Virus record (IMG/VR): IMGVR_UViG_3300029258_002750
Coordinates: 1 to 64,000 of that record
Direction: 5' to 3' (one strand)
DNA length: 64,000 nucleotides
Made by a program: the position numbers and the translations under genes. Under the pieces are notes generated by a model. That model saw nothing but the letters and a program-made list of their open reading frames with translations, did not search any database and was not told the DNA's origin. Shown here in pieces: positions 1 to 64,000 of this stretch. Position 1 is the first letter of the stretch, and the number at the start of each line of letters is the position of its first letter.

Positions 1-2
1 GC

Positions 3-209
3 GCCCGCACCGAGGAGTCCGGCGTTCCGCTCGACTACCTCCGCCGCATCCACGACAAGCACGAGATGCTCGCGGACGCGATGTCTCGCTACACTCGCGT
101 CCTACGCGTGGACTGGAACGAGTTCGGCGACGTCGAAAACCTCAACGCGGAGATCAACAAGATCGCGGCCGAGGAGCGCCCGTTCATGAAGACGTGGAAT
201 GGATTGTAG
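3..209 (+). CDS. C-terminal fragment of deoxynucleoside kinase-like protein (5'-truncated by window)
   Basis: Frame 3 reads ARTEESGVPLDYLRRIHDKHE...WNGL*, resembling the dNK lid/C-terminal motif R.EE..I.LDYL..LH; lies upstream of thymidine kinase. Confidence 0.55.
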   Translation, partial: ARTEESGVPLDYLRRIHDKHEMLADAMSRYTRVLRVDWNEFGDVENLNAEINKIAAEERPFMKTWNGL

Positions 210-484
210 GGGTGGCGTTCAAGGCGCCTTCCCCAGATCCGAAGGACTACGAGCTACTGTGCAATGATCTTCGCGAGCGCGGATTCGAGTTTGGCGACGA
301 TGCTGTGTGGCGGCACAAGTGCGGTGCGCGGCTCGACGACGGGGCGTGCCGCAACCTGCTCGGGATGTGGGGATCGAGTATCCGGGAGGATGTCCTCGAA
401 ACACTCGCGCCCTACATCCCGGCCCCGCCGAGTGCGATCGAGAAGCTCGGTGACATCGTGAGACTCGCCGCCGTGTGCGGCTAG
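194..484 (+). CDS. hypothetical protein with C-terminal SAIEKLGDIV tag
   Basis: 96-aa ORF overlapping previous stop; ends PSAIEKLGDIVRLAAVCG. Confidence 0.7.
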   Translation: MEWIVGVAFKAPSPDPKDYELLCNDLRERGFEFGDDAVWRHKCGARLDDGACRNLLGMWGSSIREDVLETLAPYIPAPPSAIEKLGDIVRLAAVCG

Positions 485-496
485 AAAGGAGAAGAC

Positions 497-982
497 GTGG
501 AGAACGTCGTGCAAGGCGGGACAGTGCCCATTGTCCTCTCTTATCGCCGCGTCTCGAAGCGGCCAAAGCTGCGCCGGGTCAAGCGGTTCGTCGGCTTCCG
601 CCAGGTAGCCCGGAACCTAGTGGAGAAGGCCATCGACTTCGTGCAGGAGGTCGCCTACGAGACCGACCACGAGGTGCTCGAGTGCGGCAAGACCGAGGTT
701 GTCCACTGGGCCTTGCAGGTCGCTGATCCCTGGAGCAACGACAACGAGGGCGAGCTGGTCGTAACGCGTGTGCCGGACAAGCCCGCATGTGGGGCCAACT
801 TCGAGATCATCACGATCGACGCGAACATGGGCCGCCCGCCAGCTGACCCCGGCAACGGGACCGGCGAAGAGAAGTTCGCAGCCCGGCCTGTCAACCACGA
901 GGTGGCCCGGCAGAGGATGCGAGAGATGCTCGCCCGCGAGGCCCAGCTCGAACAGGATCAGGCCGGTGAGGAGGCCGCGTGA
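497..982 (+). CDS. hypothetical protein
   Basis: 161-aa ORF, GGAGA SD upstream, coupled to next ORF (GTGA). Confidence 0.65.
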   Translation: MENVVQGGTVPIVLSYRRVSKRPKLRRVKRFVGFRQVARNLVEKAIDFVQEVAYETDHEVLECGKTEVVHWALQVADPWSNDNEGELVVTRVPDKPACGANFEIITIDANMGRPPADPGNGTGEEKFAARPVNHEVARQRMREMLAREAQLEQDQAGEEAA

Positions 983-1209
983 CAGCGACACGCACCAAGC
1001 GACAGGTCATCCTTGTACGCGAGAACAACCACGGCCTGCGTGAGGAGCGCCGGGTGAGGATGCGCGACCTGGTGATGGGTGACTTCTTCCGCATCGAGAC
1101 GGACGATCCCGAAGATCACCTGTTCGGATCGCGGGAGGTGTTCGAGGCCCTCTCCGAGCCATACAAGGAGAAGGACGTGTGGGGGATCGACGTGAGGATC
1201 GAGGAATGA
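979..1209 (+). CDS. hypothetical protein
   Basis: 76-aa ORF, overlapping start/stop on both sides. Confidence 0.6.
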   Translation: MTATRTKRQVILVRENNHGLREERRVRMRDLVMGDFFRIETDDPEDHLFGSREVFEALSEPYKEKDVWGIDVRIEE

Positions 1210-1817
1210 AGCTCCTCATCGCGTACATCGGCCCGACCCACGCCGAGAAGTCCACCAAGGCCATTCAGGCGTGCCAGCGGCTCCAGCGCCTCGGCAAACT
1301 CGTCATCCTCATCCGGCCCGTGAAGTCCATCCGGCCCGACCCCGACGATCCCGAGAAAGGCGACCGGCTCGGGATGCTCGTCACGAAGCACGGCGACGAG
1401 TTCCCCAGCCTGGACACAGAGTCGGCCGACGACGTGGAGAGCATCGCCTCGAGCTGCGGCGCGGACGTCGTCTGGATCGATGAGCCCCCGCTCTGGGATG
1501 ACGAGGACATCCTCTGGCCGTCCATCCAGAGGATCCGCCAGTGGGCCGACGTGATCGTGTCCGGGTGCTCCTGCACGTCCGAGGGCGAGCCCTTCGGCGA
1601 GACGATGCCCAAGATCGTGGCCTGCGCCGATCATCGGATCGACTGCAAGGCCGACTGCGACCTGTGCGCCTCCTTCAACACCGCCACCAGGTCGGTCTAC
1701 ATCGGCAAGGAGCCCAAGGTCGGCCAGGTCAAGGTGGGCGGGGCATCGGAGTACGCGGCGGGCTGCCCGACCTGCTGGACCCGCCACATCCAGGCCCTTG
1801 TGGGCGCGGGGGCCTGA
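1206..1817 (+). CDS. tdk: thymidine kinase (type II)
   Basis: Degenerate P-loop YIGPTHAEKST, VVWIDE Walker B, Zn-lasso C.lC...ATR....VKVGG..EY...C..C; ATGA overlap. Confidence 0.85.
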   Translation: MKLLIAYIGPTHAEKSTKAIQACQRLQRLGKLVILIRPVKSIRPDPDDPEKGDRLGMLVTKHGDEFPSLDTESADDVESIASSCGADVVWIDEPPLWDDEDILWPSIQRIRQWADVIVSGCSCTSEGEPFGETMPKIVACADHRIDCKADCDLCASFNTATRSVYIGKEPKVGQVKVGGASEYAAGCPTCWTRHIQALVGAGA

Positions 1818-1925
1818 TTCCGAGAAATCTCGTGAGAATAGAACGCTGAGTTGTTGAGAGGGGTGAGGAGCGAAACGGTTGCTCCTCAGCTCTTTCGGAA
1901 TCTGGCACAGGCGAGCCCGGGACCC

Positions 1926-1934
1926 GGGTAGAAC
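1926..1934 (+). promoter_or_regulatory. phage promoter -10 motif GGGTAGAAC
   Basis: Intergenic copy of a motif that recurs upstream of many operons in this window. Confidence 0.6.
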
Positions 1935-1959
1935 CTGAGCAGGAGAGACAACCAGCGAT

Positions 1960-3102
1960 ATGAACTTCAACGAGATCCTCAACATGGCAGCCGTCTTGCC
2001 GCACGAGGTGCCCCTGTTCTTCCTGGGGCGCCCCGGTATCGGCAAGTCGGCGCTCGCCCAAGCGATCGGTGCGGCCGAGCGGGCTCGTGCCGAGGCGGCC
2101 GGTACAGCCGGTCTCACGGTCAGACGGGAACTCACCGGGCACCTCCCCGAGGATATGTCCGGCGTCCCGTTCATGGTCACCTTCACGTTCGACGGCAGCG
2201 ATCAGCGGTTCACCGACTTCTGTCCGCCCAAGTTCCTCGGCCAGCTCGCCAAGGGTGCCGGGCCGGGCGGTTCCGATCCCTACGGGGTCCTCGTGCTCGA
2301 GGACATCACCCAAGCGCAGCGCGCCGTCCAGACGGCCTGCTTCCAGCTCGTGCAGGAGCGGTCGATGGGCGACCTGGAGCTGTCTCCCAACGTGCGGATC
2401 ATCCTCACAGGGAACCGGGCCAGCGACAAGGCGGGCGCGCGTGAGCTGCCCTCCCCGCTCCGCAACCGGGTCTGCCTGATCAGCCTGGAGCCCGAGCTGG
2501 AGGAGTGGATGTACTGGGCGGCGAGCCAGAGCCTCCCGGCCGTGATCGGCGGTTTCCTCCAGTGGAAGCCCTCCTTCTTCAGCCAGCTCCCGACTCAGCA
2601 GGACAAGGAGAACGGCCAGTTCGCGACTCCGCGCGCCTGGCACAACGTCGGTCTCCTCTACGACGCGTCCGTCGCGTTCGGGAAGGGCGACCTCGGTCCT
2701 CTCTACACCGTCTCGGCCGGGCTGGTCGGCGTCGGCGTCGCGACCGAGTTCGTCGCCTTCGTCCGGCTCCAGAAGGAGCTGCCCAACCCGAAGGCGGTGC
2801 TCGACGATCCCGAGAAGGCCATGCCGAGCCCGCCCGAGGAGCCCGATCGGCTCGCGGCGCTCGTCACGGCGCTCGGCGAGTTCGCGGCCCTCAACCAGAC
2901 CAAGGACAAGAAGATCTACATCAAGCTGCTCCTCGCGCTGGCGCACGTCTCCCAGAAGAGCCGTGAGTGCGTGGCGGCCGGTGTCTCGGTCTTCCAGGCC
3001 AACGGCGGCGACGTGTCCAAGCTGGTCGACGCTGCCGACAAGCACAAGAAGGATCCCAGGGTCCTCGCGGTCCTGAAGTTCTTCGCGGAGAGCACCAAGT
3101 GA
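1960..3102 (+). CDS. MoxR-like AAA+ ATPase
   Basis: GRPGIGKS Walker A, LVLEDI Walker B, TGNR sensor, PLRNR Arg finger, ATPRAW. Confidence 0.85.
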   Translation: MNFNEILNMAAVLPHEVPLFFLGRPGIGKSALAQAIGAAERARAEAAGTAGLTVRRELTGHLPEDMSGVPFMVTFTFDGSDQRFTDFCPPKFLGQLAKGAGPGGSDPYGVLVLEDITQAQRAVQTACFQLVQERSMGDLELSPNVRIILTGNRASDKAGARELPSPLRNRVCLISLEPELEEWMYWAASQSLPAVIGGFLQWKPSFFSQLPTQQDKENGQFATPRAWHNVGLLYDASVAFGKGDLGPLYTVSAGLVGVGVATEFVAFVRLQKELPNPKAVLDDPEKAMPSPPEEPDRLAALVTALGEFAALNQTKDKKIYIKLLLALAHVSQKSRECVAAGVSVFQANGGDVSKLVDAADKHKKDPRVLAVLKFFAESTK

Positions 3103-4367
3103 GCGCGGCCCAGGCTCCCACAGTCGACGTCTCCTACGTGGTCTCGAAGGCGCGCACGAGGCTCGTCGCGCGCCTTCCCTTCCTGGGCCGGATTGCCATG
3201 AACATGGCGCCCCGGGCCGCGAAGCCCGAAGACGGCGTGAAGACGGCAGGGATCGCCCGGGACGGAACGGCGGTCTTCAGCGCTGAGTACCTCGCCACGC
3301 TCTCCGACAAGGAGATCGCGGGCGTGGTCGCTCACGAGGCGCTTCACCCGGCGCTCCAGTTCTGGGCGAGGAAGGGCAACCGGCACCACCTCCTCGCCAA
3401 CATCGCCCACGACCTCTCCTTCAACTTCTGGATCGAGGAGATGGCGTGCGGCGAGATCGAGCTGCCCAAGGGGTCTCTCCTCGATCCCAAGTTCCACGGG
3501 ATGTCGATGGAGGAGATCTACGCCTACCTCCTCAAGGGAGACAACGGCTCGGGCAAGACCACGATCAAGTGCAAGGGTGGTGGCCAGATCGTCGTGGACA
3601 CGAAGGGCGGCGGCGGCGACCAGTACGGCGACTGCCGAGACGACCTGGCCGAGTCGCCGGGCGGCAAGAAGGCGTCGCGCGGCGACCGCTCGGCACAGAA
3701 GAAGCTCGAGAGCGAGTGGAAGATGACGCTGGCCGAGGCCGCGCAGCACCACGAGCAGCGCTCGAAGAGCAAGGGCACGCTCCCGGCCGGGCTGCGCCGC
3801 TACATCGAAGAGCTGCTCCACCCGAAGCTCGACTGGACCGAGCTGCTCAGGAAGTGGTGCGGCGAGAACGGGCGGCGCGAAGACTACTCGTTCCTGCGGC
3901 CGAACCGCCGGTCCTACTCGCTGGGGACGATCCTCCCCTCGCAGTGCGCAGGCGGCTACGCTGATGTGGTCTTCCTGCTCGACTCGTCCGGTTCCATGAG
4001 CCAGCGAGAGATCCGGCGCGGCCTCTCGGAGGCGCAGGGGATTCTGGAGGAGATGGGCTGTGAGATCCGCGTGATCGTCTGCGACGCGGCCGTCCACACG
4101 GACATGAGCGTCGAGGAGGCGTGCGAGATCGAGGTGAAGGGCGGCGGCGGGTCGAACTTCTGCCCGGCGTTCGAGCTGCTCGACGAAGACGGGTTTGACG
4201 GCGCGGTCGTCGCCTTCACGGACGGCATGATCGACGTCCCGACCGAGATGCCCGTCAACATGCAGGGCTGCCTCTGGGTCACCACGGGCGACTACAGGCC
4301 GCCGACCGAGACGTGGGGCGAGCACATCTCGATCCCCGACGACAAGAACGACGAGGAGGAGTACTAG
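3099..4367 (+). CDS. DUF2201-type HExxH metallopeptidase-like + VWA domain protein
   Basis: AHEALH motif; DSSGSM MIDAS, GGGSNF, FTDG; typical partner of the upstream AAA ATPase. Confidence 0.85.
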   Translation: MSAAQAPTVDVSYVVSKARTRLVARLPFLGRIAMNMAPRAAKPEDGVKTAGIARDGTAVFSAEYLATLSDKEIAGVVAHEALHPALQFWARKGNRHHLLANIAHDLSFNFWIEEMACGEIELPKGSLLDPKFHGMSMEEIYAYLLKGDNGSGKTTIKCKGGGQIVVDTKGGGGDQYGDCRDDLAESPGGKKASRGDRSAQKKLESEWKMTLAEAAQHHEQRSKSKGTLPAGLRRYIEELLHPKLDWTELLRKWCGENGRREDYSFLRPNRRSYSLGTILPSQCAGGYADVVFLLDSSGSMSQREIRRGLSEAQGILEEMGCEIRVIVCDAAVHTDMSVEEACEIEVKGGGGSNFCPAFELLDEDGFDGAVVAFTDGMIDVPTEMPVNMQGCLWVTTGDYRPPTETWGEHISIPDDKNDEEEY

Positions 4368-4504
4368 GATGCCTCCCTCGACCTACACGGTTGACCAGCT
4401 CCTCGCCCTGCCCCCGGACGCGGCAGGTCAGCGGGTCGCCGCCTCGGTCGCCAACGCCATGAGGAGTTGGACGACTGCTACATGGCCGCCACCGGGAGGC
4501 GCGG

Positions 4505-5272
4505 ATGACCGAGCAGCGTAGGACGGGGACACGCGAATGGGCAGAGTCGAATCTCAACATTGCGGACGGGTGTAGCCACGGCTGTAGGTACTGCTACGCC
4601 CGGCACAACGCGGTCACCCGGTTCAAGCGTGTCAAGGCCGACGACTGGCCGACCGAGGTTGTGGACCAGAACCGGGTGACCAAGCGCTACGGCCTGCGGG
4701 CGGGGAAGACGATCATGTTCCCCACCGCGCACGACATCACGCCCGCGATCCTCGACGACTGCGTCACCGTGCTCAAGAAGGTGCTCGGTGCTGGGAACCG
4801 CGTGCTCATCGTCACCAAGCCACACCTCGAGTGCGTCCAGCGCATGTGCGCCGAGCTGGAGGAGTGGAAGGACCAGGTGCTCTTCCGCTTCACGATCGGC
4901 GCGACAAACGACGAGGTGCTCTCGTTCTGGGAGCCGAACGCGCCATCGTTCGCGGAACGCATGGACAGTCTCGCGTTCGCGAGCACGCGCGGCTGGCAAA
5001 CGAGCGTCTCGATCGAGCCGATGCTCGACCCGAAGCACATCGACATCCTGGTGCTCGCGGTTCAGCAGTGGGTCACAGATACGATCTGGATCGGCAAGAT
5101 GAACCACATCAGGATGCGCTGTCGCGACGTGGACGACGCGACCCTGGCCGCGCTCGAGGCCGAGATCACCGACGAGAAGATCCTCGCAATGGTCGACCGG
5201 CTCAGCGACAGCCCGAAGATCCGATGGAAGGACTCAATCAAGCTCGTCATCGAGGAGGCGAAGAAGCCGTGA
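4505..5272 (+). CDS. radical SAM protein (DUF5131/SPL-like)
   Basis: GCSHGCRYCYA CxxxCxxC; SIEPML; IWIGKMN. Confidence 0.8.
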   Translation: MTEQRRTGTREWAESNLNIADGCSHGCRYCYARHNAVTRFKRVKADDWPTEVVDQNRVTKRYGLRAGKTIMFPTAHDITPAILDDCVTVLKKVLGAGNRVLIVTKPHLECVQRMCAELEEWKDQVLFRFTIGATNDEVLSFWEPNAPSFAERMDSLAFASTRGWQTSVSIEPMLDPKHIDILVLAVQQWVTDTIWIGKMNHIRMRCRDVDDATLAALEAEITDEKILAMVDRLSDSPKIRWKDSIKLVIEEAKKP

Positions 5273-5706
5273 CCGAGAAGCAAGTACCCACCCCGGCCAA
5301 GTTCATGAAGAAGCCCGACCCAGCTGACCTGGAGGGGGCCAGCGCCGACCAGCTCCACAACCTTGCGGTCGGCCTCGCCCGCCGGGTCTGCAAGCTCGAG
5401 CTGGAGCACCCGGAGGGGGAGGAGCGCCGGGAGCACGTTCGCACGCTGCTGCGCGCGGCGGCGGCCATCGCGAAGCACGATGTCCATCTCTCATGCTCGC
5501 TGATCAACTACCTCCAGAGCGAGAACCAGGTCGAGGGCTTCGTCGCCACGCTGGTGAAGGTCGCCGAGGATTCGAGGGACGACGAGCAGATCGGCGAGTT
5601 CCTCGCGCTCCTCAAGGCGAACCTCATCAACGTCGGCGAGGAGGCGCACACCGCCTTCATGGAGGCGGTCGACGCGAAGAAGGAGGAGGTCTGGTCGTCG
5701 AGCTAG
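5269..5706 (+). CDS. hypothetical protein
   Basis: GTG start overlapping previous stop; helical acidic protein. Confidence 0.6.
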   Translation: MTEKQVPTPAKFMKKPDPADLEGASADQLHNLAVGLARRVCKLELEHPEGEERREHVRTLLRAAAAIAKHDVHLSCSLINYLQSENQVEGFVATLVKVAEDSRDDEQIGEFLALLKANLINVGEEAHTAFMEAVDAKKEEVWSSS

Positions 5707-5731
5707 GGTAGGATCCCCCTGGAGGAGTTCC

Positions 5732-6046
5732 ATGAGCGGGATCCCTGCCCGGTCGGCCGACGCCGACTCCATCGACGACATCGCCTACTTCGCGAAGAAG
5801 ATCGCGCGGTCCCAGCTCCGGCTTGAGACTCAGCTGGCCGCCGGTCTTCCCGATGACCATCCGACCGTGAAGACTGAACGCGGGATCGCCGAGCGCGAGA
5901 CGAAGCGGCTCGCCCTGCTGCTCGAGGCGGTCAGCACGGCCGGGAACCTGCCTGAGCCCGATGCGCTCGCCGCTGCCTGCGAGGACGAGGAGGAGGGCAT
6001 CGGACCCCTGGCCGTGATCGCGATCATGGAGGCGGCCGGGAGCTGA
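5732..6046 (+). CDS. hypothetical protein
   Basis: GGAGGAG SD, 104 aa. Confidence 0.6.
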   Translation: MSGIPARSADADSIDDIAYFAKKIARSQLRLETQLAAGLPDDHPTVKTERGIAERETKRLALLLEAVSTAGNLPEPDALAAACEDEEEGIGPLAVIAIMEAAGS

Positions 6047-6048
6047 GG

Positions 6049-6438
6049 ATGGGCTGGAGCTTCTACGAGGATCACGAGGACCCGGACCACACCGTTTACG
6101 CAGTCTACCGCTACGGCACCGGCAAGGCGCGGACGTGGAAGCTGGGTCGGGGGACCATCGAGGAGATCACCAGCGCGGTCCTGCCTGCGGGAACCGCTCC
6201 CTCGGCCGTGGACTCGCTGGGCGAGCTGGAGCGGCCCGACGCGGGCGGCATCGAGTCCTTCGACGAGAACCCCGCGAACCGGATCATCCAGTTCGAGGGG
6301 ACCATCTACGCCGCGCACGCGAGCCGGGTCTGGCGGCTCGACGAGGGGAACGACGATTGGCGGCCCTCCGAGTTGCCCGATGGCCTGGTACTGACCGAGG
6401 GCGGGGCGCTCCGGGTCGAGTTGCCGGGGGCTCCCTGA
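6049..6438 (+). CDS. hypothetical protein with internal SAVDSLGEL tag
   Basis: 129-aa ORF with GAGG SD. Confidence 0.65.
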   Translation: MGWSFYEDHEDPDHTVYAVYRYGTGKARTWKLGRGTIEEITSAVLPAGTAPSAVDSLGELERPDAGGIESFDENPANRIIQFEGTIYAAHASRVWRLDEGNDDWRPSELPDGLVLTEGGALRVELPGAP

Positions 6439-6524
6439 CGCACACCGGAGCCCGTGGCGGGCCGATCGAGGGGGCTCGCGGCTCCTGATACCTACCCCAG
6501 GGAGAGGGCCTCAGAGGGCCGGGA

Positions 6525-6598
6525 TGGACGTGGTGGGAGTCGAACCCACAACTTCAACCATTTTAAGTGGTTAGCCTCTGCCGTTGGGCTACACGTCC
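6525..6598 (-). tRNA. tRNA-Leu(TAA), short variable loop, canonical elbow
   Basis: GGACGTG/CACGTCC-A; D arm GCCCAACGGCAGAGGC; AACCA-CTTAAAA-TGGTT; T arm GTGGG-TTCGACT-CCCAC. Confidence 0.9.
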
Positions 6599-6603
6599 GC
6601 GCG

Positions 6604-6822
6604 CTAGGCGGCGCCCTGCTGGGCGCCCTTGCAGCACGGGCATAAACCCTTGGCGGAGCAGGATCCGCACGTGAAGATCCACTCGACCTCGGGATCCGAT
6701 GCGAGCGTCGGGTCCTGGGCGAGGATGGCGCGGAGCCGCTCCTCGAACTCCTCTGGGTGGGACTGCCCACATACGGAGCACGTGGCGGCGAGGCTTGCGG
6801 CAACTACATCGGAGCGGCTCAT
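6604..6822 (-). CDS. small Cys-rich hypothetical protein
   Basis: CxxC ... CxxC ... CxCC; ERLRAILAQDPTLASDPEVEW. Confidence 0.45.
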   Translation of the reverse strand: MSRSDVVAASLAATCSVCGQSHPEEFEERLRAILAQDPTLASDPEVEWIFTCGSCSAKGLCPCCKGAQQGAA

Positions 6823-6874
6823 GGGTCAAGCTCTCTACCCAGAGCCTAGCTCGTCCTGTTGGATAAATCTAGGT

Positions 6875-7195
6875 TTATGGAAGAACGCTTGGGGGACCTG
6901 TGTTCCCCGACCCCAGGTCAGCGCTGACCAGGCTCCCCAGGAGCGACACGACGTCGTCCAGCTCGCGGGCGCCGCGCCGCTTCGCTTCGACGAGGGCCTG
7001 CTGCGCCGAGGCCCGCGCCCACCATCGGCCGGTGCAGACGTAGTAGGTCGTCGCGCCATCGAGTCCGAGGATCTTGTGCGGCTCGGATGCGTAGATCACC
7101 CGGTAGCTCCTGCCAATCGGTGGCGCCCAGTTGTTCTTGCGCATCCACCACTCGGCCTCTGATCGCGTACATGCGATGACGAGGATGGTGATCAC
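6875..7195 (-). CDS. hypothetical protein
   Basis: 106 aa, coupled to upstream ORF; DDVVSLLGSLV variant tag. Confidence 0.55.
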   Translation of the reverse strand: MITILVIACTRSEAEWWMRKNNWAPPIGRSYRVIYASEPHKILGLDGATTYYVCTGRWWARASAQQALVEAKRRGARELDDVVSLLGSLVSADLGSGNTGPPSVLP

Positions 7196-7404
7196 ACCAG
7201 CTCCGCCAGCTGATCAACGGCGCTCAGATGCGCCAGGCAGCTCTGCGTGAAGTAGCACGGCGCGCGGCCGTCGTCCCAATTCACGTACACGTCGCTGCCC
7301 ATCATCGTCGCGATGTAGGCAGCTGTCCCCTTCGAGCCGCGCGGGATCTCCGGGTGGATCCCGTTCCTCACCAGCACGACGCGATCGTTCTTCTGAATCC
7401 TCAC
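7192..7404 (-). CDS. small SH3-like hypothetical protein with C-terminal SAVDQLAELV tag
   Basis: GTGA-coupled start; IQKNDRVVLV...GT....YVNWDDG pattern. Confidence 0.6.
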   Translation of the reverse strand: MRIQKNDRVVLVRNGIHPEIPRGSKGTAAYIATMMGSDVYVNWDDGRAPCYFTQSCLAHLSAVDQLAELV

Positions 7405-7796
7405 CGGCCGCGCGTCCGGCGCTTCGCCCACTTCTTCTTGAGCCGCCTGATGTGCCTCGGTTCCCCGTTCGCTCCGCGAGCCTCGTCTGCTCGTCGGGCC
7501 TCGGCCGCCCACTGGCGGTACTCCCACTCGTAAGCCTTCATCAGCTTCGAGACGATATTGTCGGCCGCGCGTTTCGGCCTGGCGCCCGAGTAGCGACGGC
7601 CCTTCAGCACGTTCATCGCCGCATCGTGGATTCGCGAGCGAGCGGTCACAGGGGAGACGTGCGACGTCTGACACCACGCGGCCATCGATTCGGCGGCTTC
7701 GCGCATCAGCTGGCGGATCTCCTCCGGCGTCTTGCCGATCTCTGCCAGGATGTCGATGGCGCTTCGGTTGTTGGTCGTCTTGGGCACGTCAATCAA
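7401..7796 (-). CDS. hypothetical protein
   Basis: 131-aa ORF in minus-strand gene run. Confidence 0.55.
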   Translation of the reverse strand: MIDVPKTTNNRSAIDILAEIGKTPEEIRQLMREAAESMAAWCQTSHVSPVTARSRIHDAAMNVLKGRRYSGARPKRAADNIVSKLMKAYEWEYRQWAAEARRADEARGANGEPRHIRRLKKKWAKRRTRGR

Positions 7797-8352
7797 ACTC
7801 GGCCCACCAGCGCAACGGCATTAGCGGGTTCAGGTGCCGCGCCGGTAGCACGTAAGCTCCGCTGAAGGCCCCGCCGGTGGCAACCTCGTCCGGCAGCATT
7901 CTCGTGCTCGCCCATCCGACCAGCAGGACAGACGCGGCTGCCCTGCTGTACTTCTCCACGAGGAGAAGCATGTAGATCCAGTCGTCGTGGCGTTCCCTGG
8001 GCCGAACGAGCAGGTTGTAGTCGAGCGGCGGCCTGTCGGGGGACCGCATCAGGCTCGTCTTGAAGTCCACGTTGCATCCCGTGACGTCGTAGCCGATGTC
8101 GCCCACGGTCGGATTCCGGTTGGCGTACCAGCGGGTGACCTTGTAGTCGTTGGCGTTGCCGAACATGAAGCGGTGGCCAGCGAGCGTCCCGACCTGGCCG
8201 ACGATCTGGTCTTCGGAGAGACACTCACCGCGCTCCTCGTCCCCACGAACGTGCGAGACTCCGCCGATCTTCGCGGCCTCCGCCATCGCATAGGCGAATT
8301 CCATCTCGTAGCTGCGGATCGTCATGCGAACGATGTCAGGCTTGTCGATCAT
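7789..8352 (-). CDS. hypothetical protein (possible PD-(D/E)xK-like fold)
   Basis: 187 aa; DIGYDVTGCNVDFKTS resembles a D..x(n)..DxK nuclease-type core. Confidence 0.55.
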   Translation of the reverse strand: MIDKPDIVRMTIRSYEMEFAYAMAEAAKIGGVSHVRGDEERGECLSEDQIVGQVGTLAGHRFMFGNANDYKVTRWYANRNPTVGDIGYDVTGCNVDFKTSLMRSPDRPPLDYNLLVRPRERHDDWIYMLLLVEKYSRAAASVLLVGWASTRMLPDEVATGGAFSGAYVLPARHLNPLMPLRWWAEFD

Positions 8353-8375
8353 CGAGTCTCGCGGGGGTGTGTGAG

Positions 8376-8530
8376 CCCACGACGTAAGGGGCGGGGGACT
8401 TCATGGTGTTTCCACCTCTGGCGCGTCTACCATTCCGCCACCGACCACTGAGACGGCCGGGCGGGACTCGAACCCGCACGCTCTATCGAGCACCAGCTTG
8501 CAGGATGTAGTCTCCCAAGGCATTCGTGGG
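8376..8530 (-). ncRNA. YrlA-type Y RNA #1 (circularly permuted tRNA mimic)
   Basis: Order on minus strand: CCCACGA-ATG ... T arm GCGGG-TTCGAGT-CCCGC, acceptor stem closed by a loop (CCGGCCG-TCTCAG-TGGTCGG), D arm GCGGAATGGTAGACGC ... ACG-TCGTGGG closing stem; Ro60 gene in same island. Confidence 0.8.
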
Positions 8531-8540
8531 TTGTTCTAGT

Positions 8541-8610
8541 GGACCGACGTTGTGGGGTCAGCGAGACGAAACAGCTCCAAAAGATGTAGTCCCGCCGGAG
8601 CATTCGGTCC
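8541..8610 (-). ncRNA. short Y-like RNA
   Basis: GGACCGA-ATGC...GGACTACATC...ACAACG-TCGGTCC; same terminal module as the permuted tRNA mimics. Confidence 0.6.
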
Positions 8611-8641
8611 TATGACGACCGTGGGGCTTTCACCCACGGCC

Positions 8642-8771
8642 GCCGGATCGGCGACGCGAGAGCTTGCGTTCACGCCGCCGGGTTGCTGCGGCCCCTCTTG
8701 GCCCTGCCGAGTCCAGGTAACCACCAAGGGGCCTGCCATTCACTGATGTACTCCCGTCAAGTTCATCCGGC
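8642..8771 (-). ncRNA. structured RNA, divergent member of the Y-like family (rod with central bubble)
   Basis: GCCGGAT/ATCCGGC closing stem, GACGGGAG/CTCTCGCGTC, GGGAGTACATC motif, apical GGCCCC/GGGGCC stem. Confidence 0.45.
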
Positions 8772-8802
8772 TGCTGGCCGACGTTGTAGACGACGAGAGG
8801 GA

Positions 8803-8876
8803 TAGCGCGGGCAGGATTTGAACCTGCGATCTCCGGGTTATGAGCCCAGCGTCATACCGAACTAGACTACCGCGCG
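8803..8876 (-). tRNA. tRNA-fMet(CAT), canonical elbow
   Basis: C1/T72 mismatch, GGG/CCC anticodon stem, CTCATAA loop, D-loop GG, T-loop TTCAAAT. Confidence 0.9.
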
Positions 8877-8945
8877 TCGTTGTGCAGGGAGAACAGAGTC
8901 CCTTTGTCCTGGTCGAGCCAGGCTTACGCGACCTGCACCGCGATT

Positions 8946-9300
8946 TGGAGCTGGCGAGAATCGAACTCGCGTCCTGTAACCTATCCACCCGCGCGTCTAC
9001 GTGCGTAGCTCGCTCTCCTTAGTCCCCTCGTCTGAGCGCGAGCGTCTCTGGCGAGCGGGCGCCTCTAGGGAGTGTTCTCGTCCTTCACCGGGCGAGGCCC
9101 CGGATCAGGTACCAGCCCATCTTGTGGCCCAGACCTTTCACCCCATGGGCGGGGGATCCAGCTGGGGGCGGCCTTTTAGGCTGCCAGGCGAACAGGTGCG
9201 TTGGCAACTATTCAGTTTCCAGGTTGTTTATAGAGGCCAACCTGGGACCTCTACACGCAACGCGAGCTTCACCGGCCCAGTCGATACCAGTGTCAGCCCC
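8946..9300 (-). ncRNA. ssrA: tmRNA, tag peptide (A)ANAPVRLAA
   Basis: 5' GGGGCTGACACTGGTATCGAC, 3' GCGAG-TTCGATT-CTCGC-CAGCTCC-A, G3:U70; resume GCC at 9205, TAA at 9176-9178. Confidence 0.95.
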
Positions 9301-9315
9301 GTGTGTTCGTGCCCA

Positions 9316-9329
9316 AGTTGTCAAAGAGC
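9316..9329 (-). promoter_or_regulatory. boxA-like antitermination site GCTCTTTGACAACT in tmRNA leader
   Basis: Resembles rrn boxA; near-identical copy at 16687-16701 before the tRNA array. Confidence 0.5.
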
Positions 9330-9420
9330 GGAGGAACGGACCGGACGCTTCTCATAAGGGGGAAAGTGGGGATTCGATAGGCGCTACCCGGTCCGCTTCT
9401 CCTTCTCACTCGCTGTCTTG

Positions 9421-9429
9421 GTTATACCC
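9421..9429 (-). promoter_or_regulatory. promoter -10 motif GGGTATAAC upstream of tmRNA
   Basis: Variant of the recurring GGGTAGAAC motif. Confidence 0.55.
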
Positions 9430-9457
9430 TGCGGCCGACAGCCGCAAGGAAGTTTCA

Positions 9458-9529
9458 TGGGTCCGCAGGGATTCGCACCCTGACCGCCTCGGGTAAAAGC
9501 CGAGCGTGCTCCTGTTACACCACGAACCC
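9458..9529 (-). tRNA. tRNA-Lys(TTT), A18/G55
   Basis: CTCGG-CTTTTAC-CCGAG; T-loop TGCGAAT. Confidence 0.9.
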
Positions 9530-9530
9530 G

Positions 9531-9600
9531 TGGTACCCCCGCCCGGAGTCGCACCGGGGTCGCCGGGTTTAGAAGACCTGGCCGCCTCTCTGCCGGGGGC
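9531..9600 (-). tRNA. tRNA-Arg(TCT), reduced D arm, encoded CCA
   Basis: Loop CTTCTAA; T-loop TGCGACT; GCCCCCG/CGGGGGT-ACCA. Confidence 0.7.
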
Positions 9601-9603
9601 AAA

Positions 9604-9674
9604 AGCGGGCACCGGGAATTGCACCCGGGTCATCGGGATGGAAGCCCGACGCTCTACTTCTAAGCTATGCCCGC
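9604..9674 (-). tRNA. tRNA-Gly(TCC)
   Basis: TCGGG-CTTCCAT-CCCGA; T-loop TGCAATT; U73. Confidence 0.9.
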
Positions 9675-9678
9675 GAGA

Positions 9679-9750
9679 TGACCCCGGTGGGGATCGCACC
9701 CACACCTTCGGCGTGAAAGACCGACATCCAGACTACTAGACCACGGGGCC
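9679..9750 (-). tRNA. tRNA-Glu(TTC)
   Basis: TCGGT-CTTTCAC-GCCGA; T-loop TGCGATC. Confidence 0.9.
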
Positions 9751-9836
9751 AGGTGGCCGAGCGGGAGGGCTCGGCCGGGGGCGACCGGAAGACCGGACGC
9801 ACTCCACCATCACAGACTCGCTCGCGCGAGTTGCGA

Positions 9837-9908
9837 TGGGCACGGTGAGAATCGCACTCACGACCTCTGCTACGTCAAAGCAGCGCTCTTCTACTGAGCT
9901 ACGCGCCC
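9837..9908 (-). tRNA. tRNA-Val(GAC)
   Basis: CTGCT-TTGACGT-AGCAG; T-loop TGCGATT. Confidence 0.9.
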
Positions 9909-9994
9909 CGGCAACCGCCCGGTCCGTCAGGACCGTATTCCACCTTGGACGGATGGTGCATCCCTTCATCTAAACACGGGTCTAAGAGGCGGCA

Positions 9995-10076
9995 CGGAAG
10001 GCGGAGGAGTTGCACCCCATCCCGAAGGACCATCCGGTTTCAAGCCGGTACTCGGCGCTGGCCGAGATCGCCTTCC
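9995..10076 (-). tRNA. tRNA-Ser(TGA)
   Basis: Loop CTTGAAA, long variable arm, G73; T-loop TGCAACT. Confidence 0.85.
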
Positions 10077-10081
10077 AGACA

Positions 10082-10154
10082 TGGAGCCTACGGGACTCGC
10101 ACCCGTGCCCTCCGACCTGCCAGATCGGCGCTCTCCTAACTGAGCTAAGGCCCC
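10082..10154 (-). tRNA. tRNA-Ala(GGC)
   Basis: G3:U70; CCGAT-CTGGCAG-GTCGG; T-loop TGCGAGT. Confidence 0.9.
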
Positions 10155-10158
10155 TCGA

Positions 10159-10230
10159 TGGAGCAGAAGGGAATTGCACCCTCAACCTCGGCGTTGCGAA
10201 CGCCGCGCTCTCCTATTGAGCTACTGCCCC
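10159..10230 (-). tRNA. tRNA-Ala(CGC)
   Basis: G3:U70; CGGCG-TTCGCAA-CGCCG; T-loop TGCAATT. Confidence 0.9.
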
Positions 10231-10709
10231 GTGTGTTCGTGTTCTCCGCAGTCGCCGCAGTCGTGATCGCAGTGGGGACACTTGCCCTCCTCCGAGCACT
10301 CGCCGCAGACCGTGGTGACGGTCGTCATGTCCGGGTACTCCCTGAGCATCTTCTCGGCTAGCTGCCGGATGGGCAGCCCCGGAACACTCGGGTCCGGCTC
10401 GGCAGCCTTGCCGCAGACCGAACACTTCGTGTTCTCCAGGTGTTTGGCGAGCGCGTCGATCTTCGCTGCGTCGATCTTCGCGAAGGCATCGTGCTCGAAC
10501 TGGAGGACAGCGACCTGCCCGGTTGAGTAGTTCTCGGCGACCGGGTAGTCGGTGCCGCCGCGACCACATCGTGCGCAGGCGCGCATCATCATCGGATCGA
10601 GCGGTCGCTCCGGCTTGACCTCGGTCTGCGTGTGCTGCACGACCACGATCATCCGGCCGACGGATGGCGCGTCCTCACAGAACGCGCACCAGACGGGCTC
10701 ATCAACCAC
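10221..10709 (-). CDS. Cys-rich multi Zn-finger-like protein embedded in tRNA array
   Basis: GGAGG SD + GTG; six CxxC pairs; stop TAG is nt 8-10 of tRNA-Ala(CGC). Confidence 0.7.
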   Translation of the reverse strand: MVDEPVWCAFCEDAPSVGRMIVVVQHTQTEVKPERPLDPMMMRACARCGRGGTDYPVAENYSTGQVAVLQFEHDAFAKIDAAKIDALAKHLENTKCSVCGKAAEPDPSVPGLPIRQLAEKMLREYPDMTTVTTVCGECSEEGKCPHCDHDCGDCGEHEHTGQ

Positions 10710-10722
10710 TACGACCTCCGAA

Positions 10723-10778
10723 TCGGGCACCCGGGATTCGCACCCGGAGTCTCTCCTGATGAGATGAGAGAGACAACC
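10723..10778 (-). pseudogene. tRNA remnant (T arm + 3' acceptor strand only)
   Basis: CCGGG-TGCGAAT-CCCGG-GTGCCCG-A with no matching 5' strand or D arm. Confidence 0.5.
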
Positions 10779-10781
10779 CAA

Positions 10782-10852
10782 TCGGGGAACCCGGAGTTGC
10801 ACCGAGATTACACCGTCCCGAACGGCGCGTGTTGCTGTTACACCATTCCCCG
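10782..10852 (-). tRNA. tRNA-Pro(CGG)
   Basis: CGCCG-TTCGGGA-CGGTG; T-loop TGCAACT. Confidence 0.9.
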
Positions 10853-11458
10853 TAGTTCGTCGATGTCCCGAATCTCGTCCACGACCGCAGCCAACCGCGC
10901 CCGCCGCTTCGCGCCGAACACACCGCGCTTGTCGTTCACGAAGGCGATCTTCCGCCTCGGGTCATCTTGAATGTCCTCGAACCTGACGATCATGTCGTCG
11001 ATTCCTCGTCGGGCGTGCGTCGAGTGCTCGATGATCAGATCATCGTCTGCGAAGTCCACAGCGCGCTCCCCGATCCACTCCTTCCGAAAGGTGCGGCCGA
11101 AGAGGCGCTCTAGCTTCCGCTTCACCGGCAACTCGTCCTGCCGATACGCTAGGCCAGCTTGCTTGAGGTTCGCACGAGTCGCGGTGAGACAGCCCTCGCG
11201 GTTGTTCTCCCACGCGGCTCGACCGCCTTGCTTGCCCCACGCACGGCGCTGCGCTTTGGTTCCGGCGATCTGGCCGGATGTTGGCGACGGCCGACGCACC
11301 GTGATCGCTTCTCGCTGCTTGGCCGAGAGCTTGATGTCTCTGACCATGTAGCGAATCGTGCTCTTGCCAAGCTCAAGTTCCTCGGCAATCTCGGTGAGCG
11401 ACGCGCCGTCCCGTCGAAGGCGTCTCGCTCGATCGCGGATCTCTTTCGGGTAAGCCAT
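10838..11458 (-). CDS. HTH + DUF559/Vsr-like putative homing endonuclease
   Basis: N-terminal HTH (GASLTEIAEELELGKSTI); FRKEWIGERAVDF....IIEH nuclease-like core; own GGGTAAGAT-N6-ATG promoter. Confidence 0.6.
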   Translation of the reverse strand: MAYPKEIRDRARRLRRDGASLTEIAEELELGKSTIRYMVRDIKLSAKQREAITVRRPSPTSGQIAGTKAQRRAWGKQGGRAAWENNREGCLTATRANLKQAGLAYRQDELPVKRKLERLFGRTFRKEWIGERAVDFADDDLIIEHSTHARRGIDDMIVRFEDIQDDPRRKIAFVNDKRGVFGAKRRARLAAVVDEIRDIDELRGMV

Positions 11459-11470
11459 ACGAGCATCTTA

Positions 11471-11525
11471 CCCACGCGACCTCTGCGATTACAAGAGCGC
11501 GCTGACTAGACTGCGCTACAGTCCG
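11471..11525 (-). pseudogene. truncated tRNA-Pro-like 5' half
   Basis: CGGACTG-TA-GCGCAGTCTAGTCAGCGC followed by a distorted anticodon arm; T arm replaced by the promoter of the downstream nuclease gene. Confidence 0.55.
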
Positions 11526-11530
11526 TTGAA

Positions 11531-11615
11531 CGGAACGCGGAGGACTTGCACCCCAGACCTTTCGGCCCCAGCCGGGTTCGAGCCGGTGCCCGCGCGCTTG
11601 TCGGGTTCGCGTTCC
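11531..11615 (-). tRNA. tRNA-Ser(CGA)
   Basis: Loop CTCGAAC, long variable arm, G73; T-loop TGCAAGT. Confidence 0.85.
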
Positions 11616-11703
11616 TTGGAGCAGCGCGCCTGGCGTCTCACCAGGAGACGCCGAAGCGCCCAGGGATACCGTTGCCGTACGACCGGCTCCCACGCCTGCA
11701 AGA

Positions 11704-11772
11704 TCCCGCAGGAGAGGCTTGCACTCTCTTGCTCGTCCTTATGAGAGACGGCCCACTCTACGTGTCTGCGGG
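11704..11772 (-). tRNA. tRNA-Met/Ile2(CAT), elongator type, poor D arm
   Basis: CCCGCAG/CTGCGGG-A; CGTCT-CTCATAA-GGACG; T-loop TGCAAGC. Confidence 0.7.
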
Positions 11773-11776
11773 TTGA

Positions 11777-11847
11777 AGCCCTAGCCCGGAGTCGCACCGG
11801 GGTCTCCTCCGTACCAAGGAGGTGTTCTGCTCTTGGACCACTAGGGC
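11777..11847 (-). tRNA. tRNA-Thr(GGT)
   Basis: CCTCC-TTGGTAC-GGAGG; T-loop TGCGACT. Confidence 0.9.
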
Positions 11848-11851
11848 AAGA

Positions 11852-11925
11852 TCAGGGCGGTGGGATTCGCACCCACGGTCTCGTGTCCCCCAGACACGCG
11901 CCTTACTAGACTAGGCCACGCCCTG
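11852..11925 (-). tRNA. tRNA-Pro(GGG)
   Basis: CGTGT-CTGGGGG-ACACG; T-loop TGCGAAT. Confidence 0.9.
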
Positions 11926-11929
11926 TTGA

Positions 11930-12001
11930 TACTCGCGCCGGGAATCGCACCCGGATCTCCTCTTTCGGAGAGAGGTATCCTATCTTTTGGACGACGCGAG
12001 C
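11930..12001 (-). tRNA. tRNA-Arg(CCG)
   Basis: CCTCT-CTCCGAA-AGAGG; T-loop TGCGATT. Confidence 0.9.
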
Positions 12002-12002
12002 T

Positions 12003-12079
12003 TGGTACTCCCGGCAGGATTCGCACCTGCGAAGACCTCTTTAGGAGAGAGGCGCCTTAGTCTGCTCGGCCACGGGAGC
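12003..12079 (-). tRNA. tRNA-Arg(CCT), encoded CCA
   Basis: CCTCT-CTCCTAA-AGAGG; T-loop TGCGAAT. Confidence 0.9.
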
Positions 12080-12082
12080 GCA

Positions 12083-12154
12083 AGCCCCGACTCGGAGTTG
12101 CACCGAGTTCTCCTCCGTACGAAAGAGGCACATCACTCTTTATGCTTTCGGGGC
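12083..12154 (-). tRNA. tRNA-Thr(CGT)
   Basis: CCTCT-TTCGTAC-GGAGG; T-loop TGCAACT. Confidence 0.85.
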
Positions 12155-12246
12155 AGGATCGGGCATGTCCCAAGAGCACCCGGCCCCTAGAAGGCCGGAC
12201 TCATGGGCGTGCATCGCAGCGCCTAGAACGCCGTGAGTCCCGATCA

Positions 12247-12330
12247 CGGAGGAGGGGGGAGTCGCACCCCAACCTGACGGACCACCCGGATTCCAGCCGG
12301 GGCTCGGAGCTACTCCGAGTTCTCTCCTCC
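12247..12330 (-). tRNA. tRNA-Ser(GGA)
   Basis: CCCGG-CTGGAAT-CCGGG, long variable arm, G73; T-loop TGCGACT. Confidence 0.85.
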
Positions 12331-12356
12331 AGCAGAGCTGGGTCAGCGCAGACCTG

Positions 12357-12926
12357 CTACGCGACCCGCTCCTTCGCCAGGAACGGCTCCCAGCTCGCCA
12401 GGACCACACCGCGCGGGACCCGCAGGCCGGGCTTCCAGCTCGGGGCGGCAGGCTTCTTCCTGGGCCGCATCTTGGCTTCCTTCGGCATCTTGTCGGCCTT
12501 GCGCGCGTTGCAGCTCTCGCAGGCCGCGACGCAGTTCTCCCAGGTCGTCGGCCCGCCCTTGGAGCGGGGCGTGACGTGGTCGATCGTGAGCTTCCTCGGG
12601 GGAAGCTCGGCGCCGCAGTACTGGCAGGTGTGCTCATCGCGCCTGTAGAGGTTCGGCCGGTTGAAGCTGACCCTCTGTGGTGGCCGCTCGCCGTACTTCT
12701 TGCAGACGACCACCTCGGGGGCCGGGATCGGCTGGCCCGCCGTCTTGATCATCCGATCGGTGTCGGCGCGCTCGATCCACTCCTCGAGCGTCATCAGGTA
12801 GAAGCTCGTCGGGCACATGATCGAGGCCATGTCCCTCATCACGTTGCAGAGGGCGACCTTGATCGGCAGGAACGTGACCGGCTGCCAGTTCCTATTCAGC
12901 ACCAGGCAAGGTTCGTCGATGATCAC
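12357..12926 (-). CDS. HNH endonuclease (McrA/HNH_5-like)
   Basis: CLVLNRNWQP N-terminus; RDEHTCQYCG...LTIDHVTPRSKGG...WENCVAACESCNARK. Confidence 0.9.
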   Translation of the reverse strand: MIIDEPCLVLNRNWQPVTFLPIKVALCNVMRDMASIMCPTSFYLMTLEEWIERADTDRMIKTAGQPIPAPEVVVCKKYGERPPQRVSFNRPNLYRRDEHTCQYCGAELPPRKLTIDHVTPRSKGGPTTWENCVAACESCNARKADKMPKEAKMRPRKKPAAPSWKPGLRVPRGVVLASWEPFLAKERVA

Positions 12927-12938
12927 GGCTCTCTCCGA

Positions 12939-13012
12939 TCAGGGAGGCGGGAGTCGCACCCGCATGATGTCCTGGTCCCAAACCAGGCGGCTTACTGTTA
13001 GCCCACTCCCTG
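12939..13012 (-). tRNA. tRNA-Pro(TGG)
   Basis: CCTGG-TTTGGGA-CCAGG; T-loop TGCGACT. Confidence 0.9.
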
Positions 13013-13024
13013 GTGGCTGGTTGG

Positions 13025-13129
13025 TGGCACGCAGACGAGGACTCGAACCCCGCAAAGACCATCGGCCTGGGCCGTTTCCTACGATAACCCGGAGCACCCT
13101 TCCCTCCCTCTCCGTTCCGAGCTTCGCGT
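13025..13129 (-). ncRNA. 105-nt aberrant tRNA-like RNA with encoded CCA
   Basis: 3' CGGGG-TTCGAGT-CCTCG-TCTGCGT-G-CCA pairing partly with 5' ACGCGAA; no normal anticodon loop. Confidence 0.5.
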
Positions 13130-13187
13130 AGGACTCCACTCGACACTGAGTTCGCTCGTGGCGCTCTGCCGATCTGCGCACCGATGA

Positions 13188-13270
13188 CGGAAGGCGGGAG
13201 ACTCGCACTCCAACCCGAAGGACGCACGCCTTAGCAGGGCGGCCCGGCTCGCTTGTCCGGTTCACCTTCC
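13188..13270 (-). tRNA. tRNA-Ser(GCT)
   Basis: Loop CTGCTAA, long variable arm, G73; T-loop TGCGAGT. Confidence 0.85.
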
Positions 13271-13825
13271 AGTGGTCTTGGGGTAGCCGAAGCGATCGAA
13301 GTCGTCGCCCCACTTCTCGACTACCATCCGCTCGATCTCCGGCGTGTACTGGCTCTGCCAGTCGGCCGTGATCGGGCTCTGCGGGACGATGTGCAGCCGC
13401 TCGTTGGCGACGAACGGCAGCTCGCTGAAGCTCGCCTGGAGCTGTTCGTAGCGGATCAGCTGGGCGGGCTCGATCTCTCCCAGCCGAGCTGACTGGGACT
13501 CGAAGCCGGACCCTGCGGTCCTCTCAACGAAGGCCCCGAAGTCGTCCGGCCTCGCGCGGACGAACTCGCCCAGCTCGTTGGGCCACCGGGACACCCAGTT
13601 CCAGCAGGAGACCATTCTGCTGAATGGGTTCCTCACGGTCGCGATCACGAGGTAGCTCTCGCACCCGGTCGGGATCCCGATCCGATGCGTGAGCATCCGA
13701 CCGTCCTGCTCGCCGCCGATGCAGCCGAACCTGTCGCGCAGCGTGTGGAACACGCAGCGGGTGCCGGTCCGCATGTTGGCGAGGAAGACGAAACGGTGCG
13801 CGTGCGAGACGTTCATCTCGCGCAT
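13262..13825 (-). CDS. sulfotransferase family 2-like protein
   Basis: FVFLANMRTGT (5'-PSB loop), ATVRNPFSRMVS (3'-PB), IRYEQL, DFDRFGY. Confidence 0.75.
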   Translation of the reverse strand: MREMNVSHAHRFVFLANMRTGTRCVFHTLRDRFGCIGGEQDGRMLTHRIGIPTGCESYLVIATVRNPFSRMVSCWNWVSRWPNELGEFVRARPDDFGAFVERTAGSGFESQSARLGEIEPAQLIRYEQLQASFSELPFVANERLHIVPQSPITADWQSQYTPEIERMVVEKWGDDFDRFGYPKTTGR

Positions 13826-13832
13826 CGTCGCA

Positions 13833-13906
13833 TAGGGCCACTGGGACTTGCACCCAGCGCCTCCGGCATATCAGACCGGCGCTCTACCTGCATGAGCTAT
13901 GACCCT
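13833..13906 (-). tRNA. tRNA-Ile(GAT)
   Basis: CCGGT-CTGATAT-GCCGG; T-loop TGCAAGT. Confidence 0.9.
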
Positions 13907-13910
13907 GTGA

Positions 13911-13983
13911 TGGTCCCGGTCGGATTTGCACCGACAACCTCTTGGCCCTCGACCAAGCGCCTCTGCTGTTGGGCTACGAGACC
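13911..13983 (-). tRNA. tRNA-Leu(GAG), short variable loop
   Basis: CTTGG-TCGAGGG-CCAAG (C33); D arm GCCCAACAGCAGAGGC; T-loop TGCAAAT. Confidence 0.85.
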
Positions 13984-13987
13984 GGAC

Positions 13988-14052
13988 GCTCGACGTTGTT
14001 GGTGCCGCAGACGTGCATGTGTTCAGGATGTAGTCCACGACGGCATTCGAGC
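13988..14052 (-). ncRNA. short Y-like RNA
   Basis: GCTCGA-ATGCC...GGACTACATC...ACAACG-TCGAGC. Confidence 0.6.
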
Positions 14053-14055
14053 TGA

Positions 14056-14128
14056 TGATCCTGGTCGGATTTGCACCGACAACCTCCGCATCCTGAGTGC
14101 GGCGCCTCTGCTGTTGGGCTACAGGATC
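14056..14128 (-). tRNA. tRNA-Leu(CAG), short variable loop
   Basis: CCGCA-CTCAGGA-TGCGG; T-loop TGCAAAT. Confidence 0.9.
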
Positions 14129-14131
14129 GTA

Positions 14132-14203
14132 TGTCCCGGGAGGGATTTGCACCCTCAACTCTGGTGTTTGAGACCAGCGGCGTTGCTATTAGCCTACCGG
14201 GAC
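14132..14203 (-). tRNA. tRNA-Leu(CAA), short variable loop
   Basis: CTGGT-CTCAAAC-ACCAG; T-loop TGCAAAT. Confidence 0.9.
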
Positions 14204-14224
14204 TCTTCCGATGTTCTTTCCGCA

Positions 14225-14301
14225 GAACGTCGGTGTCTGACTGTTGCAGTTGGGGCAGAGGAAGCACCAGACCAGTGCCTCTGCTGTTGGGCTAGCGGAG
14301 C
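14225..14301 (-). pseudogene. degenerate tRNA (Leu-type 5' half)
   Basis: GCTCCGC-TA-GCCCAACAGCAGAGGC intact; anticodon and T arms decayed. Confidence 0.5.
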
Positions 14302-14378
14302 TGGTAGGGCGCCTGGGAATCGCACCCAGCTTGGAAAGGGTTATAAGCACCTCCGCGACACCTAGCCGCCCGCGCCCC
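14302..14378 (-). tRNA. tRNA-Ile(TAT), encoded CCA
   Basis: GGGGCGC/GCGCCCT-ACCA; loop CTTATAA on a bulged stem; T-loop TGCGATT. Confidence 0.75.
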
Positions 14379-14381
14379 TCA

Positions 14382-14455
14382 TGCCCCCGGTGGGAGTTGC
14401 ACCCACAATCTCTCGGTCCGTAGCCGAGCGCCTTAGTCTGTTTGGCCACGGGGGT
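14382..14455 (-). tRNA. tRNA-Arg(ACG)
   Basis: CTCGG-CTACGGA-CCGAG; T-loop TGCAACT. Confidence 0.9.
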
Positions 14456-14459
14456 TGGA

Positions 14460-14531
14460 TACCCGGACTGCGAGTCGCACGCAGAACTCGAGGTCCACAA
14501 CCTCGCGTGATCACTGTTTCACCATCCGAGC
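14460..14531 (-). tRNA. tRNA-His(GTG), no G-1, A73
   Basis: CGAGG-TTGTGGA-CCTCG; T-loop TGCGACT. Confidence 0.85.
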
Positions 14532-14535
14532 TGGA

Positions 14536-14606
14536 AGCGGCCTGCGGGAGTTGCACCCGCGCGAAGAGCTTGGGAAGCTCTCATGCTGCTGCTACATCAA
14601 GGCCGC
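14536..14606 (-). tRNA. tRNA-Gly(CCC)
   Basis: AGAGC-TTCCCAA-GCTCT; T-loop TGCAACT. Confidence 0.9.
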
Positions 14607-14671
14607 GTGCGCCGGATACCCAGGGGGGCTCCCCAGGCCAGCCGGTCCTTGCCGTGCTGCTTGCGATCCGA

Positions 14672-14754
14672 TCCGCCTGCGTGGATTCGCACCACGTTGC
14701 TCCGAAGAGACCCGGGTTACAGCCGGGCACGACCACTAGGTCGACCCCAGACGG
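14672..14754 (-). tRNA. tRNA-Tyr(GTA), long variable arm, C1:G72
   Basis: CCGTCTG/CAGGCGG-A; CCCGG-CTGTAAC-CCGGG; T-loop TGCGAAT. Confidence 0.85.
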
Positions 14755-14758
14755 TTGA

Positions 14759-14829
14759 AGCGGCCTACGAGAATCGCACTCGTGACTACAGCATGGCAAG
14801 CTGTCGCGTTACTACTACGCCAAGGCCGC
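14759..14829 (-). tRNA. tRNA-Gly(GCC)
   Basis: ACAGC-TTGCCAT-GCTGT; T-loop TGCGATT. Confidence 0.9.
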
Positions 14830-14838
14830 GTTGTAAGG

Positions 14839-15017
14839 GGCTCTCGCTGGGAATTGAACCCAGATCCTCCACACCACGATCGCTTCATAGCCGACCGAAG
14901 CCATCCACGGTCGCGCGGTCTGTGCGGCGTGCTTGCCATCCGACGAGCGTCAGAAACCGGGGCTGCTCGGCCCGGCACTGCGGTAGCTCGTGGACGACCC
15001 CATACACCATCGAGAGC
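14839..15017 (-). ncRNA. about 180-nt tRNA-like RNA with large internal domain
   Basis: Perfect 7-bp acceptor GCTCTCG/CGAGAGC and T arm CTGGG-TTCAATT-CCCAG enclosing about 140 nt of hairpins. Confidence 0.55.
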
Positions 15018-15028
15018 ATGTGTTCAGC

Positions 15029-15099
15029 TGGGCCATGAGGGAGTCGCACCCCCGCCTTCTCGGTGTGAACGAGATGCGCTTCTGTTACACCAATGGCCC
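15029..15099 (-). tRNA. tRNA-Val(CAC)
   Basis: TCTCG-TTCACAC-CGAGA; T-loop TGCGACT. Confidence 0.9.
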
Positions 15100-15104
15100 G
15101 GGTT

Positions 15105-15233
15105 CCGACGACGTGAAGGCGACGAGAGGGTTATCTAGCCACCACGGCCCTCTCCACGAAAGCGGAGAGACTGGGAGTCGAACCCAGATCGATCGAGTTA
15201 CAGTCGATGTACTCCCATCAGGGCATTCGTCGG
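15105..15233 (-). ncRNA. YrlA-type Y RNA #2 (circularly permuted tRNA mimic)
   Basis: CCGACGA-ATG...GATGGGAG; hairpin ATCGA-CTGTAAC-TCGAT; T arm CTGGG-TTCGACT-CCCAG; looped acceptor TCTCTCC-GCTTTCGT-GGAGAGG; CTCTCGTC...ACG-TCGTCGG. Confidence 0.8.
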
Positions 15234-15234
15234 A

Positions 15235-15306
15235 TGGAGTAGGTGGGAGTTGCACCCACGACCCTCGGTTTGCAGGACCGACGCTCTCCTACTGAGCTAC
15301 TACCCC
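15235..15306 (-). tRNA. tRNA-Ala(TGC)
   Basis: G3:U70; TCGGT-CCTGCAA-ACCGA; T-loop TGCAACT. Confidence 0.9.
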
Positions 15307-15310
15307 AAGA

Positions 15311-15382
15311 CGGCCCCCGTGGGATTCGCACCCACAACCTCACGGTCCAAAGCCGCGCGCTCTGCTGTTGAGCTAGGGGGCT
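15311..15382 (-). tRNA. tRNA-Gln(TTG)
   Basis: CGCGG-CTTTGGA-CCGTG; G73; T-loop TGCGAAT. Confidence 0.9.
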
Positions 15383-15624
15383 AGGTTCTTCTCGCGCTCG
15401 CGCGCTCGAATGATCGCAAGCTCGACCTTGCGCTCGCGGGCGGTCTTCTTCCCGCGCTTCTTCGCCAGGCACGTGTAGCAGTGCCTCGGCGGTTGGTGGC
15501 CGCTCCGCGCGGCCCGTTCGATGTGCTTCAGCTTGATCGGCCGATCGCACGCCCTGCATCGTCGGCCGCTCTCTTCAGCGAAGTGCGGCCAGTGGTAGTC
15601 CTTCTCTCGCTTGTTGGTGGCGAT
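15373..15624 (-). CDS. small basic CxxC/CxxC protein with apparent ATC start
   Basis: AGGAGG-act-ATC then ATNKREKDYHWPHF..CRAC..CYTC..; 83 aa; absent from ORF track because of its start codon. Confidence 0.55.
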   Translation of the reverse strand: MATNKREKDYHWPHFAEESGRRCRACDRPIKLKHIERAARSGHQPPRHCYTCLAKKRGKKTARERKVELAIIRAREREKNLAP

Positions 15625-15643
15625 AGTCCTCCTGGCTGGCGGA

Positions 15644-15716
15644 TAGCGTCGCCCGGATTCGAATCGGGATCCTCACAGGTTATGAGCCTGGCGAGCTACC
15701 GTTGCTCTACGACGCG
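15644..15716 (-). tRNA. tRNA-fMet-like(CAT) #2, canonical elbow
   Basis: C1/T72 mismatch, GAGC/GCTC D stem with GG, T-loop TTCGAAT. Confidence 0.85.
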
Positions 15717-15717
15717 A

Positions 15718-15791
15718 CGGCCCCCCTGGGATTTGCACCCAGAAACCTCCGGTTCCAGAGACCGGCGCTCTACTGATTGAGCTAGGGGGCT
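15718..15791 (-). tRNA. tRNA-Gln(CTG)
   Basis: CCGGT-CTCTGGA-ACCGG; T-loop TGCAAAT. Confidence 0.9.
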
Positions 15792-15795
15792 AGGC

Positions 15796-15860
15796 GCCCG
15801 ACGTTGGTGGTTGCCGTGTCGAGCACATGTTGGAGATGTAGACACAGCTGGCATTCGGAC
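15796..15860 (-). ncRNA. short Y-like RNA
   Basis: GTCCGA-ATGCC...CTACATC...CCAACG-TCGGGC. Confidence 0.6.
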
Positions 15861-15862
15861 GA

Positions 15863-15934
15863 CAGGCCGCCTGGGAATCGCACCCAGCAGACGGCAGGTT
15901 TTGGAGACCCGCCCGCGTACCTAGCGCGCGACCT
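15863..15934 (-). tRNA. tRNA-Trp(CCA)
   Basis: Loop CTCCAAA, G73; T-loop TGCGATT. Confidence 0.85.
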
Positions 15935-15937
15935 AGA

Positions 15938-16009
15938 AGTGCCGCCCCGGAGTTGCACCGGGCTCTTCGGTGTTGCAGACCGACGGATGAACTGATCTCC
16001 CTGCGGCAC
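15938..16009 (-). tRNA. tRNA-Cys(GCA)
   Basis: TCGGT-CTGCAAC-ACCGA; U73; T-loop TGCAACT. Confidence 0.85.
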
Positions 16010-16010
16010 G

Positions 16011-16085
16011 TGGCTTACCCCCTGGGATTCGCACCCAGAACATCCTGGTTAACAGCCAGGCACTCTACTATTGAGCTAGGGGTAA
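16011..16085 (-). tRNA. tRNA-Asn(GTT), encoded CCA
   Basis: CCTGG-CTGTTAA-CCAGG; T-loop TGCGAAT. Confidence 0.9.
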
Positions 16086-16157
16086 CTCAGCCCCTCGGAT
16101 TTGCACCGAGACCTCCTCCGGTAACAGCGGAGCGCTCTACTACTAAGCTAGGACTGA
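16086..16157 (-). tRNA. tRNA-Asn(GTT) #2
   Basis: CTCCG-CTGTTAC-CGGAG; G73; T-loop TGCAAAT. Confidence 0.85.
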
Positions 16158-16229
16158 TGACCCGGACGGGAATCGCACCCGCACTCTTCGGCGTGAGAGA
16201 CCGACGTGTTTCTGTTACACCACCGGGCC
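16158..16229 (-). tRNA. tRNA-Glu(CTC)
   Basis: TCGGT-CTCTCAC-GCCGA; T-loop TGCGATT. Confidence 0.9.
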
Positions 16230-16232
16230 AGA

Positions 16233-16304
16233 TGGGCCTGCTCGGATTTGCACCGAGAACATCCTGGTTAAGAGCCAGGCGTGATCCTGTTTCACCACAG
16301 ACCC
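16233..16304 (-). tRNA. tRNA-Lys(CTT)
   Basis: CCTGG-CTCTTAA-CCAGG; T-loop TGCAAAT. Confidence 0.9.
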
Positions 16305-16308
16305 AAGC

Positions 16309-16380
16309 GGGGAGATTCGGGAGTTGCACCCTCATTCACCGGCACGTGCTGCCGCTCGTGACGGATACCTGCTCGGTCCC
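16309..16380 (-). pseudogene. degenerate tRNA remnant
   Basis: T-loop TGCAACT and CGGCA/TGCCG hairpin with 5-nt loop; acceptor stem broken. Confidence 0.4.
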
Positions 16381-16385
16381 CAAGA

Positions 16386-16460
16386 CGGCCGCGACGGGAT
16401 TCGCACCCGCGATCTCCACCGTGACAGGGTGGCATGTTGACTTGGCTACACCACGCGACC
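16386..16460 (-). tRNA. tRNA-Asp(GTC)
   Basis: CCACC-CTGTCAC-GGTGG; G73; T-loop TGCGAAT. Confidence 0.9.
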
Positions 16461-16465
16461 AGGTT

Positions 16466-16603
16466 GACGTCCGAGTGAGGGAACCGCGAGTAGGTGCTCT
16501 TCCACTTGAGCTAGTTCGCCCCGAGTGGCGAACCCTGGAGTCGAACCAGGAACATCCCGCTGATGAAGCGAAAGTGCGTGTAGGATTCTCTCGGCCGGAC
16601 GCC
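16466..16603 (-). ncRNA. YrlA-type Y RNA #3 (circularly permuted tRNA mimic)
   Basis: GGCGTCCG/CGGACGTC closing stem; T arm CCTGG-TTCGACT-CCAGG; looped acceptor GTTCGCC-ACTCGG-GGCGAAC; D arm GCTCAAGTGGAAGAGC. Confidence 0.8.
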
Positions 16604-16605
16604 GA

Positions 16606-16677
16606 TGGGACCCCTCGGAATTGCACCGAGACCTTCCGGTTTTCAGCCGGGTGCTCTACTGGTTGAGCTAAGGCCCC
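16606..16677 (-). tRNA. tRNA-Phe(GAA)
   Basis: Loop CTGAAAA; D arm GCTCAACCAGTAGAGC; T-loop TGCAATT. Confidence 0.9.
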
Positions 16678-16686
16678 AAGACAGCG

Positions 16687-16701
16687 AGTTGTCAATGAGC
16701 A
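16687..16701 (-). promoter_or_regulatory. boxA-like site TGCTCATTGACAACT in tRNA-array leader
   Basis: Matches 9316-9329 copy except for one base. Confidence 0.5.
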
Positions 16702-16811
16702 GTGCGTTGACGCGCCGATCCGACTAGCTAGGTCAGGGGCAACGCCCTCGTCTTGTGCTTCCCTGGACTGAGGAGGCCGCGATTCCTTTCCACGATTCTC
16801 CTTTTGTCCTA

Positions 16812-16879
16812 AGCCCTTGCTCGGAGTCGCACCGAGACTCGCGGAGTACAAGACCGCGATCCGTCTCACGGACAAGGGC
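16812..16879 (-). tRNA. tRNA-Thr(TGT), short D arm
   Basis: GCCCTTG/CAAGGGC-T; loop CTTGTAC; T-loop TGCGACT. Confidence 0.75.
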
Positions 16880-16892
16880 GGGTGTCGGTCCG

Positions 16893-17108
16893 CTACCCGG
16901 CGGGCCGAAGGCGCGCGGTGCGCGACCGAGAACCTCGGTCGGCGCGCCTACGCGCCGCTTGTATTCTCGGGATGATCCGTGTCGAGAAGTTCGTGCGTTC
17001 CTGAAGCGATACGGCCTCCGAGCGCGTCATCGGTGACGTGACGCACTGGATGTTGCCCGCGTCGTCCACGCGGGCCAGACACACGGTCTTCGGCTCGCGG
17101 CGCTTCAT
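16893..17108 (-). CDS. hypothetical protein
   Basis: 71-aa ORF between Ro60 operon and array. Confidence 0.45.
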   Translation of the reverse strand: MKRREPKTVCLARVDDAGNIQCVTSPMTRSEAVSLQERTNFSTRIIPRIQAARRRADRGSRSRTARLRPAG

Positions 17109-17149
17109 CGTTCTCGTTCGTGCTGCGGATGCAGATCACGCCTCTAATC

Positions 17150-17335
17150 CTAGAGCACGTCTTCCGCTTGTCCAGACGTTTCTCGAAGCCCGCGCCTGGC
17201 GGCCCTTCGATCGAGCTTGTGGAACCGACGCCGGGCGGCGCGCTTCGCTCGACGGGTCTCCCGCCGCAGCTCGCGGTCCCTCTCCAGCTGACGCCAGTAG
17301 GGCTTCCACCCTCTGCTGTCCGGCGTCGGTTCCAC
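17150..17335 (-). CDS. small Arg-rich protein
   Basis: 61 aa directly after the Ro60 stop, GGAGG SD. Confidence 0.55.
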   Translation of the reverse strand: MEPTPDSRGWKPYWRQLERDRELRRETRRAKRAARRRFHKLDRRAARRGLRETSGQAEDVL

Positions 17336-17339
17336 TCGC

Positions 17340-19016
17340 TTACGCCTCCGGCTGCTCGAGGCTAATCGCCTCGATCTCTGCGACCCAGGCGTCCACGTCG
17401 TGCGTGTCGCCCCGGGCGAACCGATCGACCGTGCTCCAGATCGCGTCCGAGAACCCGCCGATGTTGAGGATCTCGTCGGGCGCGCTCGGCGCCTGGGTGG
17501 TCGTGTTCGGCGAGATGTCGATGCAGACCATCCGCGCCCCGCCCGCCTTCTTATGGAGCTGGCGGAACTCGGACATGAGCTGGGTCCCTCGCCCGTAGCG
17601 CAGGCTCCCGCGCGAGTCGACCCACGACTCGTTGTCGCTGACGATGACCACGAGCTTGAACTCGTGCGCCCTCTTCAGGCCGTTCAGGTGACGGAGGGCC
17701 AGCGAGAGGTTGGTCCCGCCGCCGCCCATCTGACCCAGCTTGATGGCGTTCGTCATGACCGTGTCGCGGGGGTTGATGAGCCGCGTGCTGTGGACGCTGG
17801 TGTCCACGGGAATCGCGATCGAGCCCTTGTTCCGCCGAAGCACGGTGGCCGCCATGAGACCAGCCACATCCACGCAGCGGACCTTGGTCGTCGAGCCCTT
17901 CCGCACGCCCGTGACCGGGCTGTGCATCGAGCCGCTGACGTCCACGATCACGGCCGTGGGCACACCGAAGCTGGGGACACTCTCGGTCGCGACCTCCATC
18001 GCGTCCTGAAGGGAGTCCCTGACCTCGAAGGGCAGGTCGATGGGCTCCGGCGCGCCGCTCTCCATCGCGTAGCGACGGTAGTACTGCGCGTACCGCTCGT
18101 AGATCGGGTCTGGGTGCTTGCCCGAGTTCAGGTACGCGACGAGCAGCTGGTAGGGGAAGACCCGGGCCTTCGCCAGCTCCTCGCGGTCGGCGATCCGAGC
18201 TGCGACCAGCTCGGCAATGCCGGGCTCGTCGAAGACGCTGTGGCGCGCTGCCGTGTTGAGGTTCTTGATTGTGAACTGGTAGCCGCCGTTGCGGACGATC
18301 TGCGCCCAGTGGTGCGGCTTGAGGGGCAGCGAGGTGAGCTGCCGGAAGTCGACGTCAGGGACCTCGGCCGACTCGCCGCGCTTGAACGCCTCGTAGTGCT
18401 GGACGATGCCGGGGAGCTTCGCCGCGTCGTGCTCGCGACCGAGGATGTAGCCGATGAGGGCCTTCTGCTCCTCGTCGACCGCCTTCGGGTGGGCGAGCCG
18501 GATGACGTCGGCCAGGCTCGGGTTCTTCCCAACCGTCGCGCGGAAGAGCGCGCGGGCCGACCGCTGCCGGATCCACTTGTTGACGAGCCGCTTGAGGCCC
18601 GACCCCATCGACTTCCGGCCGAGGACGCCGGACCGGACCATCTGGACCAGGTTGCGGACCATCTTGCCGTTGTCGATGACGCGGGTGAAGACCAGGTCGC
18701 ACAGGCGCGGGTCGGCCTTCGACAGCATGACCATAAGAGCCGCAGGCATGTCCTTCATCCCGCCCTTCTGGCGCGCGTAGACCGCGCACTTGGCGAGGAA
18801 GACGGGCTCGACCTGGTCGGCCGCCTGGCGAATGCCCTCGAGCTGGTCGACGGGGGAGGTGTAGTAGGTCGGGTTGAACGTGCCGGTGCACGCCAGCTGC
18901 GCGAGCGCGTGCTTCGGCCCAAACTGGTAGGCCGTGCCTCCGGCCTTGTTCGTGGTGTCGGTTGCGGGAACCGAGCGCCCTGCGGACGCACTCTGGAAGA
19001 CGGCCTTGTTCGCCAC
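17340..19016 (-). CDS. Ro60/TROVE-domain RNA-binding protein (Rsr-like)
   Basis: N.AGG.AY...PKHALAQLACTGTF..TYY; SLADVIRLAHPK; ARVFPYQLLVAY; VWA DVSGSM, GGGTNLS, IVSDNESW; LNIGGFSD. Confidence 0.95.
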   Translation of the reverse strand: MANKAVFQSASAGRSVPATDTTNKAGGTAYQFGPKHALAQLACTGTFNPTYYTSPVDQLEGIRQAADQVEPVFLAKCAVYARQKGGMKDMPAALMVMLSKADPRLCDLVFTRVIDNGKMVRNLVQMVRSGVLGRKSMGSGLKRLVNKWIRQRSARALFRATVGKNPSLADVIRLAHPKAVDEEQKALIGYILGREHDAAKLPGIVQHYEAFKRGESAEVPDVDFRQLTSLPLKPHHWAQIVRNGGYQFTIKNLNTAARHSVFDEPGIAELVAARIADREELAKARVFPYQLLVAYLNSGKHPDPIYERYAQYYRRYAMESGAPEPIDLPFEVRDSLQDAMEVATESVPSFGVPTAVIVDVSGSMHSPVTGVRKGSTTKVRCVDVAGLMAATVLRRNKGSIAIPVDTSVHSTRLINPRDTVMTNAIKLGQMGGGGTNLSLALRHLNGLKRAHEFKLVVIVSDNESWVDSRGSLRYGRGTQLMSEFRQLHKKAGGARMVCIDISPNTTTQAPSAPDEILNIGGFSDAIWSTVDRFARGDTHDVDAWVAEIEAISLEQPEA

Positions 19017-19095
19017 GTGACCCCTCCGCGTGGTTCAAGGGTGGTTTGTTCCGGTGACTAGGACGCGGCTCTCCCGCATCGCCTGTCAGCCGAAT

Positions 19096-19407
19096 CTAGG
19101 ATTTCGCGAGTCTCCCCATCTCTGACACAGCGTCGGTGAGTGCAAGCCTCGCCAAGCGGACCGCCTCATCGAGCGTGTCGAACCGACAGCGCTCCAGGAA
19201 GGCGTCGTCGCGGCTCGACGGCATGGGCTCGTACTCCCACTTACCGACGCAGTTCAGGCAGCGTGATCCGCAGATCACCTTCCACTTGATGCTGCCGTCG
19301 ATCTGACCCATGCGATTCACCGTCACGCGGCGAAGCTCGTCGAGCTTGGCGATCTCGTACTCGGTCGCGATCGGCTCGTCGTGGATGGTGATGCCACCGT
19401 GGATCAT
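19096..19407 (-). CDS. hypothetical protein
   Basis: 103 aa; WEYEPMPSSRDDAFLERCRF motif typical of small phage proteins. Confidence 0.65.
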   Translation of the reverse strand: MIHGGITIHDEPIATEYEIAKLDELRRVTVNRMGQIDGSIKWKVICGSRCLNCVGKWEYEPMPSSRDDAFLERCRFDTLDEAVRLARLALTDAVSEMGRLAKS

Positions 19408-19712
19408 GTCCTGGTCTCCTCTTCACGTTTTACCCAGGACTCGTTCGACGTCCTGTGCGCAGAAGACTGGGCAACCACCGGCCACTCGATGTCTTCACTG
19501 ATCGCGTTCGCCAGGAGGGTCACGACGTCGTCGGGCTCCTCGAGATCCGATGCCCAGCACGACCCAGCGTGATTGTCAACCGTCTTCCACTGGTACCGCA
19601 TCACGATCACGTGCTCGTTGAAGAACGGAACCGAGCCGGTGATGCGCACCCGGTGGCGCTCCCGGTGGTGTCGGAGGATGTAGGTACCGCCGATCTTAGG
19701 CTGGATCTTCAT
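19404..19712 (-). CDS. hypothetical protein
   Basis: Coupled ORF; DDVVTLLANAI variant tag. Confidence 0.55.
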   Translation of the reverse strand: MKIQPKIGGTYILRHHRERHRVRITGSVPFFNEHVIVMRYQWKTVDNHAGSCWASDLEEPDDVVTLLANAISEDIEWPVVAQSSAHRTSNESWVKREEETRT

Positions 19713-20004
19713 CGTCCAGCTCCCCCAGCGACACGATGGCCGACCGCTCTTGCACCCACGCGGCGAAAACCACGCTCACCAGTTCGGGGAGGTCGGGGCC
19801 GGTCGCCTGCGCGAAGTAGCCGATGTGATCGATACGCGCGCCTGCGGGAGGTACGGGTTTGTCGCGTATCGACTCCGGTCCCCAGTGGCGTAGTTTGCGG
19901 TGGCCGTCCCCGGTCGAGACAGTCACCACGTAGTCGCCGTCCTCGCGGAAGCAGACGGTCGCGTTCATCCGCTCGAGTCGTCGAATCGTCTTGTCGTCGA
20001 TCAT
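19696..20004 (-). CDS. hypothetical protein with SAIVSLGEL tag
   Basis: ATG at 20004 overlapping upstream stop. Confidence 0.6.
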   Translation of the reverse strand: MIDDKTIRRLERMNATVCFREDGDYVVTVSTGDGHRKLRHWGPESIRDKPVPPAGARIDHIGYFAQATGPDLPELVSVVFAAWVQERSAIVSLGELDDEDPA

Positions 20005-20327
20005 CGCGCCAGGTCTGCCAGCTGATCGATCGCCGAGGGCTCGGTCAGCGCTGACGCCCAGACGCGGACCCGAGCTTCCGTCTGTGCGCCAAACTCGATC
20101 GAGCCGTTGCCAGCGATACCGTTCAGAGTGAGCGTCTCGCCATCTCGGAGGAGGGTCGGTCCCACGCCGCCCTGGCCGCCAATTCTCGCGACAACATCGC
20201 CGCCCTCGGCCGCGAGCATGAGCAGGTCCGTCGAGATGTGGTTCGGGATGCACCGGACGATCGACTGGCACTCCGGTACGACGACCTCCTCGTAGAACTC
20301 GACGCGGATGTGGGGCAGCTCAGGCAC
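20001..20327 (-). CDS. hypothetical protein with C-terminal SAIDQLADLA tag
   Basis: 108 aa, coupled ORF. Confidence 0.65.
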   Translation of the reverse strand: MPELPHIRVEFYEEVVVPECQSIVRCIPNHISTDLLMLAAEGGDVVARIGGQGGVGPTLLRDGETLTLNGIAGNGSIEFGAQTEARVRVWASALTEPSAIDQLADLAR

Positions 20328-20541
20328 GGGGCTTCCCCCACACCGCGATGTCGGCCAGGCGGTCGACCACCGAGGCGGGCCGCAGATCGTAGCCGTCTGG
20401 GGAGACGTAGCGGTTCGGGTGCCCGTGCCAGCAGACCTCGACGACCGGCCGGGGAACCCGGAGGCCGCTGTCGTCCTTCACGAGCCGCCCGACGCGGCGT
20501 TCGCCCTCGACCCTGACCAGAACCCACTCCGGCTGCTCCAT
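20320..20541 (-). CDS. small SH3-like protein with SVVDRLADIA tag; leaderless
   Basis: GGGTAGAAC (20548-20556) then 6 nt then ATG. Confidence 0.6.
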   Translation of the reverse strand: MEQPEWVLVRVEGERRVGRLVKDDSGLRVPRPVVEVCWHGHPNRYVSPDGYDLRPASVVDRLADIAVWGKPRA

Positions 20542-20671
20542 ACCCACGTTCTACCCCGGTTTTTCTCGGGCCGTAACCAGCCGCAACCGGGCTAGTTGCG
20601 ACCGAGTGATGCACATCCCTGTGAGAACGAGAGGCGGTGTTGTTGGGAGAGGCAGAAGGAGTCAACGGAAC

Positions 20672-22105
20672 ATGCAGAAGTCGATCAAGGTCAAGGGAAA
20701 CACGGTCACCCGCTCGGACGTGCTCGCTGCTATGGCGGAGTGCGACGAGATGGGCGAGACCGCGTTCCTGCGCCACTACGGCTTCGGCCGCAGCCAGAAG
20801 TTCTGGCTGCGCGGCAACAAGACTCACCGGCCCTACCCCAGCAAGGCGATCCTGGCGGTGGCCGCGCGCTGCACCAAGGTCCACGGCTACAAGGGCCAGT
20901 TCTTCGGCGGCGTGGCCCACACGGTCGCCCAGCTCCGCCAGCTCGGTTTCGAGTTCAGGATCGGCAGCCAGCCGGTCCGCACGATCGGGATCGACGAGCT
21001 GCGCAAGCAGGCGATCGAACTGGACCCCGAGTTCGCGATCGTACCCGAGTGGGAGAAGCTCTCGACGACCGGCGTAACGCCGGTCGCCGTCTTCGCTTCC
21101 GGCACCAACACCGCCAAGACGATCCGGGGGATGGCCGCCGTTCGGATGGACGTGGGTGTCGCCGCTCCGCATATCAGCCGGGTCTGCGCTGACTGCAAGA
21201 AGCTCAAGGGCAAGAAGAAGGTCGTCGCCTGCTCGCACAGCAACGAGGCCGCCCTCAAGGCGCTCAAGGGCACAGACGTCTGCGTCTTCTGCGACAGCGG
21301 CGCTTTCAGCGAGGTGGTCTTCGAGACGCTCTGCAAGGGCAAGGGCTCGCAGAACCAGACGCCCAAGTGGAAGAAGGGCTCGCACAAGTACCCGAAGGGC
21401 TCGAAGCACTGCAAGTTCTGCGGCAAGCACAAGGACGAGAACGCGAGCGGTCCCCGCGTCGTGAAGCCGATCACGGACGCCAAGTGGCAGGAGATCCTCG
21501 ACCTCTACGAGCGGCTGGGCAACGCGCTCGGCGAGCAGCTCTGGGTGGTCGCGCCGGACCAGGTCGGATCGCAGGAGGTGACCCTGGAGCGGCTGGCTCG
21601 CTACAGCAATCGCCTCCAGACGATCGCCGATACCGGCGCGATCGTGATGGTTGTCGCACAGAAGGGCAAGCTCTCGCAGGCCAAGTTCTTCAAGGCCGCC
21701 CTGAAGGCCGCTGGCCTGAATGGTCGCTCAAACGTCGTCAGCGCCCTCCCCTGCAAGAAGGCCGCGACCTCGGCTGGCGAGCTGAAGACCTTCGTCGAGA
21801 CGCTCAAGCCCGAACACGTCCACTGCCTGGGCCTCGGGCCGACCAACCCGCAGGTCGCCAGCTACCTCGACGCCTTCGAGGGGAAGAGCACCACGGTCAG
21901 CCTCGATTCCTGCTGGATCGCGGCCAACACCGGCAAGCAGGGCAAGGGCCGCCCCTACACCAACGCGCAGGCGGTCGCGGGCGAGGTTCTCGCGCCCCTC
22001 GGCAAGGGCGACGATCTGGAGCTGAAGCTCGAGCTGGCCCTCCTCCTCTGCCTCGGCGCCCCCCTCCCGGTCGTCCAGCACGTCGCCGAGGCGAAGGCCG
22101 CCTAA
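20672..22105 (+). CDS. ScoMcrA-head-like N-terminal domain fused to TGT/DpdA-like TIM-barrel
   Basis: VTRSDVLAAMAECD..G..AFL..YGF....Y.SKAI head; VFCDSGAFS, VAPDQVG, HCLGLG, SLDS motifs; AGGAG SD. Confidence 0.55.
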   Translation: MQKSIKVKGNTVTRSDVLAAMAECDEMGETAFLRHYGFGRSQKFWLRGNKTHRPYPSKAILAVAARCTKVHGYKGQFFGGVAHTVAQLRQLGFEFRIGSQPVRTIGIDELRKQAIELDPEFAIVPEWEKLSTTGVTPVAVFASGTNTAKTIRGMAAVRMDVGVAAPHISRVCADCKKLKGKKKVVACSHSNEAALKALKGTDVCVFCDSGAFSEVVFETLCKGKGSQNQTPKWKKGSHKYPKGSKHCKFCGKHKDENASGPRVVKPITDAKWQEILDLYERLGNALGEQLWVVAPDQVGSQEVTLERLARYSNRLQTIADTGAIVMVVAQKGKLSQAKFFKAALKAAGLNGRSNVVSALPCKKAATSAGELKTFVETLKPEHVHCLGLGPTNPQVASYLDAFEGKSTTVSLDSCWIAANTGKQGKGRPYTNAQAVAGEVLAPLGKGDDLELKLELALLLCLGAPLPVVQHVAEAKAA

Positions 22106-22128
22106 GCGGCAAGGGTAGAATCGAGCCT

Positions 22129-22617
22129 ATGAGCTACTACGACTGGACCACCGGCATGGCGCTTCGCGACGTCATCCGCCGATGGCAGGAAGACGGCGAG
22201 AAGATGTACGATCGGTCGATGCCGGTCATGGTCCCGTTGTCCGACCTGTGGCCTCACAGGGAGTACACGTGGAAGCGCGGGTCGGCTCGTCGCTCGCCGG
22301 AAGAGTGGGACGACCTGGCGGCCTCCATGAAGCGCGGCTGGCAGAAGCGGGAGCCGCTGCACTTCTCGATCGGCCGGAAGGGCGGTGCCAAGGTCGGCGA
22401 GGGGAACCACAGGCTGGCGATTGCCAGGCAGCTCGGGATCAAGCAGATCCCGGTCGAGTTCCATTTTCAGTCGGGCAAGGTGGAGAAGACGCGGCTCCCG
22501 CGACGGCCCCTCAAGACCGTCCGGCGGAAGCCGAAGCCGCGCCCCACAGGACGCACGAAGCCGTCCCCCGGTTCCGAGAAGCACATCGACGACATCCTGA
22601 AGCTGCTCGGAGGCTAG
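22129..22617 (+). CDS. ParB/Srx-like domain protein; leaderless
   Basis: VGEGNHRLAIARQLGIKQIPV; GGGTAGAAT-N7-ATG. Confidence 0.7.
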   Translation: MSYYDWTTGMALRDVIRRWQEDGEKMYDRSMPVMVPLSDLWPHREYTWKRGSARRSPEEWDDLAASMKRGWQKREPLHFSIGRKGGAKVGEGNHRLAIARQLGIKQIPVEFHFQSGKVEKTRLPRRPLKTVRRKPKPRPTGRTKPSPGSEKHIDDILKLLGG

Positions 22618-22717
22618 AAGATCGTGCGCGTCGTCGGATACGACGCTGGCTGCGCCGACAACAGACCTGCCCAAGGTCGGCCAGGCGCCGACACGCCACA
22701 GGCGCCGACACGCCACA

Positions 22718-22741
22718 GGCCCCCGGCTTCGGCTGGGGGCC
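22718..22741. terminator. hairpin between convergent genes, preceded by 2x17-bp tandem repeat (22682-22715)
   Basis: GGCCCCCGGC-TTCG-GCTGGGGGCC; repeat CAGGCGCCGACACGCCA x2. Confidence 0.55.
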
Positions 22742-22817
22742 TTCTGCGTTGGTTAGGACTCCTACTACCTGTGCGGCGAGATCGTCGCTCTGGGAGGCTC
22801 CTGTGGCGCCTGGGAGG

Positions 22818-23372
22818 CTACCAGGGGGCGAGCGCGATCTTCACCCGAGCGACGATGTAGTCCACGACGTTCGCGCCTTCCGGCACCGACGTCCCGTTCC
22901 ACGGCTGTGGGAACAGGACGGCCTTGCCGCCCGCCTTGATGAAGCCCTCGACGTTGTCCGGCGAGTCGTCCACCAGGACGCATCGCGGGTGATGCGCGAG
23001 CAGCTCCTTTCGGTAGGTCGGGATGAAGTTGCGGAAGCCCTTGCCGAACTTCCGATCGAACCACATCTTCTTTCCGGCGATCGTCGTCCAACTCCAACTC
23101 GGCCGGGTGAGGAAGACGACCTCAGCTGGGATGGAGCACAAGGCTGTGTACAGCGCCTCAGCCCACGGGTACTCCGGCAGGTCGCGCCAGAACTCGACCC
23201 CGGCCGCGTCGATCGGCTTCCAGAACTCGGGGCCGGTGATCCCCATGATCGTCGCCATGTCGTAGTAGGTGATGTCCTCGGGGGTCAGCGCTGACCCGTG
23301 GACACGGAGGGCCGCGCCCACGAAATCCACGAAGACGCCGTCGTGGTCGAGGAAGACGACCGGCTCAATCAC
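22818..23372 (-). CDS. 5'(3')-deoxyribonucleotidase, HAD family (NT5C-like)
   Basis: FLDHDGVFVDF, FLTRP, K..WF, LVDDSPDN, LFPQPWN. Confidence 0.85.
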   Translation of the reverse strand: MIEPVVFLDHDGVFVDFVGAALRVHGSALTPEDITYYDMATIMGITGPEFWKPIDAAGVEFWRDLPEYPWAEALYTALCSIPAEVVFLTRPSWSWTTIAGKKMWFDRKFGKGFRNFIPTYRKELLAHHPRCVLVDDSPDNVEGFIKAGGKAVLFPQPWNGTSVPEGANVVDYIVARVKIALAPW

Positions 23373-23623
23373 GGCTCCACGCCTGCTAGCTTGAGCACAC
23401 CGATCAGACGCTTCTGCGTACGCTCCAGCTGGTCGCGGTGCTTGTCGATCTTGCGCTCGACGTCCCGCTTCGACACGATCCACCACGTACCATGCGGCGT
23501 GTGGAAGTTGAGCCCCTCGCCGTTGTCGAACACGAGGATCTTGTTCTCAGGCTCGACCAGAACGCCCTCGACCCTGCGGCCGATGAAGTGCTCGAAGCAC
23601 TCGACCGTATTGGACGCGGGCAT
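23369..23623 (-). CDS. hypothetical protein
   Basis: 84 aa, coupled on both sides. Confidence 0.6.
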   Translation of the reverse strand: MPASNTVECFEHFIGRRVEGVLVEPENKILVFDNGEGLNFHTPHGTWWIVSKRDVERKIDKHRDQLERTQKRLIGVLKLAGVEP

Positions 23624-24039
23624 CAGCGAACCTTCGAGCTGCTGCCCTCGGCCACCCTCCCCAGCAGGCCGTTCTCGTCGAGGAGGTGGTAGTCGAAGCC
23701 GTTGACGGTCAGCTCGACCATCGCCTGGAACTTCTTGAAGACGACCCGGTCGCCGACCTTCACGCGCATCGGGATGCACGACCCGTCGCCCTTCATGGTA
23801 CCGGGGCCGACCGCGATCACGGTACCGACCATCGTGCGAAACTGGCCCTGTCGCGCGGTCTCGGGGAGGATGATCCCGCCCTCGGTCATCTCCTCGACGT
23901 CGTCACGCTTGATCACGATGTTGTTGCCGAACAGGTCGATTGGGAACTGAGTCGTCGTCCAATCAGGCTCCTGCGGCTTCTCGGCCTCTTCCTTCGTCTC
24001 TTCGACCTTTGCTCCGGGGGGCAACTCAAGCTCTGCCAT
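23623..24039 (-). CDS. groES: co-chaperonin GroES
   Basis: T.GGIILPETA, GTVIAVGPG, VKVGDRVVF. Confidence 0.9.
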   Translation of the reverse strand: MAELELPPGAKVEETKEEAEKPQEPDWTTTQFPIDLFGNNIVIKRDDVEEMTEGGIILPETARQGQFRTMVGTVIAVGPGTMKGDGSCIPMRVKVGDRVVFKKFQAMVELTVNGFDYHLLDENGLLGRVAEGSSSKVR

Positions 24040-24086
24040 CTGGTGTTTCCTCCTGGTGGGCGGCAGAATACACGAATGGAGGGACG

Positions 24087-24632
24087 ATGATGACCCGATT
24101 TTCCAGGCTCGCGGTTCTGGCGCTGGCCCTAGTTCTACCCAGCGGATGCGTCATGGTGGACAAGGCGGCGGACGCCATGGGCTACGAGACCTACGATCTC
24201 GAGGAGGAGTGGGCTCCCCTCGTCGTGATGGCCGAGCGGCCAGATATGCTCGGCGGCGAGAACCAGATCACCACAGTCGGCAACCATCTGTATGTCGAGT
24301 CGATCGATAAGTGGCTGACGAAGAATCCGCCCGGCAGCAGCTCCTATCGCGCCAAACTGCGCCACGAACAGGAGCACTCGAAGCGCCAGTTCGCGATGGG
24401 CGTGCTGCTCTGGATCGCTCGCTACAGCACCGATCCGGCATTCATGTGGTTCCAAGAGAGGTGCGGCTGGTACTACGAGATCAAGGGAATGCCGTGGCGT
24501 CGATCCGAGGAGATCGCTCTTATCCTGAAGGGCTACAAGGGTCTGCTCGGCCGCATGATCTCCTACGAGGATGCGCTCGAGTGGGTGAACGAGGTGAAGG
24601 CCGGAACCTGGGAACCGCCTCCGATCGAGTAG
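24087..24632 (+). CDS. putative lipoprotein with HExxH-like motif
   Basis: Signal MTRFSRLAVLALALVLPSGC; LRHEQEHSKRQ. Confidence 0.65.
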   Translation: MMTRFSRLAVLALALVLPSGCVMVDKAADAMGYETYDLEEEWAPLVVMAERPDMLGGENQITTVGNHLYVESIDKWLTKNPPGSSSYRAKLRHEQEHSKRQFAMGVLLWIARYSTDPAFMWFQERCGWYYEIKGMPWRRSEEIALILKGYKGLLGRMISYEDALEWVNEVKAGTWEPPPIE

Positions 24633-24669
24633 CAGACACCGGGGCTGGGGTAGAACGTCTGGTAGCAGG

Positions 24670-25089
24670 ATGACCGTCCGCACACTACCCGTAGCTCCGA
24701 TCAACACCACGGCCAGCGAGCTAACGGCTGCGGTCGCGCGCGTGCAGGAGAAGATCGCGGCCCGGCGCATGATCGGCGAGCTGTGGAGCCCGGAGATGAC
24801 CGGCCGGATCCGACTCACCAGCGCCTCGCACGTCGTCGTCGGCCTGCGCGTGAAGGAGGACGGGTCGCTAGAGGCCGACTTCGAGTTCGTGGACAACGAG
24901 CAGGGGAGGATGGCCGAGAGTTTCGCTGAGATTGGCACCTCCTACCCGGTGCACGGCACACTTCGAGCCTACGGAACGAGTCGCGGTCGCCTGGTCCGCG
25001 ACCTGGAGATCATCACCGTAGACCTGAGCGTCGGCGACTACCCGGACAACCCGTGCGCCATCGATCTCCTCGGGGATGTCGTCCGATGA
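24670..25089 (+). CDS. hypothetical protein with C-terminal CAIDLLGDVV tag
   Basis: Downstream of GGGTAGAAC (24648-24656). Confidence 0.65.
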   Translation: MTVRTLPVAPINTTASELTAAVARVQEKIAARRMIGELWSPEMTGRIRLTSASHVVVGLRVKEDGSLEADFEFVDNEQGRMAESFAEIGTSYPVHGTLRAYGTSRGRLVRDLEIITVDLSVGDYPDNPCAIDLLGDVVR

Positions 25090-25493
25090 GCACCGTAGAG
25101 AGGGCGAAGCGCGAGATCCTCGAACGGTTCGAGCGACGACTACAGAAGGAGATCCGAGCCCAAGGGGGCGGGGATGTTCCGCCGTGGGTGAAAGCTGGCA
25201 TGGCGCTGATCAACCAGTCCCGGCTCCACGATCCGCTGCGCCCGCCGATCGTGTCGGTCCAGCCGATGACCCAGCCGGTTGGCGGCATCACCTTCTACCG
25301 ACCCCGGTACGGCAGCTGGGAGCCCTCGGCCGTCGATCGGCTAGCCGCGCTGGCCGAACCCGATAGCGAGATGGCGAAGAGGATCGCGGAGTACGACGAG
25401 CAGGAACGGCGGCAGGAGGAGTTCTTCCGCAGGCACGCGAGGGCGATTCTGATGCTGGGATCCAAGGACGAGCGAAGGGAGATGTCGTCGTGA
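25086..25493 (+). CDS. small protein with gp23-capsid-like peptide and SAVDRLAAL tag
   Basis: IVSVQPMTQPVGGITFYRPRY; PSAVDRLAALAEPDSE. Confidence 0.65.
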   Translation: MSTVERAKREILERFERRLQKEIRAQGGGDVPPWVKAGMALINQSRLHDPLRPPIVSVQPMTQPVGGITFYRPRYGSWEPSAVDRLAALAEPDSEMAKRIAEYDEQERRQEEFFRRHARAILMLGSKDERREMSS

Positions 25494-25864
25494 GCGCGGC
25501 CGACGACTGGGGCAAGGACGAAGACCGCGATCTCATTGCCGAGCTGGGCGATCTGTCCTGCCCGCCCGAGGAGCAGGTGCTTCGCCGCCGGAAGCGCAGC
25601 TTCAAGCACTGGCTCCACACGTCAGTTGGCGTCGGCATCAGCTCGCGCGGCACCGGAGAGCGGAAGGACGATGTCGAGAAGATCTCCAAGACCTACGACG
25701 AAGGGAACGAGCAGCAGCGGACGATACTCGACACCTTCCGCTTCGTGACCGAAAGCACCAAAACCCACATCGAGCGGCTCGGCGCCGAGTCCTTCATGAC
25801 GACAGCGGATCGATGGGAGAGCGTGAGGAAGCTGGCCGATCGGGCGGCCGAGGATGGCCTGTGA
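25490..25864 (+). CDS. hypothetical protein
   Basis: 124 aa, coupled ORF. Confidence 0.55.
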   Translation: MSAADDWGKDEDRDLIAELGDLSCPPEEQVLRRRKRSFKHWLHTSVGVGISSRGTGERKDDVEKISKTYDEGNEQQRTILDTFRFVTESTKTHIERLGAESFMTTADRWESVRKLADRAAEDGL

Positions 25865-26109
25865 ACGATCCAGACGAACTGCCCGAGGACTGGGACGATC
25901 TGCCCGAGATCGAGCTGAACATCCGCTCCGAGGAGGTCATCGCCAAGCCGAGGAAGCTGCGAATCGCCGGTCTACCAGCCGAGCCCTCTGCCGTCGAGAA
26001 GCTCGGGGCGGTGGTGGATCCTGAGGTGCAGAAGAAGCTGGAGGACTACGACAAGGCGAGGGCTCGTTTCGATGAGATGCTGGCTGATCTGAGAGCGCTG
26101 TGGGGGTAG
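25861..26109 (+). CDS. hypothetical protein with SAVEKLGAVVDPE tag
   Basis: GTGA-coupled. Confidence 0.6.
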   Translation: MNDPDELPEDWDDLPEIELNIRSEEVIAKPRKLRIAGLPAEPSAVEKLGAVVDPEVQKKLEDYDKARARFDEMLADLRALWG

Positions 26110-26369
26110 CTTCTACCAGGCTCAAGTGCTACGGCGAGGTCAACTACAAGACCGGCGAGCTGCTCATGGTCTTCGACAAGCCGCCGCCGAAGGGGGGCTA
26201 CGTCACGGCCGACTACATGATGCTGCCAGATGACGCGGTCACACGACTCGGCGACTTGGTTCGGGATGACAATGAGAAGCGAGCGCCGAGCGTGTTCGCC
26301 GGACCGTTCGTCCAGGGGGAAACGATACGCGGCGACGTATCCGGCATCCGGCCCGGGAAGACTAAGTGA
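26100..26369 (+). CDS. hypothetical protein with DAVTRLGDLV tag
   Basis: 89 aa. Confidence 0.55.
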   Translation: MGVASTRLKCYGEVNYKTGELLMVFDKPPPKGGYVTADYMMLPDDAVTRLGDLVRDDNEKRAPSVFAGPFVQGETIRGDVSGIRPGKTK

Positions 26370-26623
26370 ACACCCAGGGCTCTGGCGGCGGAGGCGGCGC
26401 TTGCACCATCGTCTACGGCGTCGGCACGATCACGATGGGCGGCGTCGCCGGAGCTGATGGAAGCAACGGCAGGCTGACGCCTAGCATCACCGCCGGGGGT
26501 GGCGGGGGAGGCGCGGGCGGCAACGGTGGCGGAGTCATCTTCGTGCACCCTCGGCGTCTTCCACGGAGCGCGGTCGAGCAGATGGGCGACCTGGTGCGGG
26601 ACGATGAAGATCCAGATGCTTGA
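26366..26623 (+). CDS. Gly-rich protein with SAVEQMGDLV tag
   Basis: GGGGG repeats followed by the tag. Confidence 0.55.
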   Translation: MNTQGSGGGGGACTIVYGVGTITMGGVAGADGSNGRLTPSITAGGGGGGAGGNGGGVIFVHPRRLPRSAVEQMGDLVRDDEDPDA

Positions 26624-26936
26624 CGGTGGCGAGGTCGACGTACCGGCCAACGGCTGTATCGACGCGGGCCAGATGCTCTTCGTCCGCATCGACGGGACCG
26701 TGACCGGACATCAGGATGGGAAGTCACCGGCGATCGGCATCGCGGTCGAGTCGAGCGGACCGCTTGAGCCATCGGCGGTCGAGAGGCTCGCGGCGATCGA
26801 GGACCCCGAGATTAAGAAGCGGGTGGACGCTTGGGATCGGCGGAACACACTCCACCTCGCGCCGTTCGACCCGGTGCCCGATCCTTCGGCGCCAGGTGCG
26901 GTGCCGCTTCTAAAGGACGCTCTGCGTTCTTCATGA
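26604..26936 (+). CDS. hypothetical protein with SAVERLAAIEDPE tag
   Basis: ATG 26604; capsid-cement-like G..L.V..DG.V pattern in N-half (weak). Confidence 0.55.
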   Translation: MKIQMLDGGEVDVPANGCIDAGQMLFVRIDGTVTGHQDGKSPAIGIAVESSGPLEPSAVERLAAIEDPEIKKRVDAWDRRNTLHLAPFDPVPDPSAPGAVPLLKDALRSS

Positions 26937-27234
26937 TGTCGGCGTCGATGGCCGCGAAGAGGCTATCCCCTCGGGGAGGTGGGAGCAGCGCCTCTGGTCG
27001 GCTGTCCTCGATCCTCACCATGACTGTGAACGGGTACAGCCGGTAGACGTACTTGCAGCACTCGCCGGTGATGATCCCCATCGGATCGGCGTCGTCCCAC
27101 TGGATGATTCGACCGCACTTCTTGCAGCGGCACCGCAGCGCGTGGGACATGGTGAGGTGCATCTTGTCTTCGAGAGGCACTGACGGCTTCGTCCGACAGG
27201 ACTCCTCTATGGCTCTGCGTCGCGCTGACTCCAT
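26812..27234 (-). CDS. Zn-ribbon-like hypothetical protein; leaderless
   Basis: CRCKKC...CC; TAGAAT-N6-ATG promoter spacing. Confidence 0.5.
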   Translation of the reverse strand: MESARRRAIEESCRTKPSVPLEDKMHLTMSHALRCRCKKCGRIIQWDDADPMGIITGECCKYVYRLYPFTVMVRIEDSRPEALLPPPRGDSLFAAIDADIMKNAERPLEAAPHLAPKDRAPGRTARGGVCSADPKRPPAS

Positions 27235-27259
27235 GCCACGATTCTACGGGATGAGCGCG

Positions 27260-27964
27260 CTACGGCCCGCCATACTCACCTGCGGCGGGATTGAACTTGA
27301 TCGGGATCGCGTCGTCGGTGTGGAACTCGCGCGCCGCGTCCACGAAGAGCTTCTTCGGGCGCGGGTTCGCGGCTACCGCGTTGGACGGGTCGAGGCGCAG
27401 CACAATGTCGGCATAGTCGGCCAGTCCCCTGGGCAGACCGTAGCCGCTTCGGTCGGAGTGTGCCGTCGCGATGATCGGAATGCTGTGGCTGATCGCGAGC
27501 TGCTTTAGCCTGGACGCGTAGTGCGTCTCCCCGCGCCGGGGGTCTCTGGACCGGCCGCCTGAGAACATCATGTCGTCTACGAACAGACCGACAGTAGGAG
27601 AGACCGCGCGTTCGACCAGCGCGTCGAACGTGGGGGAGAGCATGGACGGGTCAAACACCGCGATGCGCTCGTCCCTCTCCCCGATCTCGGCCAGCTGATC
27701 GACAGCGCACCGCCTGACGGTGTTGTAGGACTGCTTCGCGCGGATCGCGTAGAGGCGCATCTGGACCTCGCGTGCGGTGGTGGTGGTCGGAAAGACCAGC
27801 ACCCTCCTGTTTGGAGGAAGGGATCGCGCCGCCTCGTTCGCCATCGTGAGCAGGACCCACGTTCGACCACGCTTCGCCTTGCCGGTTACGAGAATCAGCT
27901 CGCCCGCCCGGAAGCCGAGGGAGAGCGCGTTGAGCTGTGGCCATGGGCTCGGAAGGATTGTCAC
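27260..27964 (-). CDS. degenerate DnaB-like C-terminal domain paralog
   Basis: LNALSLGFRAGELILVTGKAKRGRT (broken Walker A), LKQLA...IPIIATAH, ADYADIVLRL. Confidence 0.65.
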   Translation of the reverse strand: MTILPSPWPQLNALSLGFRAGELILVTGKAKRGRTWVLLTMANEAARSLPPNRRVLVFPTTTTAREVQMRLYAIRAKQSYNTVRRCAVDQLAEIGERDERIAVFDPSMLSPTFDALVERAVSPTVGLFVDDMMFSGGRSRDPRRGETHYASRLKQLAISHSIPIIATAHSDRSGYGLPRGLADYADIVLRLDPSNAVAANPRPKKLFVDAAREFHTDDAIPIKFNPAAGEYGGP

Positions 27965-28221
27965 CAGTATCCGCTCTCTCGCAGGTAGGTCATCATCTCG
28001 TCGTGTGCCTCCATGACCCGCCTGGTCTCAGCTGGCAGTCCTATCTCGTCGGTGGACTGGAGTGCGCGAACACCGTCAGCGACGACCTCGATGTCCCCGT
28101 TCTCCCGGGCCGCCTTCAGGCCACGCTCGCCGTCGCGCAGGCGGCGACGGATGATCGGCGCTAGCCGGTCCCAGGACATCTCGGAGATGTCGAACGGCCG
28201 CTTGGGCACACGCTTGACCAT
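27961..28221 (-). CDS. hypothetical protein
   Basis: 86 aa directly after solitary tRNA. Confidence 0.55.
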   Translation of the reverse strand: MVKRVPKRPFDISEMSWDRLAPIIRRRLRDGERGLKAARENGDIEVVADGVRALQSTDEIGLPAETRRVMEAHDEMMTYLRESGYW

Positions 28222-28222
28222 A

Positions 28223-28297
28223 CACACCCGGAGGGACTCGAACCCCCGACCAGCACGATCTACCGTCGCACCGCTCTACCTTCTGAGCTACGGGTGC
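28223..28297 (-). tRNA. solitary tRNA with Arg-like body and atypical loop CG-GTA-GA
   Basis: GCACCCG/CGGGTGT-G; D arm GCTCAGAAGGTAGAGC; T arm GGGGG-TTCGAGT-CCCTC. Confidence 0.7.
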
Positions 28298-28352
28298 ATG
28301 ACCCCCCGGACCGCCCGGGGGGAGGAACAGAACATGGCAACTGCAACTGCTC

Positions 28353-28889
28353 CTAAGCGACAGTTCTACCCGGCTCGTCCGACAGCTCGTAGCCCTCGGC
28401 TACACCCTCGACCCAGTCGGCCTGGGTTTCCAGGGTGATCGGGAACCCGATGCCAAGATCCTCAGCCGTCGTCCGCTTCGTGCGCGGGCAGAAGTGGAGC
28501 TTCCCGCGCATGTGCGCCCGCAGCGCGCACAGGAGGGTGTAGTCCAGCTCCATCTGCCAGAACGACCAGCGGGTCCGATCGCCGATCTTGCGCGCGTAGC
28601 TCTTCCAGAACTTCGGGTCCTTCGCGACCAGCGTCTCGGGGACCTGTGGCCACGAGACCCAGCGCCGCTCTCGCTGCGCCTGCTTGTGGTCCAGCTTGTA
28701 CTGCCGCAGCGCAGGTGCCAGCAGGTTGATCTCGTGCTTGATCTTCTTCACGTCCAGCTTCGTCATGTCGATCTCCTCATTGTCGTAGTCGTAGTCGTAG
28801 TCGGGGTGCAGCACCACGGGCTCGGCCACCGGCGGCCGGGGCCTCGGGATGCCTAAGGCAAATCGCAACAGCTTCCTGATCACGGTCAC
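28353..28889 (-). CDS. hypothetical protein
   Basis: 178-aa ORF; YTLLCALRAHMRGKLH motif; true start may be internal (MTKLDVKK). Confidence 0.55.
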   Translation of the reverse strand: MTVIRKLLRFALGIPRPRPPVAEPVVLHPDYDYDYDNEEIDMTKLDVKKIKHEINLLAPALRQYKLDHKQAQRERRWVSWPQVPETLVAKDPKFWKSYARKIGDRTRWSFWQMELDYTLLCALRAHMRGKLHFCPRTKRTTAEDLGIGFPITLETQADWVEGVAEGYELSDEPGRTVA

Positions 28890-29284
28890 TCCAGAAGGGA
28901 AAGGCGGCCGAGCACGCGCTGGATGCGGCGCCGGTCGCGGGTGGGAGGGAGCCCAATCGCCATCGCCTGGCCGTGCCAGGGAGGGTCGGGCTCTTGGACC
29001 AGATGGAAGGGAATCCCGGCGCGCTCCAGCCTGTCCGCGATGCGCAGCAGCGCCTCTTCGCCAGGAACGGCGAGGACTACAGCGTGGGTGCCAGGTTGAG
29101 GAAGCGGGTCGGCCGACTCGCCAGCCGCGTGAACGGCCTGTACGACCTGAACAGGAGCCGGAAGATCGTCACGCGCGACGATGTAGTGAGTGACGGGGTT
29201 ATGGTCGTAGTCGGCTCATGCCTCTGTTATACCGGAACCCACCAAAACCGTTAGGCCCAAAAGCGAGGAAGGCGAGGTGAGGCC

Positions 29285-30025
29285 GTGAGTGACGATGTAA
29301 ACGGAAACGAGCCGGTCAACATTACCCCAGGCGACGACGGCGCTCACCCCGCTTCGACCGATCCCGAGGTCTTGCGCGCGCAGGCCGAGCTAGTCCTTGC
29401 CCAGGCACGGCTGAAGGAGGCCGAGGCAAAAGAGCGAGATTCCGAGACGAAGGCGGACAAGGCCCACACTCCGCTGGTCGACCGGATCATCATGCGCGGG
29501 CTCATTCCGATCGCACTGCTCATCGCCACCCCACTCGCGACCTACTACTTCACCGACCGGGCCGAGGAGGGCATCCGCCAGGTCCAGGCGACGAACCAGG
29601 AGGTCGAGGAGGCGGTCGCCGAGCTGGATCAGCTGGGCGGGCTGGTGACCCAACTCGACGGGCTCTTCAAGGGGGCTGACCAGAGGATTCAGGAGATGGA
29701 CCAGGCGCGGGCCGCCGAGCTGACCGCCCTGCGGGTGCTTGTCACCAGGCTGGATGATGCGCTCAAGCTCGTGCTGATCCAGATGACCATTGCCCAGGCC
29801 GCCGAGTCGCACTTCGACGAGCTGCGGGCGAACGGCGGCGCCGGGATGTCGAAGGGAGGGGTACTCGCCTCGTTCCGCGCTCGGCGCGAGAAGGTCGTCA
29901 AGCAGGCGCAGCAGCAGATCCAGACGCAGTGGCCGGGCGACGACGACGAGATCCGGGAGAAGGCCGAGGCCGCGTTCGACCGCTACCTAGAGACCCAGGA
30001 ACAGCTCCAGTACCAGGACGAGTAG
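29285..30025 (+). CDS. single-TM coiled-coil membrane protein
   Basis: Hydrophobic GLIPIALLIATPLATYYF flanked by heptad-rich helices. Confidence 0.7.
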   Translation: MSDDVNGNEPVNITPGDDGAHPASTDPEVLRAQAELVLAQARLKEAEAKERDSETKADKAHTPLVDRIIMRGLIPIALLIATPLATYYFTDRAEEGIRQVQATNQEVEEAVAELDQLGGLVTQLDGLFKGADQRIQEMDQARAAELTALRVLVTRLDDALKLVLIQMTIAQAAESHFDELRANGGAGMSKGGVLASFRARREKVVKQAQQQIQTQWPGDDDEIREKAEAAFDRYLETQEQLQYQDE

Positions 30026-30080
30026 CGCGCCCCAATCAGGGAAGACTCACTAGGCTGCAAGACCTGACGCCTATAGTGCC

Positions 30081-30103
30081 GGTGCCCCCATCGTGGGGGC
30101 ACC
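30081..30103. promoter_or_regulatory. palindromic operator-like site GGTGCCCCCA-TCG-TGGGGGCACC
   Basis: Second copy TGCCCCCA-TGG-TGGGGGCACC at 31886-31906. Confidence 0.5.
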
Positions 30104-30269
30104 AGGTCGCACTATGGTTTCGTTCTCGATGTGCAGCCCGACCACGGGCTACCATAGATGCGCCGAAGCCCGGCCGACCGCCGACCGGGCTCCCAGCATG
30201 TCGCTCTACCAACCCGAGGAGTGGAGGCCAGGCCGCCGCGCCCCGAGAGGCACAAGACCCGGAGGTCCC

Positions 30270-30713
30270 ATGCCCCAATCAGAGTACCATGATGAGCATC
30301 CTGCGCCAAGTGCTGATGCTGTAGGTCTCTGCCGCAGTTCTACCCGGCCTTCACGAACCGTTGACGGTAGAACCTCCGGTGAGAGGTTTCCCGTGGAGGA
30401 CGAAGAGAGCGCCGAGTACGAGATTCGGCTCCCTGAGTGGGACTGGTCGCACGTGCCAGCCGGGCTCCTGGCTGACGCGATCTCGGAGAAGCTAAGCAAC
30501 AACGATGTAGTGGCTTACTGCCTGCTCCAGTCGATCGTCGGCGACCCGCCGAGGACGCGGGGCGAGCTGGCCAAGATGTGGGGCATGAGCAAGCGCACGT
30601 TCCAGAGGCGGATCGCCGCGCTCGAGGGCGCGGGCTGGCTGATCCGCGAGGGAGACGAGGAGAACGGCTACTCGCTTCTCATCCTCCACGAGCGCGAGGA
30701 GGCGGGGCCATGA
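30270..30713 (+). CDS. winged HTH protein
   Basis: TRGELAKMWGMSKRTFQRRIAALEGAGWL; GGAGG SD. Confidence 0.7.
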   Translation: MPQSEYHDEHPAPSADAVGLCRSSTRPSRTVDGRTSGERFPVEDEESAEYEIRLPEWDWSHVPAGLLADAISEKLSNNDVVAYCLLQSIVGDPPRTRGELAKMWGMSKRTFQRRIAALEGAGWLIREGDEENGYSLLILHEREEAGP

Positions 30714-31885
30714 GCAAACTCTCGGACGCCGCCGCCCACCAGGCGAGGCTCAAGAAGTGGCCCAACTCGTGGCTTCCTAACGCCATAGCGTTCGACGACG
30801 ACGTCAACGACTCCGAGGCGCGGATCTTCTGGAAGCTCCAGTTGTGGGGCGGCAAGGACGGCCGGGTCTGGATGAACCGCGCCCGGCTCGCCGAGGAGCT
30901 GAAGGTCAGCAAGCGGACGCTGAAGAGGAGGTTGAACCGGCTGGTGAAGGCCGGGTGGATCGACCGCTCGGTCGAGTCACCTGATGGGAGGTTCGCCTAC
31001 CCGAGGTACGTTCTCCAGCTCCGCAGAACCAAGCGGGGGGTGCCGGAAGTGGCCCCCCATGACAGAGTTGTCACGGGGGAGGGGGTGCCAGATTTGGCCC
31101 CCCCTGGGGTGCCAGATGTGGCACCCCAGAAGGAACAGAAGAAAGGACCAACCCCTTCAGAGAAGGGGGCGCTCCCTTCGGGAGCCCTTGCGTCGGCGGA
31201 GCCGCCGTTGGCCGGAGAAGAGACCAGCGGAGGGGAAGGGGGCGTAAATCAAGAAGTTACGTCGGATACGGAAACGAAAGAAGTTATGTCCACGGCGCCC
31301 GAGGACCCCGTCGAGCGGGCCAAGGCGCGGGCACGCGAGCGGAAGCGCCAGGCCGGGCTCTCACCTGGCGAGGTCGAGGGTCGGCCCGACATCAAGAAGG
31401 CCGCGCCCGAGCCCGCCGAGCCGAAACGCCGGGGCCGGGAGATGGTCTGGCCGCCGCGTGACGGCCGCGATGTCTGCCTCCGCTGGAACCAGGAGATGCA
31501 GGAGCGGGATTCCGGGTTCGCTGGGGTGGACCCGGGCTACGCCAACCAGAAGACCGGGGCCGGGCTGAACCTGCTGAAGGCGTTCCCAGATCATGATCTC
31601 CTGGTCGCGATCATGCGCGTGGCGATCTGGGACTGGCCCGCGATCCGTGGCTCGCTGGAGGCGTGGTACACGAAGGACAAAGAGACCCCGACTCCTGCGG
31701 TGATCTACAAGCTCGCGGAGCAATTGGCGGGCAAGACCAAGACCGGCTACGTGACCGGCAAGTGGCCGTGCTCCGCCTACAAGGCGAAGTGGATCGACCC
31801 TCCCCAGAAGGACTTCACCGACGAGAACGGCCTCAGCCTGGCCGAGCAGGCGCGGGCCGCCCGAGGACTGGCCACCAGGTTCTAA
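30710..31885 (+). CDS. HTH replication-initiator-like protein
   Basis: NRARLAEELKVSKRTLKRRLNRLVKAGWI; low-complexity linker with internal repeats; followed by clamp/loader/helicase/primase. Confidence 0.7.
   Translation: MSKLSDAAAHQARLKKWPNSWLPNAIAFDDDVNDSEARIFWKLQLWGGKDGRVWMNRARLAEELKVSKRTLKRRLNRLVKAGWIDRSVESPDGRFAYPRYVLQLRRTKRGVPEVAPHDRVVTGEGVPDLAPPGVPDVAPQKEQKKGPTPSEKGALPSGALASAEPPLAGEETSGGEGGVNQEVTSDTETKEVMSTAPEDPVERAKARARERKRQAGLSPGEVEGRPDIKKAAPEPAEPKRRGREMVWPPRDGRDVCLRWNQEMQERDSGFAGVDPGYANQKTGAGLNLLKAFPDHDLLVAIMRVAIWDWPAIRGSLEAWYTKDKETPTPAVIYKLAEQLAGKTKTGYVTGKWPCSAYKAKWIDPPQKDFTDENGLSLAEQARAARGLATRF
31036..31128 (+). repeat. three iteron-like direct repeats GGGGTGCC(G/A)GA(A/T)(G/T)TGGC(C/A)CCCC
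   Basis: GGGGTGCCGGAAGTGGCCCCCC, GGGGTGCCAGATTTGGCCCCCC, GGGGTGCCAGATGTGGCACCCC inside the initiator gene. Confidence 0.55.
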
Positions 31886-31906
31886 TGCCCCCATGGTGGG
31901 GGCACC
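31886..31906. promoter_or_regulatory. second copy of palindromic operator-like site
   Basis: Directly upstream of GGGTAGAAC (31939-31947) and dnaN. Confidence 0.5.
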
Positions 31907-31954
31907 GGACGCTCTCGACTTGGTCTCAGCTGGGCGCTGGGTAGAACGAGCTTC

Positions 31955-33067
31955 GTGAGATTCAAGACGCAGGCAGTCCTCCTCAAGCCGTTTGTGGATG
32001 CGACGGCCAGCATCGTTCCCAAGAACAACAAGCGTCCCCAACTCGAATGCACGCGGATCGACGTCGATCGCGGCGTGGTTACCCTGTCGGCGACCAACCT
32101 CAACGAGACGATCCGGCTGGTCTTCTCCGACGAGTGCGAGACCGAGGACGGATCGGTCTTTCTGCCGTCCGTGAACCTCCAGCGCACGATCAAGGAGGCG
32201 GGCAAGAGCGAGCTGGACATCAAGTGGAACGGCAAGACGCAGAAGGCGGCCTGCCGATTCGACAACACCCTGGTGAACCTGCCGGTCGAGCCGCCAGAGG
32301 ATCTGCCCAACATCCCGCGCTTCTCTGAGAAGGGGTCGGCCGTCACGATCCCCGGGCCAGCGCTGACCGCGATCCTGTCCCGGGCGGTGTTCTCGGTCCA
32401 GTCGGACTTCGTCGCGCGCGCGTTGGCGGGCGTGAGCGTGAAGATTCGCAAGGACGAGATAGAGTTGGCCGCGACGAACGGGATGGGGATCGCGGTCGTT
32501 CGGCACAAGGTCGGCAACCCGGACGGGCTCGAGCGGAGCGCGATCTTGCCGCCGGTGCCGCCGAAGATCGTCGCGTGGATCGCGCCCGAGCCGGACGATG
32601 TCGTCGAGTTCCAGTTGGTCGTGAACCAGCTGAGACTGCGAGGGCCGCGCGGCGAGTTGTCATTCCGGCTGATGGCCGGGCAGTTTCCCGACTACGAGGA
32701 CCACGTACCCGAGAAGCTCCCCAAGAGCATGGACATCGAGCGCAAGCCGCTCCTCGAGATGCTCGAACAGAGCAAGCTCCTCAAGGTGGTAGGGCTCACG
32801 CGCTACAAGTTCACCCTGACCACAGACCGGCTGGAGATGGTCGCCGCGTCCGGCGTGGACGGGAAGATCACTGCTGCGCTGGAGGTCCCCTGGTCGTGGG
32901 AGGACACGGCGCTGTCGCTGGACCCGAACCTGATGATCCCGGTGCTCAAGGCCATGAAGGCGACCCACGTCGTCTTCGGCGTGGCCGGGCCAGAGGAGCC
33001 GGTCCTGTTCCGCGAGGTCACCGACAAGTTCTCCAACCGCTACATGCTGAGTCCGAGGTTTGAGTGA
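31955..33067 (+). CDS. dnaN: DNA polymerase sliding clamp (beta subunit-like)
   Basis: ASIVPKNNKRPQLEC, TLSATNL, E.G..LP, ELAATNG, FRLMAGQFPDY, YMLSP. Confidence 0.85.
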   Translation: MRFKTQAVLLKPFVDATASIVPKNNKRPQLECTRIDVDRGVVTLSATNLNETIRLVFSDECETEDGSVFLPSVNLQRTIKEAGKSELDIKWNGKTQKAACRFDNTLVNLPVEPPEDLPNIPRFSEKGSAVTIPGPALTAILSRAVFSVQSDFVARALAGVSVKIRKDEIELAATNGMGIAVVRHKVGNPDGLERSAILPPVPPKIVAWIAPEPDDVVEFQLVVNQLRLRGPRGELSFRLMAGQFPDYEDHVPEKLPKSMDIERKPLLEMLEQSKLLKVVGLTRYKFTLTTDRLEMVAASGVDGKITAALEVPWSWEDTALSLDPNLMIPVLKAMKATHVVFGVAGPEEPVLFREVTDKFSNRYMLSPRFE

Positions 33068-33684
33068 GACCCCGCGAGGTGCTAGATCCTCTGCCGAACC
33101 CGGACATCGTGTGGGGCCGGGCTCGCGCTCACGCTTGTATCCCAGTTCGCGCGTGGGACGCCGACCTGCGCCTGATCCCGGACACGGTTCCCTACAAGAC
33201 CCGAATCTTCGACTACATCGCGAAGATGCACGAACTGGAAAAGGCGGGGTTCGGGCTGATCCTCTACGGCGAGCAAGGTACGGGGAAGACCACCATTGCC
33301 GTGCAGGTCATGAAGGAGGCGATGGCGCGCGGCGCGGTGCGCGGCTACTTCGTGGAGGCGGCCGAGATCCCAAAGCTCGCGATCCGGCGGCCCGACACAG
33401 CGTACGATGAGTCGGTCTGGGACCAGCTCCGTGGCAGCGCCCAGTTCTTGGTGATCGACGATCTCGGGAGCGAGAGCGAGGAGTCGTCCTTCTGGGATGA
33501 CCGCACGATCCGGGAGATCCTCTCCTCTCGGTACAACAACGCGCTGCCCACGCTGATCACCGCGAACCTCTCTCTAGCAACTCTCTATGAGCGAGTGCCG
33601 AGGCTCGGCAAGATCGCTGGCGACTGCTACGCCACGATCGAGGTCTCCGAGCCCAAGTGGCGCGCGCCTGCGCAGGTGGTCTGA
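33064..33684 (+). CDS. DnaC/IstB-like ATPase (helicase loader)
   Basis: GLILYGEQGTGKT, LVIDDLG.E, RYNNALPTLITANL. Confidence 0.85.
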   Translation: MRPREVLDPLPNPDIVWGRARAHACIPVRAWDADLRLIPDTVPYKTRIFDYIAKMHELEKAGFGLILYGEQGTGKTTIAVQVMKEAMARGAVRGYFVEAAEIPKLAIRRPDTAYDESVWDQLRGSAQFLVIDDLGSESEESSFWDDRTIREILSSRYNNALPTLITANLSLATLYERVPRLGKIAGDCYATIEVSEPKWRAPAQVV

Positions 33685-35186
33685 TGGACGAGATCACGCT
33701 CGACCGCGCGATGCTCTACGGCATCCTCCAGAAGAACGACCCCGCCGCATACTTCCGAGCGCGCGAGCACGGCGTCGAGCCGGAACACGTGCTGGACGAG
33801 GACCAGAAGGTCTTCGAGTTCATGGGGAAGTTCATCCGTACCGGCCGCCTTCCGACCACGACCGAGATCAAGGCGCAGACTGGCGTCTCCCTAATCGTCC
33901 CGGACGTCGCAGTTGAACCGTTCGATGTGGACGTCTTCGCTGGGCAGATCCAGAGGCGTGCGCTTCAGAACGCGATGAAGGACCCGTTCGGTGAGATCGC
34001 GACGCTGATCGTGACGGACCCGTTCGAGGCGCGAAAGCGGATGTCTCAGCTGGTTCGTGAGACAGCCTGGAGCCTCGGTAAGCTCACGTCGTACGCCGAC
34101 CCGGCGCTAGCCCAGGAGACGCTCGGCGACTACGAGCGGGCGCGAGATAACGCGGGCGAGCTGCTGGGCCTGTCGTCGCCGTGGGAGGATGTGGACGCGC
34201 ACAGCCTTGGTCTCCAGCCCGGTGAGCTGACGGTGCTCCTCGCCAAGCGCAAGGTCGGCAAAACCTGGCTGATGCTCAAGTGGTTCATGCACATCCTCCG
34301 GTCGAAGAAAGACCTGAGGCCCGGAGAATGTCTGCTAGTCGTCTCGATGGAGATGCCCAAGAAGCAGATCTACCGGCGGCTCGCCGCGATCGATCTGCTG
34401 CTGAACTACCAGGGCTTCCGCTCCGGTCGCCTTACCAGCGAGGAGGAGCGCCGTCTCACCGACCACGTCAAGGCGATGATGACGCCGGACCCGACCCGGA
34501 AGGACATCCACATCGCCTGTGCTGACGTCGTGCGTGACGTGGCCGACATCTGCGACAAGGTGGCCGAGCTGAACCCCAAGGGGGTCGCGATCGACGGTAT
34601 GTACATCCTCGGCCGCGACCGCCGCATGGGCATGTGGGAGCGCACGATCCAGAATTGCGCCGAGATCAAGCTCGACCTCTGCACCGAGATGAACATGCCG
34701 GTCCTGGCGACTACCCAATTCCGTGGGACCAAGAGCAAGCACGCGCTCGAGGCCGACGCCGACGACGCCGCCTACGCGAAGGCGATCGGAGACTGGGCCG
34801 ACGCGATGCGCGGGATCTTCATGGACGAGGAGTACGAGCGGGCGGGCAAGCGCGTGTTCCGCGCTATGGAGTCGCGCGAGTTCCGGGGCGTGGACATCCA
34901 GATCTCGTTCAACCTGAAGTCGATGGACTTCAAGCAGCTCAAGCTCATGGACGAGGACAAGAAGGGTGAAGGCGAAGGGGCGCAGCCTGTGGAAGATGCC
35001 GATCCCGACGCCGACCCGACGCCGATCCTCAGTGGCCTGCCGGACGGGACGGTGCCCGAGGCGATGGTCTCGCCTGTCGCGCCGGAGACGGAGGCGGCGG
35101 ACGACGAGGACGCGGATACCGATCAGCCAGCCGACCCTGACGGTGGTCAGCCGACGCCGTCCGACGAAGAAGGGATCGTCTTCTAG
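33684..35186 (+). CDS. dnaB: replicative DNA helicase
   Basis: GLQPGELTVLLAKRKVGKT, VSMEM, IDGMY, PVLATTQ; acidic tail. Confidence 0.85.
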   Translation: MDEITLDRAMLYGILQKNDPAAYFRAREHGVEPEHVLDEDQKVFEFMGKFIRTGRLPTTTEIKAQTGVSLIVPDVAVEPFDVDVFAGQIQRRALQNAMKDPFGEIATLIVTDPFEARKRMSQLVRETAWSLGKLTSYADPALAQETLGDYERARDNAGELLGLSSPWEDVDAHSLGLQPGELTVLLAKRKVGKTWLMLKWFMHILRSKKDLRPGECLLVVSMEMPKKQIYRRLAAIDLLLNYQGFRSGRLTSEEERRLTDHVKAMMTPDPTRKDIHIACADVVRDVADICDKVAELNPKGVAIDGMYILGRDRRMGMWERTIQNCAEIKLDLCTEMNMPVLATTQFRGTKSKHALEADADDAAYAKAIGDWADAMRGIFMDEEYERAGKRVFRAMESREFRGVDIQISFNLKSMDFKQLKLMDEDKKGEGEGAQPVEDADPDADPTPILSGLPDGTVPEAMVSPVAPETEAADDEDADTDQPADPDGGQPTPSDEEGIVF

Positions 35187-36286
35187 TGGACGCGGACGGG
35201 ATCGTCGGTGTGTGCAACGCGCTGGGCCTGCGCCACGGCCGGGTCCGCGACACCAAGCGCGGGCCGAACATCTCGATGGCCTGCCCGCTTGCCGCGATCA
35301 CACACGGCGATCCCGATGACCGCAACAAGAGCTGCTCGGTCTCCGTCGACCCGGACGGTCTGAGCTACGCCAAGTGCTTCAGCTGGAACTGCGGCTACAA
35401 CGGCACCTTCTTTGGGCTGCTTCAGAAGGCGATCCTCGGGATGCCGACGCCGCCCGAGCATCTGCTGGAGATGCTCGAGCGGATCGCCGAGACCGAGCAG
35501 GACAACCCGGAGTCGCGTGCCAGGCGCATGAGGGAGCAGCTCGAGATTCAGCAGGGCGAGGAGAGCAACCCGAAGCCGCTGCCGCCGCGCGAGGTTGAGC
35601 GGGACGTGCTAGAGGAGGCGGTGTTCGCGCCGTTCTCTCGGAAGATCCCGAAGTACGCGGTCGATCGCGGTGTCGACAAGGAAGCGGCTGCGGCCTGGGA
35701 CCTTGGCTACGACGAGGGCCAGGGTCGGCTCGTCTTCCCGGTGCGCAGGGGCGACGGTGCTCTGGTGGGCATGACCGGCCGGATTACGCCGGAAGCGCAA
35801 TGCCGTGCCGCGAACCGTGGGGTCGAGGTCACCAAGTACCACAACTACTCCGGCCTCAACAAGACGCGCTACCTCTACGGCGTGCACACGTGGACCGACA
35901 AGAAGCTGCCGATCGTTCTGGTCGAGGGACCACTGGACGCGGTGCGTACCTGGATGGCCTTGCGCGATCGAGGGGTCAACGTGGCCGCGACGATGGGCGA
36001 GGGATTCTCGTCGGACCATCGGCGCATCGTGCGCGGGGCCTGGCCGCCGGTCGTCTATATCTTCGCTGACGGGGATTCGGCCGGGCGCCGGATGGCCGAG
36101 AAGATTCACTACCTGCTCGACGACGCGCTCATGCTCAAGCTGATGCGCTGTCCGGTACGCGTGTGGGAGGATGACGAGACCGGCGAGGAGCACAAGGAGT
36201 ACTCCGATCCGGGGAGTATGACCGACGAGGAGATCGTCTACGCCTTCGAGAACGCGGAGGTCATCCTGGGCGAGATCAGGTGGTAG
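35186..36286 (+). CDS. DNA primase (Zn-finger + TOPRIM)
   Basis: CPLA..H..D.N.SCSV..CFS.NC; RLVFPV; VEGPLDA; ADGDSAG. Confidence 0.85.
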   Translation: MDADGIVGVCNALGLRHGRVRDTKRGPNISMACPLAAITHGDPDDRNKSCSVSVDPDGLSYAKCFSWNCGYNGTFFGLLQKAILGMPTPPEHLLEMLERIAETEQDNPESRARRMREQLEIQQGEESNPKPLPPREVERDVLEEAVFAPFSRKIPKYAVDRGVDKEAAAAWDLGYDEGQGRLVFPVRRGDGALVGMTGRITPEAQCRAANRGVEVTKYHNYSGLNKTRYLYGVHTWTDKKLPIVLVEGPLDAVRTWMALRDRGVNVAATMGEGFSSDHRRIVRGAWPPVVYIFADGDSAGRRMAEKIHYLLDDALMLKLMRCPVRVWEDDETGEEHKEYSDPGSMTDEEIVYAFENAEVILGEIRW

Positions 36287-36296
36287 GAGGAATAGG

Positions 36297-37304
36297 ATGG
36301 CCGGTCGAGCCAGTCGAGCCAAAGCCTCGGATGTGATCAGGGCGCTGAAGGGGCGTGGTGGGCTCACGCCCCTGACACCGCCTCCGCCATGTCCGCCCCC
36401 TCCGGTGGCCATCAAGATGCCATCGCCGAAGGTCGCGCCGAAGGCAACCCAGAAGGCGCCGCCGCCGAAGAAGAACGGCAAGGCCGATAAGGACTTCTAC
36501 CTCAGGCCGTCGTGGTACGACGACCTGAAGGCGTTCGTGGACGCAGGCGTGTCGGTGCTCCTGATCGGCCCAGCTGGCTCCGGCAAAAGCCGGGGCGTGA
36601 AGGAGGTCTTCAAGGAGCGGCAGCAGTTCCTCCGCGTCGTCTCGTGTACGCCGAGGCTGAACGCGAACGACCTGGAGGGCGACTTCGATCTGCTCGTCGA
36701 GAACGGCAAGCAGGTCACCAAGTTCTCCCCCGCCGGTCCCGCTCTGGCCAGCCAGCATGGCGATGGGCTTCTGTTCGATGAGGTGGACGCGGCCCCGGCC
36801 GAGGCTATGTACTCGGTCTACCGGCTCCTCGACGGCGAGGAGATGCACATCGTTCGCAAGGGGCAGGACGCGCTCGTCCAGCGGCATCCCGAGCTGCGGA
36901 TCGTCGGGACGCAGAACACCGAGGGGCGCGGCGACGATCGTGGGCTCTACCACGGCCGGTCGCACCAAGACGAGGCGTTCCTCGACAGGTGGGAGAACAC
37001 GATTCGGGTGAGCTATCCCACGCCCGACGACGAGGCGGTCATCCTCTGCGGTCGGACCGGGATTGGCGAGGTCCAGGCGAAGCGGATCGTGGCGGCGGCC
37101 AACGCCTTCCGGGCCGCGCTCGCGAACGGCGACGAGATCATGTTCACATGCTCGTTGCGGCGGACGCTCGCTGTGGCCGCGAACCTCGCGCGCGGTCACA
37201 CGCCCAGGCGCGCCTGGGAGTTCGCGGTGCTCAATCGGGCGACTCCCGAGGACGCGGCCAGGATGCCCGAGACGCTGAACAGGATCTACGGAACGAAGTG
37301 GTAG
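36297..37304 (+). CDS. CobS/CbbQ-like MoxR AAA ATPase
   Basis: LLIGPAGSGKS, LLFDEVDAA, GTQNT, FLDRW. Confidence 0.85.
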   Translation: MAGRASRAKASDVIRALKGRGGLTPLTPPPPCPPPPVAIKMPSPKVAPKATQKAPPPKKNGKADKDFYLRPSWYDDLKAFVDAGVSVLLIGPAGSGKSRGVKEVFKERQQFLRVVSCTPRLNANDLEGDFDLLVENGKQVTKFSPAGPALASQHGDGLLFDEVDAAPAEAMYSVYRLLDGEEMHIVRKGQDALVQRHPELRIVGTQNTEGRGDDRGLYHGRSHQDEAFLDRWENTIRVSYPTPDDEAVILCGRTGIGEVQAKRIVAAANAFRAALANGDEIMFTCSLRRTLAVAANLARGHTPRRAWEFAVLNRATPEDAARMPETLNRIYGTKW

Positions 37305-37318
37305 CTCGCCGTGCGCTG

Positions 37319-38950
37319 ATGGACGCGCAGCAGTCTGTCGTTACTGGGCTGCTGCGAGAGGGGGTGACGGTCGTCTTCGACGCCGAGACTCCCTATGCGG
37401 ACCTTCACGCGCGCGTGATGCACGTGCGCCCGTTGCCGGAGGAGGTTGACGAGACGGCGCTCCTCCATCTGCGGGCCGACTGCGACCACGAGATGTGCCA
37501 TCTCGCTCAGTCCGATCCGAAGGTGCTCGACAAGATCGAGCGGCCGATGCTCAAGCTGGTCCACAACGCGATCGAGGACGGCTTTGTCGAGCTGTGGGGC
37601 TCGTCGATGTGGTTCGGTGTGGCTGAGAATCTACGCCGCTCAAACGCGCTGGTCAGCGCAGACCTGCGAGAGAGGGCGACCGGGGCTCGGTCGTGCACGC
37701 GGGCGCGCGCTGTCAGCGCTCTCCAGTTTCTCGTCATGGGCGAGGACACCAAGGACGTGTGCGATCGGCTCGGCGATGACATTCGCCCGCTGATCGGGGA
37801 GATCGGCGGACTCCTCCCAGAGCTTCGCCAGGTGCGCAGTAGTTCGGCCGGGCGAGTTGTGGCCGAGAAGGTCTGCGACATCTGGCGCTGGGGCAACCGC
37901 TCCGAGCCGAGGAACAAGCCGCTGTGTGCCGATGAGAAGACGCGCGCCCGAGAGGACAAGGTAGCCGTGCAGCTCGAAGCGATGCCCACGCTCGCCAAGG
38001 CCAGGAAGAAGGTCATTCGCACGATCGGGGCCGCGCCCGGTTCCTATCGCGCTTACACCAACCGCGACGTTATCGAGACGGTGCAGGTTACGGCCGATCA
38101 TAGGACCGGGGTGAGCGAGTTCATTCGCTCGGTCCGGCACGTGGTGCCGCCGCTCCGTAGGCGGCTGCTGATGGAGTTCCGGTCGGTCGGTCGGCGCTAC
38201 GAGTACGACCGCAGGAGCGGTCAGCTCGACCGCAGCGCCCTTCACCGTGTTGCGCTCGGCGACGACCGGGTCTTCAGGCGCGAGGTTCCTGTTCCCGTGG
38301 TCGATGCCGATGTGACCCTACTGGTGGACATCTCCGGGTCGATGACGCTCAAGGCGCCGTCCGGCGGCACGCGCATTCAGCTGGCTGCCCAGGCGGCTGG
38401 CGCAACCAGCATGGTGCTGGACCTGATCGGCGTCTCGAACGAGTGCCTGGCGTTCACGACGCGCGACAGCTTCGTTCCGCCCGGTGTGCGCGTGTCCTTC
38501 GATCGCGGCGTCTACCAGCGAGTACGCGCGCTCCGTCACCTGGTGGTCAAGGACGTCCGCCAGAGTTTCCGCCAGGCGCGCGCGGCCTTCGTGTCGATGG
38601 CGGAGTTCATGGGCTGCGACGAGAACATCGACGGCGAGTCCCTGCTCTGGGCGGCTCGCAGGCTCCTCGCGCGCGCGAGACCCGGCGTTGTGCCCATCCT
38701 GATCGTCTACAGCGACGGCGAGCCCGCCAGTTCGCCCGAGGAGGCGCACGTTCTCGCTGACCACCTCAAGCGGTCCGTCGAGCGGATCACCGCCGCTGGC
38801 GTCGTCGTGCTGATGATCGGGATCGGTACCGACTCCGTACGCCGTTTCTGCCGGGACTCAACGGTGATCGGCAACATAAGTGATCTGACGGAAGCGAGTT
38901 ACGAGCTGCTGCGTAGGGTGCTCCGGCGATCTCAGAATCTCCGATTCTGA
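37319..38950 (+). CDS. CobT-like VWA domain protein
   Basis: DHEMCH; G.LDRSALHR; DISGSM; NIDGESL; YSDGEP; IGIG. Confidence 0.8.
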   Translation: MDAQQSVVTGLLREGVTVVFDAETPYADLHARVMHVRPLPEEVDETALLHLRADCDHEMCHLAQSDPKVLDKIERPMLKLVHNAIEDGFVELWGSSMWFGVAENLRRSNALVSADLRERATGARSCTRARAVSALQFLVMGEDTKDVCDRLGDDIRPLIGEIGGLLPELRQVRSSSAGRVVAEKVCDIWRWGNRSEPRNKPLCADEKTRAREDKVAVQLEAMPTLAKARKKVIRTIGAAPGSYRAYTNRDVIETVQVTADHRTGVSEFIRSVRHVVPPLRRRLLMEFRSVGRRYEYDRRSGQLDRSALHRVALGDDRVFRREVPVPVVDADVTLLVDISGSMTLKAPSGGTRIQLAAQAAGATSMVLDLIGVSNECLAFTTRDSFVPPGVRVSFDRGVYQRVRALRHLVVKDVRQSFRQARAAFVSMAEFMGCDENIDGESLLWAARRLLARARPGVVPILIVYSDGEPASSPEEAHVLADHLKRSVERITAAGVVVLMIGIGTDSVRRFCRDSTVIGNISDLTEASYELLRRVLRRSQNLRF

Positions 38951-39022
38951 CGGGCGCCCCGGGTATAACGATGCCACGGCCCAGTCGTGTGAGAGACAAA
39001 AGGGTCGAGAAAGAGGAGTTCT

Positions 39023-39808
39023 ATGGGATACGCAGGAGACGGTGGACCTCCCCCGCCCCCGGGGCAAGGAGGAGGCTTCCGAAGGAACGAGCCGCAGTAC
39101 GGCTTCAGCGAGCAGGTCACCAAGGACGGCAAGACCTTCATGAAGAGGGTCAAGACCTGGTACATGCCGCCCGGGGCGAACGACAAGCCCTGTGTCATGC
39201 TCGACCGGAAGGGTGATCGCTACACCCTCACGGTCCACGAGTTCGTCGGCCCGGACGGCCGGAAGGGCTCGATGGTGCGCTGCATCGCGCGTGCGAACCC
39301 CAAGGAGGGCTGCCCGCTCTGCGAGGCCCTCGGCAAGGAGGGGCGCTGGTACTGGGCGCTCACGTGCATCGACCAGAGTCGGTTCATCCCCAAGGAGGGG
39401 AAGAACGTCGGCAACGTCTACACCAACTTCCGGCGGCTGATCCTGGTCACGTCGAAGCAGTTCGACGACATGAAGGGCATCGAGAACAAGGCGGAGGACG
39501 GCTGGCACGGTCGACGGTTCGACGTCTCGCGTGCCGATGACTCGAAGAGCGCGAAGATCGGCACGTCCTGGTACCCCAAGACGGAGCGGCCGGTGCTCAC
39601 CGACGACGAGATGAAGGCCGAATTCGAGGAGGCGGCGGCCAACTACGGCATCCCCGTCGAGAACTTCATCGAGCCGTTCGACTACGACACCGTGCTGGCT
39701 CTCCCGTCCTATGAGGACGCCAAGCAGATCGCCGCTGCGATCAAGGGCACGGTCGACGGCGGCGGCGACGACTCCCCGGACGGAGATTCAGGGGCAATCA
39801 GCTTCTGA
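39023..39808 (+). CDS. gp32-like single-stranded DNA-binding protein
   Basis: H..C..CPLC Zn site, aromatic OB-type core, acidic C-terminus DDSPDGDSGAISF; upstream GGGTATAAC (38961-38969). Confidence 0.65.
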   Translation: MGYAGDGGPPPPPGQGGGFRRNEPQYGFSEQVTKDGKTFMKRVKTWYMPPGANDKPCVMLDRKGDRYTLTVHEFVGPDGRKGSMVRCIARANPKEGCPLCEALGKEGRWYWALTCIDQSRFIPKEGKNVGNVYTNFRRLILVTSKQFDDMKGIENKAEDGWHGRRFDVSRADDSKSAKIGTSWYPKTERPVLTDDEMKAEFEEAAANYGIPVENFIEPFDYDTVLALPSYEDAKQIAAAIKGTVDGGGDDSPDGDSGAISF

Positions 39809-39828
39809 GCTAGCCTACACACGCTAGT

Positions 39829-39860
39829 GCCGGGACCAGGTCACCACACCTGGTCCCGGC
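39829..39860 (+). terminator. hairpin after SSB gene
   Basis: GCCGGGACCAGGT-CACCAC-ACCTGGTCCCGGC. Confidence 0.5.
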
Positions 39861-39870
39861 CGGAGCTTGC

Positions 39871-40761
39871 ATGAAAAGCCCCTGGCTACAGTCGTTCCGC
39901 GTTGATGTCCAAGACGGCTGCCCAGACATCCCCGACGAGAGCTGTGACGTCGCGATCTTCTCGCCGCCCTACAAGAAGGCGGACGGCTACAGCGACGATC
40001 TGATGTTCGATCTCGGTCAGGTGCTCATCAGGGTGATGAAGTCCGGCGGCCGTGTCTTCCTCAACTTCGGCTTCTTGCGCGAGTCTCTCGGTCGACCCTA
40101 CTGCGCGCTCGGTCAGCTGGTAGCCGGAAGCTGGTGGAACGCCGACGAGACCGGGCACGGTGGACTCGAGTACGGCCAGACGATCGCCTGGGTGAAGAGC
40201 GCCGCCTTCCCGAGCTGGCGCGAGCTGATCCTCGAGTATCTCAAGACGCTCCCGCGCCACGGCCTGGCCGCCCAGAGCGTGATCAGGAAGATCCTCCGCG
40301 AGCCGGGCCGGATGACCCAGCGCGGCCACTACCAACCGATCACTGGCACCCGCAAGGTCTTGAACTACTGCTGGGAGCCGGTCTTCACGCTGTGGAAGCC
40401 CCCCGAGCCCGACTTCGACAGGCTCGCAGTCGGCGTCCCGTTCACGCACAAGAGCAACCGGACGCGCGGGACGCGCGGCCGTCACGGCGATCTCCATTGC
40501 GCGGGCGACGTGTGGTTCATCCCGCACAAGACGACCGGCAAGGAGAAGAAGAAGCTGCACAAGCACGAGTTCCCCGAGGCGCTCGCCGAGCGCGCGCTGA
40601 AGGTGAGCGGCGTGCAGCCCGGCGGGACGGTCTTCGATCCGTTCCTCGGCTCAGGAACCACCGCCGTGGTCGCGAAGCGACTGGGGCTGAACGTCTACGG
40701 AACCGACAGAGACCACCGGGAGCTGCGCGTGGCGCGGACGCGGTGGAGCAAGGAGGGGTAG
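39871..40761 (+). CDS. beta-class amino DNA methyltransferase (SPPY, likely N4-C)
   Basis: IFSPPY, FPEAL, VFDPFLGSGTT. Confidence 0.85.
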   Translation: MKSPWLQSFRVDVQDGCPDIPDESCDVAIFSPPYKKADGYSDDLMFDLGQVLIRVMKSGGRVFLNFGFLRESLGRPYCALGQLVAGSWWNADETGHGGLEYGQTIAWVKSAAFPSWRELILEYLKTLPRHGLAAQSVIRKILREPGRMTQRGHYQPITGTRKVLNYCWEPVFTLWKPPEPDFDRLAVGVPFTHKSNRTRGTRGRHGDLHCAGDVWFIPHKTTGKEKKKLHKHEFPEALAERALKVSGVQPGGTVFDPFLGSGTTAVVAKRLGLNVYGTDRDHRELRVARTRWSKEG

Positions 40762-40879
40762 CCAACCGAACGTCTTCACGGCCCCTCGTATCGGCCCGAT
40801 GTGTCTTCGGGCGACAGAGACCCGGAAACGAGAGGCTCACTTCAGCGTGGCGTGCCGGGCCGCCACTGAGAGAGTTCTC

Positions 40880-43639
40880 ATGCCACAGCTCATCAAAGAC
40901 ATCGACACCGGCGACGTAGAGCCGGAGCGCCTCATCGAGGCCGCGCGAGATCGCGGCGCGTTCGTATTCGATTTGGAAACTACCGGATTGGTGCCCAGGC
41001 GGGATCGTATCGAAGGTATCGCCTTCTACGTTCCGCCAGATCCGGTCACCAGGCTCGGGGACGTCGTTCGCGAACCGCAGCCCGAACTTCGAGCCTGGTA
41101 CCCCTTCATCCCTGACTCATTCCGCACCTGGGTTCAGCCGGACGACGGCAGTAAGCCGATCGTCAGGAACCTCCGGCCCGCGATGCCGCAGGCCGAGACG
41201 ATGAACGCGCTCCGGCCGCTGTTCGAGGACAGCCCGGGGACGATCGCGGTCGCCCACAACGCCAAGTTCGACGTGGCGTTCCTCAAGTATGCGAGCGGGT
41301 GCGCTCGAGGCTTCTGGATGGAGCGCTCGGCCGTCGATCAGCTGGGCGACCTGGTGCGCGGCGAGGACGACGACCCGGCCGTGTGGTGGTGCAACGGCCT
41401 GCTCCTCGCCGACTCGATGCTGGCCGACTTCCTCTGCGACGAGAATCTCTACCAGTACGGCCTGAAGCACCGGGTGAAGGACGTGCTCGGCCACGAGATG
41501 ACGACCTACATGGACGTGGCTCGCACCCGCAAGCAGGGCGTGCTGTCGTTCATGGCCGATGACGTCCAGACGCTCGGCTACTACGCGATGGAGGACTGCT
41601 ACTGGACCTGGATGCTGTTCGAGGACCGGATGAGGGAGCTGGACAGCCAGACGCCCGGCACGCCGATTCCCGAGGACGCGGTGGACGCGCTCGCCTGGCT
41701 CTATGAGGAGGGGCTAAAGCTCAGTCCGTTCGACAAGACCCGGGCGATGGGCAACCTCGAGCGGCTCTTCTGGGGAATCGACATGAGGATCTGCCAGATC
41801 CTCGAAGAGATGGAGAGCACCGGCATCCTCATCGACTGGAAGTGGCTCCGGCAGGTCACCAAGGATCTGGAGGAGAAGAAAGAGAAGATCATCCGCCGGA
41901 TCGAGGAGCGCGTCGGCTGGACGCTCAACCCGAACAGCCAGCCGCAGGTCAGCTCGCTGCTCTTTACCGCGAAGGAGCACGGCGGCCTGGGCCTCTCCTC
42001 CAAGGGGATCAAGCGCGGCAAGAGCGGCGCGATCTCGACCGGGTCGAAGGAGATCGGGCACCTCCGCCAGGCTGATCCGGTCGTGGCCGACATCCTCGAC
42101 TGGCGATCGGCCGACACCGTGCGCGCGAACTTCTCCGAGAAGCTCGCTCGGATCGCTCAGGAGGAGCCCGACTGCCGGGTCTACTCTCACTTCAATCAGA
42201 CCGGCACGGTGATCCATAGGCTCAGTTGCGTCTCCGGTTCTACGAAGCTCTCTATTCGCGTAGGAAACGACGATTCCAAGCGTTCAATCAGAATTTCAGA
42301 CATGCAGCCCGCCGATGGGCCGGTATGGATCGAGACGCACAAGGGGCGGGAGCGCCGGATCACGCACCGGATCAACAAAGGTCCGGGCTTCATGTTCGAC
42401 GTGGAGACCGACGATGGTCGAACGATTCGCTGTACCGAGGATCATATCTTTCTCACTGATCGTGCGTGGCTCCCGCTCAAGGACATTCAAGCGACCGACT
42501 CTCTGGTCGGACCTGATCACCAGCTGGCCGCGATTGCTTCCGTTGTTCCGGCAGGCGTAGAGACCGTCTGGGACATCACCGTCGAGGAAGATGCCAGCTA
42601 CGTCGCGCACGGGTTCCTGAACCACAACAGCTCGGATCCCGTCAACCTCCAGAATCAGCCCCGCGACCGCAACCTGATCCGCAAGGCGTTCTGCGCCTAC
42701 TTCGAGGACGAACTGGAGCCGGACATGCTCCTGTTCGGCGCCGACTACGGGCAGGTCGAGCTGCGCGTGGCCGCGCACCTCTCTGGCGACAAGGGCATGA
42801 CGGAGGTCTACCAGACCGGCAAGCCGTGCACGCGCGGGCCTCGCGGGGGCGCCTGCGAGCGCTACAAATGGTGGGAGTGCGAGAACAAGCACGAGGATGG
42901 CTCCTACTGCGGTCACACGTGGATCCCGAAGCAGTGGGATCCGAAGAAGCCCGGCGCTCCTCTCACATGCCCCAAGTGCGGCGGGCCGGAGATCGGCCAC
43001 CAGAAGCGGTGCCGTCACGTGGACCTGCACCAGCGCACGGCCGAGGACGTCGGTGTCCCCCGCAACCCGCTCGCGAAGAATGCGAATTTCGGATTGCTGT
43101 ACCGGATGGCCGCGCCTCGGTTCTGCCAGTACGCGAACCTCTACGACAAGAACGGTGAGCCGAGGATCGACTACGCGCAGGCGCTGATCGATGGGTGGTT
43201 CAACGCCTACCCGGCGATCCAACCGTTCCACGACCGCACCGAGCGCTGGCTGCGGCAGAACGGCTGGTACGCCTGCACATTGACCGGGCGCCGTCGCCGC
43301 CTCGACCGGGAGCGCTGGAAGAACGAGTACCGCGCGGTCACCCAAGGGATCCAGTTCCGCGTCAGCGGCTCGGCACAGGACATCCTCAAGCGCGCGATGG
43401 TGGACATTGCCGAGGAGCGCGAGCGGAAGATCTTCTGGTCCCGGCCTGCCGAGCGGAAGCTCTGGAAGAAGCTCCGCTACATCATCCAGGTGCACGACGA
43501 GGTCATGCTTCAGGGAGCTGCGGCGCTCAAGGACGAAACGATCGAGCTGATCAACGACAAGATGTGCGGCGCGGCCACGCTGAACGTGCCACTGACGGCG
43601 GACTGTAAGGCGGGGAGGACGTGGGATGACATTCACTGA
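40880..43639 (+). CDS. polA: family A DNA polymerase with 3'-5' exonuclease and intein
   Basis: FDLETTGL, AHNAKFD, YAMED; ADYGQVELR (motif A), DLH, AKNANFGLLY (B), IQVHDEV (C). Confidence 0.95.
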   Translation: MPQLIKDIDTGDVEPERLIEAARDRGAFVFDLETTGLVPRRDRIEGIAFYVPPDPVTRLGDVVREPQPELRAWYPFIPDSFRTWVQPDDGSKPIVRNLRPAMPQAETMNALRPLFEDSPGTIAVAHNAKFDVAFLKYASGCARGFWMERSAVDQLGDLVRGEDDDPAVWWCNGLLLADSMLADFLCDENLYQYGLKHRVKDVLGHEMTTYMDVARTRKQGVLSFMADDVQTLGYYAMEDCYWTWMLFEDRMRELDSQTPGTPIPEDAVDALAWLYEEGLKLSPFDKTRAMGNLERLFWGIDMRICQILEEMESTGILIDWKWLRQVTKDLEEKKEKIIRRIEERVGWTLNPNSQPQVSSLLFTAKEHGGLGLSSKGIKRGKSGAISTGSKEIGHLRQADPVVADILDWRSADTVRANFSEKLARIAQEEPDCRVYSHFNQTGTVIHRLSCVSGSTKLSIRVGNDDSKRSIRISDMQPADGPVWIETHKGRERRITHRINKGPGFMFDVETDDGRTIRCTEDHIFLTDRAWLPLKDIQATDSLVGPDHQLAAIASVVPAGVETVWDITVEEDASYVAHGFLNHNSSDPVNLQNQPRDRNLIRKAFCAYFEDELEPDMLLFGADYGQVELRVAAHLSGDKGMTEVYQTGKPCTRGPRGGACERYKWWECENKHEDGSYCGHTWIPKQWDPKKPGAPLTCPKCGGPEIGHQKRCRHVDLHQRTAEDVGVPRNPLAKNANFGLLYRMAAPRFCQYANLYDKNGEPRIDYAQALIDGWFNAYPAIQPFHDRTERWLRQNGWYACTLTGRRRRLDRERWKNEYRAVTQGIQFRVSGSAQDILKRAMVDIAEERERKIFWSRPAERKLWKKLRYIIQVHDEVMLQGAAALKDETIELINDKMCGAATLNVPLTADCKAGRTWDDIH
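42227..42628 (+). mobile_element. mini-intein (134 aa, no endonuclease) in PolA
   Basis: TVIHRLS|CVSGST ... VWDITVEEDASYVAHGFLNHN|SSDPVNLQN; more AT-rich than flanks. Confidence 0.9.
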
Positions 43640-43661
43640 AGTCTTTATGGTGCAGTAGGTT

Positions 43662-45065
43662 ATGCCCAAGCCGACCGAGTATCCGACTGTAGCTCTCACC
43701 AAGCTGAAGCTCGACAAGAAGATCAAGGCGCTCGTGCCCAGGCCATCGAAGGAGGACCGGGCCTCGCTCAAGGCGGGGCTCAGGGCCGAGGGGCAGAAGA
43801 AGCCTGTCTCGGTTCTCCCAGACTGGACCCTGGTGGACGGCTATACGCGCTACGAGCTGCTGAAGAACGACGGCGCCAAGAAGATCAAGTACGAGGTCGT
43901 GGCCAAGCCTCCGACCGAGGCCGATCTGCATCTCTTCGCGATCTCGGTCAACTTGGAGCGGCGCCAGCTCGATGACTTCCAGCGCGGCGAGCTGATCCTC
44001 TCGCGCAAGGAGATCGTCGAGCGGGTCCAGGCCCAGGCCGAGAAGGCGAGGACAGCTGGACGGCGCAGGGGCGGCGCGGCTGGCAGGGGCAAGCCGAAGC
44101 CGAGGAAGAGCAAGGAGGACTCGGGGGACACTCGTCCCCCAAGCACTCGTAGGGAGAAGGATCGCGGCCCGCGTTCGCGCGATCTCCTCGCCAAGGCCGG
44201 GGGCCTTCGGTCCGGCCGCCAGCTCGAGAAGATCGCCAAGATCAAGGACGTCGGTACGTCCGAGCAGCAGGCGCGGGTCCGAGAGAAGAAGGCCACCATC
44301 AACCAGGTCTACAACGAGATCCGCAAGGCAGAGAAGGCTGAGGAGGCGGCGAAGAAGGCGGCCAAGATCAAGCCCGAGGAACTGGGCGGCAAGGTCGTCC
44401 ATGCCGATGCGTTCGAGATGGAGGTCGAGAACCCTGGCACCGTGGACCTGGTCATTGTCGACCCGCCCTACGGGATCGCGCACGAGGCTAAGGGCATCAA
44501 GCAGGCCGGGGCGATGGTCTCGGTCTCCGAGGCCCTCGTCGAGTGGGGTCTGGAGGACGGCATCGCGATGATGGCCGACAGCCTAGCGCTGATCGACAAG
44601 CTCCTCCGGGCGGGCGGCTCCTACTACCTCTTCCTCGACCGCCTCCTGGTGACGCTCGCCTGGGAGCAGTCCATTCGGCTCGGGCTCAAGCCGCGCAACA
44701 CCGTCTACTGGGGGAAGACGAATCCTACACCGAGCGGCCGGGGCAACTGGTCCTCCGCTGTCGAGGCCATGATCTACGGCGTGAAGCCTGGGAAGAAGCA
44801 CACCTGGAACCTGCCCGGCGATGCGCCAAACCTCATCATGACGCCGGTTGTCGCAGGCAAGGAGCGCACCGACCACCGGACGCAGAAGCCCGAGGCCCTC
44901 TACCAGAAGCTCATGGAGGCCAGCTCCAATCCCGGCGACCTGGTCTGTGACTTCATGGCCGGGTCTGGGACATGCGGCGCAGTTGCGAGGAGGCTCAAGC
45001 GGCGCTTCATCCTGGTGGAGAAGCTCAAGAAGAACGTCAACCTCATCAAGGCGAGGTTGGCCTGA
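43662..45065 (+). CDS. ParB-like domain fused to DNA methyltransferase (DPPY)
   Basis: LVDGYTRY, NLERRQL; IVDPPY, HRTQKPE, DFMAGSGT. Confidence 0.85.
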   Translation: MPKPTEYPTVALTKLKLDKKIKALVPRPSKEDRASLKAGLRAEGQKKPVSVLPDWTLVDGYTRYELLKNDGAKKIKYEVVAKPPTEADLHLFAISVNLERRQLDDFQRGELILSRKEIVERVQAQAEKARTAGRRRGGAAGRGKPKPRKSKEDSGDTRPPSTRREKDRGPRSRDLLAKAGGLRSGRQLEKIAKIKDVGTSEQQARVREKKATINQVYNEIRKAEKAEEAAKKAAKIKPEELGGKVVHADAFEMEVENPGTVDLVIVDPPYGIAHEAKGIKQAGAMVSVSEALVEWGLEDGIAMMADSLALIDKLLRAGGSYYLFLDRLLVTLAWEQSIRLGLKPRNTVYWGKTNPTPSGRGNWSSAVEAMIYGVKPGKKHTWNLPGDAPNLIMTPVVAGKERTDHRTQKPEALYQKLMEASSNPGDLVCDFMAGSGTCGAVARRLKRRFILVEKLKKNVNLIKARLA

Positions 45066-45111
45066 TGATTCACACGTCCAAAGCCCAGGCGAAAAGCAAG
45101 GAGGTGAGGCA

Positions 45112-45297
45112 ATGGCGGGTGGTGCGTACGGTGTTCGCGCGAGCGAACGCGAGATCGGGAGGATCATGAGGCTCCACGACGAGGGGCTGAACTACGAGCA
45201 GATTGCTCGTCGGTTCAACCTGACCGCGCGAACGATCTCTAGGATCGTCAAGCGCGAGAAGGCGAAGCGCGGGCGGGGAGAGAAACAGCTCGCGTGA
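45112..45297 (+). CDS. small HTH protein
   Basis: GLNYEQIARRFNLTARTISRIV; GGAGGTGAGG SD. Confidence 0.7.
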   Translation: MAGGAYGVRASEREIGRIMRLHDEGLNYEQIARRFNLTARTISRIVKREKAKRGRGEKQLA

Positions 45298-45521
45298 TCA
45301 GAGCGACGTGTCAATTCTGTAGGAGGCCGGTCTTCGTGGACGAGAGGGTACGGGCGACGATGGAGTTGCACAAGAACGCGAAGGGCGTGACGTGCGAGGG
45401 GTCAGGTCGCCGGATTGACCGGAGCCTGATCCCCTCCTGGCACCCGATGCACGTATGTGGGATGTTCTGCGATGGCCAAAGACGCACACGCGGCTGCTGC
45501 TCGACCTGCCCGGCGATCTGA
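45294..45521 (+). CDS. small Cys/His-rich protein
   Basis: CQFC...H...C.GSG pattern; GTGA-coupled. Confidence 0.5.
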   Translation: MIRATCQFCRRPVFVDERVRATMELHKNAKGVTCEGSGRRIDRSLIPSWHPMHVCGMFCDGQRRTRGCCSTCPAI

Positions 45522-46072
45522 AGACTGACATCCTGACCGACACGGACCTGCTCTACTACAGTCTCTACGCGTGGGAGAAGCAGACCACTGAGAAGATGTT
45601 CGGCAGCTATCCCTTCCCGCCGAACCTCTACGAACGGAACTACGTCGAGTTCATCCTCGTGTTCGTCAAGCCCGGCAAGCCTCCCAAGTACGACTCGGCG
45701 ATCAAGGAAGCGTCGAAGCTCACGTCCGAGGAGTGGATGGAGTTGACCAAGCAGATCTGGTGGATCTACCCGGCCAACGTGGCCAGGAAAACAGGGCACC
45801 CGGCGCCGTTCCCCGAGGCACTGCCCAACCGGCTGATCAGCATGTACACCTTCGCGCAGACGGACGGGCACCCCGGCGACATCGTCCTCGATCCGTTCGC
45901 TGGCTGGGGGACGACCTGCGTCGCGGCCAAGCGGACCGGCCGGAGGTTCATCGGCATCGATGGTTCGCCGTCGTTCTGTCGAGAGGCGAACCACCTGCTG
46001 GCGGAAACACCGGTGACCGGCCCACGGGTCATGCCAGCCACGCAGCCCTCCAAAGGCGGCCTGGTAGAGTAG
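45455..46072 (+). pseudogene. C-terminal half of a beta-class DNA methyltransferase lacking its N-terminal catalytic motif
   Basis: GSYPFPPN...EFILVF, HPAPFPEALP, VLDPFAGWGTT present; no (S/D)PPY upstream in frame. Confidence 0.6.
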
Positions 46073-46076
46073 GAGT

Positions 46077-46412
46077 ATGACGAATCCGGCTCACGTGCTG
46101 TGGCCGCCGCCAGGCTACTTCTGGTCCAAGAACCCGACCGTCACGACGCGGGACAAGACCGTCGTGATCTACCCGCTCGACGACGACGTTGTGGTAGGCG
46201 GCACGCAGCGCTACCAGCTCCCCGACGCGCCGGTCGAGCCGGGTTCCGTCTTCGTGGACGGCTACCTGTGGTCCCAGCCCACCGGAGAGCTGATCGCGCC
46301 CGATGGGACGCTCGCAGGCGAAGTGGACTTCATCACGGGTCTGCTCTCGATCGACACGACCGTGAGTTCAGGCATCACGTCGCGCCGCGCGCAGTATGTC
46401 GTCGCGGCTTGA
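46077..46412 (+). CDS. hypothetical beta-rich protein
   Basis: PVEPGSV ... GEVDFITG pattern, AGGAG SD. Confidence 0.6.
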   Translation: MTNPAHVLWPPPGYFWSKNPTVTTRDKTVVIYPLDDDVVVGGTQRYQLPDAPVEPGSVFVDGYLWSQPTGELIAPDGTLAGEVDFITGLLSIDTTVSSGITSRRAQYVVAA

Positions 46413-46623
46413 GGTGACCGGCGAGTTCCACCAGGTCGACAGGCCGAACGGGCCGATCTCTAAGCACTACAACGAGGCGATGGAGCCGCTCCGCGTGTTG
46501 TTGAGAGAGCCCTCCGCCGTCGAGCGGCTGGCCGCACTGGAGGATCCCGAGATCGCTGCGCGGGTAGCGAGGTGTGATCGGTTCCGTTCTTACTACGGGA
46601 CGGTCGAGAGCACGAACCTCTAG
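46396..46623 (+). CDS. hypothetical protein with SAVERLAALEDPE tag
   Basis: 75 aa. Confidence 0.6.
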   Translation: MSSRLEVTGEFHQVDRPNGPISKHYNEAMEPLRVLLREPSAVERLAALEDPEIAARVARCDRFRSYYGTVESTNL

Positions 46624-46656
46624 GGTAGAACGATAGCGTCCGAGAGAGGTCGGCCG

Positions 46657-47481
46657 GTGTTCTACTACTACGGGGCGAAGAACCGCTACGCCAAGCGCTA
46701 TCCGGCTCCGCAGCACTCGCTGATCGTGGAGCCGTTCGCGGGCTCTGCCGGATACGCCATGCGTCACCTGGAGCAGGATGGTGGCCTGCGCGCGGTGCTG
46801 GTCGAGAAGGACCCGCGCGTCGCCGAGCTGTGGCGGCGGCTGCTGGGGATGTCCCCCGAGGAGGTCGAGAGCTACCCGCTACCGGACGTCGGTGATCGGA
46901 CCACGGACTACTTCATCATGTGCTCGGCCGCGAGCAACGCTCTGGCGAAGTGCAAGACGTTCAAGGTGACCGAGCGTGCCGCGACTGAGTTCCGCAGGAT
47001 GCGGCGGCGGGTGGCGAGGATCCTGCGAGCTGTACGCGGCCGGGTCGAGGTCATCGAGGGTGACTACACGCGGGCGCCGAACGATGAGGCGACATGGTTC
47101 ATCGATCCGCCCTACCAGGTGCCAGCTGACTCCGCGTCTCGCGCGGCGAACCCGGCGGGCATGGGATACGCGCGCGGTTGTGACGCCTCGTCGATGGACT
47201 ACAGGCGGCTCGCGCGCTGGTGTCGGTCTCGCCGGGGCCAGGTGATCGTGTGCGAGTACGCTTCGGCAACCTGGCTACCGTTCCGACCGCTGGTGAATGC
47301 GCAGAACGCCTCCGGCAAGAAGCACCTGGAGGGGGTGTGGGAAGCGAGCGAGCGGTGTCCAGGGTGCGCTGCGCTCATGCGCCTCAACGGGTCGTCGTGG
47401 GAGTGCTCTTGCGGCTCGCGCGTGCGGTACCTGCCACTGAACGAGGAGACATGCAAGCTCATTACCCGCAATCGATCGTGA
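46657..47481 (+). CDS. Dam-like (D12 class) adenine methyltransferase
   Basis: FYYYGAK, VEPFAGSA, FIDPPY; upstream GGGTAGAAC (46623-46631). Confidence 0.85.
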   Translation: MFYYYGAKNRYAKRYPAPQHSLIVEPFAGSAGYAMRHLEQDGGLRAVLVEKDPRVAELWRRLLGMSPEEVESYPLPDVGDRTTDYFIMCSAASNALAKCKTFKVTERAATEFRRMRRRVARILRAVRGRVEVIEGDYTRAPNDEATWFIDPPYQVPADSASRAANPAGMGYARGCDASSMDYRRLARWCRSRRGQVIVCEYASATWLPFRPLVNAQNASGKKHLEGVWEASERCPGCAALMRLNGSSWECSCGSRVRYLPLNEETCKLITRNRS

Positions 47482-48113
47482 GCGGGGGTCAGACGGGGGC
47501 CGATCGTGGTGGCCTGATCGCTGCCGCGATCCTCGGCTACCTCCACGGTGGCTACTGTACCGACGACCGGAAAGCCGAGGACGGCAAGATCCCCGACTGC
47601 TACCCGATGACGCCGTGCGGGTCGGGCCTCTACCCGGACCGGACGCGCATGAACGTCGAGTGCTCTGACGCGACGATCGTGTTCACGCGGGAGGAGCACG
47701 CGAGCGGGGGGTCGGCGCTGACCCTGAAGCTCGCGAAGCAGTATCACCGCCCGGCGATGCACGTCTGGCTAGAGCCGGACCGCCCGAAGGAGTCCAACGC
47801 CCAGGTCGCGAAGGCGATCCGCGCCTGGCTGGCCCAGGTCCGGCCCCGGGACCTGAACGTCGCTGGCCAGCGCGAGAGCAAGGCGCCTGGGATCCAAGAT
47901 CAGGTCGCAGAGGTGATGCTCCTGGCCCTCCAGAGCCCCTCTCGCTGCGTCTGCGGGCGTGAAATCCCGGATTCGATCTGGGAGTCGGCCCGAGCCCAGG
48001 ACAAGCCTCTCGTGTGCTCCCAGTGCGACCACACGACGTGGTGGAACGACTTCGACCCGGGTGACGTAAGTCTTGAAGAATCGGTGACACCCTCTGTCGA
48101 TCCAAGAGGGTAG
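47451..48113 (+). CDS. SLOG-family (MoCo-carrier-like) protein
   Basis: IVSGGQTGADRGG, Y..RT..NV..SDAT, GGSALT, LNVAGQRES. Confidence 0.8.
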   Translation: MQAHYPQSIVSGGQTGADRGGLIAAAILGYLHGGYCTDDRKAEDGKIPDCYPMTPCGSGLYPDRTRMNVECSDATIVFTREEHASGGSALTLKLAKQYHRPAMHVWLEPDRPKESNAQVAKAIRAWLAQVRPRDLNVAGQRESKAPGIQDQVAEVMLLALQSPSRCVCGREIPDSIWESARAQDKPLVCSQCDHTTWWNDFDPGDVSLEESVTPSVDPRG

Positions 48114-48122
48114 AACGGGGGT

Positions 48123-49613
48123 ATGAGTTCCGCATCTCTTGAGGAGACACTGCCTGCCGCCATCATTCGGGGTGAACTAGGTATTCGTCTCGACGAGCTG
48201 GATGATGACCAGCGGGAGTTCCTCGAGCAGCAACTCACCCTGGTCTCGCGGCCTTGGGGGGACAACCCGCCCAGGACGGTCCGCTGCTACCGGGAGGAGG
48301 ACGGCTACCTCTGGATCCCACGCCACTTCGAGCCGATGTCGATGTGGCAGCTGGTCGAGGAGTGGGCGTGGACCACCGGCCGCCGCTACCAGTTCCGGGT
48401 CAAGGCGACGCTCGATCCCGAGCGCGGCCAGGTCAAGGCCGTACCAGCAATGATCGAGTACCTCAAGCGCCACGGCGCAGGCGTGCTCTGCTCGGGCACG
48501 GGTACCGGGAAGACGGTGTCGGGGCTGGTCATCGGCGCCCAGTTCGAGAGCTTCATCGGTATTCCGGTCTACAACGGACACATGGTCGATCACTGGACCG
48601 AGGACGCGATGAAGGTGCTCGGTCTCTCCGAGGATGACATCGGGATCGTGCAGAGCGACCGATGCGATCTGGGCAGGCCGGTCACGATCATGATGATCCA
48701 GAGCCTCCTCGCTCGCAGGTACCCGGACGAGCTGTACGAGCAGATCGGGTTCCTGATCGGCGACGAGACGCCGCACTTCGGCGCCCCGGAGTGGAAGGAC
48801 ACGGTGGGGCTGTTCCCGGCCCGATACCGACTCGGGCTTACCGCCAATCCGACCAGAAAGGACGGGCTCGACCAGATCATCAACTGGACGTTCGGCGAGG
48901 TCGGCTACACCGCCAAGCGCATCCGTACGGGGGCTGTCCAGGCCCCAACGGTAACGGCGATCTTCTGGAAGAAGACCTACCCGTGGGGCTCCTACTGCAA
49001 GTGGGAGAAGGACTCGTCCGGCCAGTGGGAGATGGGCGATGAGGGGCACCCGTCCAAGTACGACAACGTGCTCGCTGGCGACGAGGACCGTACCGACATG
49101 CTCGTCGAGGAGATCAAGAACGCGGCCGTCAAGCAGCGGTCGATTCTGGTGTTCTCCTCCCGTGTCGACCACCTGGTGGAGATGCGAGAGAAGCTCTCCC
49201 GGCTCCTCGATCCTCTAACAGCGATCGAGCGCCTGGCGCGGCTTCGCGCACCGCCGCCGAACATGCCAGTGACCGGCCACCTGAAGAGGGGGCTGAAGGT
49301 GAACCAGCGCGCGTGGGTGCTCAAGGCGGACATCATCTTCGCGACCTTCGCGATGGCGCGAGACGCCTTCGACGCGCCCAAGCTCGATACCGAGTTCTTC
49401 GGGACGCCGCCGGGCGATCCCGAGCAGCCAGCTGGTCGGTTGCGCGAGAAGGCCGAAGGGCACGACCGCAAGCCGCTGATGATTGTCGAGGTCTACGAGG
49501 ACACGCCGTATGGGCGCGACAAGTGGTGCAAGCGGCGAGACTGGTTCAGGAGGCGAGGGTTCAAGGTTCAGGAAGTTACCCGGGTTCCTCCCCGGGGCAA
49601 GGGGCGCAAGTGA
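48123..49613 (+). CDS. superfamily II helicase; leaderless
   Basis: GTGTGKT, IGDETPH, GLTANP.RKDG, LVFSSRVDH; GGGTAGAAC-N6-ATG. Confidence 0.85.
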   Translation: MSSASLEETLPAAIIRGELGIRLDELDDDQREFLEQQLTLVSRPWGDNPPRTVRCYREEDGYLWIPRHFEPMSMWQLVEEWAWTTGRRYQFRVKATLDPERGQVKAVPAMIEYLKRHGAGVLCSGTGTGKTVSGLVIGAQFESFIGIPVYNGHMVDHWTEDAMKVLGLSEDDIGIVQSDRCDLGRPVTIMMIQSLLARRYPDELYEQIGFLIGDETPHFGAPEWKDTVGLFPARYRLGLTANPTRKDGLDQIINWTFGEVGYTAKRIRTGAVQAPTVTAIFWKKTYPWGSYCKWEKDSSGQWEMGDEGHPSKYDNVLAGDEDRTDMLVEEIKNAAVKQRSILVFSSRVDHLVEMREKLSRLLDPLTAIERLARLRAPPPNMPVTGHLKRGLKVNQRAWVLKADIIFATFAMARDAFDAPKLDTEFFGTPPGDPEQPAGRLREKAEGHDRKPLMIVEVYEDTPYGRDKWCKRRDWFRRRGFKVQEVTRVPPRGKGRK

Positions 49614-50128
49614 CCGGCGGTACCGGCGGCGACTGGGCGCAGTTCATCAGCTACGACTCGGCTGAGGAGCGACAACGGGCGCTCGCGCGAAAGCGCAGGC
49701 GTTACCGGACCGACGATGCTTATCGCAAGGCGAAGCAGGCTGCGTCGCGGGCGCGCTACAAGCCGAAGGGCCGGAAGAAGCGGAGCGGCCGGGGGCGAAA
49801 CAAGCCGCGCCCGTACCCCTACCAGGGTCGGGTGATCCTCCTCGTTGGGCTGGGCCAGTTTTCCGACGAGACGGGCGTCAGCAAGGCGACCCTGCGGCGC
49901 TACGAGGACAAGGGGATTATCCCCATCAACCGGATCATCGACGAGCGCGGGCGGCGCTGGTACCCGAAGGAGTTCGTAAACTGGCTCGCGCCGCTCTTGA
50001 TCGGCCAATCCCAGAAGAGGGAACCGCACTGGAGTCTGAAGGCCCGGGTAGAACGGGAGTGGGGAAAGGCGCTCGCCGAGGGTATGCCCGTCCTGAAGGA
50101 GGAACAAGATGGCCGAGACGACGACTGA
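49610..50128 (+). CDS. MerR-like HTH protein with basic N-terminus
   Basis: LGQFSDETGVSKATLRRYEDKGII...RRWY. Confidence 0.7.
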   Translation: MTGGTGGDWAQFISYDSAEERQRALARKRRRYRTDDAYRKAKQAASRARYKPKGRKKRSGRGRNKPRPYPYQGRVILLVGLGQFSDETGVSKATLRRYEDKGIIPINRIIDERGRRWYPKEFVNWLAPLLIGQSQKREPHWSLKARVEREWGKALAEGMPVLKEEQDGRDDD

Positions 50129-50474
50129 ACCTGTTGCCCCCTCGATTGTTGCAGCGACCACGATCACGGTCCTGCGCACTGTCAAGGTGGGGACCGACGA
50201 CTCGGACGGCGAGTCCGAGCTGACCGAGACCCTCGAGGTCCACAAGTTCGCCGTGCAGCCCGCCATCGCCAAGGCCGGGCTGTCCGTGCGGAAGAGCAAG
50301 CAGACCGTGCGCGGCGACTGGGTTGCCGGTGAGGTCACGCTCGGCGTCGACCGTCCCTGCTACATGGAGGAGCTTCCCCAGGGAGCCGAGGTCGCCTACG
50401 ATCTGGTCAAGGAGCGGATGCAGGTCGAGCTGCCGAAGATGCTCGCGGCGCTGGATCAGCTGGCCAAGTCCTGA
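50109..50474 (+). CDS. hypothetical protein
   Basis: 121 aa, GGAGGAA SD. Confidence 0.65.
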   Translation: MAETTTEPVAPSIVAATTITVLRTVKVGTDDSDGESELTETLEVHKFAVQPAIAKAGLSVRKSKQTVRGDWVAGEVTLGVDRPCYMEELPQGAEVAYDLVKERMQVELPKMLAALDQLAKS

Positions 50475-51733
50475 TGGCGGCTGCCAAGAAGAAGGCCGCC
50501 AAGAAGAAGAAGACTGCGAAGAAGGCCGCCGCTAAGAAGGCGGCTCCCAAGAAGGCGGCCAAGAAGAAGAAGGCCGAGGAAGACGGCTTCGCTGCGTTCA
50601 CGGCCCAAGCCAAGAAGGCGTGGCCGGACACGATCATCGTCGCGTCCGAGGGCGTGCAGGAGATTCCCTGCTTCTCGACGGGCAACATCGGCCTCGACAT
50701 CGCGACGTTCGGCGGCTGGCGGCGTGGGCGCATTCACCGGATCTACGGGCTCGAGAAGGCGGGGAAGACCGGCACGATGCTCAACTCGGTCCTCGCCTGG
50801 CAGAAGCACTGTGCGCTCTGCTACAAGCGGGGTCCGTGCGAGCACGGGGAGGAGTCCGGCGTCGACCGGCCGAAGGCGCCAGCTCTCTACATCGACGCCG
50901 AGCACAGGCTCGCCGATATGTGGAAGCGCGTGGCCGATCACGGTATTGACCTGGACCGGATTCTCGTGCAGCAACCGCCGACCGGACAACACGTCGTCGA
51001 CTTCGTCGACTCGGCGATCCGGGAGAAGGGCGCGAACATCGGTCTCGTGGTCGTCGACTCGGTCGCGCACATCACGTCGAAGGAGGAGATCGATAAGGCG
51101 ACCATGAAGGGCCGGACGATGGCCGTCAACGCGCAGCTCATCAACCGGGCCGTGCGCAAGTGGACGGCGGCGGTCTGCGCGCTGGGCATCTCCAGTGAGA
51201 AGAAGCCGACGATTCTCCTCGTCAACCAGCTGCGACAGTCGCCCGACCAGTTCAAGCCGGAGGTTCAGACCGGCGGCAAGGGGCTCGACTACGCGACCAG
51301 TCTGGACCTGCGCCTGTCGGCTGGGAAGTACCACTACGTGGTCCCCACCAAGGACGGGAAGGGCTGGGAGGACAAGGTCCCCAAGTTCTCGAAGAGCGGC
51401 CAGGGGTGGAAGCCTGACCCTGACGCGGCGCCGGACTACGTGGAGATCAACTACCGCGTGACGAAGTCCGGCGTCTGCCCGAACGGGCGCTACGGTTCGT
51501 TCCAGTACTGGCTGCGGCCGACGCACGGGCGCCGGATCGGCGACCCCGACAACATGGGTCGTCTGTGGGAGTACTCGCGGAAGTACCTCATGGAGAAGGT
51601 CGGGCGGAACTACAGTATCCTCGGTATCGAGGCCAGCACACAGAACGCGCTCAAGAACCAGTTCGTCAACGACCCGGACGCGGTTGAGAAAGCGTGGTCC
51701 ACGCTCGTGTCGGTGCTGTCGGAGCTGTCGTGA
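50474..51733 (+). CDS. recA: RecA/UvsX-like recombinase with Lys/Ala-rich N-terminus
   Basis: FSTGNIGLD, GRIHRIYGLEKAGKT, YIDAEH, VVVDSVA, LVNQLR, TGGKGLDY. Confidence 0.9.
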   Translation: MAAAKKKAAKKKKTAKKAAAKKAAPKKAAKKKKAEEDGFAAFTAQAKKAWPDTIIVASEGVQEIPCFSTGNIGLDIATFGGWRRGRIHRIYGLEKAGKTGTMLNSVLAWQKHCALCYKRGPCEHGEESGVDRPKAPALYIDAEHRLADMWKRVADHGIDLDRILVQQPPTGQHVVDFVDSAIREKGANIGLVVVDSVAHITSKEEIDKATMKGRTMAVNAQLINRAVRKWTAAVCALGISSEKKPTILLVNQLRQSPDQFKPEVQTGGKGLDYATSLDLRLSAGKYHYVVPTKDGKGWEDKVPKFSKSGQGWKPDPDAAPDYVEINYRVTKSGVCPNGRYGSFQYWLRPTHGRRIGDPDNMGRLWEYSRKYLMEKVGRNYSILGIEASTQNALKNQFVNDPDAVEKAWSTLVSVLSELS

Positions 51734-52131
51734 GCGGGCCTCGCTACTTCGATGAGGTTCACCGTGCCGAGGGTCCCGACTACTTCGGCAAGGCGAACAA
51801 GCCGAAGACCGGCGACTGGAAGCAGCACGAGAAGGACATCGCCGAGCGCACCGGCGAGCATCAAGTGCGCGGGTCCGGCAACCAACCGGGCCGCCCCGGC
51901 GATACGATGGGGGCCGACTGCCTCCGCGATGGCAAGCTGTCGCAGGGGGCCGGGATCACGATCAAGGCGAGCTGGCTCAGGAAGCTCATCGACGAGGCTC
52001 TCAACATGGGGAGGCGGCCGGTCCTCGAGGTTCGGCTCGCAAAGGCCGAGACGCCTGTGCCCCGCGATTGGGTCTTCATTCCTGCGGCCGACTACGACGA
52101 CCTACGGGAGCGCGCTGGATGGTCGACATAG
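51730..52131 (+). CDS. PD-(D/E)xK Holliday-junction-resolvase-like nuclease
   Basis: HEKDIA...GSGN..PGD.....DGK...I...WL.K motif. Confidence 0.65.
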   Translation: MSGPRYFDEVHRAEGPDYFGKANKPKTGDWKQHEKDIAERTGEHQVRGSGNQPGRPGDTMGADCLRDGKLSQGAGITIKASWLRKLIDEALNMGRRPVLEVRLAKAETPVPRDWVFIPAADYDDLRERAGWST

Positions 52132-53036
52132 CTGACGTTCTGGCCCTGCTCGATGAGCACGCCATCACTCCGACATCCTCGCTCGTGCGGACGCCCGCGA
52201 CGGACACGGCCAGCGTGTTCTTGGAGGATCTCTACGAGTGGATGGAGACCGACGAACGGAGACGCGAGGCGGATGACCCGAGCTACCTCCGCGCATCGGG
52301 TCTCTACAAGGTCTGCGCCAGGCGAGAGTCGTTCCTCATGGAGCGGCCAGCAATGCGCGTGGTGGAGGCGTTCTCTCCCGGCAGGCGGATGAACTTCGAT
52401 GTCGGCCACGCGCTCCACTGGTGGTGGCAGAACCGATACCTCGGGCCGATGGGTCGGCTGTGGGGCAACTGGTTCTGTGCGCGTTGCGACAAAGTAGTGA
52501 CCCAGGGCCTCATGCCAAAGCGGTGTCCAGGCTGCAACCAGGGCTACAAGAAGGTGCTCACCTACGAGGAGCTGTCCCTGAAGGACGAGCGGCTCAAGTA
52601 CACCGCTCACCCGGACGGGCTCCTGGTCGATGCGCCCGGTCCGCCTCGGCTCCTCTTCGAGCTGAAGACGAAGAAGCCGGAGGGGTTCGAGACGCTCAAG
52701 AAGCCTGACGGCGAGCACAGGATTCAGGTGCACGCGTACATGCGCCCGCTCGGCGTGAGAGAGGCGCTCATCACGTACGTGGACAAGGGCAAGCAGACAT
52801 TGTGGAAGGTGATGGGCGGGCGGATTGTGCCAGTGGGCATTCCGCGCGTGAAGGTCTTCCACGTGCTGTTCGATGACGGGCTGTGGGCAGACATCGAGCG
52901 GCGCATCCTCGATTACTGGCGAGCAAAGGATGGCGCTCCGCCGGAGGATCTGTGTAGGATCTGTCCCTCTCCAACGAGCAGCTTCGCGCGGATCTGTCCG
53001 GCGAGAGATGACTGCTTCTCTCGGAGGGCGCCATGA
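52119..53036 (+). CDS. Cas4-like PD-(D/E)xK exonuclease
   Basis: CARRE, G...H, HPDG, FELKT, QVHAYM, CRIC..C....C Fe-S-type cysteines. Confidence 0.75.
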   Translation: MVDIADVLALLDEHAITPTSSLVRTPATDTASVFLEDLYEWMETDERRREADDPSYLRASGLYKVCARRESFLMERPAMRVVEAFSPGRRMNFDVGHALHWWWQNRYLGPMGRLWGNWFCARCDKVVTQGLMPKRCPGCNQGYKKVLTYEELSLKDERLKYTAHPDGLLVDAPGPPRLLFELKTKKPEGFETLKKPDGEHRIQVHAYMRPLGVREALITYVDKGKQTLWKVMGGRIVPVGIPRVKVFHVLFDDGLWADIERRILDYWRAKDGAPPEDLCRICPSPTSSFARICPARDDCFSRRAP

Positions 53037-53557
53037 CCCCGATCCTCACCCTGGACCTGGGAACATACACAGGGTGGTCGCTCCGTGACTGCAACGGGAC
53101 CGTCACAAGCGGCAGGCAGTCGTTCGAGCTGACCAGGTGGGAGAGCCATGGGATGCGCCAGCTCCGGTTCCGCAAGTGGATCCGCGAGATGCTCGACGAC
53201 CACCTCTTGGCCGATGGCCCGGAGCAGGCGTTCGTGGTCTACGAGCGCCCGATTATCGCGGGCCGGGGGAAGAACCAGCATCGATCGGGCAACGAGGTCG
53301 GGAAGCTCCTGGTGGGCACACTCCTGCCCGAGCTGGAGGAGCGCGAGCTGCTCCACGCTGCGCCAACGCCGGTACAGGTCAAGAAGCACGCGACGGGCAA
53401 GGGGAACGCGAACAAGCACATGATGGTTGAGGCGGCCGAGGAGCGGTGGGACCACTACAGCAGGCCGAAGAAGTACAGCGAGAAGGATGGCGACGACGAG
53501 GCGGATGCGCTGGGCATCATGGGATGGGCAATCGACGAGGTGGGAGAGTCGGACTAG
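53033..53557 (+). CDS. RuvC-like Holliday junction resolvase
   Basis: ILTLDLGTYTGW, VYERP, VKKHATGKGNANK, DDEADA. Confidence 0.8.
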   Translation: MTPILTLDLGTYTGWSLRDCNGTVTSGRQSFELTRWESHGMRQLRFRKWIREMLDDHLLADGPEQAFVVYERPIIAGRGKNQHRSGNEVGKLLVGTLLPELEERELLHAAPTPVQVKKHATGKGNANKHMMVEAAEERWDHYSRPKKYSEKDGDDEADALGIMGWAIDEVGESD

Positions 53558-53585
53558 GCGGGTATAACCCTGCACGGAAACTGTC

Positions 53586-53912
53586 ATGTCACTGCTGAGG
53601 GAGTACCTCGTTGATGGACGAAGCTGTCGAGACCTTGCGGCCGAACACAGAGTCTCTGAGGCTCTTGTCCGGGCTACCCTCGGAGAGAAGGGTCTGCGAG
53701 TCGATTCTGACAGCGTTCGCGATCCCGTCTGCGCTGCTGTCGGGTGGCTTGGTTACGGGTCGTTCTCCAGGTTCGTACACCAGCGTGGTCTGTCGCCTCT
53801 CAACGCTCAGGCTCAAGAGCTGGGGGTCACGAAGGCCCAGCTCAAGCGGGTCTACGAGATCTTCCGACGGCTAGCGGAGGAGGAAGGCGGCGACGATGGC
53901 ACAGGGACGTAG
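53586..53912 (+). CDS. HTH protein
   Basis: SCRDLAAEHRVS; QAQELGVT; upstream GGGTATAAC (53560-53568). Confidence 0.6.
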   Translation: MSLLREYLVDGRSCRDLAAEHRVSEALVRATLGEKGLRVDSDSVRDPVCAAVGWLGYGSFSRFVHQRGLSPLNAQAQELGVTKAQLKRVYEIFRRLAEEEGGDDGTGT

Positions 53913-54705
53913 CAAGGACGAACCAGAGGAGATCAGGAGGCGGCTCAGGGCCAGCAAGAGGGCGATCGACGAGACGTACATCCAGATGGGCCGGGACCTC
54001 TACCTGGTCTACCATCGGCGGCTCTTCGTCCAGTGGGGCCACGACACGTTCGACGACTTCGCTGAGAACGAGATGAAGATCTCGCGGAAGCGGGCCGAGC
54101 GCGTCCGGCTGATCTGGACGCACTTCATCAAGGAGTGCGGGCTGAAGCCGTCCGAGCTGAGTGGTCTCGGCTACACGTGCGCTAACGAGCTGCGCGGCGC
54201 GACCGACTCTAGCAACGTCAAGAGGCGGATCAAGTCGGCGAAGGATCTCAGCTGGCGCGCGCTGCGCCGAAAGATCGCCAAGTGGAAGGAGCCTCCCAAG
54301 GACGTTACCGACGATATGCCGAAGGCGACGGACGACGAGTCGGCTGACGACACGACGCCGCTGACAGCGGCCGATGGGCGCACTGCTCTGGGCTTCAAGC
54401 TCTACCCGTCGCAGCAGAAGGTTGTCCAGGCCGCGCTCGATGAGGTCTCGCGCGGTAAACCGAACGAGATGGCGCCGAACGAGGCGCTTGCCAACATCGC
54501 GACTGAGTTCCTCGCCAGCCGAATGTCCAAGGAGGAAGAGCCGGTCACCAGGTGTCGCTACATGCTCTCTACCCTGGAGAGGGTCTATGGCGGCAAGATC
54601 ATCTGGATTCCGAATGACAAGGCCGCCGAGGCGCTCGCGCAGTACATGGAGAAGCACCCCGATCTGTTCGGGGAACCGACCGAAGAACTGGAGGATGACG
54701 AATGA
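53896..54705 (+). CDS. hypothetical (ParB-C/KorB-like helical) protein
   Basis: Y.QWG..TFD.FAE.E pattern common in phage proteins. Confidence 0.6.
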   Translation: MAQGRSKDEPEEIRRRLRASKRAIDETYIQMGRDLYLVYHRRLFVQWGHDTFDDFAENEMKISRKRAERVRLIWTHFIKECGLKPSELSGLGYTCANELRGATDSSNVKRRIKSAKDLSWRALRRKIAKWKEPPKDVTDDMPKATDDESADDTTPLTAADGRTALGFKLYPSQQKVVQAALDEVSRGKPNEMAPNEALANIATEFLASRMSKEEEPVTRCRYMLSTLERVYGGKIIWIPNDKAAEALAQYMEKHPDLFGEPTEELEDDE

Positions 54706-55016
54706 GCGAAGCTGCGACGAAGAAGACAAGGAGCGTCACGCCGCTGCACTACCGGCTGGTGTCCGTCTCGCTGGGCGAGGGCGGGGAGCCGACGCACTTC
54801 GATGTGCTGCCGGTACCGGATGGCGTGAAGGACCCGAAGAGGCGGGATCAGTACAAGCGAGCCGTGCGGGCCGTGCTCGAGGCGGCCGAGGACGGCGAGA
54901 GGGTCAAGCTCTACAACGGGCGCCAGCTCACCGTCGTGTCTTATCCCGATCCGTTCATGTTCCGGGCCGAGATCAAGGAAGAGACCATTCGCACGGTCCA
55001 GATCACCGAGGGCTAG
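54702..55016 (+). CDS. hypothetical protein
   Basis: 104 aa, coupled ORF. Confidence 0.6.
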   Translation: MSEAATKKTRSVTPLHYRLVSVSLGEGGEPTHFDVLPVPDGVKDPKRRDQYKRAVRAVLEAAEDGERVKLYNGRQLTVVSYPDPFMFRAEIKEETIRTVQITEG

Positions 55017-55747
55017 TGACCGGCGCTGACGCGGATCCGCTCTTCGAGCTGCGGCTCGAGATCAAAGCCTGCACGGGCTGCCATCTGCGGCACACGAGCA
55101 AGCAGCGCGTGCCTGGGGACGGGAGCAGATCCGCGCCGATCATGCTAGTCGGAGAGGCGCCGGGCTACTACGAGGACAGAGACGGTGCTCCGTTCATCGG
55201 GAAGGCGGGAAAGCGGCTCGACGCGTGGTTGGATCGTGTCGGCCTCGATCGTCACAAGCACCTGTTCATCACCAATTGCTTGAAATGCAGACCGCCGAAC
55301 AACCGCTTTCCCGATTACGAGCGCGGCGGGCCAACCGATTGCTGTATGCCGTGGCTCGTGCGCCAGCTGGAGCTGGTCAACCCGTGGGCGGTGATCCTCG
55401 CGGGAAAGCGCGCGCTTCACCACGTTCTGCTCGACGGGTCGGTCGAGATGGCCGACCCGTTTCGGCCGTGGGTCGGCCGCGTCTGTCGGCGGCGCGATCT
55501 CTACGGCGAGGTCCGCTTCTACCCAATCTGGCACCCGGCCTACATCCTGCGGAACAAGAACCCCTACGAGGAGGAGCGGTGCATGGTCGCTATCGAAAGC
55601 GCCTTCGAGTACGTCGCCTCCAAGCAAGGCGGCGGCGGGGCGCCGGTGGAGGATCTCTACGAGGTCCGACCCGTTGGTTTTGTCCAGCACCAGCAGCGGT
55701 TCCGCTTGTTCGGTGCACCGAAGCCGATCCCGGAGCCAGAGGCATGA
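55016..55747 (+). CDS. uracil-DNA glycosylase family 4
   Basis: CTGCHL, LVGEAPG..ED, FIGKAG, TNCLKCRPP.NR, WHPAYIL. Confidence 0.9.
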   Translation: MTGADADPLFELRLEIKACTGCHLRHTSKQRVPGDGSRSAPIMLVGEAPGYYEDRDGAPFIGKAGKRLDAWLDRVGLDRHKHLFITNCLKCRPPNNRFPDYERGGPTDCCMPWLVRQLELVNPWAVILAGKRALHHVLLDGSVEMADPFRPWVGRVCRRRDLYGEVRFYPIWHPAYILRNKNPYEEERCMVAIESAFEYVASKQGGGGAPVEDLYEVRPVGFVQHQQRFRLFGAPKPIPEPEA

Positions 55748-56007
55748 CGCCAGCCGAGAAGCGCGCACACGCGGAGGAGCTGGCGAAGCTCAACGACCTG
55801 CTGCTCGATGCGGCGGGACCCGAAGGCGCGGGCGTGGAAACGAAGCTGGACATGCTATGCTACGCGCTCGCTGGCCTGCTCCGGTTCGAGGGGGATCGCC
55901 TTGCGGCCGAGCTGCGGGACTGCGACGAGGCGGCACCAGATGACCTGGACCAGCTTGAATTGTTCCCCGATTTGCCGCCCCCAACTCCTGATGTGACCGA
56001 TAGTTAG
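55744..56007 (+). CDS. hypothetical protein
   Basis: ATGA-coupled, 87 aa. Confidence 0.5.
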   Translation: MTPAEKRAHAEELAKLNDLLLDAAGPEGAGVETKLDMLCYALAGLLRFEGDRLAAELRDCDEAAPDDLDQLELFPDLPPPTPDVTDS

Positions 56008-56036
56008 GCCACTCAGGAGAAAAACCCTAAATAGGT

Positions 56037-57413
56037 GTGACAGGCCGGAGCCGTTTCGGTATTCTAAGGGGTAGCTCTAACCACCCCGAGGAGGAACGCC
56101 GAACCGTGCTAGCTGTCGCATACCGGGCTCCTCAGCCTACGGGCCGAGTCCCATCTACTCACAAGCCGTGCTCCGAGTGTGGGCGCGTGTTACCCCGATC
56201 AACCCACTATCGCCTCCGCTACGCCGACGATCCCTACGGTATCGCGCGGGGGCTCACCAAGAAGAAGCGCGCAGCCGTGCTCCAGGCTGCTGCGCCGAAC
56301 GACCGTGTACTCTGCGTGCAGCCTCGTTGCATCCAGTGCGACAACCTGCGCCGGGGGCGGCGCCGTGCGGTGACCGAGCTGCGAAGGAAGCTCAAGCCGC
56401 ACAGCTCGGCGGTCGTCAAGCACGACTCGCTCTTCCACACCGTCGAGATTCGCGGCCGGGTGCCGCGCGAGGTCCGGGAGCTGCTGCTCGAGCCCGCCGC
56501 GCGCGCCGGTCTGGTTGTCGTGGACAAGAAGGGTGCGCCCGTGCTCCCCAGAGAGCCCGAGGCCGCGCTTCGCGTCTGCTACGCGGGGGTGCTTCCGATC
56601 AAGGTGGTCAAAGAGGGCGCGAACCGGAAGATCAAGCCGTCGCGCCTCGGTCACTTCGGAGGCGAACAGATCGCGATGCTGAATGCGATCCCCAAGCTCG
56701 TCGCCAACCTGCCCAAGAGTCCTCTCGCTCGCCTCGCCCGAGACGTGATCGACGTTGCCCTCGTCCGGGAGTGGGGCGAGCACTCCGAGGAGGCGATGGC
56801 ATCGATCCTCGATCGCGTGCGCGTCCGCATGTGGAAGTTCGCGAGGAAGATGATCGCGGCGGGGCTGCTCGACACCGAGGAGGCCGAGGCGCGGCTCCTG
56901 AATGGGATCTACGATGGTGTGAGGACGTGGGACCCGCTGCATCCTTCGCACGCCGCGCTGGTTACCCACTGCGGTCACCGGGTCAAGCGGTCGCTACAGC
57001 TTCGCGGCCGGAAGGACCACAGGATTGCCGCTCGGAAGGGATCGGACGGTCGGTTCCACGGCGGCGCGGTATCGCTCGATGTCCTCGTTCCACCCACGGT
57101 CGCGGATGAAGGTGTGTTCGTGCCCCACGCCCAGAGCTACTCGACCGGGGCGGGCGCGGTCCCCCGCTCCTCGACGGAGCGGCGGGAGGGCAGCCGTCAG
57201 CTCTCTGTGCGGTCGGACGTTACAACGGCGCTATCCGGGCTGGACGAGGTCGACAGACGGATCGCCGAGGGGCTCTTCATGTCCGACGTATCGACGACCC
57301 GGCTGGCGCAGGAGCTGGGTATGACTGTTGGTGACCTGCGCAAGCGCGCCAACGCGATCAGGGAGACGCTCCAGGCTGCGCTCGCGCCGTACCAGCAGGA
57401 GGTGCTTTCGTGA
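56037..57413 (+). CDS. sigma-70-like factor with N-terminal Zn-finger
   Basis: CSEC...CIQC; region-2-like GIYDGVRTWDP; SLD; region-4 HTH LDEVDRRI...TRLAQELGMT. Confidence 0.6.
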   Translation: MTGRSRFGILRGSSNHPEEERRTVLAVAYRAPQPTGRVPSTHKPCSECGRVLPRSTHYRLRYADDPYGIARGLTKKKRAAVLQAAAPNDRVLCVQPRCIQCDNLRRGRRRAVTELRRKLKPHSSAVVKHDSLFHTVEIRGRVPREVRELLLEPAARAGLVVVDKKGAPVLPREPEAALRVCYAGVLPIKVVKEGANRKIKPSRLGHFGGEQIAMLNAIPKLVANLPKSPLARLARDVIDVALVREWGEHSEEAMASILDRVRVRMWKFARKMIAAGLLDTEEAEARLLNGIYDGVRTWDPLHPSHAALVTHCGHRVKRSLQLRGRKDHRIAARKGSDGRFHGGAVSLDVLVPPTVADEGVFVPHAQSYSTGAGAVPRSSTERREGSRQLSVRSDVTTALSGLDEVDRRIAEGLFMSDVSTTRLAQELGMTVGDLRKRANAIRETLQAALAPYQQEVLS

Positions 57414-57868
57414 GCGACAACATACAGGCCGCACTGGACGCGCTCGGCGGCGCGCGGCAGCAGAAGACGGGCACTGGTCCCGTCGAGCCCACGCTCGTAT
57501 CGAGCGGCGACGCAATCGAGGATCTGGGCAAGCTCGTCGAGCGGAACGCGGGCGTTCCCCAGGGCGTGCTGGCGCTCGCTTCGCGTGCGGCGCAGGCGGC
57601 CGATGAGTCGCGCGAAGCCGCCGCGAAGGCCAAGATGCTCAAGGCCGAGCTGTCCGAGGCGATGAAGTCGGCCGAGGTCGACCGGATCGAGATGGAAGAT
57701 CGGCAGCCGATCAAGTGGAAGACGAAGAACGACCGCCAGGTGTCCCGCAAGGCGATCATCGGCGTGATCGGGGAGGATGCGGGGCAGAAGCTCTGGGGCA
57801 GACTGCCTTCGCCGCCCAAGACCTATCTCGACATCCCCGCCCGGGAGATCCCCGATCCCGAGCAGTGA
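57410..57868 (+). CDS. hypothetical protein
   Basis: 152 aa, coupled. Confidence 0.6.
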   Translation: MSDNIQAALDALGGARQQKTGTGPVEPTLVSSGDAIEDLGKLVERNAGVPQGVLALASRAAQAADESREAAAKAKMLKAELSEAMKSAEVDRIEMEDRQPIKWKTKNDRQVSRKAIIGVIGEDAGQKLWGRLPSPPKTYLDIPAREIPDPEQ

Positions 57869-58221
57869 GCAACTCGTTCGTCGCTGCCAAGCCGTTCTTC
57901 AAGCCGCCGCCCGACGAGAAGCCGAAGGTCATCATCCTCGACTCAGCTGGTCAGCCGCCGTTCTTCCACCACTACTGGCCCTGCCCGTGGAAGCGCGGCG
58001 ATCTGGTGACCTGGTGGTCCGTGGACTACGGCAACCGCCTGGCCAGGGTGTCGCGCCCCGAAGGCCCCGGCCCCTGGGACTCGGTTCACATCCGGCTTCT
58101 ACGCCCGGTCGAGGTGCCCAACGAGCGCGGATCGTTCGATCGGCGCTGGGCGTTCACAGCCGATCGGTGCGATCTGGCCGAACCCAGTGCGATAGACCTA
58201 CTTGCGGACCTGGCCGGGTGA
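57865..58221 (+). CDS. hypothetical protein with C-terminal SAIDLLADLA tag
   Basis: GTGA-coupled, SH3-like core. Confidence 0.6.
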   Translation: MSNSFVAAKPFFKPPPDEKPKVIILDSAGQPPFFHHYWPCPWKRGDLVTWWSVDYGNRLARVSRPEGPGPWDSVHIRLLRPVEVPNERGSFDRRWAFTADRCDLAEPSAIDLLADLAG

Positions 58222-58255
58222 TCTGGTAGCCTTTAGGGACAACCCTGGAGGCGCG

Positions 58256-59179
58256 ATGTCCGAGGCCGCCCTGAGCGAGGTCCAGCAACAGGCCATCGAC
58301 GATTTCAACAAGTTCCCGGTCTGGTGCGACGCGCGGGTGATCCCCATCGACGCCCTCGAGTTCACGGACTGGAACGTGAACGAGATGTCGGATACCGAGT
58401 TCAGCGAGCTGGTGGCCGAGGTCGATGAGAGCGGGTTCGACGAGCCGCTCGGCGTCATCCCGATTCCCGCCGAGGCTGGTAAGTACCTCGTGCCGTCCGG
58501 CGAGCACCGAGCCCGAGCCGCCATCGCTCTGGAGATGACGCACGTGCCCGCCGTGCTGAAGGTGCACCTCACCGAGAAGGAGGAGCACGAGGTCAAGCTC
58601 TGGTCGGTGAAGCGGAACAATCTCCGGGGGAAGGTCAACGAGCAGAAGTGGCGGAAGCTCGAGGCCGACATCTCCACCAAGACCCAGACGCGCGCAGAGA
58701 TCGTGCGCCAGCGCGCCCTACTGCGCGAGGAGACGCTGCGGAACCTGGAGAAGGGCAAGGGCGACCGGGACGAGCGGAGGCGATCTGCGGCCAACAGGAA
58801 GCGGGGCAGCGCTGACCAAGCTTCCCCGTCCGATGATCAGGGGTCGCAGACGCCGCAGACGCCGCAGCCGCCATCCGGTCCGGCGAAGGACAGCGACCAG
58901 GACAAGGCCGATGCCTATCGCGCTCGCGAGAGCCTCGGTCGGGCGTTCAAAGCCGCCTGGGAAGAGGTGCTCGTGCAGAGCGCTGACACAGTGGAGAATG
59001 GCTACCTCGTCCTCGCCGATGGGAGGGACGAGAGGTGTCATGTGGTTGTGGACACGAGTCAGTATCTCGCGCCGCTCGTCAAGCGGATGGTGGCCGCCTG
59101 TAAGGGCAACTCGGCGCACATTGACGAGTTCCTCGTGACAGCCATAACGCGGGAGCTGAAGGAGTGGGAGGACAAGTGA
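58256..59179 (+). CDS. ParB-like domain protein
   Basis: WNVNEM...GFDEPL...SGEHRARAA..L....VP; NNLRG. Confidence 0.8.
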   Translation: MSEAALSEVQQQAIDDFNKFPVWCDARVIPIDALEFTDWNVNEMSDTEFSELVAEVDESGFDEPLGVIPIPAEAGKYLVPSGEHRARAAIALEMTHVPAVLKVHLTEKEEHEVKLWSVKRNNLRGKVNEQKWRKLEADISTKTQTRAEIVRQRALLREETLRNLEKGKGDRDERRRSAANRKRGSADQASPSDDQGSQTPQTPQPPSGPAKDSDQDKADAYRARESLGRAFKAAWEEVLVQSADTVENGYLVLADGRDERCHVVVDTSQYLAPLVKRMVAACKGNSAHIDEFLVTAITRELKEWEDK

Positions 59180-60063
59180 ACACTCTCGCCGAGAACGCGA
59201 TCGATGCGCATCTCTTCTTCTCTCGTTATCCCCTCGTGGAGGGCTCCGGTGTGATCGAGAAGCTGGCCAAGAGGGCCATCGCCGGGGACATGAGCGCGCT
59301 TGGCGATCTTGTGACGAAGCTCGACAAGAACCTCAAGGCGACGGCTCGCGCGCGCGGCCGGGGCTCGCTCTCGAACGAAGATGTCGAAGATGTCGTGCAG
59401 GATGCGCTGACCAAGCTCCTCGAGCCGGGTCAGCTGGCGAAGTTCGAGAAGGACCCCGGCGGCATCGTCCCCTGGCTGCACCGGACCGTGATCAATGCGA
59501 CGATCAACTTGCGGAAGAGCAAGGGCAGGCGGGGGATGACCGGCATCTCTGTGGACGTGGCGCCTGGTGGGAGGGGGGTCGCCTCCGGCCTCACCCGGAA
59601 GAAGATGTCCACTACCAAGCGCGAGGTCGTGCGAGGGGCCGTCGCGCGCGCGATGACCGGCCACTTCACCAAGGCCGAGAAGGCGTTCATCATGTCGCTG
59701 TTCGGCGGCGACGACGAGTTCAAGATGCCCAGCAAAGGCGACGCTGAGGGCGCGGCCAAGGCCGCAGGCCGTAAGGGAACGAAGCGCGCGATCGAGGCGT
59801 GGTCCTCGCGGGTGAAGAAGAAGTTCCTGAAGGCGCTCTGCACCGATCGCCAGCTCTGCGACCTGCTCCCGTCGCACCAGGGCGTCACAGGCCGGGTCCG
59901 CAAGAACGTCAAGTACGCTTGCCAGGGCGTCGCCGGTTCGTGCGTCGAGTCCGAGATCGTCGAGTTTGCGTCGGCGCTGACAGAGGACGGTGGAAACTTA
60001 GATGAGGGCGCGGCTTGCGAGCTGGTGCTATCCTGGTTGCAGGAGGTTCTCGCCGAGGAGTGA
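59176..60063 (+). CDS. ECF-like sigma factor region 2 protein
   Basis: DVEDVVQDAL.KL...F.......WL..TVIN..IN..R. Confidence 0.6.
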   Translation: MNTLAENAIDAHLFFSRYPLVEGSGVIEKLAKRAIAGDMSALGDLVTKLDKNLKATARARGRGSLSNEDVEDVVQDALTKLLEPGQLAKFEKDPGGIVPWLHRTVINATINLRKSKGRRGMTGISVDVAPGGRGVASGLTRKKMSTTKREVVRGAVARAMTGHFTKAEKAFIMSLFGGDDEFKMPSKGDAEGAAKAAGRKGTKRAIEAWSSRVKKKFLKALCTDRQLCDLLPSHQGVTGRVRKNVKYACQGVAGSCVESEIVEFASALTEDGGNLDEGAACELVLSWLQEVLAEE

Positions 60064-60752
60064 GCAACTCGGGCAACAACTCGGGCAACAACTCGGGCAA
60101 CAACCCGCAGCGATCTCTGTTGACTCCGAAGCAGCAGGCCGCGATCAGCAAGAACAAGAGGCGCTATCGCTCGCTGGTCGAGAAGCGGCGGCTCGCGGTC
60201 TGGGAGTCCCACTGCGCGGGCGTCCCGAACTACCAGATGGCCCAGGACCACGGAGTCACCGAGCGGACCATCGAGCGTGACATCAAGTGGTGGAAGGACC
60301 GGCTCGGCTATCGTACCGACGAGCTGAAGGATCCGAAGAACGCAGCGATCGACGTCGGCATGACGGCGGCCAAGCTCGAGAAGGTCGCCGAGGACGCTTA
60401 CGTCGAGTACATGGGCGCTACGAACGGCCATCTCAAGGCCAAGTTCCTGATGGTGATGAACAACGCGCTCGTCAACCGCCACAAGATCCTCGCCGATGCG
60501 GGCTACCTGCCGAAGGTCGGCCAGGACCACGAGTGGAAGGAAGAAGTCAAGGTCACCTTCACCCAGCGGTTCGGCAAGGATGCGCCACAGGCTGTGTTCG
60601 ATGACGACAAGAAGCGGCGTCGGGTGCTTGAGGCGACCGAGGCCATCCTCAAGGAGAGCGCGCGGTCCGGTGTTCCGGTCAAGGCGCTCCTCGAACAGGC
60701 GGCGGCCAAGCCCGTGGAGGGCCAGGTCGTTGACGCTGACGATGCGGCGTAG
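60060..60752 (+). CDS. terminase small subunit-like HTH protein
   Basis: NYQMAQDHGVTERTIERDI; immediately before TerL; N-terminal 12-bp repeat x3 (NSGN). Confidence 0.65.
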   Translation: MSNSGNNSGNNSGNNPQRSLLTPKQQAAISKNKRRYRSLVEKRRLAVWESHCAGVPNYQMAQDHGVTERTIERDIKWWKDRLGYRTDELKDPKNAAIDVGMTAAKLEKVAEDAYVEYMGATNGHLKAKFLMVMNNALVNRHKILADAGYLPKVGQDHEWKEEVKVTFTQRFGKDAPQAVFDDDKKRRRVLEATEAILKESARSGVPVKALLEQAAAKPVEGQVVDADDAA

Positions 60753-62785
60753 TGATCAGCTACGAGCACGGTCGCTGGCGGTCATCTCGCACTAACACCG
60801 AGAAGCTGAACGCGGCACTCGAGGCCGTCCGTCAGCTGACTGACGAGGAGCGCGCCGCGTTAGGGCTCGTCCTCGGTGAGTTCGAGGGCACCGGCCATAG
60901 CGAGACCGCCGACGAGGCGGCCGAGTTCGAGTGGGAGGAGACGCCGCTTCCGATCGATGAGTGGCTCCAGAGTGAGTACCACATCGGCGAGACCGGCAAG
61001 GATCTCTACCCGATCCTCCGCGAGGATATGTGCGAGCTGTTCCACGCGGGCGCGCTCAAGAAGGGCGGCTACGCGGAGGCCGTACTCACGGGAGCTATTG
61101 GGTGGGGTAAGGATTACTTCGCAACCACGGCCACGATGCGGGTGCTCTACGAGGTGCTCTGCCTGAAGAATCCGCAGCACACGTTAGGGCTGGGCGCGGG
61201 CGAGCCGATTCACATTGTCCCGATCTCGCGAACAGTTGCCCAAGCCAAGAGAGTGGTTTTCGGCGGCCTCTGCAAGAAGCTCAACCTCGCCGACTGGTTC
61301 CGGGGCAAGTTCGTCGAGACGATGGAGGAGGTCCGGTTCCGAGACAAGGGCGTCTACATCGTCGGCGGCGCGTCACAGGATGCAAGCGCACTCGGGTTGA
61401 ACGTAATTTGTGCGTTGGTTGATGAATCGAACTTCATGGGGGAAGGCAAAGTTGCTACAGGAAGCGCCAGTGGTGAGGCGTATGATAAAGCAACAATGAT
61501 CTACAACGCGCTCGCCCGGCGCGTGAAGTCGCGATACGAGCGCCACGGCGTCTCCGGCCTGGTCTTCCTCATCTCGTCCAAGAGGTCTACTGAAGATTTC
61601 ACCGAGCGTCATCTGAAGCAGGCGATGAAGGACGACGATCCCACGGTCTTCGCCCGCGACTACGCCACCTGGCATGTGCATCCTGAGCCCTTCAAGGACC
61701 AGAAGTGGCACAAGGTCATGGTGTCGCCGAAGAGCGGCAAGAGCCGGTTGCTCGAGGAAGATGAGGACGTTGAGGAAGACGAGAACACGATCGTCTTCGA
61801 GTATCCCGACGACTACCACGAGGAGTTCGTCAACGACACGGACGGCGCGGTCCGAGACTTCGGCGGTATCGCGACCGACTTCGCGGGCAAGTTGTGGATC
61901 ACCCGGCGCCAGGCGATCGACGAGATGTTCGATCACGGTCGGCCGCAGTGGTTCGGTACCTCTGAGTGGAGGACCGACCGGATGCTGCGGTTCAACTGGA
62001 AGCTCTTCATGGGCGAGAGTGCGGACAAGGAACCTTGCCCTGCCTGCTGCCCTGGCGCAGTTCGACACGTTCACATCGACCTGAGCACGAACCAGTGCGC
62101 GACTGGCTTCTGTATGGGGCACGTGGCGGGTTCTGTCGAGGTGACCCGGCGCGACCCGGAGACGAACGAGCAGCGGCGGGAGGATGCCGTCGTTATCCAC
62201 ATCGACTGCATCCTGCGGATCGTGGCGCCGGACGGCGGCGATGTGGATCACGGCGAGGTTCGCGGCCTGGTCTACAAGCTGATGAAGGGCGGGGTCCCGA
62301 TCCGGTCGGTCTCGATGGACCAGTACCTAGCTCCCTCCAACCTCCAGATGTTCAAGCGCAAGGGACTCAGGACTGAGGAGATCGGCGAGCGGCGCTTCAA
62401 GCTCAAGCCTTACATCACGACCAGGCAGGCTCTCTACGAGGGGCGCGTGATGTCCCCTGTGTCCGAGAATCTGTCGAACGAGCTGAAGTCGCTCGAGTTG
62501 CACCCGTCCGGCAAGAAGGTGATCGTTCCCGCGAAGGGGTCGAAGGATCTGGCGGATGCGCTATGCGGCGTGGTCTACTACATCTCGGAGAACATGCGGG
62601 CCGGGGTTGTCCTCGCGCCATCGCTGGGGGTATCCGGGAGCGCGAGACCAAGCGGTCCGCAGTGGAGTTCCGGCGGGAATATCGACTGGGGCGACGACGA
62701 TGAGTACGATTATGCGCCTCCGCCTACGTCCGATGGCCCCGGCGGTGATGGTGGAGGGTTCTCGTCGTGGATCATTCTCGGCTGA
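60752..62785 (+). CDS. terminase large subunit
   Basis: TGAIGWGKD Walker A, LVDES Walker B, LISS motif III; nuclease HIDLS, MDQY, KDLADA. Confidence 0.9.
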   Translation: MISYEHGRWRSSRTNTEKLNAALEAVRQLTDEERAALGLVLGEFEGTGHSETADEAAEFEWEETPLPIDEWLQSEYHIGETGKDLYPILREDMCELFHAGALKKGGYAEAVLTGAIGWGKDYFATTATMRVLYEVLCLKNPQHTLGLGAGEPIHIVPISRTVAQAKRVVFGGLCKKLNLADWFRGKFVETMEEVRFRDKGVYIVGGASQDASALGLNVICALVDESNFMGEGKVATGSASGEAYDKATMIYNALARRVKSRYERHGVSGLVFLISSKRSTEDFTERHLKQAMKDDDPTVFARDYATWHVHPEPFKDQKWHKVMVSPKSGKSRLLEEDEDVEEDENTIVFEYPDDYHEEFVNDTDGAVRDFGGIATDFAGKLWITRRQAIDEMFDHGRPQWFGTSEWRTDRMLRFNWKLFMGESADKEPCPACCPGAVRHVHIDLSTNQCATGFCMGHVAGSVEVTRRDPETNEQRREDAVVIHIDCILRIVAPDGGDVDHGEVRGLVYKLMKGGVPIRSVSMDQYLAPSNLQMFKRKGLRTEEIGERRFKLKPYITTRQALYEGRVMSPVSENLSNELKSLELHPSGKKVIVPAKGSKDLADALCGVVYYISENMRAGVVLAPSLGVSGSARPSGPQWSSGGNIDWGDDDEYDYAPPPTSDGPGGDGGGFSSWIILG

Positions 62786-63057
62786 CTCGTAGGCCGCTCA
62801 AGACCCTGAGCGAGGTCGCGACGGGCCGCGAGCCCCACAAGGCCGACCGTCTGACCAACCGAGTTCGACGGCTCGTGGACAAGTTTGCCTCCAGGCGGTT
62901 CAACCGAGCTGGCTACAACCGCAAGGAGCGGGAGAACTACCACAAGCGGATCCCTCAGTCGCAGGACAAGCGTCGGCTCCACCCAGCTGACACCTCCGGC
63001 AAGAAGCGGGTCGCGCCCGAGAAGCGCGTCGGCGCGGGCAGGCTCCGCCGTCGATGA
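62767..63057 (+). CDS. small basic hypothetical protein
   Basis: Fills the gap between TerL and next gene; start uncertain. Confidence 0.4.
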   Translation: MDHSRLTRRPLKTLSEVATGREPHKADRLTNRVRRLVDKFASRRFNRAGYNRKERENYHKRIPQSQDKRRLHPADTSGKKRVAPEKRVGAGRLRRR

Positions 63058-63305
63058 GATGCCCTCGTTGCAAGCACCACGGCTCGAAGGTGACGAAGAC
63101 GACGCGCCCGATCGATGAGGGCATGTTCGAGTTCGGCACCCTGAAGAAGCGCGAGCGCCGGTGCGACGAGTGCAAGGGCCGGTTCTTTACCTACGAGATC
63201 CATGAGGATGCGTTTCGTAGAATGCTCACCCTTACTGAGGGTAAGCCTGTCCGCCGGTCGCTCCGAACGGGGGGCACGCCGAAGTACCGCAAGTCGCACG
63301 TGTAG
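63054..63305 (+). CDS. NrdR N-terminal-like Zn-ribbon protein (no ATP cone)
   Basis: MRCPRC...SKV..TR.....RERRCDECKGRFFTYE. Confidence 0.75.
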   Translation: MRCPRCKHHGSKVTKTTRPIDEGMFEFGTLKKRERRCDECKGRFFTYEIHEDAFRRMLTLTEGKPVRRSLRTGGTPKYRKSHV

Positions 63306-63312
63306 GGGCAGC

Positions 63313-64000
63313 ATGAACTGGGCAACCCTGATCGAGGTCGAATGCGACAAGGACATCAAGATCAAGGATCCGACGCCCAAGCCCGAGGTGCAGGCGTCGC
63401 CGATCATCCTGGGTCGGGTCACGGCCGCGATCGAGCGCGGTCGTCAGCGGGTCGATGCTCAGGCCGCGAAGCTCGCTAAGGCCAAGGCGAAGGTAGGCAA
63501 AGCGAAGACGGACAAGGCGAAGCACAAGGCCGAGGTCTCGGCGGCCTGCGAAGCGCTCCGCGTGAAGGCGCGAGAGGCCGACCTGGAGTTCTCCCTCAAC
63601 AGGTGGAAGAACCTGGAGGTGATGGCGAAGGAGAACCTGGCGAAGGAGAAGGAGACGCGGGCCAACCTCATCGCCAAGGGCAAGCCCACGGACCACGTGG
63701 ACGAGACCATCGCGAAGATCGAGGCGTGGCTGCATTTCGGCGGTAGTGCGTCGAGCCACGGCCAGGATCACCTGGCCAACCACGGGAACGAGGACTTCAA
63801 GCCTGGGCCGATGCTCGGCATCTCCTACAACTACGGCAAGAGCAAACTGCTCGGGCCGGACGGCAACGAGTTCGACCCTATCTCGTGTTTCGAGACTGAG
63901 AAGGAGAAAGCAAAGACCGATGCGGTGATGACGGCCCTCGCGCCTGAGCCATCGCTCGAGCCCGCGACCGAGCCGGTCGTGGCTGGACCGAAGTCGGTCG
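63313..64000 (+). CDS. coiled-coil hypothetical protein (3'-truncated)
   Basis: Open frame from ATG 63313 to window end. Confidence 0.6.
   Translation, partial: MNWATLIEVECDKDIKIKDPTPKPEVQASPIILGRVTAAIERGRQRVDAQAAKLAKAKAKVGKAKTDKAKHKAEVSAACEALRVKAREADLEFSLNRWKNLEVMAKENLAKEKETRANLIAKGKPTDHVDETIAKIEAWLHFGGSASSHGQDHLANHGNEDFKPGPMLGISYNYGKSKLLGPDGNEFDPISCFETEKEKAKTDAVMTALAPEPSLEPATEPVVAGPKSV

Follow-up and report, generated by a model that had tools for sequence, protein, structure and literature searches.

A short helical peptide tag shared by unrelated proteins in a clade of giant phages

A giant phage and its relatives carry one short helix-forming peptide on dozens of unrelated proteins, from loops of the DNA polymerase to mini-proteins built from pieces of capsid genes. 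The peptide looks like a shared address label, although what reads it is not known. We examined the first 64 kb (the window; 64,000 nucleotides) of a 275-kb phage contig from IMG/VR (IMGVR_UViG_3300029258_002750), in which a first-pass annotation of the sequence alone had described a 10–12-residue peptide on about 18 unrelated proteins, and compared it with loci of other phages, designated below by L numbers. The motif is confined to one clade of high-GC phages with T4-type head genes, and many of its carriers prove to be conserved mini-genes in which short pieces of the major capsid protein, prohead protease, portal or PolA are joined to the tag-bearing module.

Occurrence and conservation of the tag

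The observation made in the first-pass annotation is borne out by the sequence. The window holds 19 in-frame copies of [P/R]-S-A-[V/I]-[D/E]-x-L-[A/G]-x-[L/I/V]; all 18 copies listed previously are present in their ORFs, and one more was found at 7731–7766 on the minus strand. Whether the frequency merely reflects a high-GC, Ala/Leu/Asp-rich proteome had been set out in advance as a question that could overturn the finding, and it does not. The originally proposed consensus, SA[VI][DE]xL[AG][DAE][LIV], matches 11 times in 18,019 predicted residues and a looser version 15 times, against analytic expectations of 0.001 and 0.005, an enrichment of more than 1000-fold over composition. In 2000 within-protein shuffles the means were 0 and 0.0025, and reversed proteins gave 0. 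Every six-frame match lies in a predicted coding frame, and a back-translated DNA pattern gave 6 matches in the window against 0 in 100 shuffles. Eight of the 19 copies end within 7 residues of the stop codon, and the four copies described previously as extended (25323, 25984, 26769 and 46510) are confirmed. Two copies, that in the helicase (49215) and PolA site 1 (41039), are weak matches, scoring 17–18 bits on a position-specific scoring matrix (PSSM) against 21–32 bits for the others. The copies, together with one untagged ORF lying within the array, are as follows.

428–463 (+): short form, 6 residues from the C-terminus of ORF 194–484; 30.0 bits.
6199–6234 (+): internal copy in ORF 6049–6438; 29.1 bits.
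7192–7227 (−): copy at the extreme C-terminus of ORF 7192–7431; 23.7 bits.
7731–7766 (−): copy near the N-terminus of ORF 7401–7796, not listed previously; 24.5 bits.
19711–19746 (−): copy followed by an acidic tail, C-terminus of ORF 19696–20004; 23.1 bits.
20004–20039 (−): copy at the C-terminus of ORF 20001–20327; 32.1 bits, the best copy.
20341–20376 (−): copy near the C-terminus of ORF 20320–20547; 21.4 bits.
25051–25086 (+): copy at the C-terminus of ORF 24670–25089, a fragment of an S77 prohead protease; 27.3 bits. ORF residues 22–118 align to the Peptidase_S77 gene of L086 (E 8e-9), and the ORF aligns to the S77-positive mini-gene of L004.
25323–25400 (+): long (hairpin) module in ORF 25086–25493; 27.9 bits. 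The N-terminal 77 residues of the ORF are a piece of a T4-type major capsid protein, with 46% identity over 61 residues to genuine capsid proteins (E 1.5e-9) and a weak Pfam Gp23 hit.
25490–25864 (+): ORF without a tag inside the array; a second S77 protease fragment (GxSSRG region), with a tblastn match to the protease region of L067 (E 5e-4).
25984–26061 (+): long module in ORF 25861–26109, inserted between two adjoining capsid-protein segments; 26.0 bits. The flanks match capsid-protein consensus ~250–290, and dN/dS against the orthologue is 0.18.
26229–26264 (+): internal copy with an acidic tail in ORF 26100–26369; 22.3 bits.
26564–26599 (+): copy with an acidic tail, C-terminus of the Gly-rich ORF 26366–26623; 28.7 bits.
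26769–26846 (+): long module in ORF 26604–26936; 27.8 bits, with an orthologue in L025 (dN/dS 0.24). The C-terminal flank resembles, by eye, the FD-V-DP segment of the S77 protease, though no alignment score was obtained for this ORF.
27677–27712 (−): tag-like sequence in the DnaB_C paralogue 27260–27964; 26.4 bits.
41039–41074 (+): PolA site 1, a degenerate tag in the loop after the ExoI strand.
41324–41359 (+): PolA site 2, tag plus acidic tail in the loop after the ExoII helix; 31.7 bits.
46510–46581 (+): long module in ORF 46396–46623, which ends in a capsid-protein-like C-terminal strand (V-x-x-x-NL); 28.0 bits, dN/dS 0.20.
49215–49250 (+): weak tag in a variable loop of the ResIII helicase 48123–49613; 17.0 bits.
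58183–58218 (+): copy at the extreme C-terminus of ORF 57865–58221; 27.1 bits.

The earlier inference, drawn from varied serine codons, that conservation is at the protein level rather than that of a DNA repeat is also confirmed. Pairwise nucleotide identity among the copies is 0.67 at codon positions 1+2 and 0.40 at position 3, and codons encoding the same residue are identical in 0.469 of pairs, against 0.421 expected from the codon usage of the window. Synonymous codon choice is thus at chance, so selection acts on the peptide. The carriers have no detectable similarity to one another outside the tag. In a larger set of 96 copies about 9 residues are held nearly invariant, position 4 is acidic in 92 (Asp in 66, Glu in 26), and 35 copies lie within 8 residues of the stop codon.

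Predicted structure of the module

The motif is helix 1 of an α-hairpin module of ~30 residues (long form), or it stands alone (short form), usually at a C-terminus and often followed by an acidic tail. Helix 1 is an N-capped amphipathic helix with a capping box S-x-x-D/E and a hydrophobic face formed by V3/L6/L9–10; in the long form it is followed by a D-P turn and a second helix. AF2 modeling of ORF 46396 gives a helix at residues 41–46, a turn and a helix at residues 51–67, with pLDDT 93–96. In PolA, AF2 gives a loop at site 1 (pLDDT ~78) and at site 2 a protruding helix of low confidence (pLDDT 52–63), flanked by disorder and lying outside the conserved exonuclease core.

No curated family or solved structure significantly matched the module: Pfam and PHROGs gave nothing for the carriers in this respect, a PDB profile search had a best E of 0.43, and the Atlas gave only noise-level hits. 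The long form is carried by 168 representative protein clusters within the clade, with no Pfam, PDB or bacterial counterpart.

Grafting onto conserved enzymes

Comparison of orthologues, proposed beforehand as the way to learn whether the tag is simply part of each conserved fold, shows instead that it is absent from orthologues outside one clade, so it is grafted; this holds for PolA, RNase H, the helicase and a small Zn-ribbon-like ORF. PolA site 1 corresponds to a clean 24-nt indel against the 94%-identical PolA of L002, and it has undergone at least 3 changes on the PolA tree. PolA site 2 falls in a ~36-column gap in 18 more distant orthologues. The two PolA sites are gained or lost at least 3 and at least 4 times within one 19-member clade and are absent outside it. 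RNase H carries a 25-residue tagged C-terminal extension that a relative without the motif lacks, a Dam C-terminus in L055 carries the tag, the helicase tag is present in L002 but absent from the L055 and L057 orthologues, and a small ORF is tagged in L002 but not in the window. The exception is the DnaB paralogue, where alignment with three genuine DnaB proteins shows no indel: the tag-like sequence occupies the position of a native DnaB helix with no change in length and is not an insertion. Chance composition or a native part of each fold is refuted for all copies except this one.

The tag is a clade-wide trait, present at 0.3–1.2 copies per kb in motif-bearing loci, against about 0.003 per kb in 304 kb of other T4-type head loci. 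Among relatives whose PolAs lack inserts, L056 has 0 copies and L057 a single off-frame hit.

Mini-genes built from head and replication genes

The carriers include S77 protease fragments with the tag at the C-terminus, capsid-protein fragments (Pfam Gp23 in 11 of 147), portal fragments and fragments of PolA motif B. These are fragments rather than members of the Gp23 family, since matches cover at most ~45 of 376 profile positions and genuine capsid proteins of 477–503 residues exist separately. The genuine capsid protein of a motif-bearing phage is intact and free of the module, and 6 kb around its gene holds no copy. The mini-genes keep intact frames and coupled start/stop overlaps and are under purifying selection, with dN/dS of 0.18–0.46 between phages. 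By regular-expression searches, 91 of the 149 long-module proteins examined show no recognizable fragment.

Interpretation

The analysis itself establishes that, within this clade, the module has been moved by recombination onto many unrelated proteins and is kept there by selection on the peptide sequence, whereas its action as a portable docking tag that brings all carriers to one common partner is our inference. The earlier interpretation, an amphipathic helical docking motif recruiting many proteins to one phage hub (capsid loading, a replication compartment or scaffold, or a protease/chaperone adaptor) or else a protein-level selfish insert, is partly supported: the helical, amphipathic, grafted character of the element holds, but neither the existence of a single hub nor its identity is shown, binding to any partner not having been assayed here. 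That annotation had also missed that the motif is half of a larger hairpin, that it is a clade-wide trait, and that many carriers are fragments of head and replication genes. We consider the generic docking-tag mechanism somewhat more likely than not, and hold our explanation as a whole, including the exaptation of many carriers from partial copies of the capsid protein, prohead protease, portal and PolA genes, with about even confidence.

Our favored partner, proposed only tentatively and more likely wrong than right, is the prohead scaffolding core. The tag would then be a functional counterpart of the T4 capsid-targeting sequence, loading a fast-evolving set of small proteins and some enzymes into heads, and A-[V/I]-[D/E] might serve as a processing site for the S77 protease. 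In favor of a link to the capsid, the carriers include S77 protease, capsid-protein and portal fragments. T-even internal proteins are diverse and share only a capsid-targeting peptide (PMC3012670), and the giant-phage S77 protease cuts at A-X-E, its C-terminal propeptide being proposed to target it to the core (PMC7411985). Several findings weigh against this partner: tagged enzymes (PolA, RNase H, Dam, helicase) are not expected virion cargo; cleavage inside the PolA exonuclease domain would be harmful; Asp outnumbers Glu at the would-be P1 position, whereas S77 proteases are described as Glu-specific; the tag is C-terminal or internal rather than N-terminal as in T4; carrier genes lie among tRNA and replication genes, not head genes; the 6 kb around the genuine capsid gene of a motif-bearing phage holds no copy; and the PolA motif-B fragments do not fit a capsid theme.

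Of the alternatives, all of which we regard as unlikely, a replisome or sliding-clamp client motif ranks slightly ahead of the others. The tagged enzymes are classical clamp clients, the tag sits at C-termini or in surface loops, and the phage encodes a DnaN-type β clamp (31955–33067), DnaB and a primase next to the main array; the tag would tether DNA enzymes and small regulators to the clamp or another replisome hub, much as the C-terminal tails of T4 gp43, gp33 and gp55 all bind the gp45 clamp. However, the tag does not fit the β-clamp consensus QL[SD]LF or QLxLx[LF], as Q occupies the x position in only 26 of 96 copies, the following residues are L-[AG]-x-[LIV]-[AVG] with no terminal aromatic, and the tag is predicted to be helical; a canonical-looking QLELF occurs in another small ORF, at 55951–55965. 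Relatives without the motif have the same clamp and enzymes, and this reading does not explain mini-genes made of capsid, protease and portal pieces. A further, doubtful possibility, which would be of considerable interest if true, is a "bait plus warhead" counter-defense, in which early mini-proteins present the most conserved peptides of the phage's own capsid protein, portal, prohead protease and DNA polymerase, the patterns read by bacterial immune receptors, each fused to one common α-hairpin that blocks, traps, diverts or disposes of the sensor; proteins that tolerate insertions (PolA, RNase H, Dam) would carry the hairpin directly. Host Avs families sense capsid protein, portal, family-A polymerase and RecA-type ATPases, and Lit and CapRel detect capsid protein through short motifs (bioRxiv 10.64898/2026.01.04.697583; PMC9712102). 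The capsid fragments include the VQPM segment, the Gol region of T4 gp23; the intact, module-free genuine capsid protein is also consistent with this view, and fast gain and loss fits an arms race. The proposal is purely inferential, though: the host is not known, most long-module proteins examined show no fragment recognizable by regular-expression searches, RNase H and Dam are not among the sensed proteins named in the cited preprint, and Avs sensors are reported to recognize whole folds, not 20–40-residue pieces.

A turnover or processing tag, marking early proteins for timed degradation or cleavage, is also improbable. The reader could be a host protease or a phage-encoded machine such as the MoxR AAA+ with VWA-metallopeptidase pair at 1960–4367, whose VWA site could bind the near-invariant Asp/Glu; the window encodes two MoxR/VWA pairs, one fused to a DUF2201 metallopeptidase domain, relatives encode ClpS, and terminal placement is typical of degrons. 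Against this, the CobT-type MoxR/VWA pair is present in a relative without the motif (the distribution of the DUF2201 pair was not determined), internal copies in an essential polymerase are conserved over long times, and a stable hairpin with pLDDT above 90 is not a typical degron. Least likely of these, yet weakened rather than excluded, is a selfish in-frame insertion with no function for the phage, a mobile sequence spreading by recombination and merely tolerated on protein surfaces, with the mini-genes as debris from its movements. Its presence or absence varies between close relatives, it inserts between adjoining segments of conserved genes, and its locations are surface loops or termini, but the copies have no DNA-level identity, tolerance alone does not explain the near-invariant residues, the mini-genes are under purifying selection, and no associated nuclease or recombinase was found. 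Compositional chance or a native part of each fold, for which only the DnaB-paralogue copy in its native helix position speaks, is all but ruled out.

Comparison with known systems

The closest precedent is the T4 capsid-targeting sequence of internal proteins IPI–III and Alt, in which a peptide of about 10 residues is the only thing shared by a diverse, fast-evolving set of small phage proteins and an enzyme, and acts as an address label in a phage with Gp23-type capsid and S77 protease genes (PMC3012670, PMC7411985). That sequence is an N-terminal propeptide of about 10–20 residues ending in the gp21 site (L/I)-x-E, and its carriers are virion proteins; the present tag differs in sequence, has a hairpin long form, sits also in replication enzymes, and lies near an N-terminus in only one window copy, while incorporation of its carriers into the prohead core and virion was not measured here. 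With regard to the protease site, A-[V/I]-[D/E] fits the A-x-E of SPN3US (PMC7411985) only in the 26 of 96 copies with Glu at position 4, which leaves the correspondence undecided. The C-terminal propeptide of the SPN3US prohead protease (gp245) is paralleled by the S77-type fragments that carry the tag at their C-terminus, but these are truncated pieces encoded away from the head genes, and there is no evidence of cleavage.

Sliding-clamp binding motifs (bacterial QL[SD]LF, the PIP box and T4 gp45-binding tails) are likewise short motifs at termini or in loops, shared by polymerase, RNase H, methylase, helicase and small regulators, but they are extended peptides rather than a helix or hairpin. 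Encapsulin cargo-loading peptides and the C-terminal targeting tail of the HK97 protease also dock cargo to the interior of an HK97-fold shell through a C-terminal peptide; their consensus is unrelated, and no shell interaction is shown here. Rickettsia palindromic elements, which are selfish DNA, make in-frame insertions at surface positions of unrelated, even essential, proteins with presence/absence polymorphism, but they are recognizable DNA repeats of 100–150 bp, whereas here nucleotide identity is at chance and only the peptide is conserved. Finally, the module is not an intein or Hint-domain insertion, having no Pfam match and a length of only ~12–30 residues; the real mini-intein of PolA lies elsewhere, at 42227–42628.

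Genomic context

The contig IMGVR_UViG_3300029258_002750 is 275 kb long with 65% G+C, and no catalogued phage has near-identical DNA; by tblastn, the identity of its PolA to those of known phages is at most 31%. Our codon-usage gene calls give 82 genes in the window (nucleotides 1-64000). These include a replication module with initiator, DnaN-type clamp, DnaB, primase, PolA, ResIII helicase, UvsX-like recombinase and Cas4-like exonuclease, together with the following features:

6525-16678 and 28222-28298 (-): about 36 tRNA genes in minus-strand arrays.
8943-9300: a one-piece tmRNA (Rfam 126.8 bits) encoding the tag peptide ANAPVRLAA.
1960-4367 and 36405-38950 (+): two MoxR-type AAA+/VWA gene pairs, the first fused to a DUF2201 putative metallopeptidase domain, the second CobS/CobT-like and syntenic with PolA in relatives.
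17340-19016 (-): a Ro60-like protein (TROVE plus Ro60 vWA domains) next to the tRNA array.
23623-24039 (-): a Cpn10 (GroES-like) gene directly beside the array of capsid- and protease-fragment mini-genes; a relative (locus L056) encodes both Cpn10 and Cpn60, and relatives encode ClpS.
42227-42628 (+): a 134-residue mini-intein (PF14890) in the PolA polymerase domain.

The ...VRLAA ending of the tmRNA-encoded peptide loosely resembles the ...V(D/E)RLAA... of the motif, which we judged to be coincidental because the LAA ending is general for tmRNA tags.

The tag is conserved at the peptide level

The first-pass annotation had reported 18 copies of a short peptide tag on otherwise unrelated proteins, and this observation holds: all 18 copies exist, and a nineteenth lies at 7731-7766 (-). 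A frequency no higher than composition predicts had been put forward in advance as grounds for dismissing the motif. The original consensus matches 11 times, and a looser form 15 times, in 18,019 residues, against 0.001 and 0.005 expected from composition, with essentially no matches in 2000 shuffles and none in reversed proteins. Every six-frame match falls in a called gene. Codons for identical residues are the same in 47% of pairs, against 42% expected from codon usage, and third-position identity is 0.40. The conservation is therefore in the peptide, as the annotation had argued, and a DNA-level repeat or regulatory site is rejected, since codon choice is at chance and there are no hits in non-coding frames. 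Paralogy of the carriers is likewise rejected at BLAST level, as the 18 carrier proteins show no similarity to each other once the 12 residues are masked. Eight copies end within 7 residues of a stop codon, often with an ATGA or GTGA overlap into the next gene. A sub-threshold tag-like sequence (G-D-A-I-E-D-L-G-K-L-V-E, 11 bits) at 57506-57541 (+), in ORF 57410-57868, may be a decayed copy.

Predicted structure of the module

Across 96 distinct copies collected from the window and related loci, the consensus is (E/P)-P-S-A-V-D-(R/Q)-L-(A/G)-x-(L/V/I)-(A/V). The S-x-x-D/E element is a helix N-capping box, and V3, L6 and L9/10 form one hydrophobic face. In the long form, a D-P turn and a second helix ending in (R/K)-(V/I)-x-x-(W/Y)-(D/E) follow. 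The AlphaFold2 (AF2) model of ORF 46396, built with 70 aligned homologs, gives helix, turn, helix with pLDDT 93-96, while the rest of the protein is poorly defined. Short copies stop after helix 1, and many are followed by a run of Asp/Glu.

Searches for known relatives of the module gave nothing usable: there is no match in Pfam, PHROGs or a PDB profile search, and the "phage cement" hits from the ESM Atlas scored 0.80, which is noise level.

Distribution among related phages

A back-translated pattern scan of IMG/VR combined with six-frame PSSM scans found dense arrays in related large contigs, with 15 copies in 12.8 kb at locus L039, 13 copies in 14.8 kb at L049 and 12 copies in 12.6 kb of a Logan assembly (L004). 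Motif-bearing contigs include 3300033153_010718, 3300033153_010139 and 3300017971_000201 besides that of the window, whereas the contigs of P0022 and P0035 belong to relatives without the motif. A profile of the long form found 168 representative clusters at E ≤ 1e-3 among 1.84 billion proteins, almost all of them 50-230 residues long, and several carry two modules. One large protein from this search (P0185, 790 aa) has nine ~85-residue tandem repeats, each weakly matching only the second-helix part of the profile. A scan of 185,579 bacterial and archaeal species genomes gave only 5 single hits, none with the second helix, which we read as chance. The DNA pattern was also matched by a recurrent APSAIELLAELANEF protein in about 20 contigs of ~40-kb phages, but this is one unrelated orthologous family; the segment A-P-S-A-I-E-L-L-A-E-L-A-N-E-F recurs in one orthologous protein at loci L007, L010, L014, L015, L021-L023 and about 15 more, in many contigs of 67%-GC phages (up to ~45 kb).

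Comparison of orthologs shows grafting

It had also been specified beforehand that the idea of a grafted peptide would fail if orthologs showed the motif to be part of each conserved fold. We aligned 35 PolA exonuclease domains and built a PolA tree of 36 sequences. Site 2, positioned after the ExoII helix, carries the tag only inside one well-supported 19-member clade, in two members of which it is the long form, while in 18 more distant PolAs the position is a ~36-column gap. Site 1 is present in the window but missing in the closest relative, whose PolA (locus L002) is 94% identical over the 708 conserved alignment columns kept for the tree, the difference being a clean 24-nt indel. The tree needs at least 3 changes of state at site 1 and at least 4 at site 2. 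In the AF2 model (mean pLDDT 88.5), site 2 is a short helix with pLDDT 52-63 next to a disordered stretch and site 1 is a loop, both lying outside the conserved core. A possible third, degenerate long module (P-E-D-A-V-D-A-L-A-W-L…S-P-F-D) is found in PolA at 41669-41740 (+), in a region that varies among orthologs, and is modeled confidently by AF2 as a helix. At the position of the PolA mini-intein, the L002 ortholog has a much larger element, and it has a second, LAGLIDADG-type intein in the exonuclease domain, giving a 1652-residue ORF.

The RNase H of the same phage (L018:6907-7455) has a 25-residue tagged C-terminal extension, which its 52%-identical ortholog in a relative without the motif lacks. 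A Dam methylase in the related locus L055 ends in the tag, and the weak helicase copy lies in a loop that differs in L055 and in a further related locus, L057. A small Cys-rich ORF is tagged in L002, but its window ortholog (45294-45521) has an unrelated tail. Two relatives whose PolAs lack the inserts show no convincing copy in 22 kb each. The exception is the DnaB paralog, in which the tag-like sequence replaces a native helix with no indel.

Many carriers are pieces of core genes

Among 147 long-module proteins, 11 match Pfam Gp23 and 2 match Portal_T4; P0152 and P0177 pass the Gp23 gathering score, but over only about 45 of 376 positions. Our regular expressions recognize segments of the capsid protein, portal or PolA motif B in 58 of 149 proteins. 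In several proteins the module sits between two segments that adjoin each other in the real capsid protein. The same portal-like or capsid-like segment can lie on either side of the module in different mini-proteins (P0083 versus P0164; P0058), and some mini-proteins carry capsid segments in permuted order, which suggests recombination at the module. Within the window array 24670-26936, the pieces are as follows:

ORF 25086: capsid-protein residues ~70-125 (46% identity, E 1.5e-9).
ORF 25861: capsid-protein residues ~250-290 with the module in the middle.
ORFs 24670 and 25490: two pieces of an S77 prohead protease.

The L004 counterpart of the protease piece passes the Peptidase_S77 threshold and ends in the tag plus an acidic tail. 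We considered whether the arrays might represent a fragmented or module-bearing capsid gene and rejected this, as the pieces are not collinear along the arrays and a motif-bearing phage (3300017971_000201) has a separate, intact 477-residue capsid protein with no module and no tag within 6 kb of it. This inference rests on a sister contig, since three scans did not retrieve the capsid gene of the window's own contig. The mini-genes are conserved between phages, with dN/dS 0.18-0.46 against 0.12 for PolA. They are therefore maintained genes, not decaying debris and not a split capsid gene.

Interpretation

The finding is real and highly non-random. The analysis shows a sequence-specific helical module, selection on the peptide, repeated transfer onto unrelated proteins at termini and surface loops, and restriction to one clade. 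That the module is a docking tag for a common partner is inferred from these results: about 30 bits of conserved sequence cannot arise repeatedly by chance, and simple harmlessness would not hold nine residues fixed. The interpretation offered in the first-pass annotation is supported in part, in that its description of a grafted peptide is correct, while the function is unproven and the partner has not been identified; the description should be extended to a hairpin module, a whole phage clade, and mini-genes made from fragments of core genes. We view the tag as extending the idea of a shared targeting peptide, with a realistic chance that it is something more novel.

If the tag is an address label, it gives a ready handle for finding a hub of giant-phage biology by peptide pull-down or co-folding, and that hub could be head loading, a replication factory, proteolysis or counter-defense. 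The tag could also serve as a natural, minimal, transferable targeting peptide. It shows that a sequence-specific peptide of about 30 bits can spread through a viral proteome by recombination, even into loops of an essential polymerase, and because its DNA trace has been erased, this kind of modularity cannot be seen by DNA-repeat finders. The conserved arrays of mini-genes built from pieces of capsid, protease, portal and polymerase genes are, to our knowledge, undescribed, and may represent a new class of phage accessory proteins.

As the partner, we tentatively favor the prohead core, by analogy with the T4 capsid-targeting sequence. T-even internal proteins are diverse and share only that peptide (PMC3012670), giant-phage S77 proteases cut at A-X-E and have a C-terminal targeting propeptide (PMC7411985), and the carriers here include protease, capsid-protein and portal pieces. 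Several facts argue against this partner, however, in that Asp predominates, the position is not N-terminal, and PolA, RNase H, Dam and the helicase carry the tag.

A different reading, in which the mini-proteins are immune decoys, is suggested by the identity of the fragmented proteins with reported targets of bacterial sensors (bioRxiv 10.64898/2026.01.04.697583; PMC9712102). Only single chains were modeled, and none of these readings was put to a direct test. The tagged enzymes fit a clamp or replisome hub better than the prohead core, though the tag does not match the beta-clamp consensus and relatives without the motif keep the same clamp; solved beta clamps were too divergent for pocket residues to be read by comparison. 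Separately, a canonical-looking beta-clamp-binding pentapeptide, QLELF, is found at 55951-55965 (+), near the C-terminus of a small acidic protein (ORF 55744-56007).

What the first reader, a model, noticed from the sequence alone, without database searches (positions are those of the whole stretch)
8376..16603. Three circularly permuted tRNA mimics (YrlA-type Y RNAs) hidden among the tRNAs, next to Ro60
Seen: at 8376-8530, 15105-15233 and 16466-16603 the tRNA parts occur in permuted order (T arm, then an acceptor stem closed by a 6-8 nt loop, then D arm), inside a long terminal stem. Established: bacterial YrlA Y RNAs have this permuted tRNA-like module, bind Ro60/Rsr through the terminal stem, and are found in some phages. 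The Ro60 gene is at 17340-19016 on the same strand. Unusual here: three distinct paralogs with different bodies (Leu-like variable hairpin; a Tyr-like GUA hairpin; a class-I-like body), interleaved with real tRNAs. All keep the canonical G18/U55 elbow that the real tRNAs abandoned. Inference: they may be decoys or baits that present a host-like elbow on a Ro60 scaffold.
Basis: partly seen in the sequence, partly recalled or inferred. Interest (0 to 1): 0.85.

Follow-up and report, generated by a model that had tools for sequence, protein, structure and literature searches.

The report
Phage Y RNAs scattered through tRNA array
A large uncultured phage carries a Ro60 gene followed by at least six Y RNAs tucked between its tRNA genes, three of them with a circularly permuted tRNA-like module: this is a known kind of RNA (YrlA-type), present here in unusually many copies.

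Summary
The observation largely holds. On the minus strand, 8376-8530, 15105-15233 and 16466-16603 each have a covarying terminal stem enclosing T arm, closed 7-bp acceptor-like hairpin and D region. The D arm is intact in two; in 15105-15233 it is a remnant. ORF 17340-19016 (same strand) is a Ro60 (TROVE + Ro60-vWA domains).

The YrlA reading is supported. The stem, CGAAUGC internal loop, second helix and CUAC box match the Rfam YrlA consensus. Relatives' orthologues hit RF02553 end to end (best 48 bits, E 9e-10). My covariance models find the same parts on the Ro60 strand in related and distant phages, including Myxococcus phage Mx1, with strong compensatory change. No window copy reaches Rfam's gathering score (29.4, 19.4, none; cut-off 69).

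All six abut tRNAs, mostly within 1-4 nt.

The elbow remark is mostly right: 33 of 37 tRNAs have G55 and usually no GG in the D loop, while the Y RNAs keep UUCGA. The decoy idea is untested.

Verdict: new members of a known family. Interest is moderate, mainly for the copy number and the elbow contrast.

The parts
17340..19016 (-). Ro60/Rsr orthologue (558 aa), upstream of the RNA array on the same strand
   Evidence: Pfam TROVE (E 4e-9) and vWA_Ro60 (E 7e-9). There are thousands of Ro60 homologues, the best bacterial ones about 50-54% identical. It is 43% identical to the TROVE protein of Myxococcus phage Mx1.
16466..16603 (-). YrlA-type Y RNA w3, the most classical copy. Parts: P1 16596-16603/16466-16473, P2 16584-16592/16477-16485, CUAC box 16578-16583, V hairpin 16556-16572, T arm 16534-16550, closed acceptor-like hairpin 16514-16533, D arm 16496-16511.
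   Evidence: The MFE structure equals the centroid, z -2.5. Rfam YrlA scores 29.4 bits over model positions 24-84, E 7.7e-5 when searched alone. Model R2 scores 67 bits. It sits 2 nt after tRNA-Phe and 4 nt before tRNA-Asp.
15105..15233 (-). YrlA-type Y RNA w2 with a decayed D arm. Parts: P1 15227-15233/15105-15111, CGAAUG 15224-15229, P2 15212-15219/15121-15128, anticodon-loop-like hairpin 15192-15208 (loop CUGUAAC), T arm 15171-15187, closed hairpin 15149-15170, D remnant 15130-15145.
   Evidence: Mean column identity is 81% with L006 1073-1201 and L007 6951-7078. Those orthologues hit Rfam YrlA over positions 1-114. w2 itself gets no YrlA hit and only 19 bits with R2. It carries an exact GNCGAANG motif (GACGAAUG).
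8376..8530 (-). YrlA-type Y RNA w1 with a class II (Leu-like) body, the last RNA of the array. Parts: P1 8524-8530/8376-8382, CGAAUG 8521-8526, P2 8510-8516/8393-8399, CUACAUC 8504-8510, variable-arm hairpin 8480-8491, T arm 8461-8477, closed hairpin 8441-8460, D arm 8423-8438, extra hairpin 8405-8416.
   Evidence: Fold. Rfam YrlA scores 19.4 bits over model positions 30-81. R2 scores 65.5 bits. The D arm is 19/22 identical to the class II tRNA-Leu of L002.
8541..8610 (-). Short Y RNA a: the YrlA scaffold without a tRNA module (P1, CGAAUGC loop, P2, UACAUC apical loop, ACGUCG)
   Evidence: Motif hit, fold, alignment A2 and covariation, R1 66 bits.
13988..14052 (-). Short Y RNA b, between tRNA-Leu(CAG) and tRNA-Leu(GAG)
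   Evidence: A syntenic orthologue sits at L002 15125-15188.
15795..15861 (-). Short Y RNA c, between tRNA-Trp and tRNA-Gln(CUG)
   Evidence: A syntenic orthologue sits at L002 13126-13189.
8640..8771 (-). Possible seventh, divergent scaffold (GCCGGAUGAAC...GGGAGUACAUC...UCCGGC) with a non-tRNA insert. Uncertain.
   Evidence: Regex hit. The MFE of 8611-8802 prefers other pairings and R1 does not find it.

Best explanation
These are Y RNAs of the bacterial YrlA family, made by a jumbo phage (275-kb contig) that also encodes the Ro60 ring protein.

Each RNA has a common scaffold: a 6-8 bp terminal helix, an internal loop carrying CGAAUGC on the 5' side and ACGU on the 3' side, a second helix, and a CUAC(AUC) box. 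By analogy with characterised Y RNAs, this scaffold is the Ro60-binding module.

The apical part is variable. In three RNAs it is a circularly permuted tRNA-like domain, in which the acceptor stem is closed by a loop and the anticodon stem is opened into the scaffold. In three others it is just a small loop (YrlB-like).

The genes are packed into the phage tRNA array, mostly 1-4 nt from flanking tRNAs. I infer that they are transcribed with the tRNAs and released by the tRNA end-processing enzymes (RNase P for the 3' side, RNase Z or exonucleases for the 5' side).

I infer that phage Ro60 binds each scaffold. The tRNA-like heads, which keep a host-type G18G19/U55 elbow, would then recruit a tRNA-elbow-binding or RNA-decay partner, with host PNPase as the best precedent. 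The short forms would act as gates or alternative tethers.

Shown here: sequence, structure, covariation, homology and linkage to Ro60. Inferred: expression, processing, Ro60 binding and partner recruitment.
For: - The scaffold equals the Rfam YrlA consensus (acggCgaAUGC..uuggGgaaCUAc ... uGucGccg).
- The defining features from PMC4201824 are present: the GNCGAAN0-1G motif, YUAY, and the T/AS/D order.
- Rfam YrlA hits: w3 29.4 bits, E 7.7e-5; L006 749-886 48.2 bits, E 9e-10; the w2 orthologues and L007 6592-6782 are matched end to end.
- Short-scaffold alignment of 12 sequences: 96.9% of cells paired, 9 of 14 pairs with double changes, 0/500 shuffles reach this, and slid controls collapse.
- T-AS-D alignment of 12 sequences: 97.2% paired, and all 6 closed-acceptor pairs covary.
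- All 25 R1 hits in 326 kb of Ro60 loci lie on the Ro60 strand.
- In L008 and L009, which have no tRNAs, the hits sit directly after Ro60.
- Among 80 motif-picked control loci, the only one with both R1 and R2 hits also carries a Ro60 gene immediately upstream.
- Cultured Myxococcus phage Mx1 has the same scaffold and core in its tRNA array.
- Phage Ro60 binding phage Y-like RNAs and host PNPase has been shown for Thermus phage phiLo (PMC12135203).
Against: - No window copy reaches Rfam's gathering score of 69 bits, and w2 gets no YrlA hit at all.
- w1 is 8.8 kb from Ro60.
- The leading G of GNCGAAN0-1G is absent from w1, and w3 has CGAG instead of CGAA.
- MFE z-scores of the single sequences are modest (-1.2 to -2.5).
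- The close relative L002 (Ro60 85% identical) lacks w2 and w3 at the syntenic sites, so these copies are dispensable or recently gained.
- There are no expression, end-mapping or binding data. The covariation alignment A6 was fitted to the model.
Confidence: 0.8

Rival explanations
1. They are structured spacers of the tRNA operon. On this view the tRNA-like and hairpin elements exist only to guide RNase P/Z processing or to stabilise the polycistronic precursor, with no Ro60 partnership.
For: All six abut tRNAs, mostly within 1-4 nt, and lie inside the array. No sigma-70 promoters or terminators lie within the array. w1 is 8.8 kb from Ro60. L002 lacks two of them without any visible change to the array.
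Against: The same scaffold occurs directly next to Ro60 in loci with no tRNAs (L008, L009, L102). It matches the curated YrlA consensus. The invariant single-stranded CGAAUGC, UACAUC and ACGUCG blocks point to a specific binding partner rather than a mere spacer.
Confidence: 0.08
2. They are permuted or split tRNA genes whose pieces are cut and joined, or held together after RNase P cleavage in the closed acceptor loop. The result would be chargeable tRNA-like molecules.
For: All three have 7-bp acceptor-like stems. That length is what makes M. smegmatis YrlA an RNase P substrate followed by CCA addition (PMC4201824). In all three the loop begins N-C (UC, GC, AC), which could be extended to NCCA. 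w2 has an anticodon-loop-like hairpin (CUGUAAC), and the tRNA model finds a D-armless cloverleaf at 15163-15215 (20.9 bits).
Against: In w1 and w3 the anticodon stem opens into the Y scaffold and there is no anticodon loop. The w2 hairpin sits at the variable-arm position. There is no bulge-helix-bulge junction. Orthologues in L006 and L007 close the acceptor stem with tetraloops (GAAA, GCGA), which leave no room for processing. The short paralogues share the scaffold with no tRNA parts at all.
Confidence: 0.05
3. The scaffold is an unrecognised self-cleaving ribozyme or other catalytic motif that trims tRNA ends, as HDV-like ribozymes do in some phage tRNA arrays (my recollection of that literature, not checked here).
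For: The unpaired nucleotides are highly conserved and the elements sit immediately 3' of tRNAs. There is a weak twister-sister hit at 8585-8664 (19.6 bits, E 2.4).
Against: The hit is far below threshold and only partly overlaps element a. Covariation shows the 5' end pairing with the 3' end, which is not the HDV-like topology. The scaffold aligns to YrlA.
Confidence: 0.03

Closest known systems
YrlA (Rfam RF02553) of Salmonella Typhimurium, Mycobacterium smegmatis and about 250 other bacteria
   Same: The scaffold matches: terminal helix, CGAAUGC, second helix, CUAC. So does the permuted T / closed acceptor / D order. The T and D loops are canonical and the genes are on the same strand as Ro60. 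w3 even keeps the conserved UAGCUCA...GAGC D arm. The 7-bp acceptor-like stem matches the M. smegmatis form.
   Different: All copies score below the Rfam cut-off. The inserts before the T arm are long and diverse. The bodies are class II (Leu-like) in w1 and D-arm-less in w2. There are three copies per genome, embedded in a tRNA array up to 8.8 kb from Ro60. No rtcBA repair genes lie nearby.
YrlB / Yrn2-type short Y RNAs (S. Typhimurium, M. smegmatis, D. radiodurans; PMC4201824)
   Same: Elements a, b and c are about 65-70 nt hairpins with the CGAA motif and no full tRNA module. They coexist with a YrlA-type RNA.
   Different: Here the short forms share the whole YrlA scaffold sequence, including the CUACAUC box. 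They are present in three copies and each lies between two tRNAs.
Phage Y RNAs: mycobacteriophage YrlA (e.g. ET08; 22 phages in PMC4201824) and Yrl1/Yrl2 of Thermus phage phiLo (PMC12135203)
   Same: In both cases a phage-encoded Ro60 comes with phage-encoded Y RNAs on the same strand. phiLo Ro60 binds its Yrls and forms complexes with host PNPase.
   Different: The Ro60 here is only about 22-25% identical to actinophage Ro60s. Those phages have one or two Y RNAs next to Ro60, whereas this one has six or more spread through the tRNA array.
Myxococcus phage Mx1 (OR576727.2), the closest cultured relative of the Ro60 (43% identity)
   Same: Mx1 has an unannotated YrlA-type RNA with the same scaffold (GCCGAAUGC...GUGACUACAUU...GUCACUGC...UCGGC) and a T-AS-D core scoring 45 bits. 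It lies in the Mx1 tRNA array at about 45171-45292, 11.7 kb from its Ro60.
   Different: No short-type hits were found within 12 kb either side of the Mx1 Ro60. The Mx1 tRNA visible in the stretch I read has a canonical UUCGA T loop.
Permuted tRNA genes (Cyanidioschyzon merolae type) and two-piece tmRNA
   Same: The order of tRNA parts in the gene is circularly permuted.
   Different: Those are processed back into working tRNA or tmRNA. Here the anticodon arm is replaced by a protein-binding scaffold and the acceptor end is closed.

Membership tests
YrlA-type Y RNA (PMC4201824; Rfam RF02553) | GNCGAAN0-1G motif near the 5' end (proposed Ro60 contact) | tested here: met
   w2 has GACGAAUG (exact). 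w1 has CACGAAUG (leading G replaced, and that position is inside the covarying helix). w3 has GCCGAGAG (one change). Short a, b and c all have CGAAUG.
YrlA-type Y RNA (PMC4201824; Rfam RF02553) | Conserved T stem-loop, then a stem-loop in the acceptor position, then a conserved D stem-loop, in that order | tested here: met
   w1 and w3 meet this fully (R2 65-67 bits; Rfam local alignments). Covariation was seen in all three helices across 12 family members. w2 meets it only partly: T arm and closed hairpin are present, the D arm is a remnant.
YrlA-type Y RNA (PMC4201824; Rfam RF02553) | YUAY box at the start of the V region, after the second helix | tested here: met
   CUAC in w1, w3 and short a-c; GUAC in w2. 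UACAUC is invariant in alignment A2 and aligns to CUAc of the Rfam consensus.
YrlA-type Y RNA (PMC4201824; Rfam RF02553) | Encoded within about 4 kb of a Ro60 orthologue on the same strand (survey criterion) | tested here: met
   w3 is 0.74 kb and w2 is 2.1 kb downstream of Ro60 on the same strand. w1 and short a are on the same strand but about 8.8 kb away, outside the criterion.
YrlA-type Y RNA (PMC4201824; Rfam RF02553) | Score at or above the Rfam gathering threshold (69 bits). This is an operational criterion, not a biological one. | tested here: not met
   w3 scores 29.4 bits and w1 19.4 bits, both as local core matches only. w2 has no hit. Relatives reach 24-48 bits end to end. Long insertions before the T arm are the likely cause.
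YrlA-type Y RNA (PMC4201824; Rfam RF02553) | Bound by Ro60/Rsr in vivo; modified by TruB and DusA | not testable with these tools
   This needs co-immunoprecipitation, EMSA and modification mapping.
Short Y RNA (YrlB/Yrn2-like) | Long hairpin carrying the Ro60-binding motif, without a full tRNA module, coexisting with YrlA near Ro60 | tested here: met
   Elements a, b and c: two covarying helices with CGAAUGC. R1 hits lie on the Ro60 strand in 10 Ro60 loci besides the window.
Permuted tRNA gene giving a functional tRNA | Complete cloverleaf, including an anticodon arm at the correct position, once the halves are rejoined | tested here: not met
   In w1 and w3 the anticodon stem continues into the Y scaffold and has no loop. 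ARAGORN and the Rfam tRNA model call no tRNA there. The w2 hairpin is at the variable-arm position.

The most novel reading that the evidence does not exclude
This phage clade has rewritten the elbow of nearly all its own tRNAs: U55 to G, with G18 replaced (probably A18). Its Ro60-bound tRNA mimics keep the host-type G18G19/U55 elbow. That contrast would reflect an elbow-directed conflict. The Y RNPs would either soak up a host or phage factor that recognises canonical elbows, or use that factor to direct Ro60/exonuclease complexes against host tRNAs while the phage's own tRNAs escape.
Probability: 0.1. Interest if true: 0.85.

Novelty: new member of a known kind. Interest (0 to 1): 0.42.

Why it matters
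The partner that recognises the YrlA tRNA-like elbow is still unknown (bioRxiv 10.1101/312249). A phage that carries several YrlA paralogues with different bodies, scaffold-only versions and its own Ro60 offers a natural panel for asking which parts matter.

The split between canonical-elbow mimics and G55 tRNAs in one genome, conserved across at least three related phages, gives a sharp testable handle: whatever binds the mimic should not bind the phage tRNAs. The finding also shows that current annotation (Rfam cut-off, GenBank Mx1 record) misses these RNAs.

Tried and rejected
- Rfam at gathering threshold found no Y RNA.
- Megablast of the whole region and blastn of a tRNA block against GenBank phages found nothing useful.
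- A motif-only scan of IMG/VR (CGAATGC-N-CTACATC) returned mostly chance hits. I reused it as a control set.
- I tried to fetch the relative's equivalent of w1 through the neighbouring protein 7789-8352, but only the window's own contig came back.
- A loose regex for the scaffold was too noisy.
- Region 8611-8802 read as a seventh Y RNA is not supported by folding or by R1, so I list it only as possible.
- The model R2 also hits tRNA-tRNA junctions (T arm of one, D arm of the next) at up to about 35 bits. I therefore treated only hits of 38 bits or more as real.
- A ribozyme reading was rejected (see rival explanations).
- Pfam on 29 ORFs of the window found no PNPase, RtcB or other RNA-repair gene near the locus.
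- Two review papers on bacterial Y RNAs were not held in the library.

Full report
**Setting.** The window is part of IMG/VR contig UViG_3300029258_002750, 275 kb. It has no close relative in GenBank phages. Between about 6.5 and 16.9 kb, everything is on the minus strand: 37 tRNAs found by ARAGORN/Infernal, several more class II tRNAs that ARAGORN missed, a tmRNA (8943-9300) and a few HNH-type ORFs. Immediately upstream on the same strand, ORF 17340-19016 encodes a 558-aa protein with the TROVE and Ro60-vWA Pfam domains. It has thousands of Ro60 homologues.

**Checking the observation.** Read on the minus strand, the three intervals begin and end exactly at complementary 7-8 nt stretches.
- w1 (8376-8530) and w3 (16466-16603) each contain a canonical T arm (loop UUCGAGU or UUCGACU). 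This is followed at once by a 7-bp hairpin with a 6-nt loop, two nucleotides, and a D arm whose loop contains GG.
- w2 (15105-15233) has the T arm and the hairpin. What follows is about 9 nt shorter than in its orthologues and cannot form a D arm.
- My T-AS-D covariance model gives 65-67 bits for w1 and w3 but 19 bits for w2. That is no better than the tRNA-tRNA junctions the model also picks up.

So the permuted tRNA order is real in two copies and partial in the third.

**What the scaffold is.** A motif I noticed while reading, GAATGC-N-TACATC, occurs five times on the minus strand against 0.02 expected. Two copies are the 5' parts of w1 and w2. The other three belong to 65-70 nt hairpins at 8541-8610, 13988-14052 and 15795-15861.
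- Together with nine similar elements from related phages, they align with invariant CG(A/G)AUGC, UACAUC and ACGUCG blocks.
- RNAalifold independently predicts two helices.
- 96.9% of cells pair and 9 of 14 pairs show double changes. No shuffle reaches this, and sliding the partner columns collapses pairing to 29-46%.
- The Rfam YrlA consensus reads acggCgaAUGC..uuggGgaaCUAc at its 5' end and uGucGccg at its 3' end. This scaffold is therefore the YrlA stem.
- It contains the GNCGAAN0-1G and YUAY features that Chen et al. proposed as the Ro60 contact and the start of the V region (PMC4201824).

**Relatives.** Ro60 homologues led to contigs with 85%, 61%, 57% and 56% identical Ro60 (L002-L007) and to more distant viral contigs (L008-L017).
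- Rfam matches YrlA end to end at L006 749-886 (48.2 bits, E 9e-10) and L007 6592-6782. It also matches, weakly, L006 1072-1205 and L007 6950-7082. The last two are the orthologues of w2, at 81% column identity, and have an intact D arm.
- The short-scaffold model R1 finds 25 hits in 326 kb of Ro60 loci, all on the Ro60 strand.
- The core model R2 finds 12 hits of 38 bits or more. Among them are copies just upstream of very distant Ro60 genes (L015-L017, 23-26% identity) and just downstream of Ro60 in L009.
- In that set 97.2% of cells pair, and all six pairs of the closed acceptor helix covary. The caveat is that this alignment was fitted to the model.
- L008 and L009 have no tRNAs, yet carry these RNAs right after Ro60. 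The link is therefore to Ro60, not to tRNAs.
- Among 80 loci picked blindly by the bare motif, only L102 had both R1 and R2 hits. It also carries a Ro60 gene directly upstream on the same strand.
- The closest cultured phage by Ro60, Myxococcus phage Mx1 (43%), has an unannotated RNA with the same scaffold and core in its tRNA array, 11.7 kb from its Ro60.

**The three bodies.**
- w3 is the classical form, and its D arm UAGCUCAAGUGGAAGAGC follows the YrlA consensus.
- w1 is built on a class II body. Its D-arm region is 19/22 identical to the class II tRNA-Leu(GAG) of L002, differing only in the D loop (UGGU against CAGC). It has a GCUC-GAUA-GAGC hairpin at the variable-arm position and CCAG/CUGG as the anticodon-stem equivalent, plus an extra GGUG-GAAA-CACC hairpin.
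- w2 and its orthologues carry a 4-5 bp hairpin with a 7-nt anticodon-like loop (CUGUAAC, CUAUUAA, CUGUUAA) before the T arm.
- In w2 alone, the 5' strand of the second helix can also pair with the strand after the T arm. This gives a D-armless cloverleaf that the tRNA model scores at 20.9 bits. The orthologues cannot form that pairing, so I regard it as secondary.

**Turnover.** L002 and L004 (Ro60 85% identical) keep short b and c at the same inter-tRNA positions. They have no room for w2 or w3: their tRNA-Phe and tRNA-Asp are adjacent, as are tRNA-Ala and the next tRNA. The tRNA-like paralogues are thus gained or lost quickly.

**Biogenesis and function (inferred).** Spacers to flanking tRNAs are mostly 1-4 nt, and a consensus scan finds no promoters or terminators inside the array. 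Release by tRNA-processing enzymes from a long precursor is the simplest model.
- All three tRNA-like copies have the 7-bp acceptor-like stem that makes M. smegmatis YrlA an RNase P substrate with later CCA addition (PMC4201824). Their loops begin N-C. Cleavage is possible but unproven, and the orthologues have tetraloops there.
- Known Y RNAs tether Ro60 to PNPase or gate its cavity. Thermus phage phiLo Ro60 binds its two Y-like RNAs and host PNPase (PMC12135203).
- The YrlA crystal-structure study predicts an elbow-recognising partner (bioRxiv 10.1101/312249).
- A decoy role against an anticodon nuclease has been suggested for Salmonella YrlA (PMC7790460).
- Nothing in the window (29 ORFs scanned) encodes PNPase or RNA-repair enzymes.

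**The elbow contrast.** 33 of 37 tRNAs have T loop UGCRA, that is G55, and 25 of the 32 counted by script have no GG in the D loop. The few U55 tRNAs all keep GG. About 80-88% of tRNAs in L002, L006 and L007 share this pattern, while those of L012 and L013 do not. The Y RNA cores have UUCRA in the window and in the twelve family members aligned. I found no paper describing such tRNAs. Its meaning is open.

**Verdict.** These are genuine structured RNA genes of the YrlA/Y RNA family, with six or seven per genome rather than three. Phage YrlA, several Y RNAs per genome and tRNA-adjacent Y RNAs are all published, so they are new members of a known kind. The copy number, the diversity of heads and the elbow contrast give moderate interest.

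Noticed in passing
window 6525-16678 (-), all tRNAs; also L002, L006, L007: 33 of 37 tRNAs have T loop U54-G55-C56 (UGCRA) instead of UUCRA, and most lack GG in the D loop (the pattern reads A18-G19). Only Leu(UAA) 6525-6598, Met 8803-8876, Met 15641-15717 and Tyr 28222-28298 are canonical. This is clade-specific: about 80-88% in L002/L006/L007 and absent in L013. I found no literature on it.
   Followed up: partly
window 13911-13983, 14056-14128, 14132-14203, 6525-6598 (-): All four tRNAs with Leu anticodons are 72-74 nt and have no long variable arm. The relative L002 has 83-nt class II tRNA-Leu at the syntenic positions for CAA and GAG.
   Followed up: no
window 13013-13180 (-): A tRNA-like element with a canonical T arm (GGGGUUCGAGUCCUC), a 7-bp acceptor pairing and an encoded CCA, but with about 90 nt of extra sequence in the middle. 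No tool calls it a tRNA, and the fold z-score is not significant.
   Followed up: partly
window ~10000-10075, 11530-11615, 12250-12335, 13190-13270, 14300-14380, 15863-15935, 16800-16870 (-): Further tRNA-like genes missed by ARAGORN and mostly by Infernal. They include class II Ser-like tRNAs, a Trp(CCA) and a possible Thr(UGU) just after Ro60. The tRNA complement is therefore larger than the 37 called.
   Followed up: no
L152 257-378 (OR576727.2 about 45171-45292): Cultured Myxococcus phage Mx1 has an unannotated YrlA-type Y RNA in its tRNA array, 11.7 kb upstream of its TROVE gene. It is a usable experimental proxy.
   Followed up: partly
L007 6592-6782: A YrlA-type RNA whose closed acceptor loop carries an insertion of about 55 nt. 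Its L006 orthologue (749-886) has an 8-nt loop there.
   Followed up: no
L006 6062-6215 and L007 12425-12513: A scaffold-like 5' motif (CGGAUGC...GAGUACAUC) is followed by an odd, non-permuted tRNA-like element with a very short anticodon arm (Rfam tRNA-Sec 39.6 bits, below cut-off).
   Followed up: no
window 12357-12926 (-), 10838-11458 (-): An HNH endonuclease and an HTH protein ORF are interspersed within the tRNA array. The same is seen in relatives (HNH_3, DUF559).
   Followed up: no
window 40799-43639 (+): A family A DNA polymerase whose ORF shows an intein splicing-domain match (below the Pfam cut-off) between the exonuclease and polymerase parts.
   Followed up: no
window 9085-9550 (-): ARAGORN also reports a permuted tmRNA overlapping the standard tmRNA and tRNA-Lys. 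Rfam gives it only 24.8 bits (cut-off 47), so it is probably an artefact of the adjacent tRNA-Lys.
   Followed up: no

What the first reader, a model, noticed from the sequence alone, without database searches (positions are those of the whole stretch)
8541..15860. Family of short 65-70 nt Y-like RNAs with covarying terminal stem
Seen: three spacers (8541-8610, 13988-14052, 15796-15860) share 5'-[stem]CGA-AUGC-N-CUACAUC-N27-29-(A/C)CAACG-UCG[stem]-3'. The flanking stems differ in sequence yet all pair: GGACCGA/UCGGUCC, GCUCGA/UCGAGC, GUCCGA/UCGGGC. YrlA-like #1 and #2 carry the same CGAAUG...ACGUCG ends (CCCACGA/UCGUGGG, CCGACGA/UCGUCGG). Inference: this is the Ro60-binding module, giving at least 5-6 Y RNAs per Ro60, some without any tRNA domain. 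CGAAUG resembles the GNCGAAN(0-1)G motif I recall for bacterial Y RNAs.
Basis: partly seen in the sequence, partly recalled or inferred. Interest (0 to 1): 0.75.

Follow-up and report, generated by a model that had tools for sequence, protein, structure and literature searches.

The report
Short Y RNAs in phage tRNA array
A 275-kb phage that encodes the RNA-binding protein Ro60 also carries, in slots between its tRNA genes, three short hairpin RNAs and at least three longer tRNA-like ones that share the Ro60-docking motif of bacterial Y RNAs: a good new example of a known kind, not a new kind.

Summary
On the minus strand, 8541-8610, 13988-14052 and 15796-15860 share the order stem, GAAUGC, second stem, UACAUC loop, ACG, UCG-stem. 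Two longer tRNA-like elements (8376-8530, 15104-15234) have the same ends. The printed Rfam consensus of YrlA and YrlB shows the same module, although Rfam's models do not reach threshold here. A covariance model built only from phage copies finds exactly these three sites in the 275-kb genome. It also finds 23 sites in related Ro60 phages and 35 sites beside Ro60 genes of diverse bacteria, every one on the Ro60 strand. About 97-99% of modelled pairs hold, and 12-13 of 14 pairs show changes on both sides. Ro60 binding and RNA accumulation could not be tested, because no RNA run was listed and the complex job was not folded. Two of the three shorts sit between tRNAs with 1-4 nt spacers, which suggests release by tRNA-processing enzymes. 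Phage Ro60 binding short phage Y-like hairpins was shown experimentally in 2025, so this is a new member of a known kind.

The parts
17340..19016 (-). Ro60 (TROVE plus Ro60-type vWA) gene, 558 aa, at the head of the tRNA/Y RNA array
   Evidence: Pfam TROVE 36.5 bits and vWA_Ro60 36.3 bits, both over their cut-offs. It is the only TROVE match in the 275-kb genome. It is 85% identical to the Ro60 of contig IMGVR_UViG_3300017971_000201, and 43% (tblastn) to 48% (protein alignment) identical to that of Myxococcus phage Mx1.
16462..16603 (-). Y3: long YrlA-like RNA with a tRNA-like core and diverged terminal module (CCGA-GA-GAAUC-CUACAC ... GGUUC-CCUCAC-UCGG); fills the slot between tRNA-Phe and tRNA-Asp
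   Evidence: Rfam YrlA RF02553 gives 29.4 bits over model positions 24-84, below the gathering score of 69. No ortholog was found in the closest relative.
15863..15935 (-). tRNA-Trp(CCA)-like gene immediately 5' of S3 (about 2 nt spacer); missed by ARAGORN in the window
   Evidence: The sequence and fold are. ARAGORN calls the ortholog in L002 tRNA-Trp at 13051-13125.
15796..15860 (-). S3: short (65 nt) YrlB-type Y RNA. Order: stem 1 GUCCGA/UCGGGC, AUGC-CA, stem 2 GCUGUGUC/GACACGGC, a 20-nt UACAUC loop, then a 3' internal loop ending CAACG
   Evidence: Model R3 scores 64.9 bits, E 1e-13. The ortholog in L002/L125 is only 78% identical yet keeps both stems, including one U-A to A-U swap. tRNA-Gln (15716-15792) starts 3 nt downstream.
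15104..15234 (-). Y2: long YrlA-like RNA (131 nt) with the same terminal module (CCGACGA-AUGC ... GAUGGGAG-UACAUC ... CUCUCGUC ... ACG-UCGUCGG) around a T-arm-like insert; lies between tRNA-Ala and tRNA-Val
   Evidence: Found by the regex scans. Model R3 scores 26 bits across the large insert. No ortholog was found in the closest relative.
13988..14052 (-). S2: short (65 nt) YrlB-type Y RNA between tRNA-Leu(CAG) 14056-14128 and tRNA-Leu(GAG) 13911-13983, with spacers of 3 and 4 nt
   Evidence: Model R3 scores 69.6 bits, E 4e-15. The ortholog in L002 is at 15125-15188.
8746..8799 (-). Hairpin-closed ('permuted') copy of the module directly 3' of tRNA-Met (8803-8876). Order: stem-2 3' strand CUCUCGUC, ..ACAACG, stem 1 closed by a loop, AUGAAC, stem-2 5' strand GACGGGAG, UACAU
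   Evidence: The fold is (z -1.98). In the L124 ortholog the closing hairpin is kept through changes (UCGGCC-GGC-GGCCGA against UCGGC-CAGCA-GCCGG), while the alternative pairing with downstream sequence is broken. It was found only in these two related genomes. This reading is tentative.
8541..8610 (-). S1: short (70 nt) YrlB-type Y RNA. Order: stem 1 GGACCGA/UCGGUCC, AUGC-UC(C), stem 2 (C)GGCGGGAC/GUCUCGCU(G), UACAUC loop. Its 5' half is close to the Rfam YrlB consensus
   Evidence: Model R3 scores 56.9 bits, E 1e-11. The ortholog at L124 7481-7550 is 94% identical.
8376..8530 (-). Y1: long YrlA-like RNA (155 nt), the last element of the array, with the module CCCACGA-AUGC ... UACAUC ... ACG-UCGUGGG around a tRNA-like core
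   Evidence: Found. Rfam YrlA aligns partially, 19.4 bits, to the T-arm and D-arm region. The ortholog at L124 7561-7715 is 91% identical.

Best explanation
The three 65-70 nt elements are small non-coding Y RNAs of the YrlB type and partners of the phage's own Ro60. Each folds into one long interrupted hairpin. A terminal stem formed by the 5' and 3' ends closes with G-A paired to U-C. Next comes an asymmetric internal loop, with AUGC on the 5' side and a run ending (C/U)G on the 3' side. Then follow a second 8-9 bp stem and an apical loop that starts UACAUC. The terminal stem plus internal loop is the Ro60-docking module. The three long elements carry the same module around a tRNA-like effector domain (YrlA type). 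The following steps are inferred. The RNAs are probably transcribed with the tRNAs as one long minus-strand transcript that begins at or upstream of Ro60. They are then cut out by the enzymes that mature the neighbouring tRNAs: RNase P at the next tRNA's 5' end, and 3'-end processing of the preceding tRNA. S2 and S3 sit in tRNA-sized slots with 1-4 nt spacers, which fits this route. Once bound to the outer face of the Ro60 ring, the short forms lack an effector domain, so they most likely gate or compete for Ro60. The long forms would tether Ro60 to a host factor such as PNPase, which the phage does not encode. Together they would tune RNA surveillance or decay during infection.
For: Sequence: five copies share GAAUGC, UACAUC and ACGUCG, and their stems differ in sequence yet pair. 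The pattern gives 3 hits against 0 in 100 shuffles.

Homology to known Y RNAs: the Rfam consensus lines of YrlA and YrlB show the same order of GaAUGC, stem, (C/U)UAC(AUC), stem, UUGuCg. An element in relative L140 is matched full-length both by Rfam YrlB (25.5 bits) and by my model (53.8 bits).

Specificity: model R3 finds only S1-S3 in the whole 275-kb genome.

Synteny: there are 23 hits at E<1e-4 in 8 related Ro60 phage contigs, the window included, and 35 hits at E<0.1 in 29 bacterial Ro60 loci. All are on the Ro60 strand, and in the bacteria most lie 20-900 nt past the Ro60 stop.

Covariation: in the phage set 99.1% of cells pair, 13 of 14 pairs change on both sides, and slid controls give 28-55%. 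In the bacterial set, which was not used for training, 96.9% pair and 12 of 14 pairs change on both sides.

Ortholog test: S3 and its ortholog are 78% identical and keep both stems.

Context for processing: the spacers to flanking tRNAs are 1-4 nt, and no minus-strand terminator-like site lies in the array. The same slot arrangement occurs in L129, whose Ro60 is 52% identical.

Published precedent: D. radiodurans Yrn2 is made as a polycistronic precursor with a tRNA and Yrn1. [quoted passage not shown] Thermus phage phiLo Ro60 binds a roughly 60-nt single-hairpin phage RNA through its CGAA stem-bulge with a KD of about 17 nM, and forms a ternary complex with host PNPase (PMC12135203).

The phage has no PNPase, RtcB or CCA-adding enzyme match.
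Against: There is no direct evidence that the RNAs accumulate or that this Ro60 binds them. No RNA sequencing run was listed for this metagenomic phage, and the complex prediction was not folded. Rfam's curated YrlB model does not detect S1-S3 at all, and YrlA reaches only 19-29 bits on the long forms. Folding energies are only weakly better than shuffles. The covariation alignments were fitted to the model's structure, which favours pairing. S1 and Y1 lie 8.7-8.8 kb from Ro60, beyond the 4-kb rule used in the literature. The gate/tether division of labour and the processing route are inferences.
Confidence: 0.85

Rival explanations
1. The elements are processing or spacer signals of the polycistronic tRNA transcript, for example recognition hairpins for an endonuclease, and not Ro60 partners.
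For: S2 and S3 sit exactly between tRNAs with 1-4 nt spacers, and no expression or binding data exist.
Against: The same module occurs immediately beside Ro60 in bacterial loci that hold 0-1 tRNA. It also occurs next to Ro60, outside any tRNA array, in phages L130, L131 and L147. Only 3 of about 40 tRNA junctions in the window carry it. The one bacterial locus with a tRNA array (L163) gave no hit.
Confidence: 0.03
2. The short elements are decayed remnants of YrlA-type genes that lost the tRNA-like insert. They are carried along without a function of their own.
For: The short and long forms share the module and differ mainly by the insert. Y RNA content varies between close relatives, since Y2 and Y3 have no ortholog in the nearest contig.
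Against: Short forms are found across phages and at least five bacterial phyla, with compensatory changes in both stems and a conserved UACAUC loop start. All three window copies have orthologs in the nearest relative, one at 78% identity with its structure kept. Short second Y RNAs are bound by Rsr in Salmonella and M. smegmatis (PMC4201824).
Confidence: 0.07
3. The RNAs are real and structured, but their main partner is something other than Ro60, such as host PNPase or a tRNA-modifying or tRNA-repair factor. On this view their closeness to Ro60 reflects a shared pathway only.
For: Thermus phage Yrl RNAs bind PNPase on their own (PMC12135203). The invariant UACAUC lies in the apical part, not in the presumed Ro60 site.
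Against: The most conserved part (GAAUGC opposite ..G-UC, closing the terminal stem) coincides with the motif that Ro60/Rsr protects or requires in Xenopus, Deinococcus and phiLo RNAs. The co-occurrence with Ro60 is strict in strand and distance.
Confidence: 0.05

Closest known systems
YrlB of Salmonella enterica (Rfam RF02565), the short second Y RNA bound by Rsr
   Same: It has one interrupted hairpin of 65-78 nt in the same order of parts: terminal stem ending ..cGA, AUGC, a second stem ending GGA(U/C), a UACAUC loop start, and a 3' internal loop ending UUGUCg. It has no tRNA-like domain. It is encoded on the Ro60 strand.
   Different: The window copies do not score with the Rfam model. Their 3' internal loop ends CAACG rather than UUUG. 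There are three paralogs rather than one. They sit in tRNA slots of a phage array rather than in an rsr-yrlBA-rtcBA operon, and the phage has no RtcB.
Yrl2 of Thermus phage phiLo (PMC12135203)
   Same: It is a phage-encoded single hairpin of about 60 nt with a CGAA motif in a stem-bulge-stem. It is encoded beside a phage Ro60 together with a second Y-like RNA. That phage, like this one, lacks its own PNPase.
   Different: Its binding to Ro60 and host PNPase was shown experimentally, whereas nothing was tested here. The phiLo RNAs lie upstream of Ro60 and, in the passages read, are not described as lying in a tRNA array. Their sequence could not be compared because it was not available to the tools.
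YrlA (Rfam RF02553), the tRNA-like Y RNA reported in 254 bacteria and 22 phages (PMC4201824)
   Same: It has the same Ro60-docking module. The long elements Y1-Y3 of the window also have T-arm-like and D-arm-like cores that align to the model.
   Different: The short elements lack the tRNA-like domain entirely. The long ones score only 19-29 bits against a gathering score of 69.
Yrn2 of Deinococcus radiodurans and YrlB of Mycobacterium smegmatis
   Same: [quoted passage not shown] Yrn2 is made as a polycistronic precursor with a tRNA (PMC4201824).
   Different: The Deinococcus module resembles the metazoan bulged helix on both strands.

Membership tests
Y RNA (Ro60-associated non-coding RNA) | Physically bound by Ro60/Rsr | not testable with these tools
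   The complex prediction job was not folded and gives no evidence either way. No pull-down data exist for this metagenomic phage.
Y RNA (Ro60-associated non-coding RNA) | Encoded near Ro60 on the same strand (Chen et al. 2014 used 4 kb) | tested here: met
   All copies are on the Ro60 strand. S3 lies 1.5 kb and S2 3.3 kb from the Ro60 stop. S1 and Y1 lie 8.7-8.8 kb away but in the same uninterrupted tRNA array. Every homolog found, in 8 phage contigs (window included) and in the bacterial Ro60 loci, is on the Ro60 strand.
Y RNA (Ro60-associated non-coding RNA) | Long stem formed by pairing of the 5' and 3' ends that carries the conserved Ro60 site | tested here: met
   The terminal helix pairs in 98.6% of cells and 5 of its 6 pairs change on both sides. 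The result is the same in the independent bacterial set.
Y RNA (Ro60-associated non-coding RNA) | GNCGAAN0-1G motif near the 5' end | tested here: inconclusive
   CGAAUG is present in all five window copies, but the leading G-N is present only in Y2. Across relatives only GAAUGC is invariant.
Y RNA (Ro60-associated non-coding RNA) | Accumulates as a discrete small RNA | not testable with these tools
   Only DNA metagenome runs hold the sequence, and no RNA run was listed.
Rfam YrlB (RF02565) | Score at or above the gathering score (97 bits) | tested here: not met
   There was no match at E<=10 in the region, in a 266-nt sub-search, or in the whole genome. The relative's element in L140 reaches 25.5 bits full-length.
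Rfam YrlB (RF02565) | Consensus architecture: terminal stem, AUGC, second stem, UACAUC, short apical helix, UUGUCG | tested here: met
   A side-by-side reading of the printed consensus against the aligned family shows the same order of parts. A possible ACAU/AUGU apical helix appears in many members, including S3.
Rfam YrlA (RF02553), for the long elements only | Score at or above the gathering score (69 bits), with a tRNA-like T-arm and D-arm core | tested here: not met
   The scores are 29.4 bits (Y3) and 19.4 bits (Y1), and Y2 is not listed. The partial alignments cover the T-arm and D-arm positions. The short elements have no such core.

The most novel reading that the evidence does not exclude
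The phage keeps a diversified set of Y RNAs: three short, three tRNA-like, and one docking module fused to the 3' end of a real tRNA-Met. On this reading they act as interchangeable adaptors that direct one Ro60 ring, with host PNPase, to different RNA classes. The phage would thereby police or protect its own 40-gene tRNA pool against host anticodon nucleases. The tRNA-Met fusion would be the first case of a genuine tRNA carrying a Ro60-docking module.
Probability: 0.1. Interest if true: 0.75.

Novelty: new member of a known kind. Interest (0 to 1): 0.42.

Why it matters
Y RNAs beside phage Ro60 genes have been known since 2014, and binding of short phage Y-like hairpins to a phage Ro60 was shown in 2025, so the kind is established. 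This case adds three things. First, it is a clear example in which one Ro60 is served by six or seven Y RNAs that occupy tRNA slots in a jumbo-phage tRNA array. That points to release by tRNA-processing enzymes. Second, the short YrlB-type form, which BLAST in 2014 found only in Salmonella enterica, turns up beside Ro60 in many bacterial phyla and phages once a structure-aware model is used. Third, current Rfam models miss these RNAs. In the cultured relative Myxococcus phage Mx1, one of them is annotated as a hypothetical protein. Mx1 and Myxococcus xanthus could be a tractable system for asking what phage Ro60 particles do.

Tried and rejected
- Rfam at gathering and at E-value thresholds gave no YrlB hit and only partial YrlA hits.
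- Megablast of the array against 50,697 phage records found only a 47-nt tRNA match.
- A loose 14-base pattern scan of IMG/VR returned mostly chance hits. A stricter 20-base pattern returned the one close relative plus four matches without flanking stems, which I rejected as chance.
- The first covariance model was built on a MAFFT alignment that put stem 2 out of register. It was replaced by a model seeded from S2 and its ortholog, then rebuilt on 13 sequences.
- A sequencing-run search listed only DNA metagenomes, from sediment and seawater, and no RNA run.
- The Ro60-RNA complex prediction was not folded.
- Apical-loop complementarity to other transcripts of the window was no better than shuffles, so there is no support for a guide role.
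- The region 8611-8802 read as an ordinary long Y RNA was rejected, because the required terminal pairing is broken in the ortholog.
- RtcB, CCA-adding enzyme and PNPase domains are absent from the phage genome.
- The promoter and terminator scans were uninformative beyond showing no minus-strand terminator-like site in the array.

Full report
**Setting.** The window is the first 64 kb of a 275,101-bp virus record with direct terminal repeats. Everything relevant lies on the minus strand.
- A 558-aa Ro60 gene sits at 17340-19016. TROVE and Ro60-type vWA domains both score over Pfam's cut-offs, and it is the only TROVE match in the genome.
- About 9 kb of RNA genes follow. ARAGORN lists 35 tRNAs there, a tmRNA lies at 8943-9300, and several further tRNA-like genes are found only by Rfam or by eye.
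- A few small ORFs lie between the RNA genes, one of them an HNH endonuclease.
- The nearest named phage by Ro60 is Myxococcus phage Mx1, at 43% (tblastn) to 48% (alignment) identity. One metagenomic contig, IMGVR_UViG_3300017971_000201, is much closer, with 85% Ro60 identity.
- The DNA is held by sediment and seawater metagenomes.

**The observation.** A 20-base pattern made of the shared blocks hits the three short elements and nothing else in the window. It hits nothing in 100 shuffles. The 8-9 nt before UACAUC pair with a stretch about 20 nt downstream in every copy, again with different sequences.

The common architecture, 5' to 3', is:
- stem 1, closing with GA paired to UC;
- AUGC plus 1-3 nt;
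- stem 2, usually ending GGAC or GUGUC;
- an apical part starting UACAUC;
- the 3' strand of stem 2;
- a 10-12 nt single-stranded run ending ACG;
- the 3' strand of stem 1.

In the long elements the apical part is a tRNA-like insert of about 90-110 nt.

**What it corresponds to.** Rfam holds both YrlA (RF02553) and YrlB (RF02565). Neither reaches threshold in the window. YrlA gives partial matches of 19-29 bits to the tRNA-like cores, and YrlB gives nothing. In a related phage contig (L140), both models align full-length just past the Ro60 stop. The printed consensus lines there show the same module as the window elements:
- For YrlA: cggCgaAUGC, a stem, aCUAc, the tRNA-like core, then cUuGucGccg.
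- For YrlB: cgcGaAUGCU, the stem gGcCgGGAU, UACAUc, a short apical helix, the returning stem, then AUUUGuCgcg.

The 5' half of S1 (CGAAUGCUCCGGCGGGACUACAUCUUU) is close to that YrlB consensus. The short elements are therefore YrlB-type in architecture, and the long ones YrlA-type.

**Relatives and statistics.** I collected 20 phage loci encoding Ro60 relatives at 32-85% identity, plus Mx1 and 29 bacterial Ro60 loci at 39-53% identity. A covariance model seeded from S2 and its ortholog, then rebuilt on 13 phage sequences (R3), gave the following results:
- *Own genome:* only S1, S2 and S3 (57-70 bits) in the whole 275-kb genome.
- *Phage set:* 23 hits at E<1e-4, all on the Ro60 strand, in 8 phage contigs, the window included.
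- *Bacterial set, not used in training:* 35 hits at E<0.1, all on the Ro60 strand. Most lie 20-900 nt past the Ro60 stop. Nineteen are short (58-80 nt), fifteen are long (92-135 nt), and one further hit is cut off at a contig end.

The bacterial loci come from Planctomycetota, Acidobacteriota, Verrucomicrobiota, Alphaproteobacteria, Actinomycetota and others. The usual order, Ro60 then short then long, is that of the Salmonella rsr-yrlB-yrlA operon.

Pair counts:

| Set | Cells paired | Pairs changed on both sides | Slid controls paired | Shuffles reaching the observed covariation score |
|---|---|---|---|---|
| Phage | 99.1% | 13 of 14 | 28-55% | 0 of 500 |
| Bacterial | 96.9% | 12 of 14 | 30-73% | 0 of 500 |

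These alignments were fitted to the model, which favours pairing. Two observations do not depend on that fitting. The bacterial set was independent of the training set. Also, S3 and its ortholog are 78% identical and still keep both stems. Across all members the invariant letters are GAAUGC, the G-G before (A/U)(C/U)UACAU, and G-U-C at the start of the 3' strand of stem 1. Folding energy alone is unremarkable, with z-scores of -0.75 to -1.8.

**Rival readings.**
- *Processing signal of the tRNA transcript.* This fails because most bacterial loci with the element hold 0-1 tRNA. Several phages also carry it directly beside Ro60 and outside any array.
- *Dead remnants of YrlA genes.* This is unlikely given the wide conservation with compensatory change, and the published binding of short second Y RNAs by Rsr.
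- *A partner other than Ro60.* This cannot be excluded for the apical UACAUC part. However, the best-conserved part coincides with the motif that Ro60 contacts or needs in Xenopus, Deinococcus and Thermus phage RNAs.

**Mechanism, with its status.** The architecture, the family relationship and the strict linkage to Ro60 are shown. The rest is inferred.
- *Co-transcription with the tRNAs.* All genes share one strand and no minus-strand terminator-like site lies in the array.
- *Excision by tRNA-processing enzymes.* S2 and S3 are separated from the flanking tRNAs by 1-4 nt. Y2 and Y3 abut tRNAs on both sides. The same slot arrangement recurs in L129. Deinococcus Yrn2 is made as a precursor with a tRNA.
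- *Docking on Ro60 through stem 1 and the internal loop.* This is by analogy with solved and probed complexes.
- *Division of labour.* Short forms would gate or compete for Ro60, and long forms would tether it to a host factor. The phage encodes no PNPase, RtcB or CCA-adding enzyme. Any effector would therefore be a host protein, as with Thermus phage phiLo, whose Ro60 and two Y-like RNAs bind host PNPase and damp its activity.

**Number of Y RNAs.** The window holds three short forms (S1-S3) and three long forms (Y1, Y2, and Y3 with diverged ends). It also holds a hairpin-closed copy of the module right after tRNA-Met at 8746-8799. In that copy stem 1 is capped by a loop and stem 2 is open. 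The closest relative keeps the capped hairpin through sequence changes, and the alternative ordinary pairing is broken there. Because this reading rests on two related genomes, it stays tentative. Y RNA content is fluid: the closest relative has orthologs of Y1, S1, S2, S3 and the capped copy, but not of Y2 or Y3. Other phages of the clade also carry several copies, for example L129 with at least six, L141 with five and L140 with four.

**Novelty.** YrlA-type RNAs near phage Ro60 genes were reported in 2014 for 22 phages. Binding of two phage Y-like RNAs, one a single hairpin of about 60 nt, to a phage Ro60 was shown in 2025. The finding is thus a new member of a known kind. Two points may be new in the papers I could search: the placement of several Y RNAs in tRNA slots of a jumbo-phage array, and the breadth of the short YrlB-type form. 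In 2014, BLAST found the short form only in Salmonella enterica. I could not read the 2018 and 2020 reviews of bacterial Y RNAs, so this may already be noted there.

**Limits.** There is no expression or binding evidence. Only loci already fetched could be searched with the model.

Noticed in passing
window 8746-8799 (-), with tRNA-Met 8803-8876 (-); ortholog L124 7297-7349: A copy of the Ro60-docking module lies directly 3' of a real tRNA-Met and is arranged as a closed hairpin: stem 1 is capped by a loop and stem 2 is open. The capped hairpin is kept through sequence changes in the closest relative. The alternative pairing with downstream sequence is broken there. It was found only in these two genomes.
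   Followed up: partly
window about 16462-16603 (-): A third YrlA-like element gives the best Rfam YrlA hit in the genome (29.4 bits) but has a diverged terminal module (GA-GAAUC-CUACAC instead of AUGC..stem..UACAUC). It fills the slot between tRNA-Phe and tRNA-Asp. In the closest relative those two tRNAs are adjacent and the element is absent, as is Y2.
   Followed up: partly
window about 9995-10076, 11530-11615, 12235-12322, 13190-13270, 14300-14375, 15863-15935 (all -): Several tRNA-like genes were missed by ARAGORN. Four are class-II, Ser-like tRNAs with long variable arms (anticodon loops reading UGA, CGA, GGA and GCU). One is Ile(UAU)-like and ends in CCA. One is Trp(CCA)-like. The array therefore holds more than the 37 tRNAs listed.
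   Followed up: partly
L122 (Myxococcus phage Mx1, OR576727) 3608-3709, overlapping annotated CDS WNM70101.1 at 3610-3732: A YrlA-type RNA with GAAUGC..UACAUC ends and a T-arm (model R3, 32.5 bits) lies where the record annotates a 40-aa hypothetical protein. This is probably a mis-annotated RNA gene in a cultured phage.
   Followed up: no
L160-L188 (bacterial Ro60 loci): Short YrlB-type hairpins of 58-80 nt lie just past the Ro60 stop, usually followed by a YrlA-type RNA. They occur in Planctomycetota, Acidobacteriota, Verrucomicrobiota, Rhizobium, Rhodobacteraceae and others. This is much wider than the Salmonella-only range reported for YrlB in 2014.
   Followed up: partly
L002 20950-21668: In the closest relative, an ORF of about 600 nt is inserted after the tmRNA. 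It is followed by a second copy of the tmRNA 3' end (GGGGTTCGATTCCC..CAGCTCCA). This looks like a mobile insertion with a duplicated target, and it is absent from the window.
   Followed up: no
window 8943-9300 (-) and 12357-12926 (-): The phage encodes a tmRNA with the tag ANAPVRLAA (126.8 bits). An HNH endonuclease ORF (Pfam HNH, 58 bits) sits inside the tRNA array.
   Followed up: no
window 9301-9457, 9752-9836, 14830-15028 (all -): Further GC-rich structured spacers in the array remain unexplained. The one at 14830-15028 ends with a T-arm-like hairpin (CUGGGUUCAAUUCCCAG) but has no GAAUGC module.
   Followed up: no
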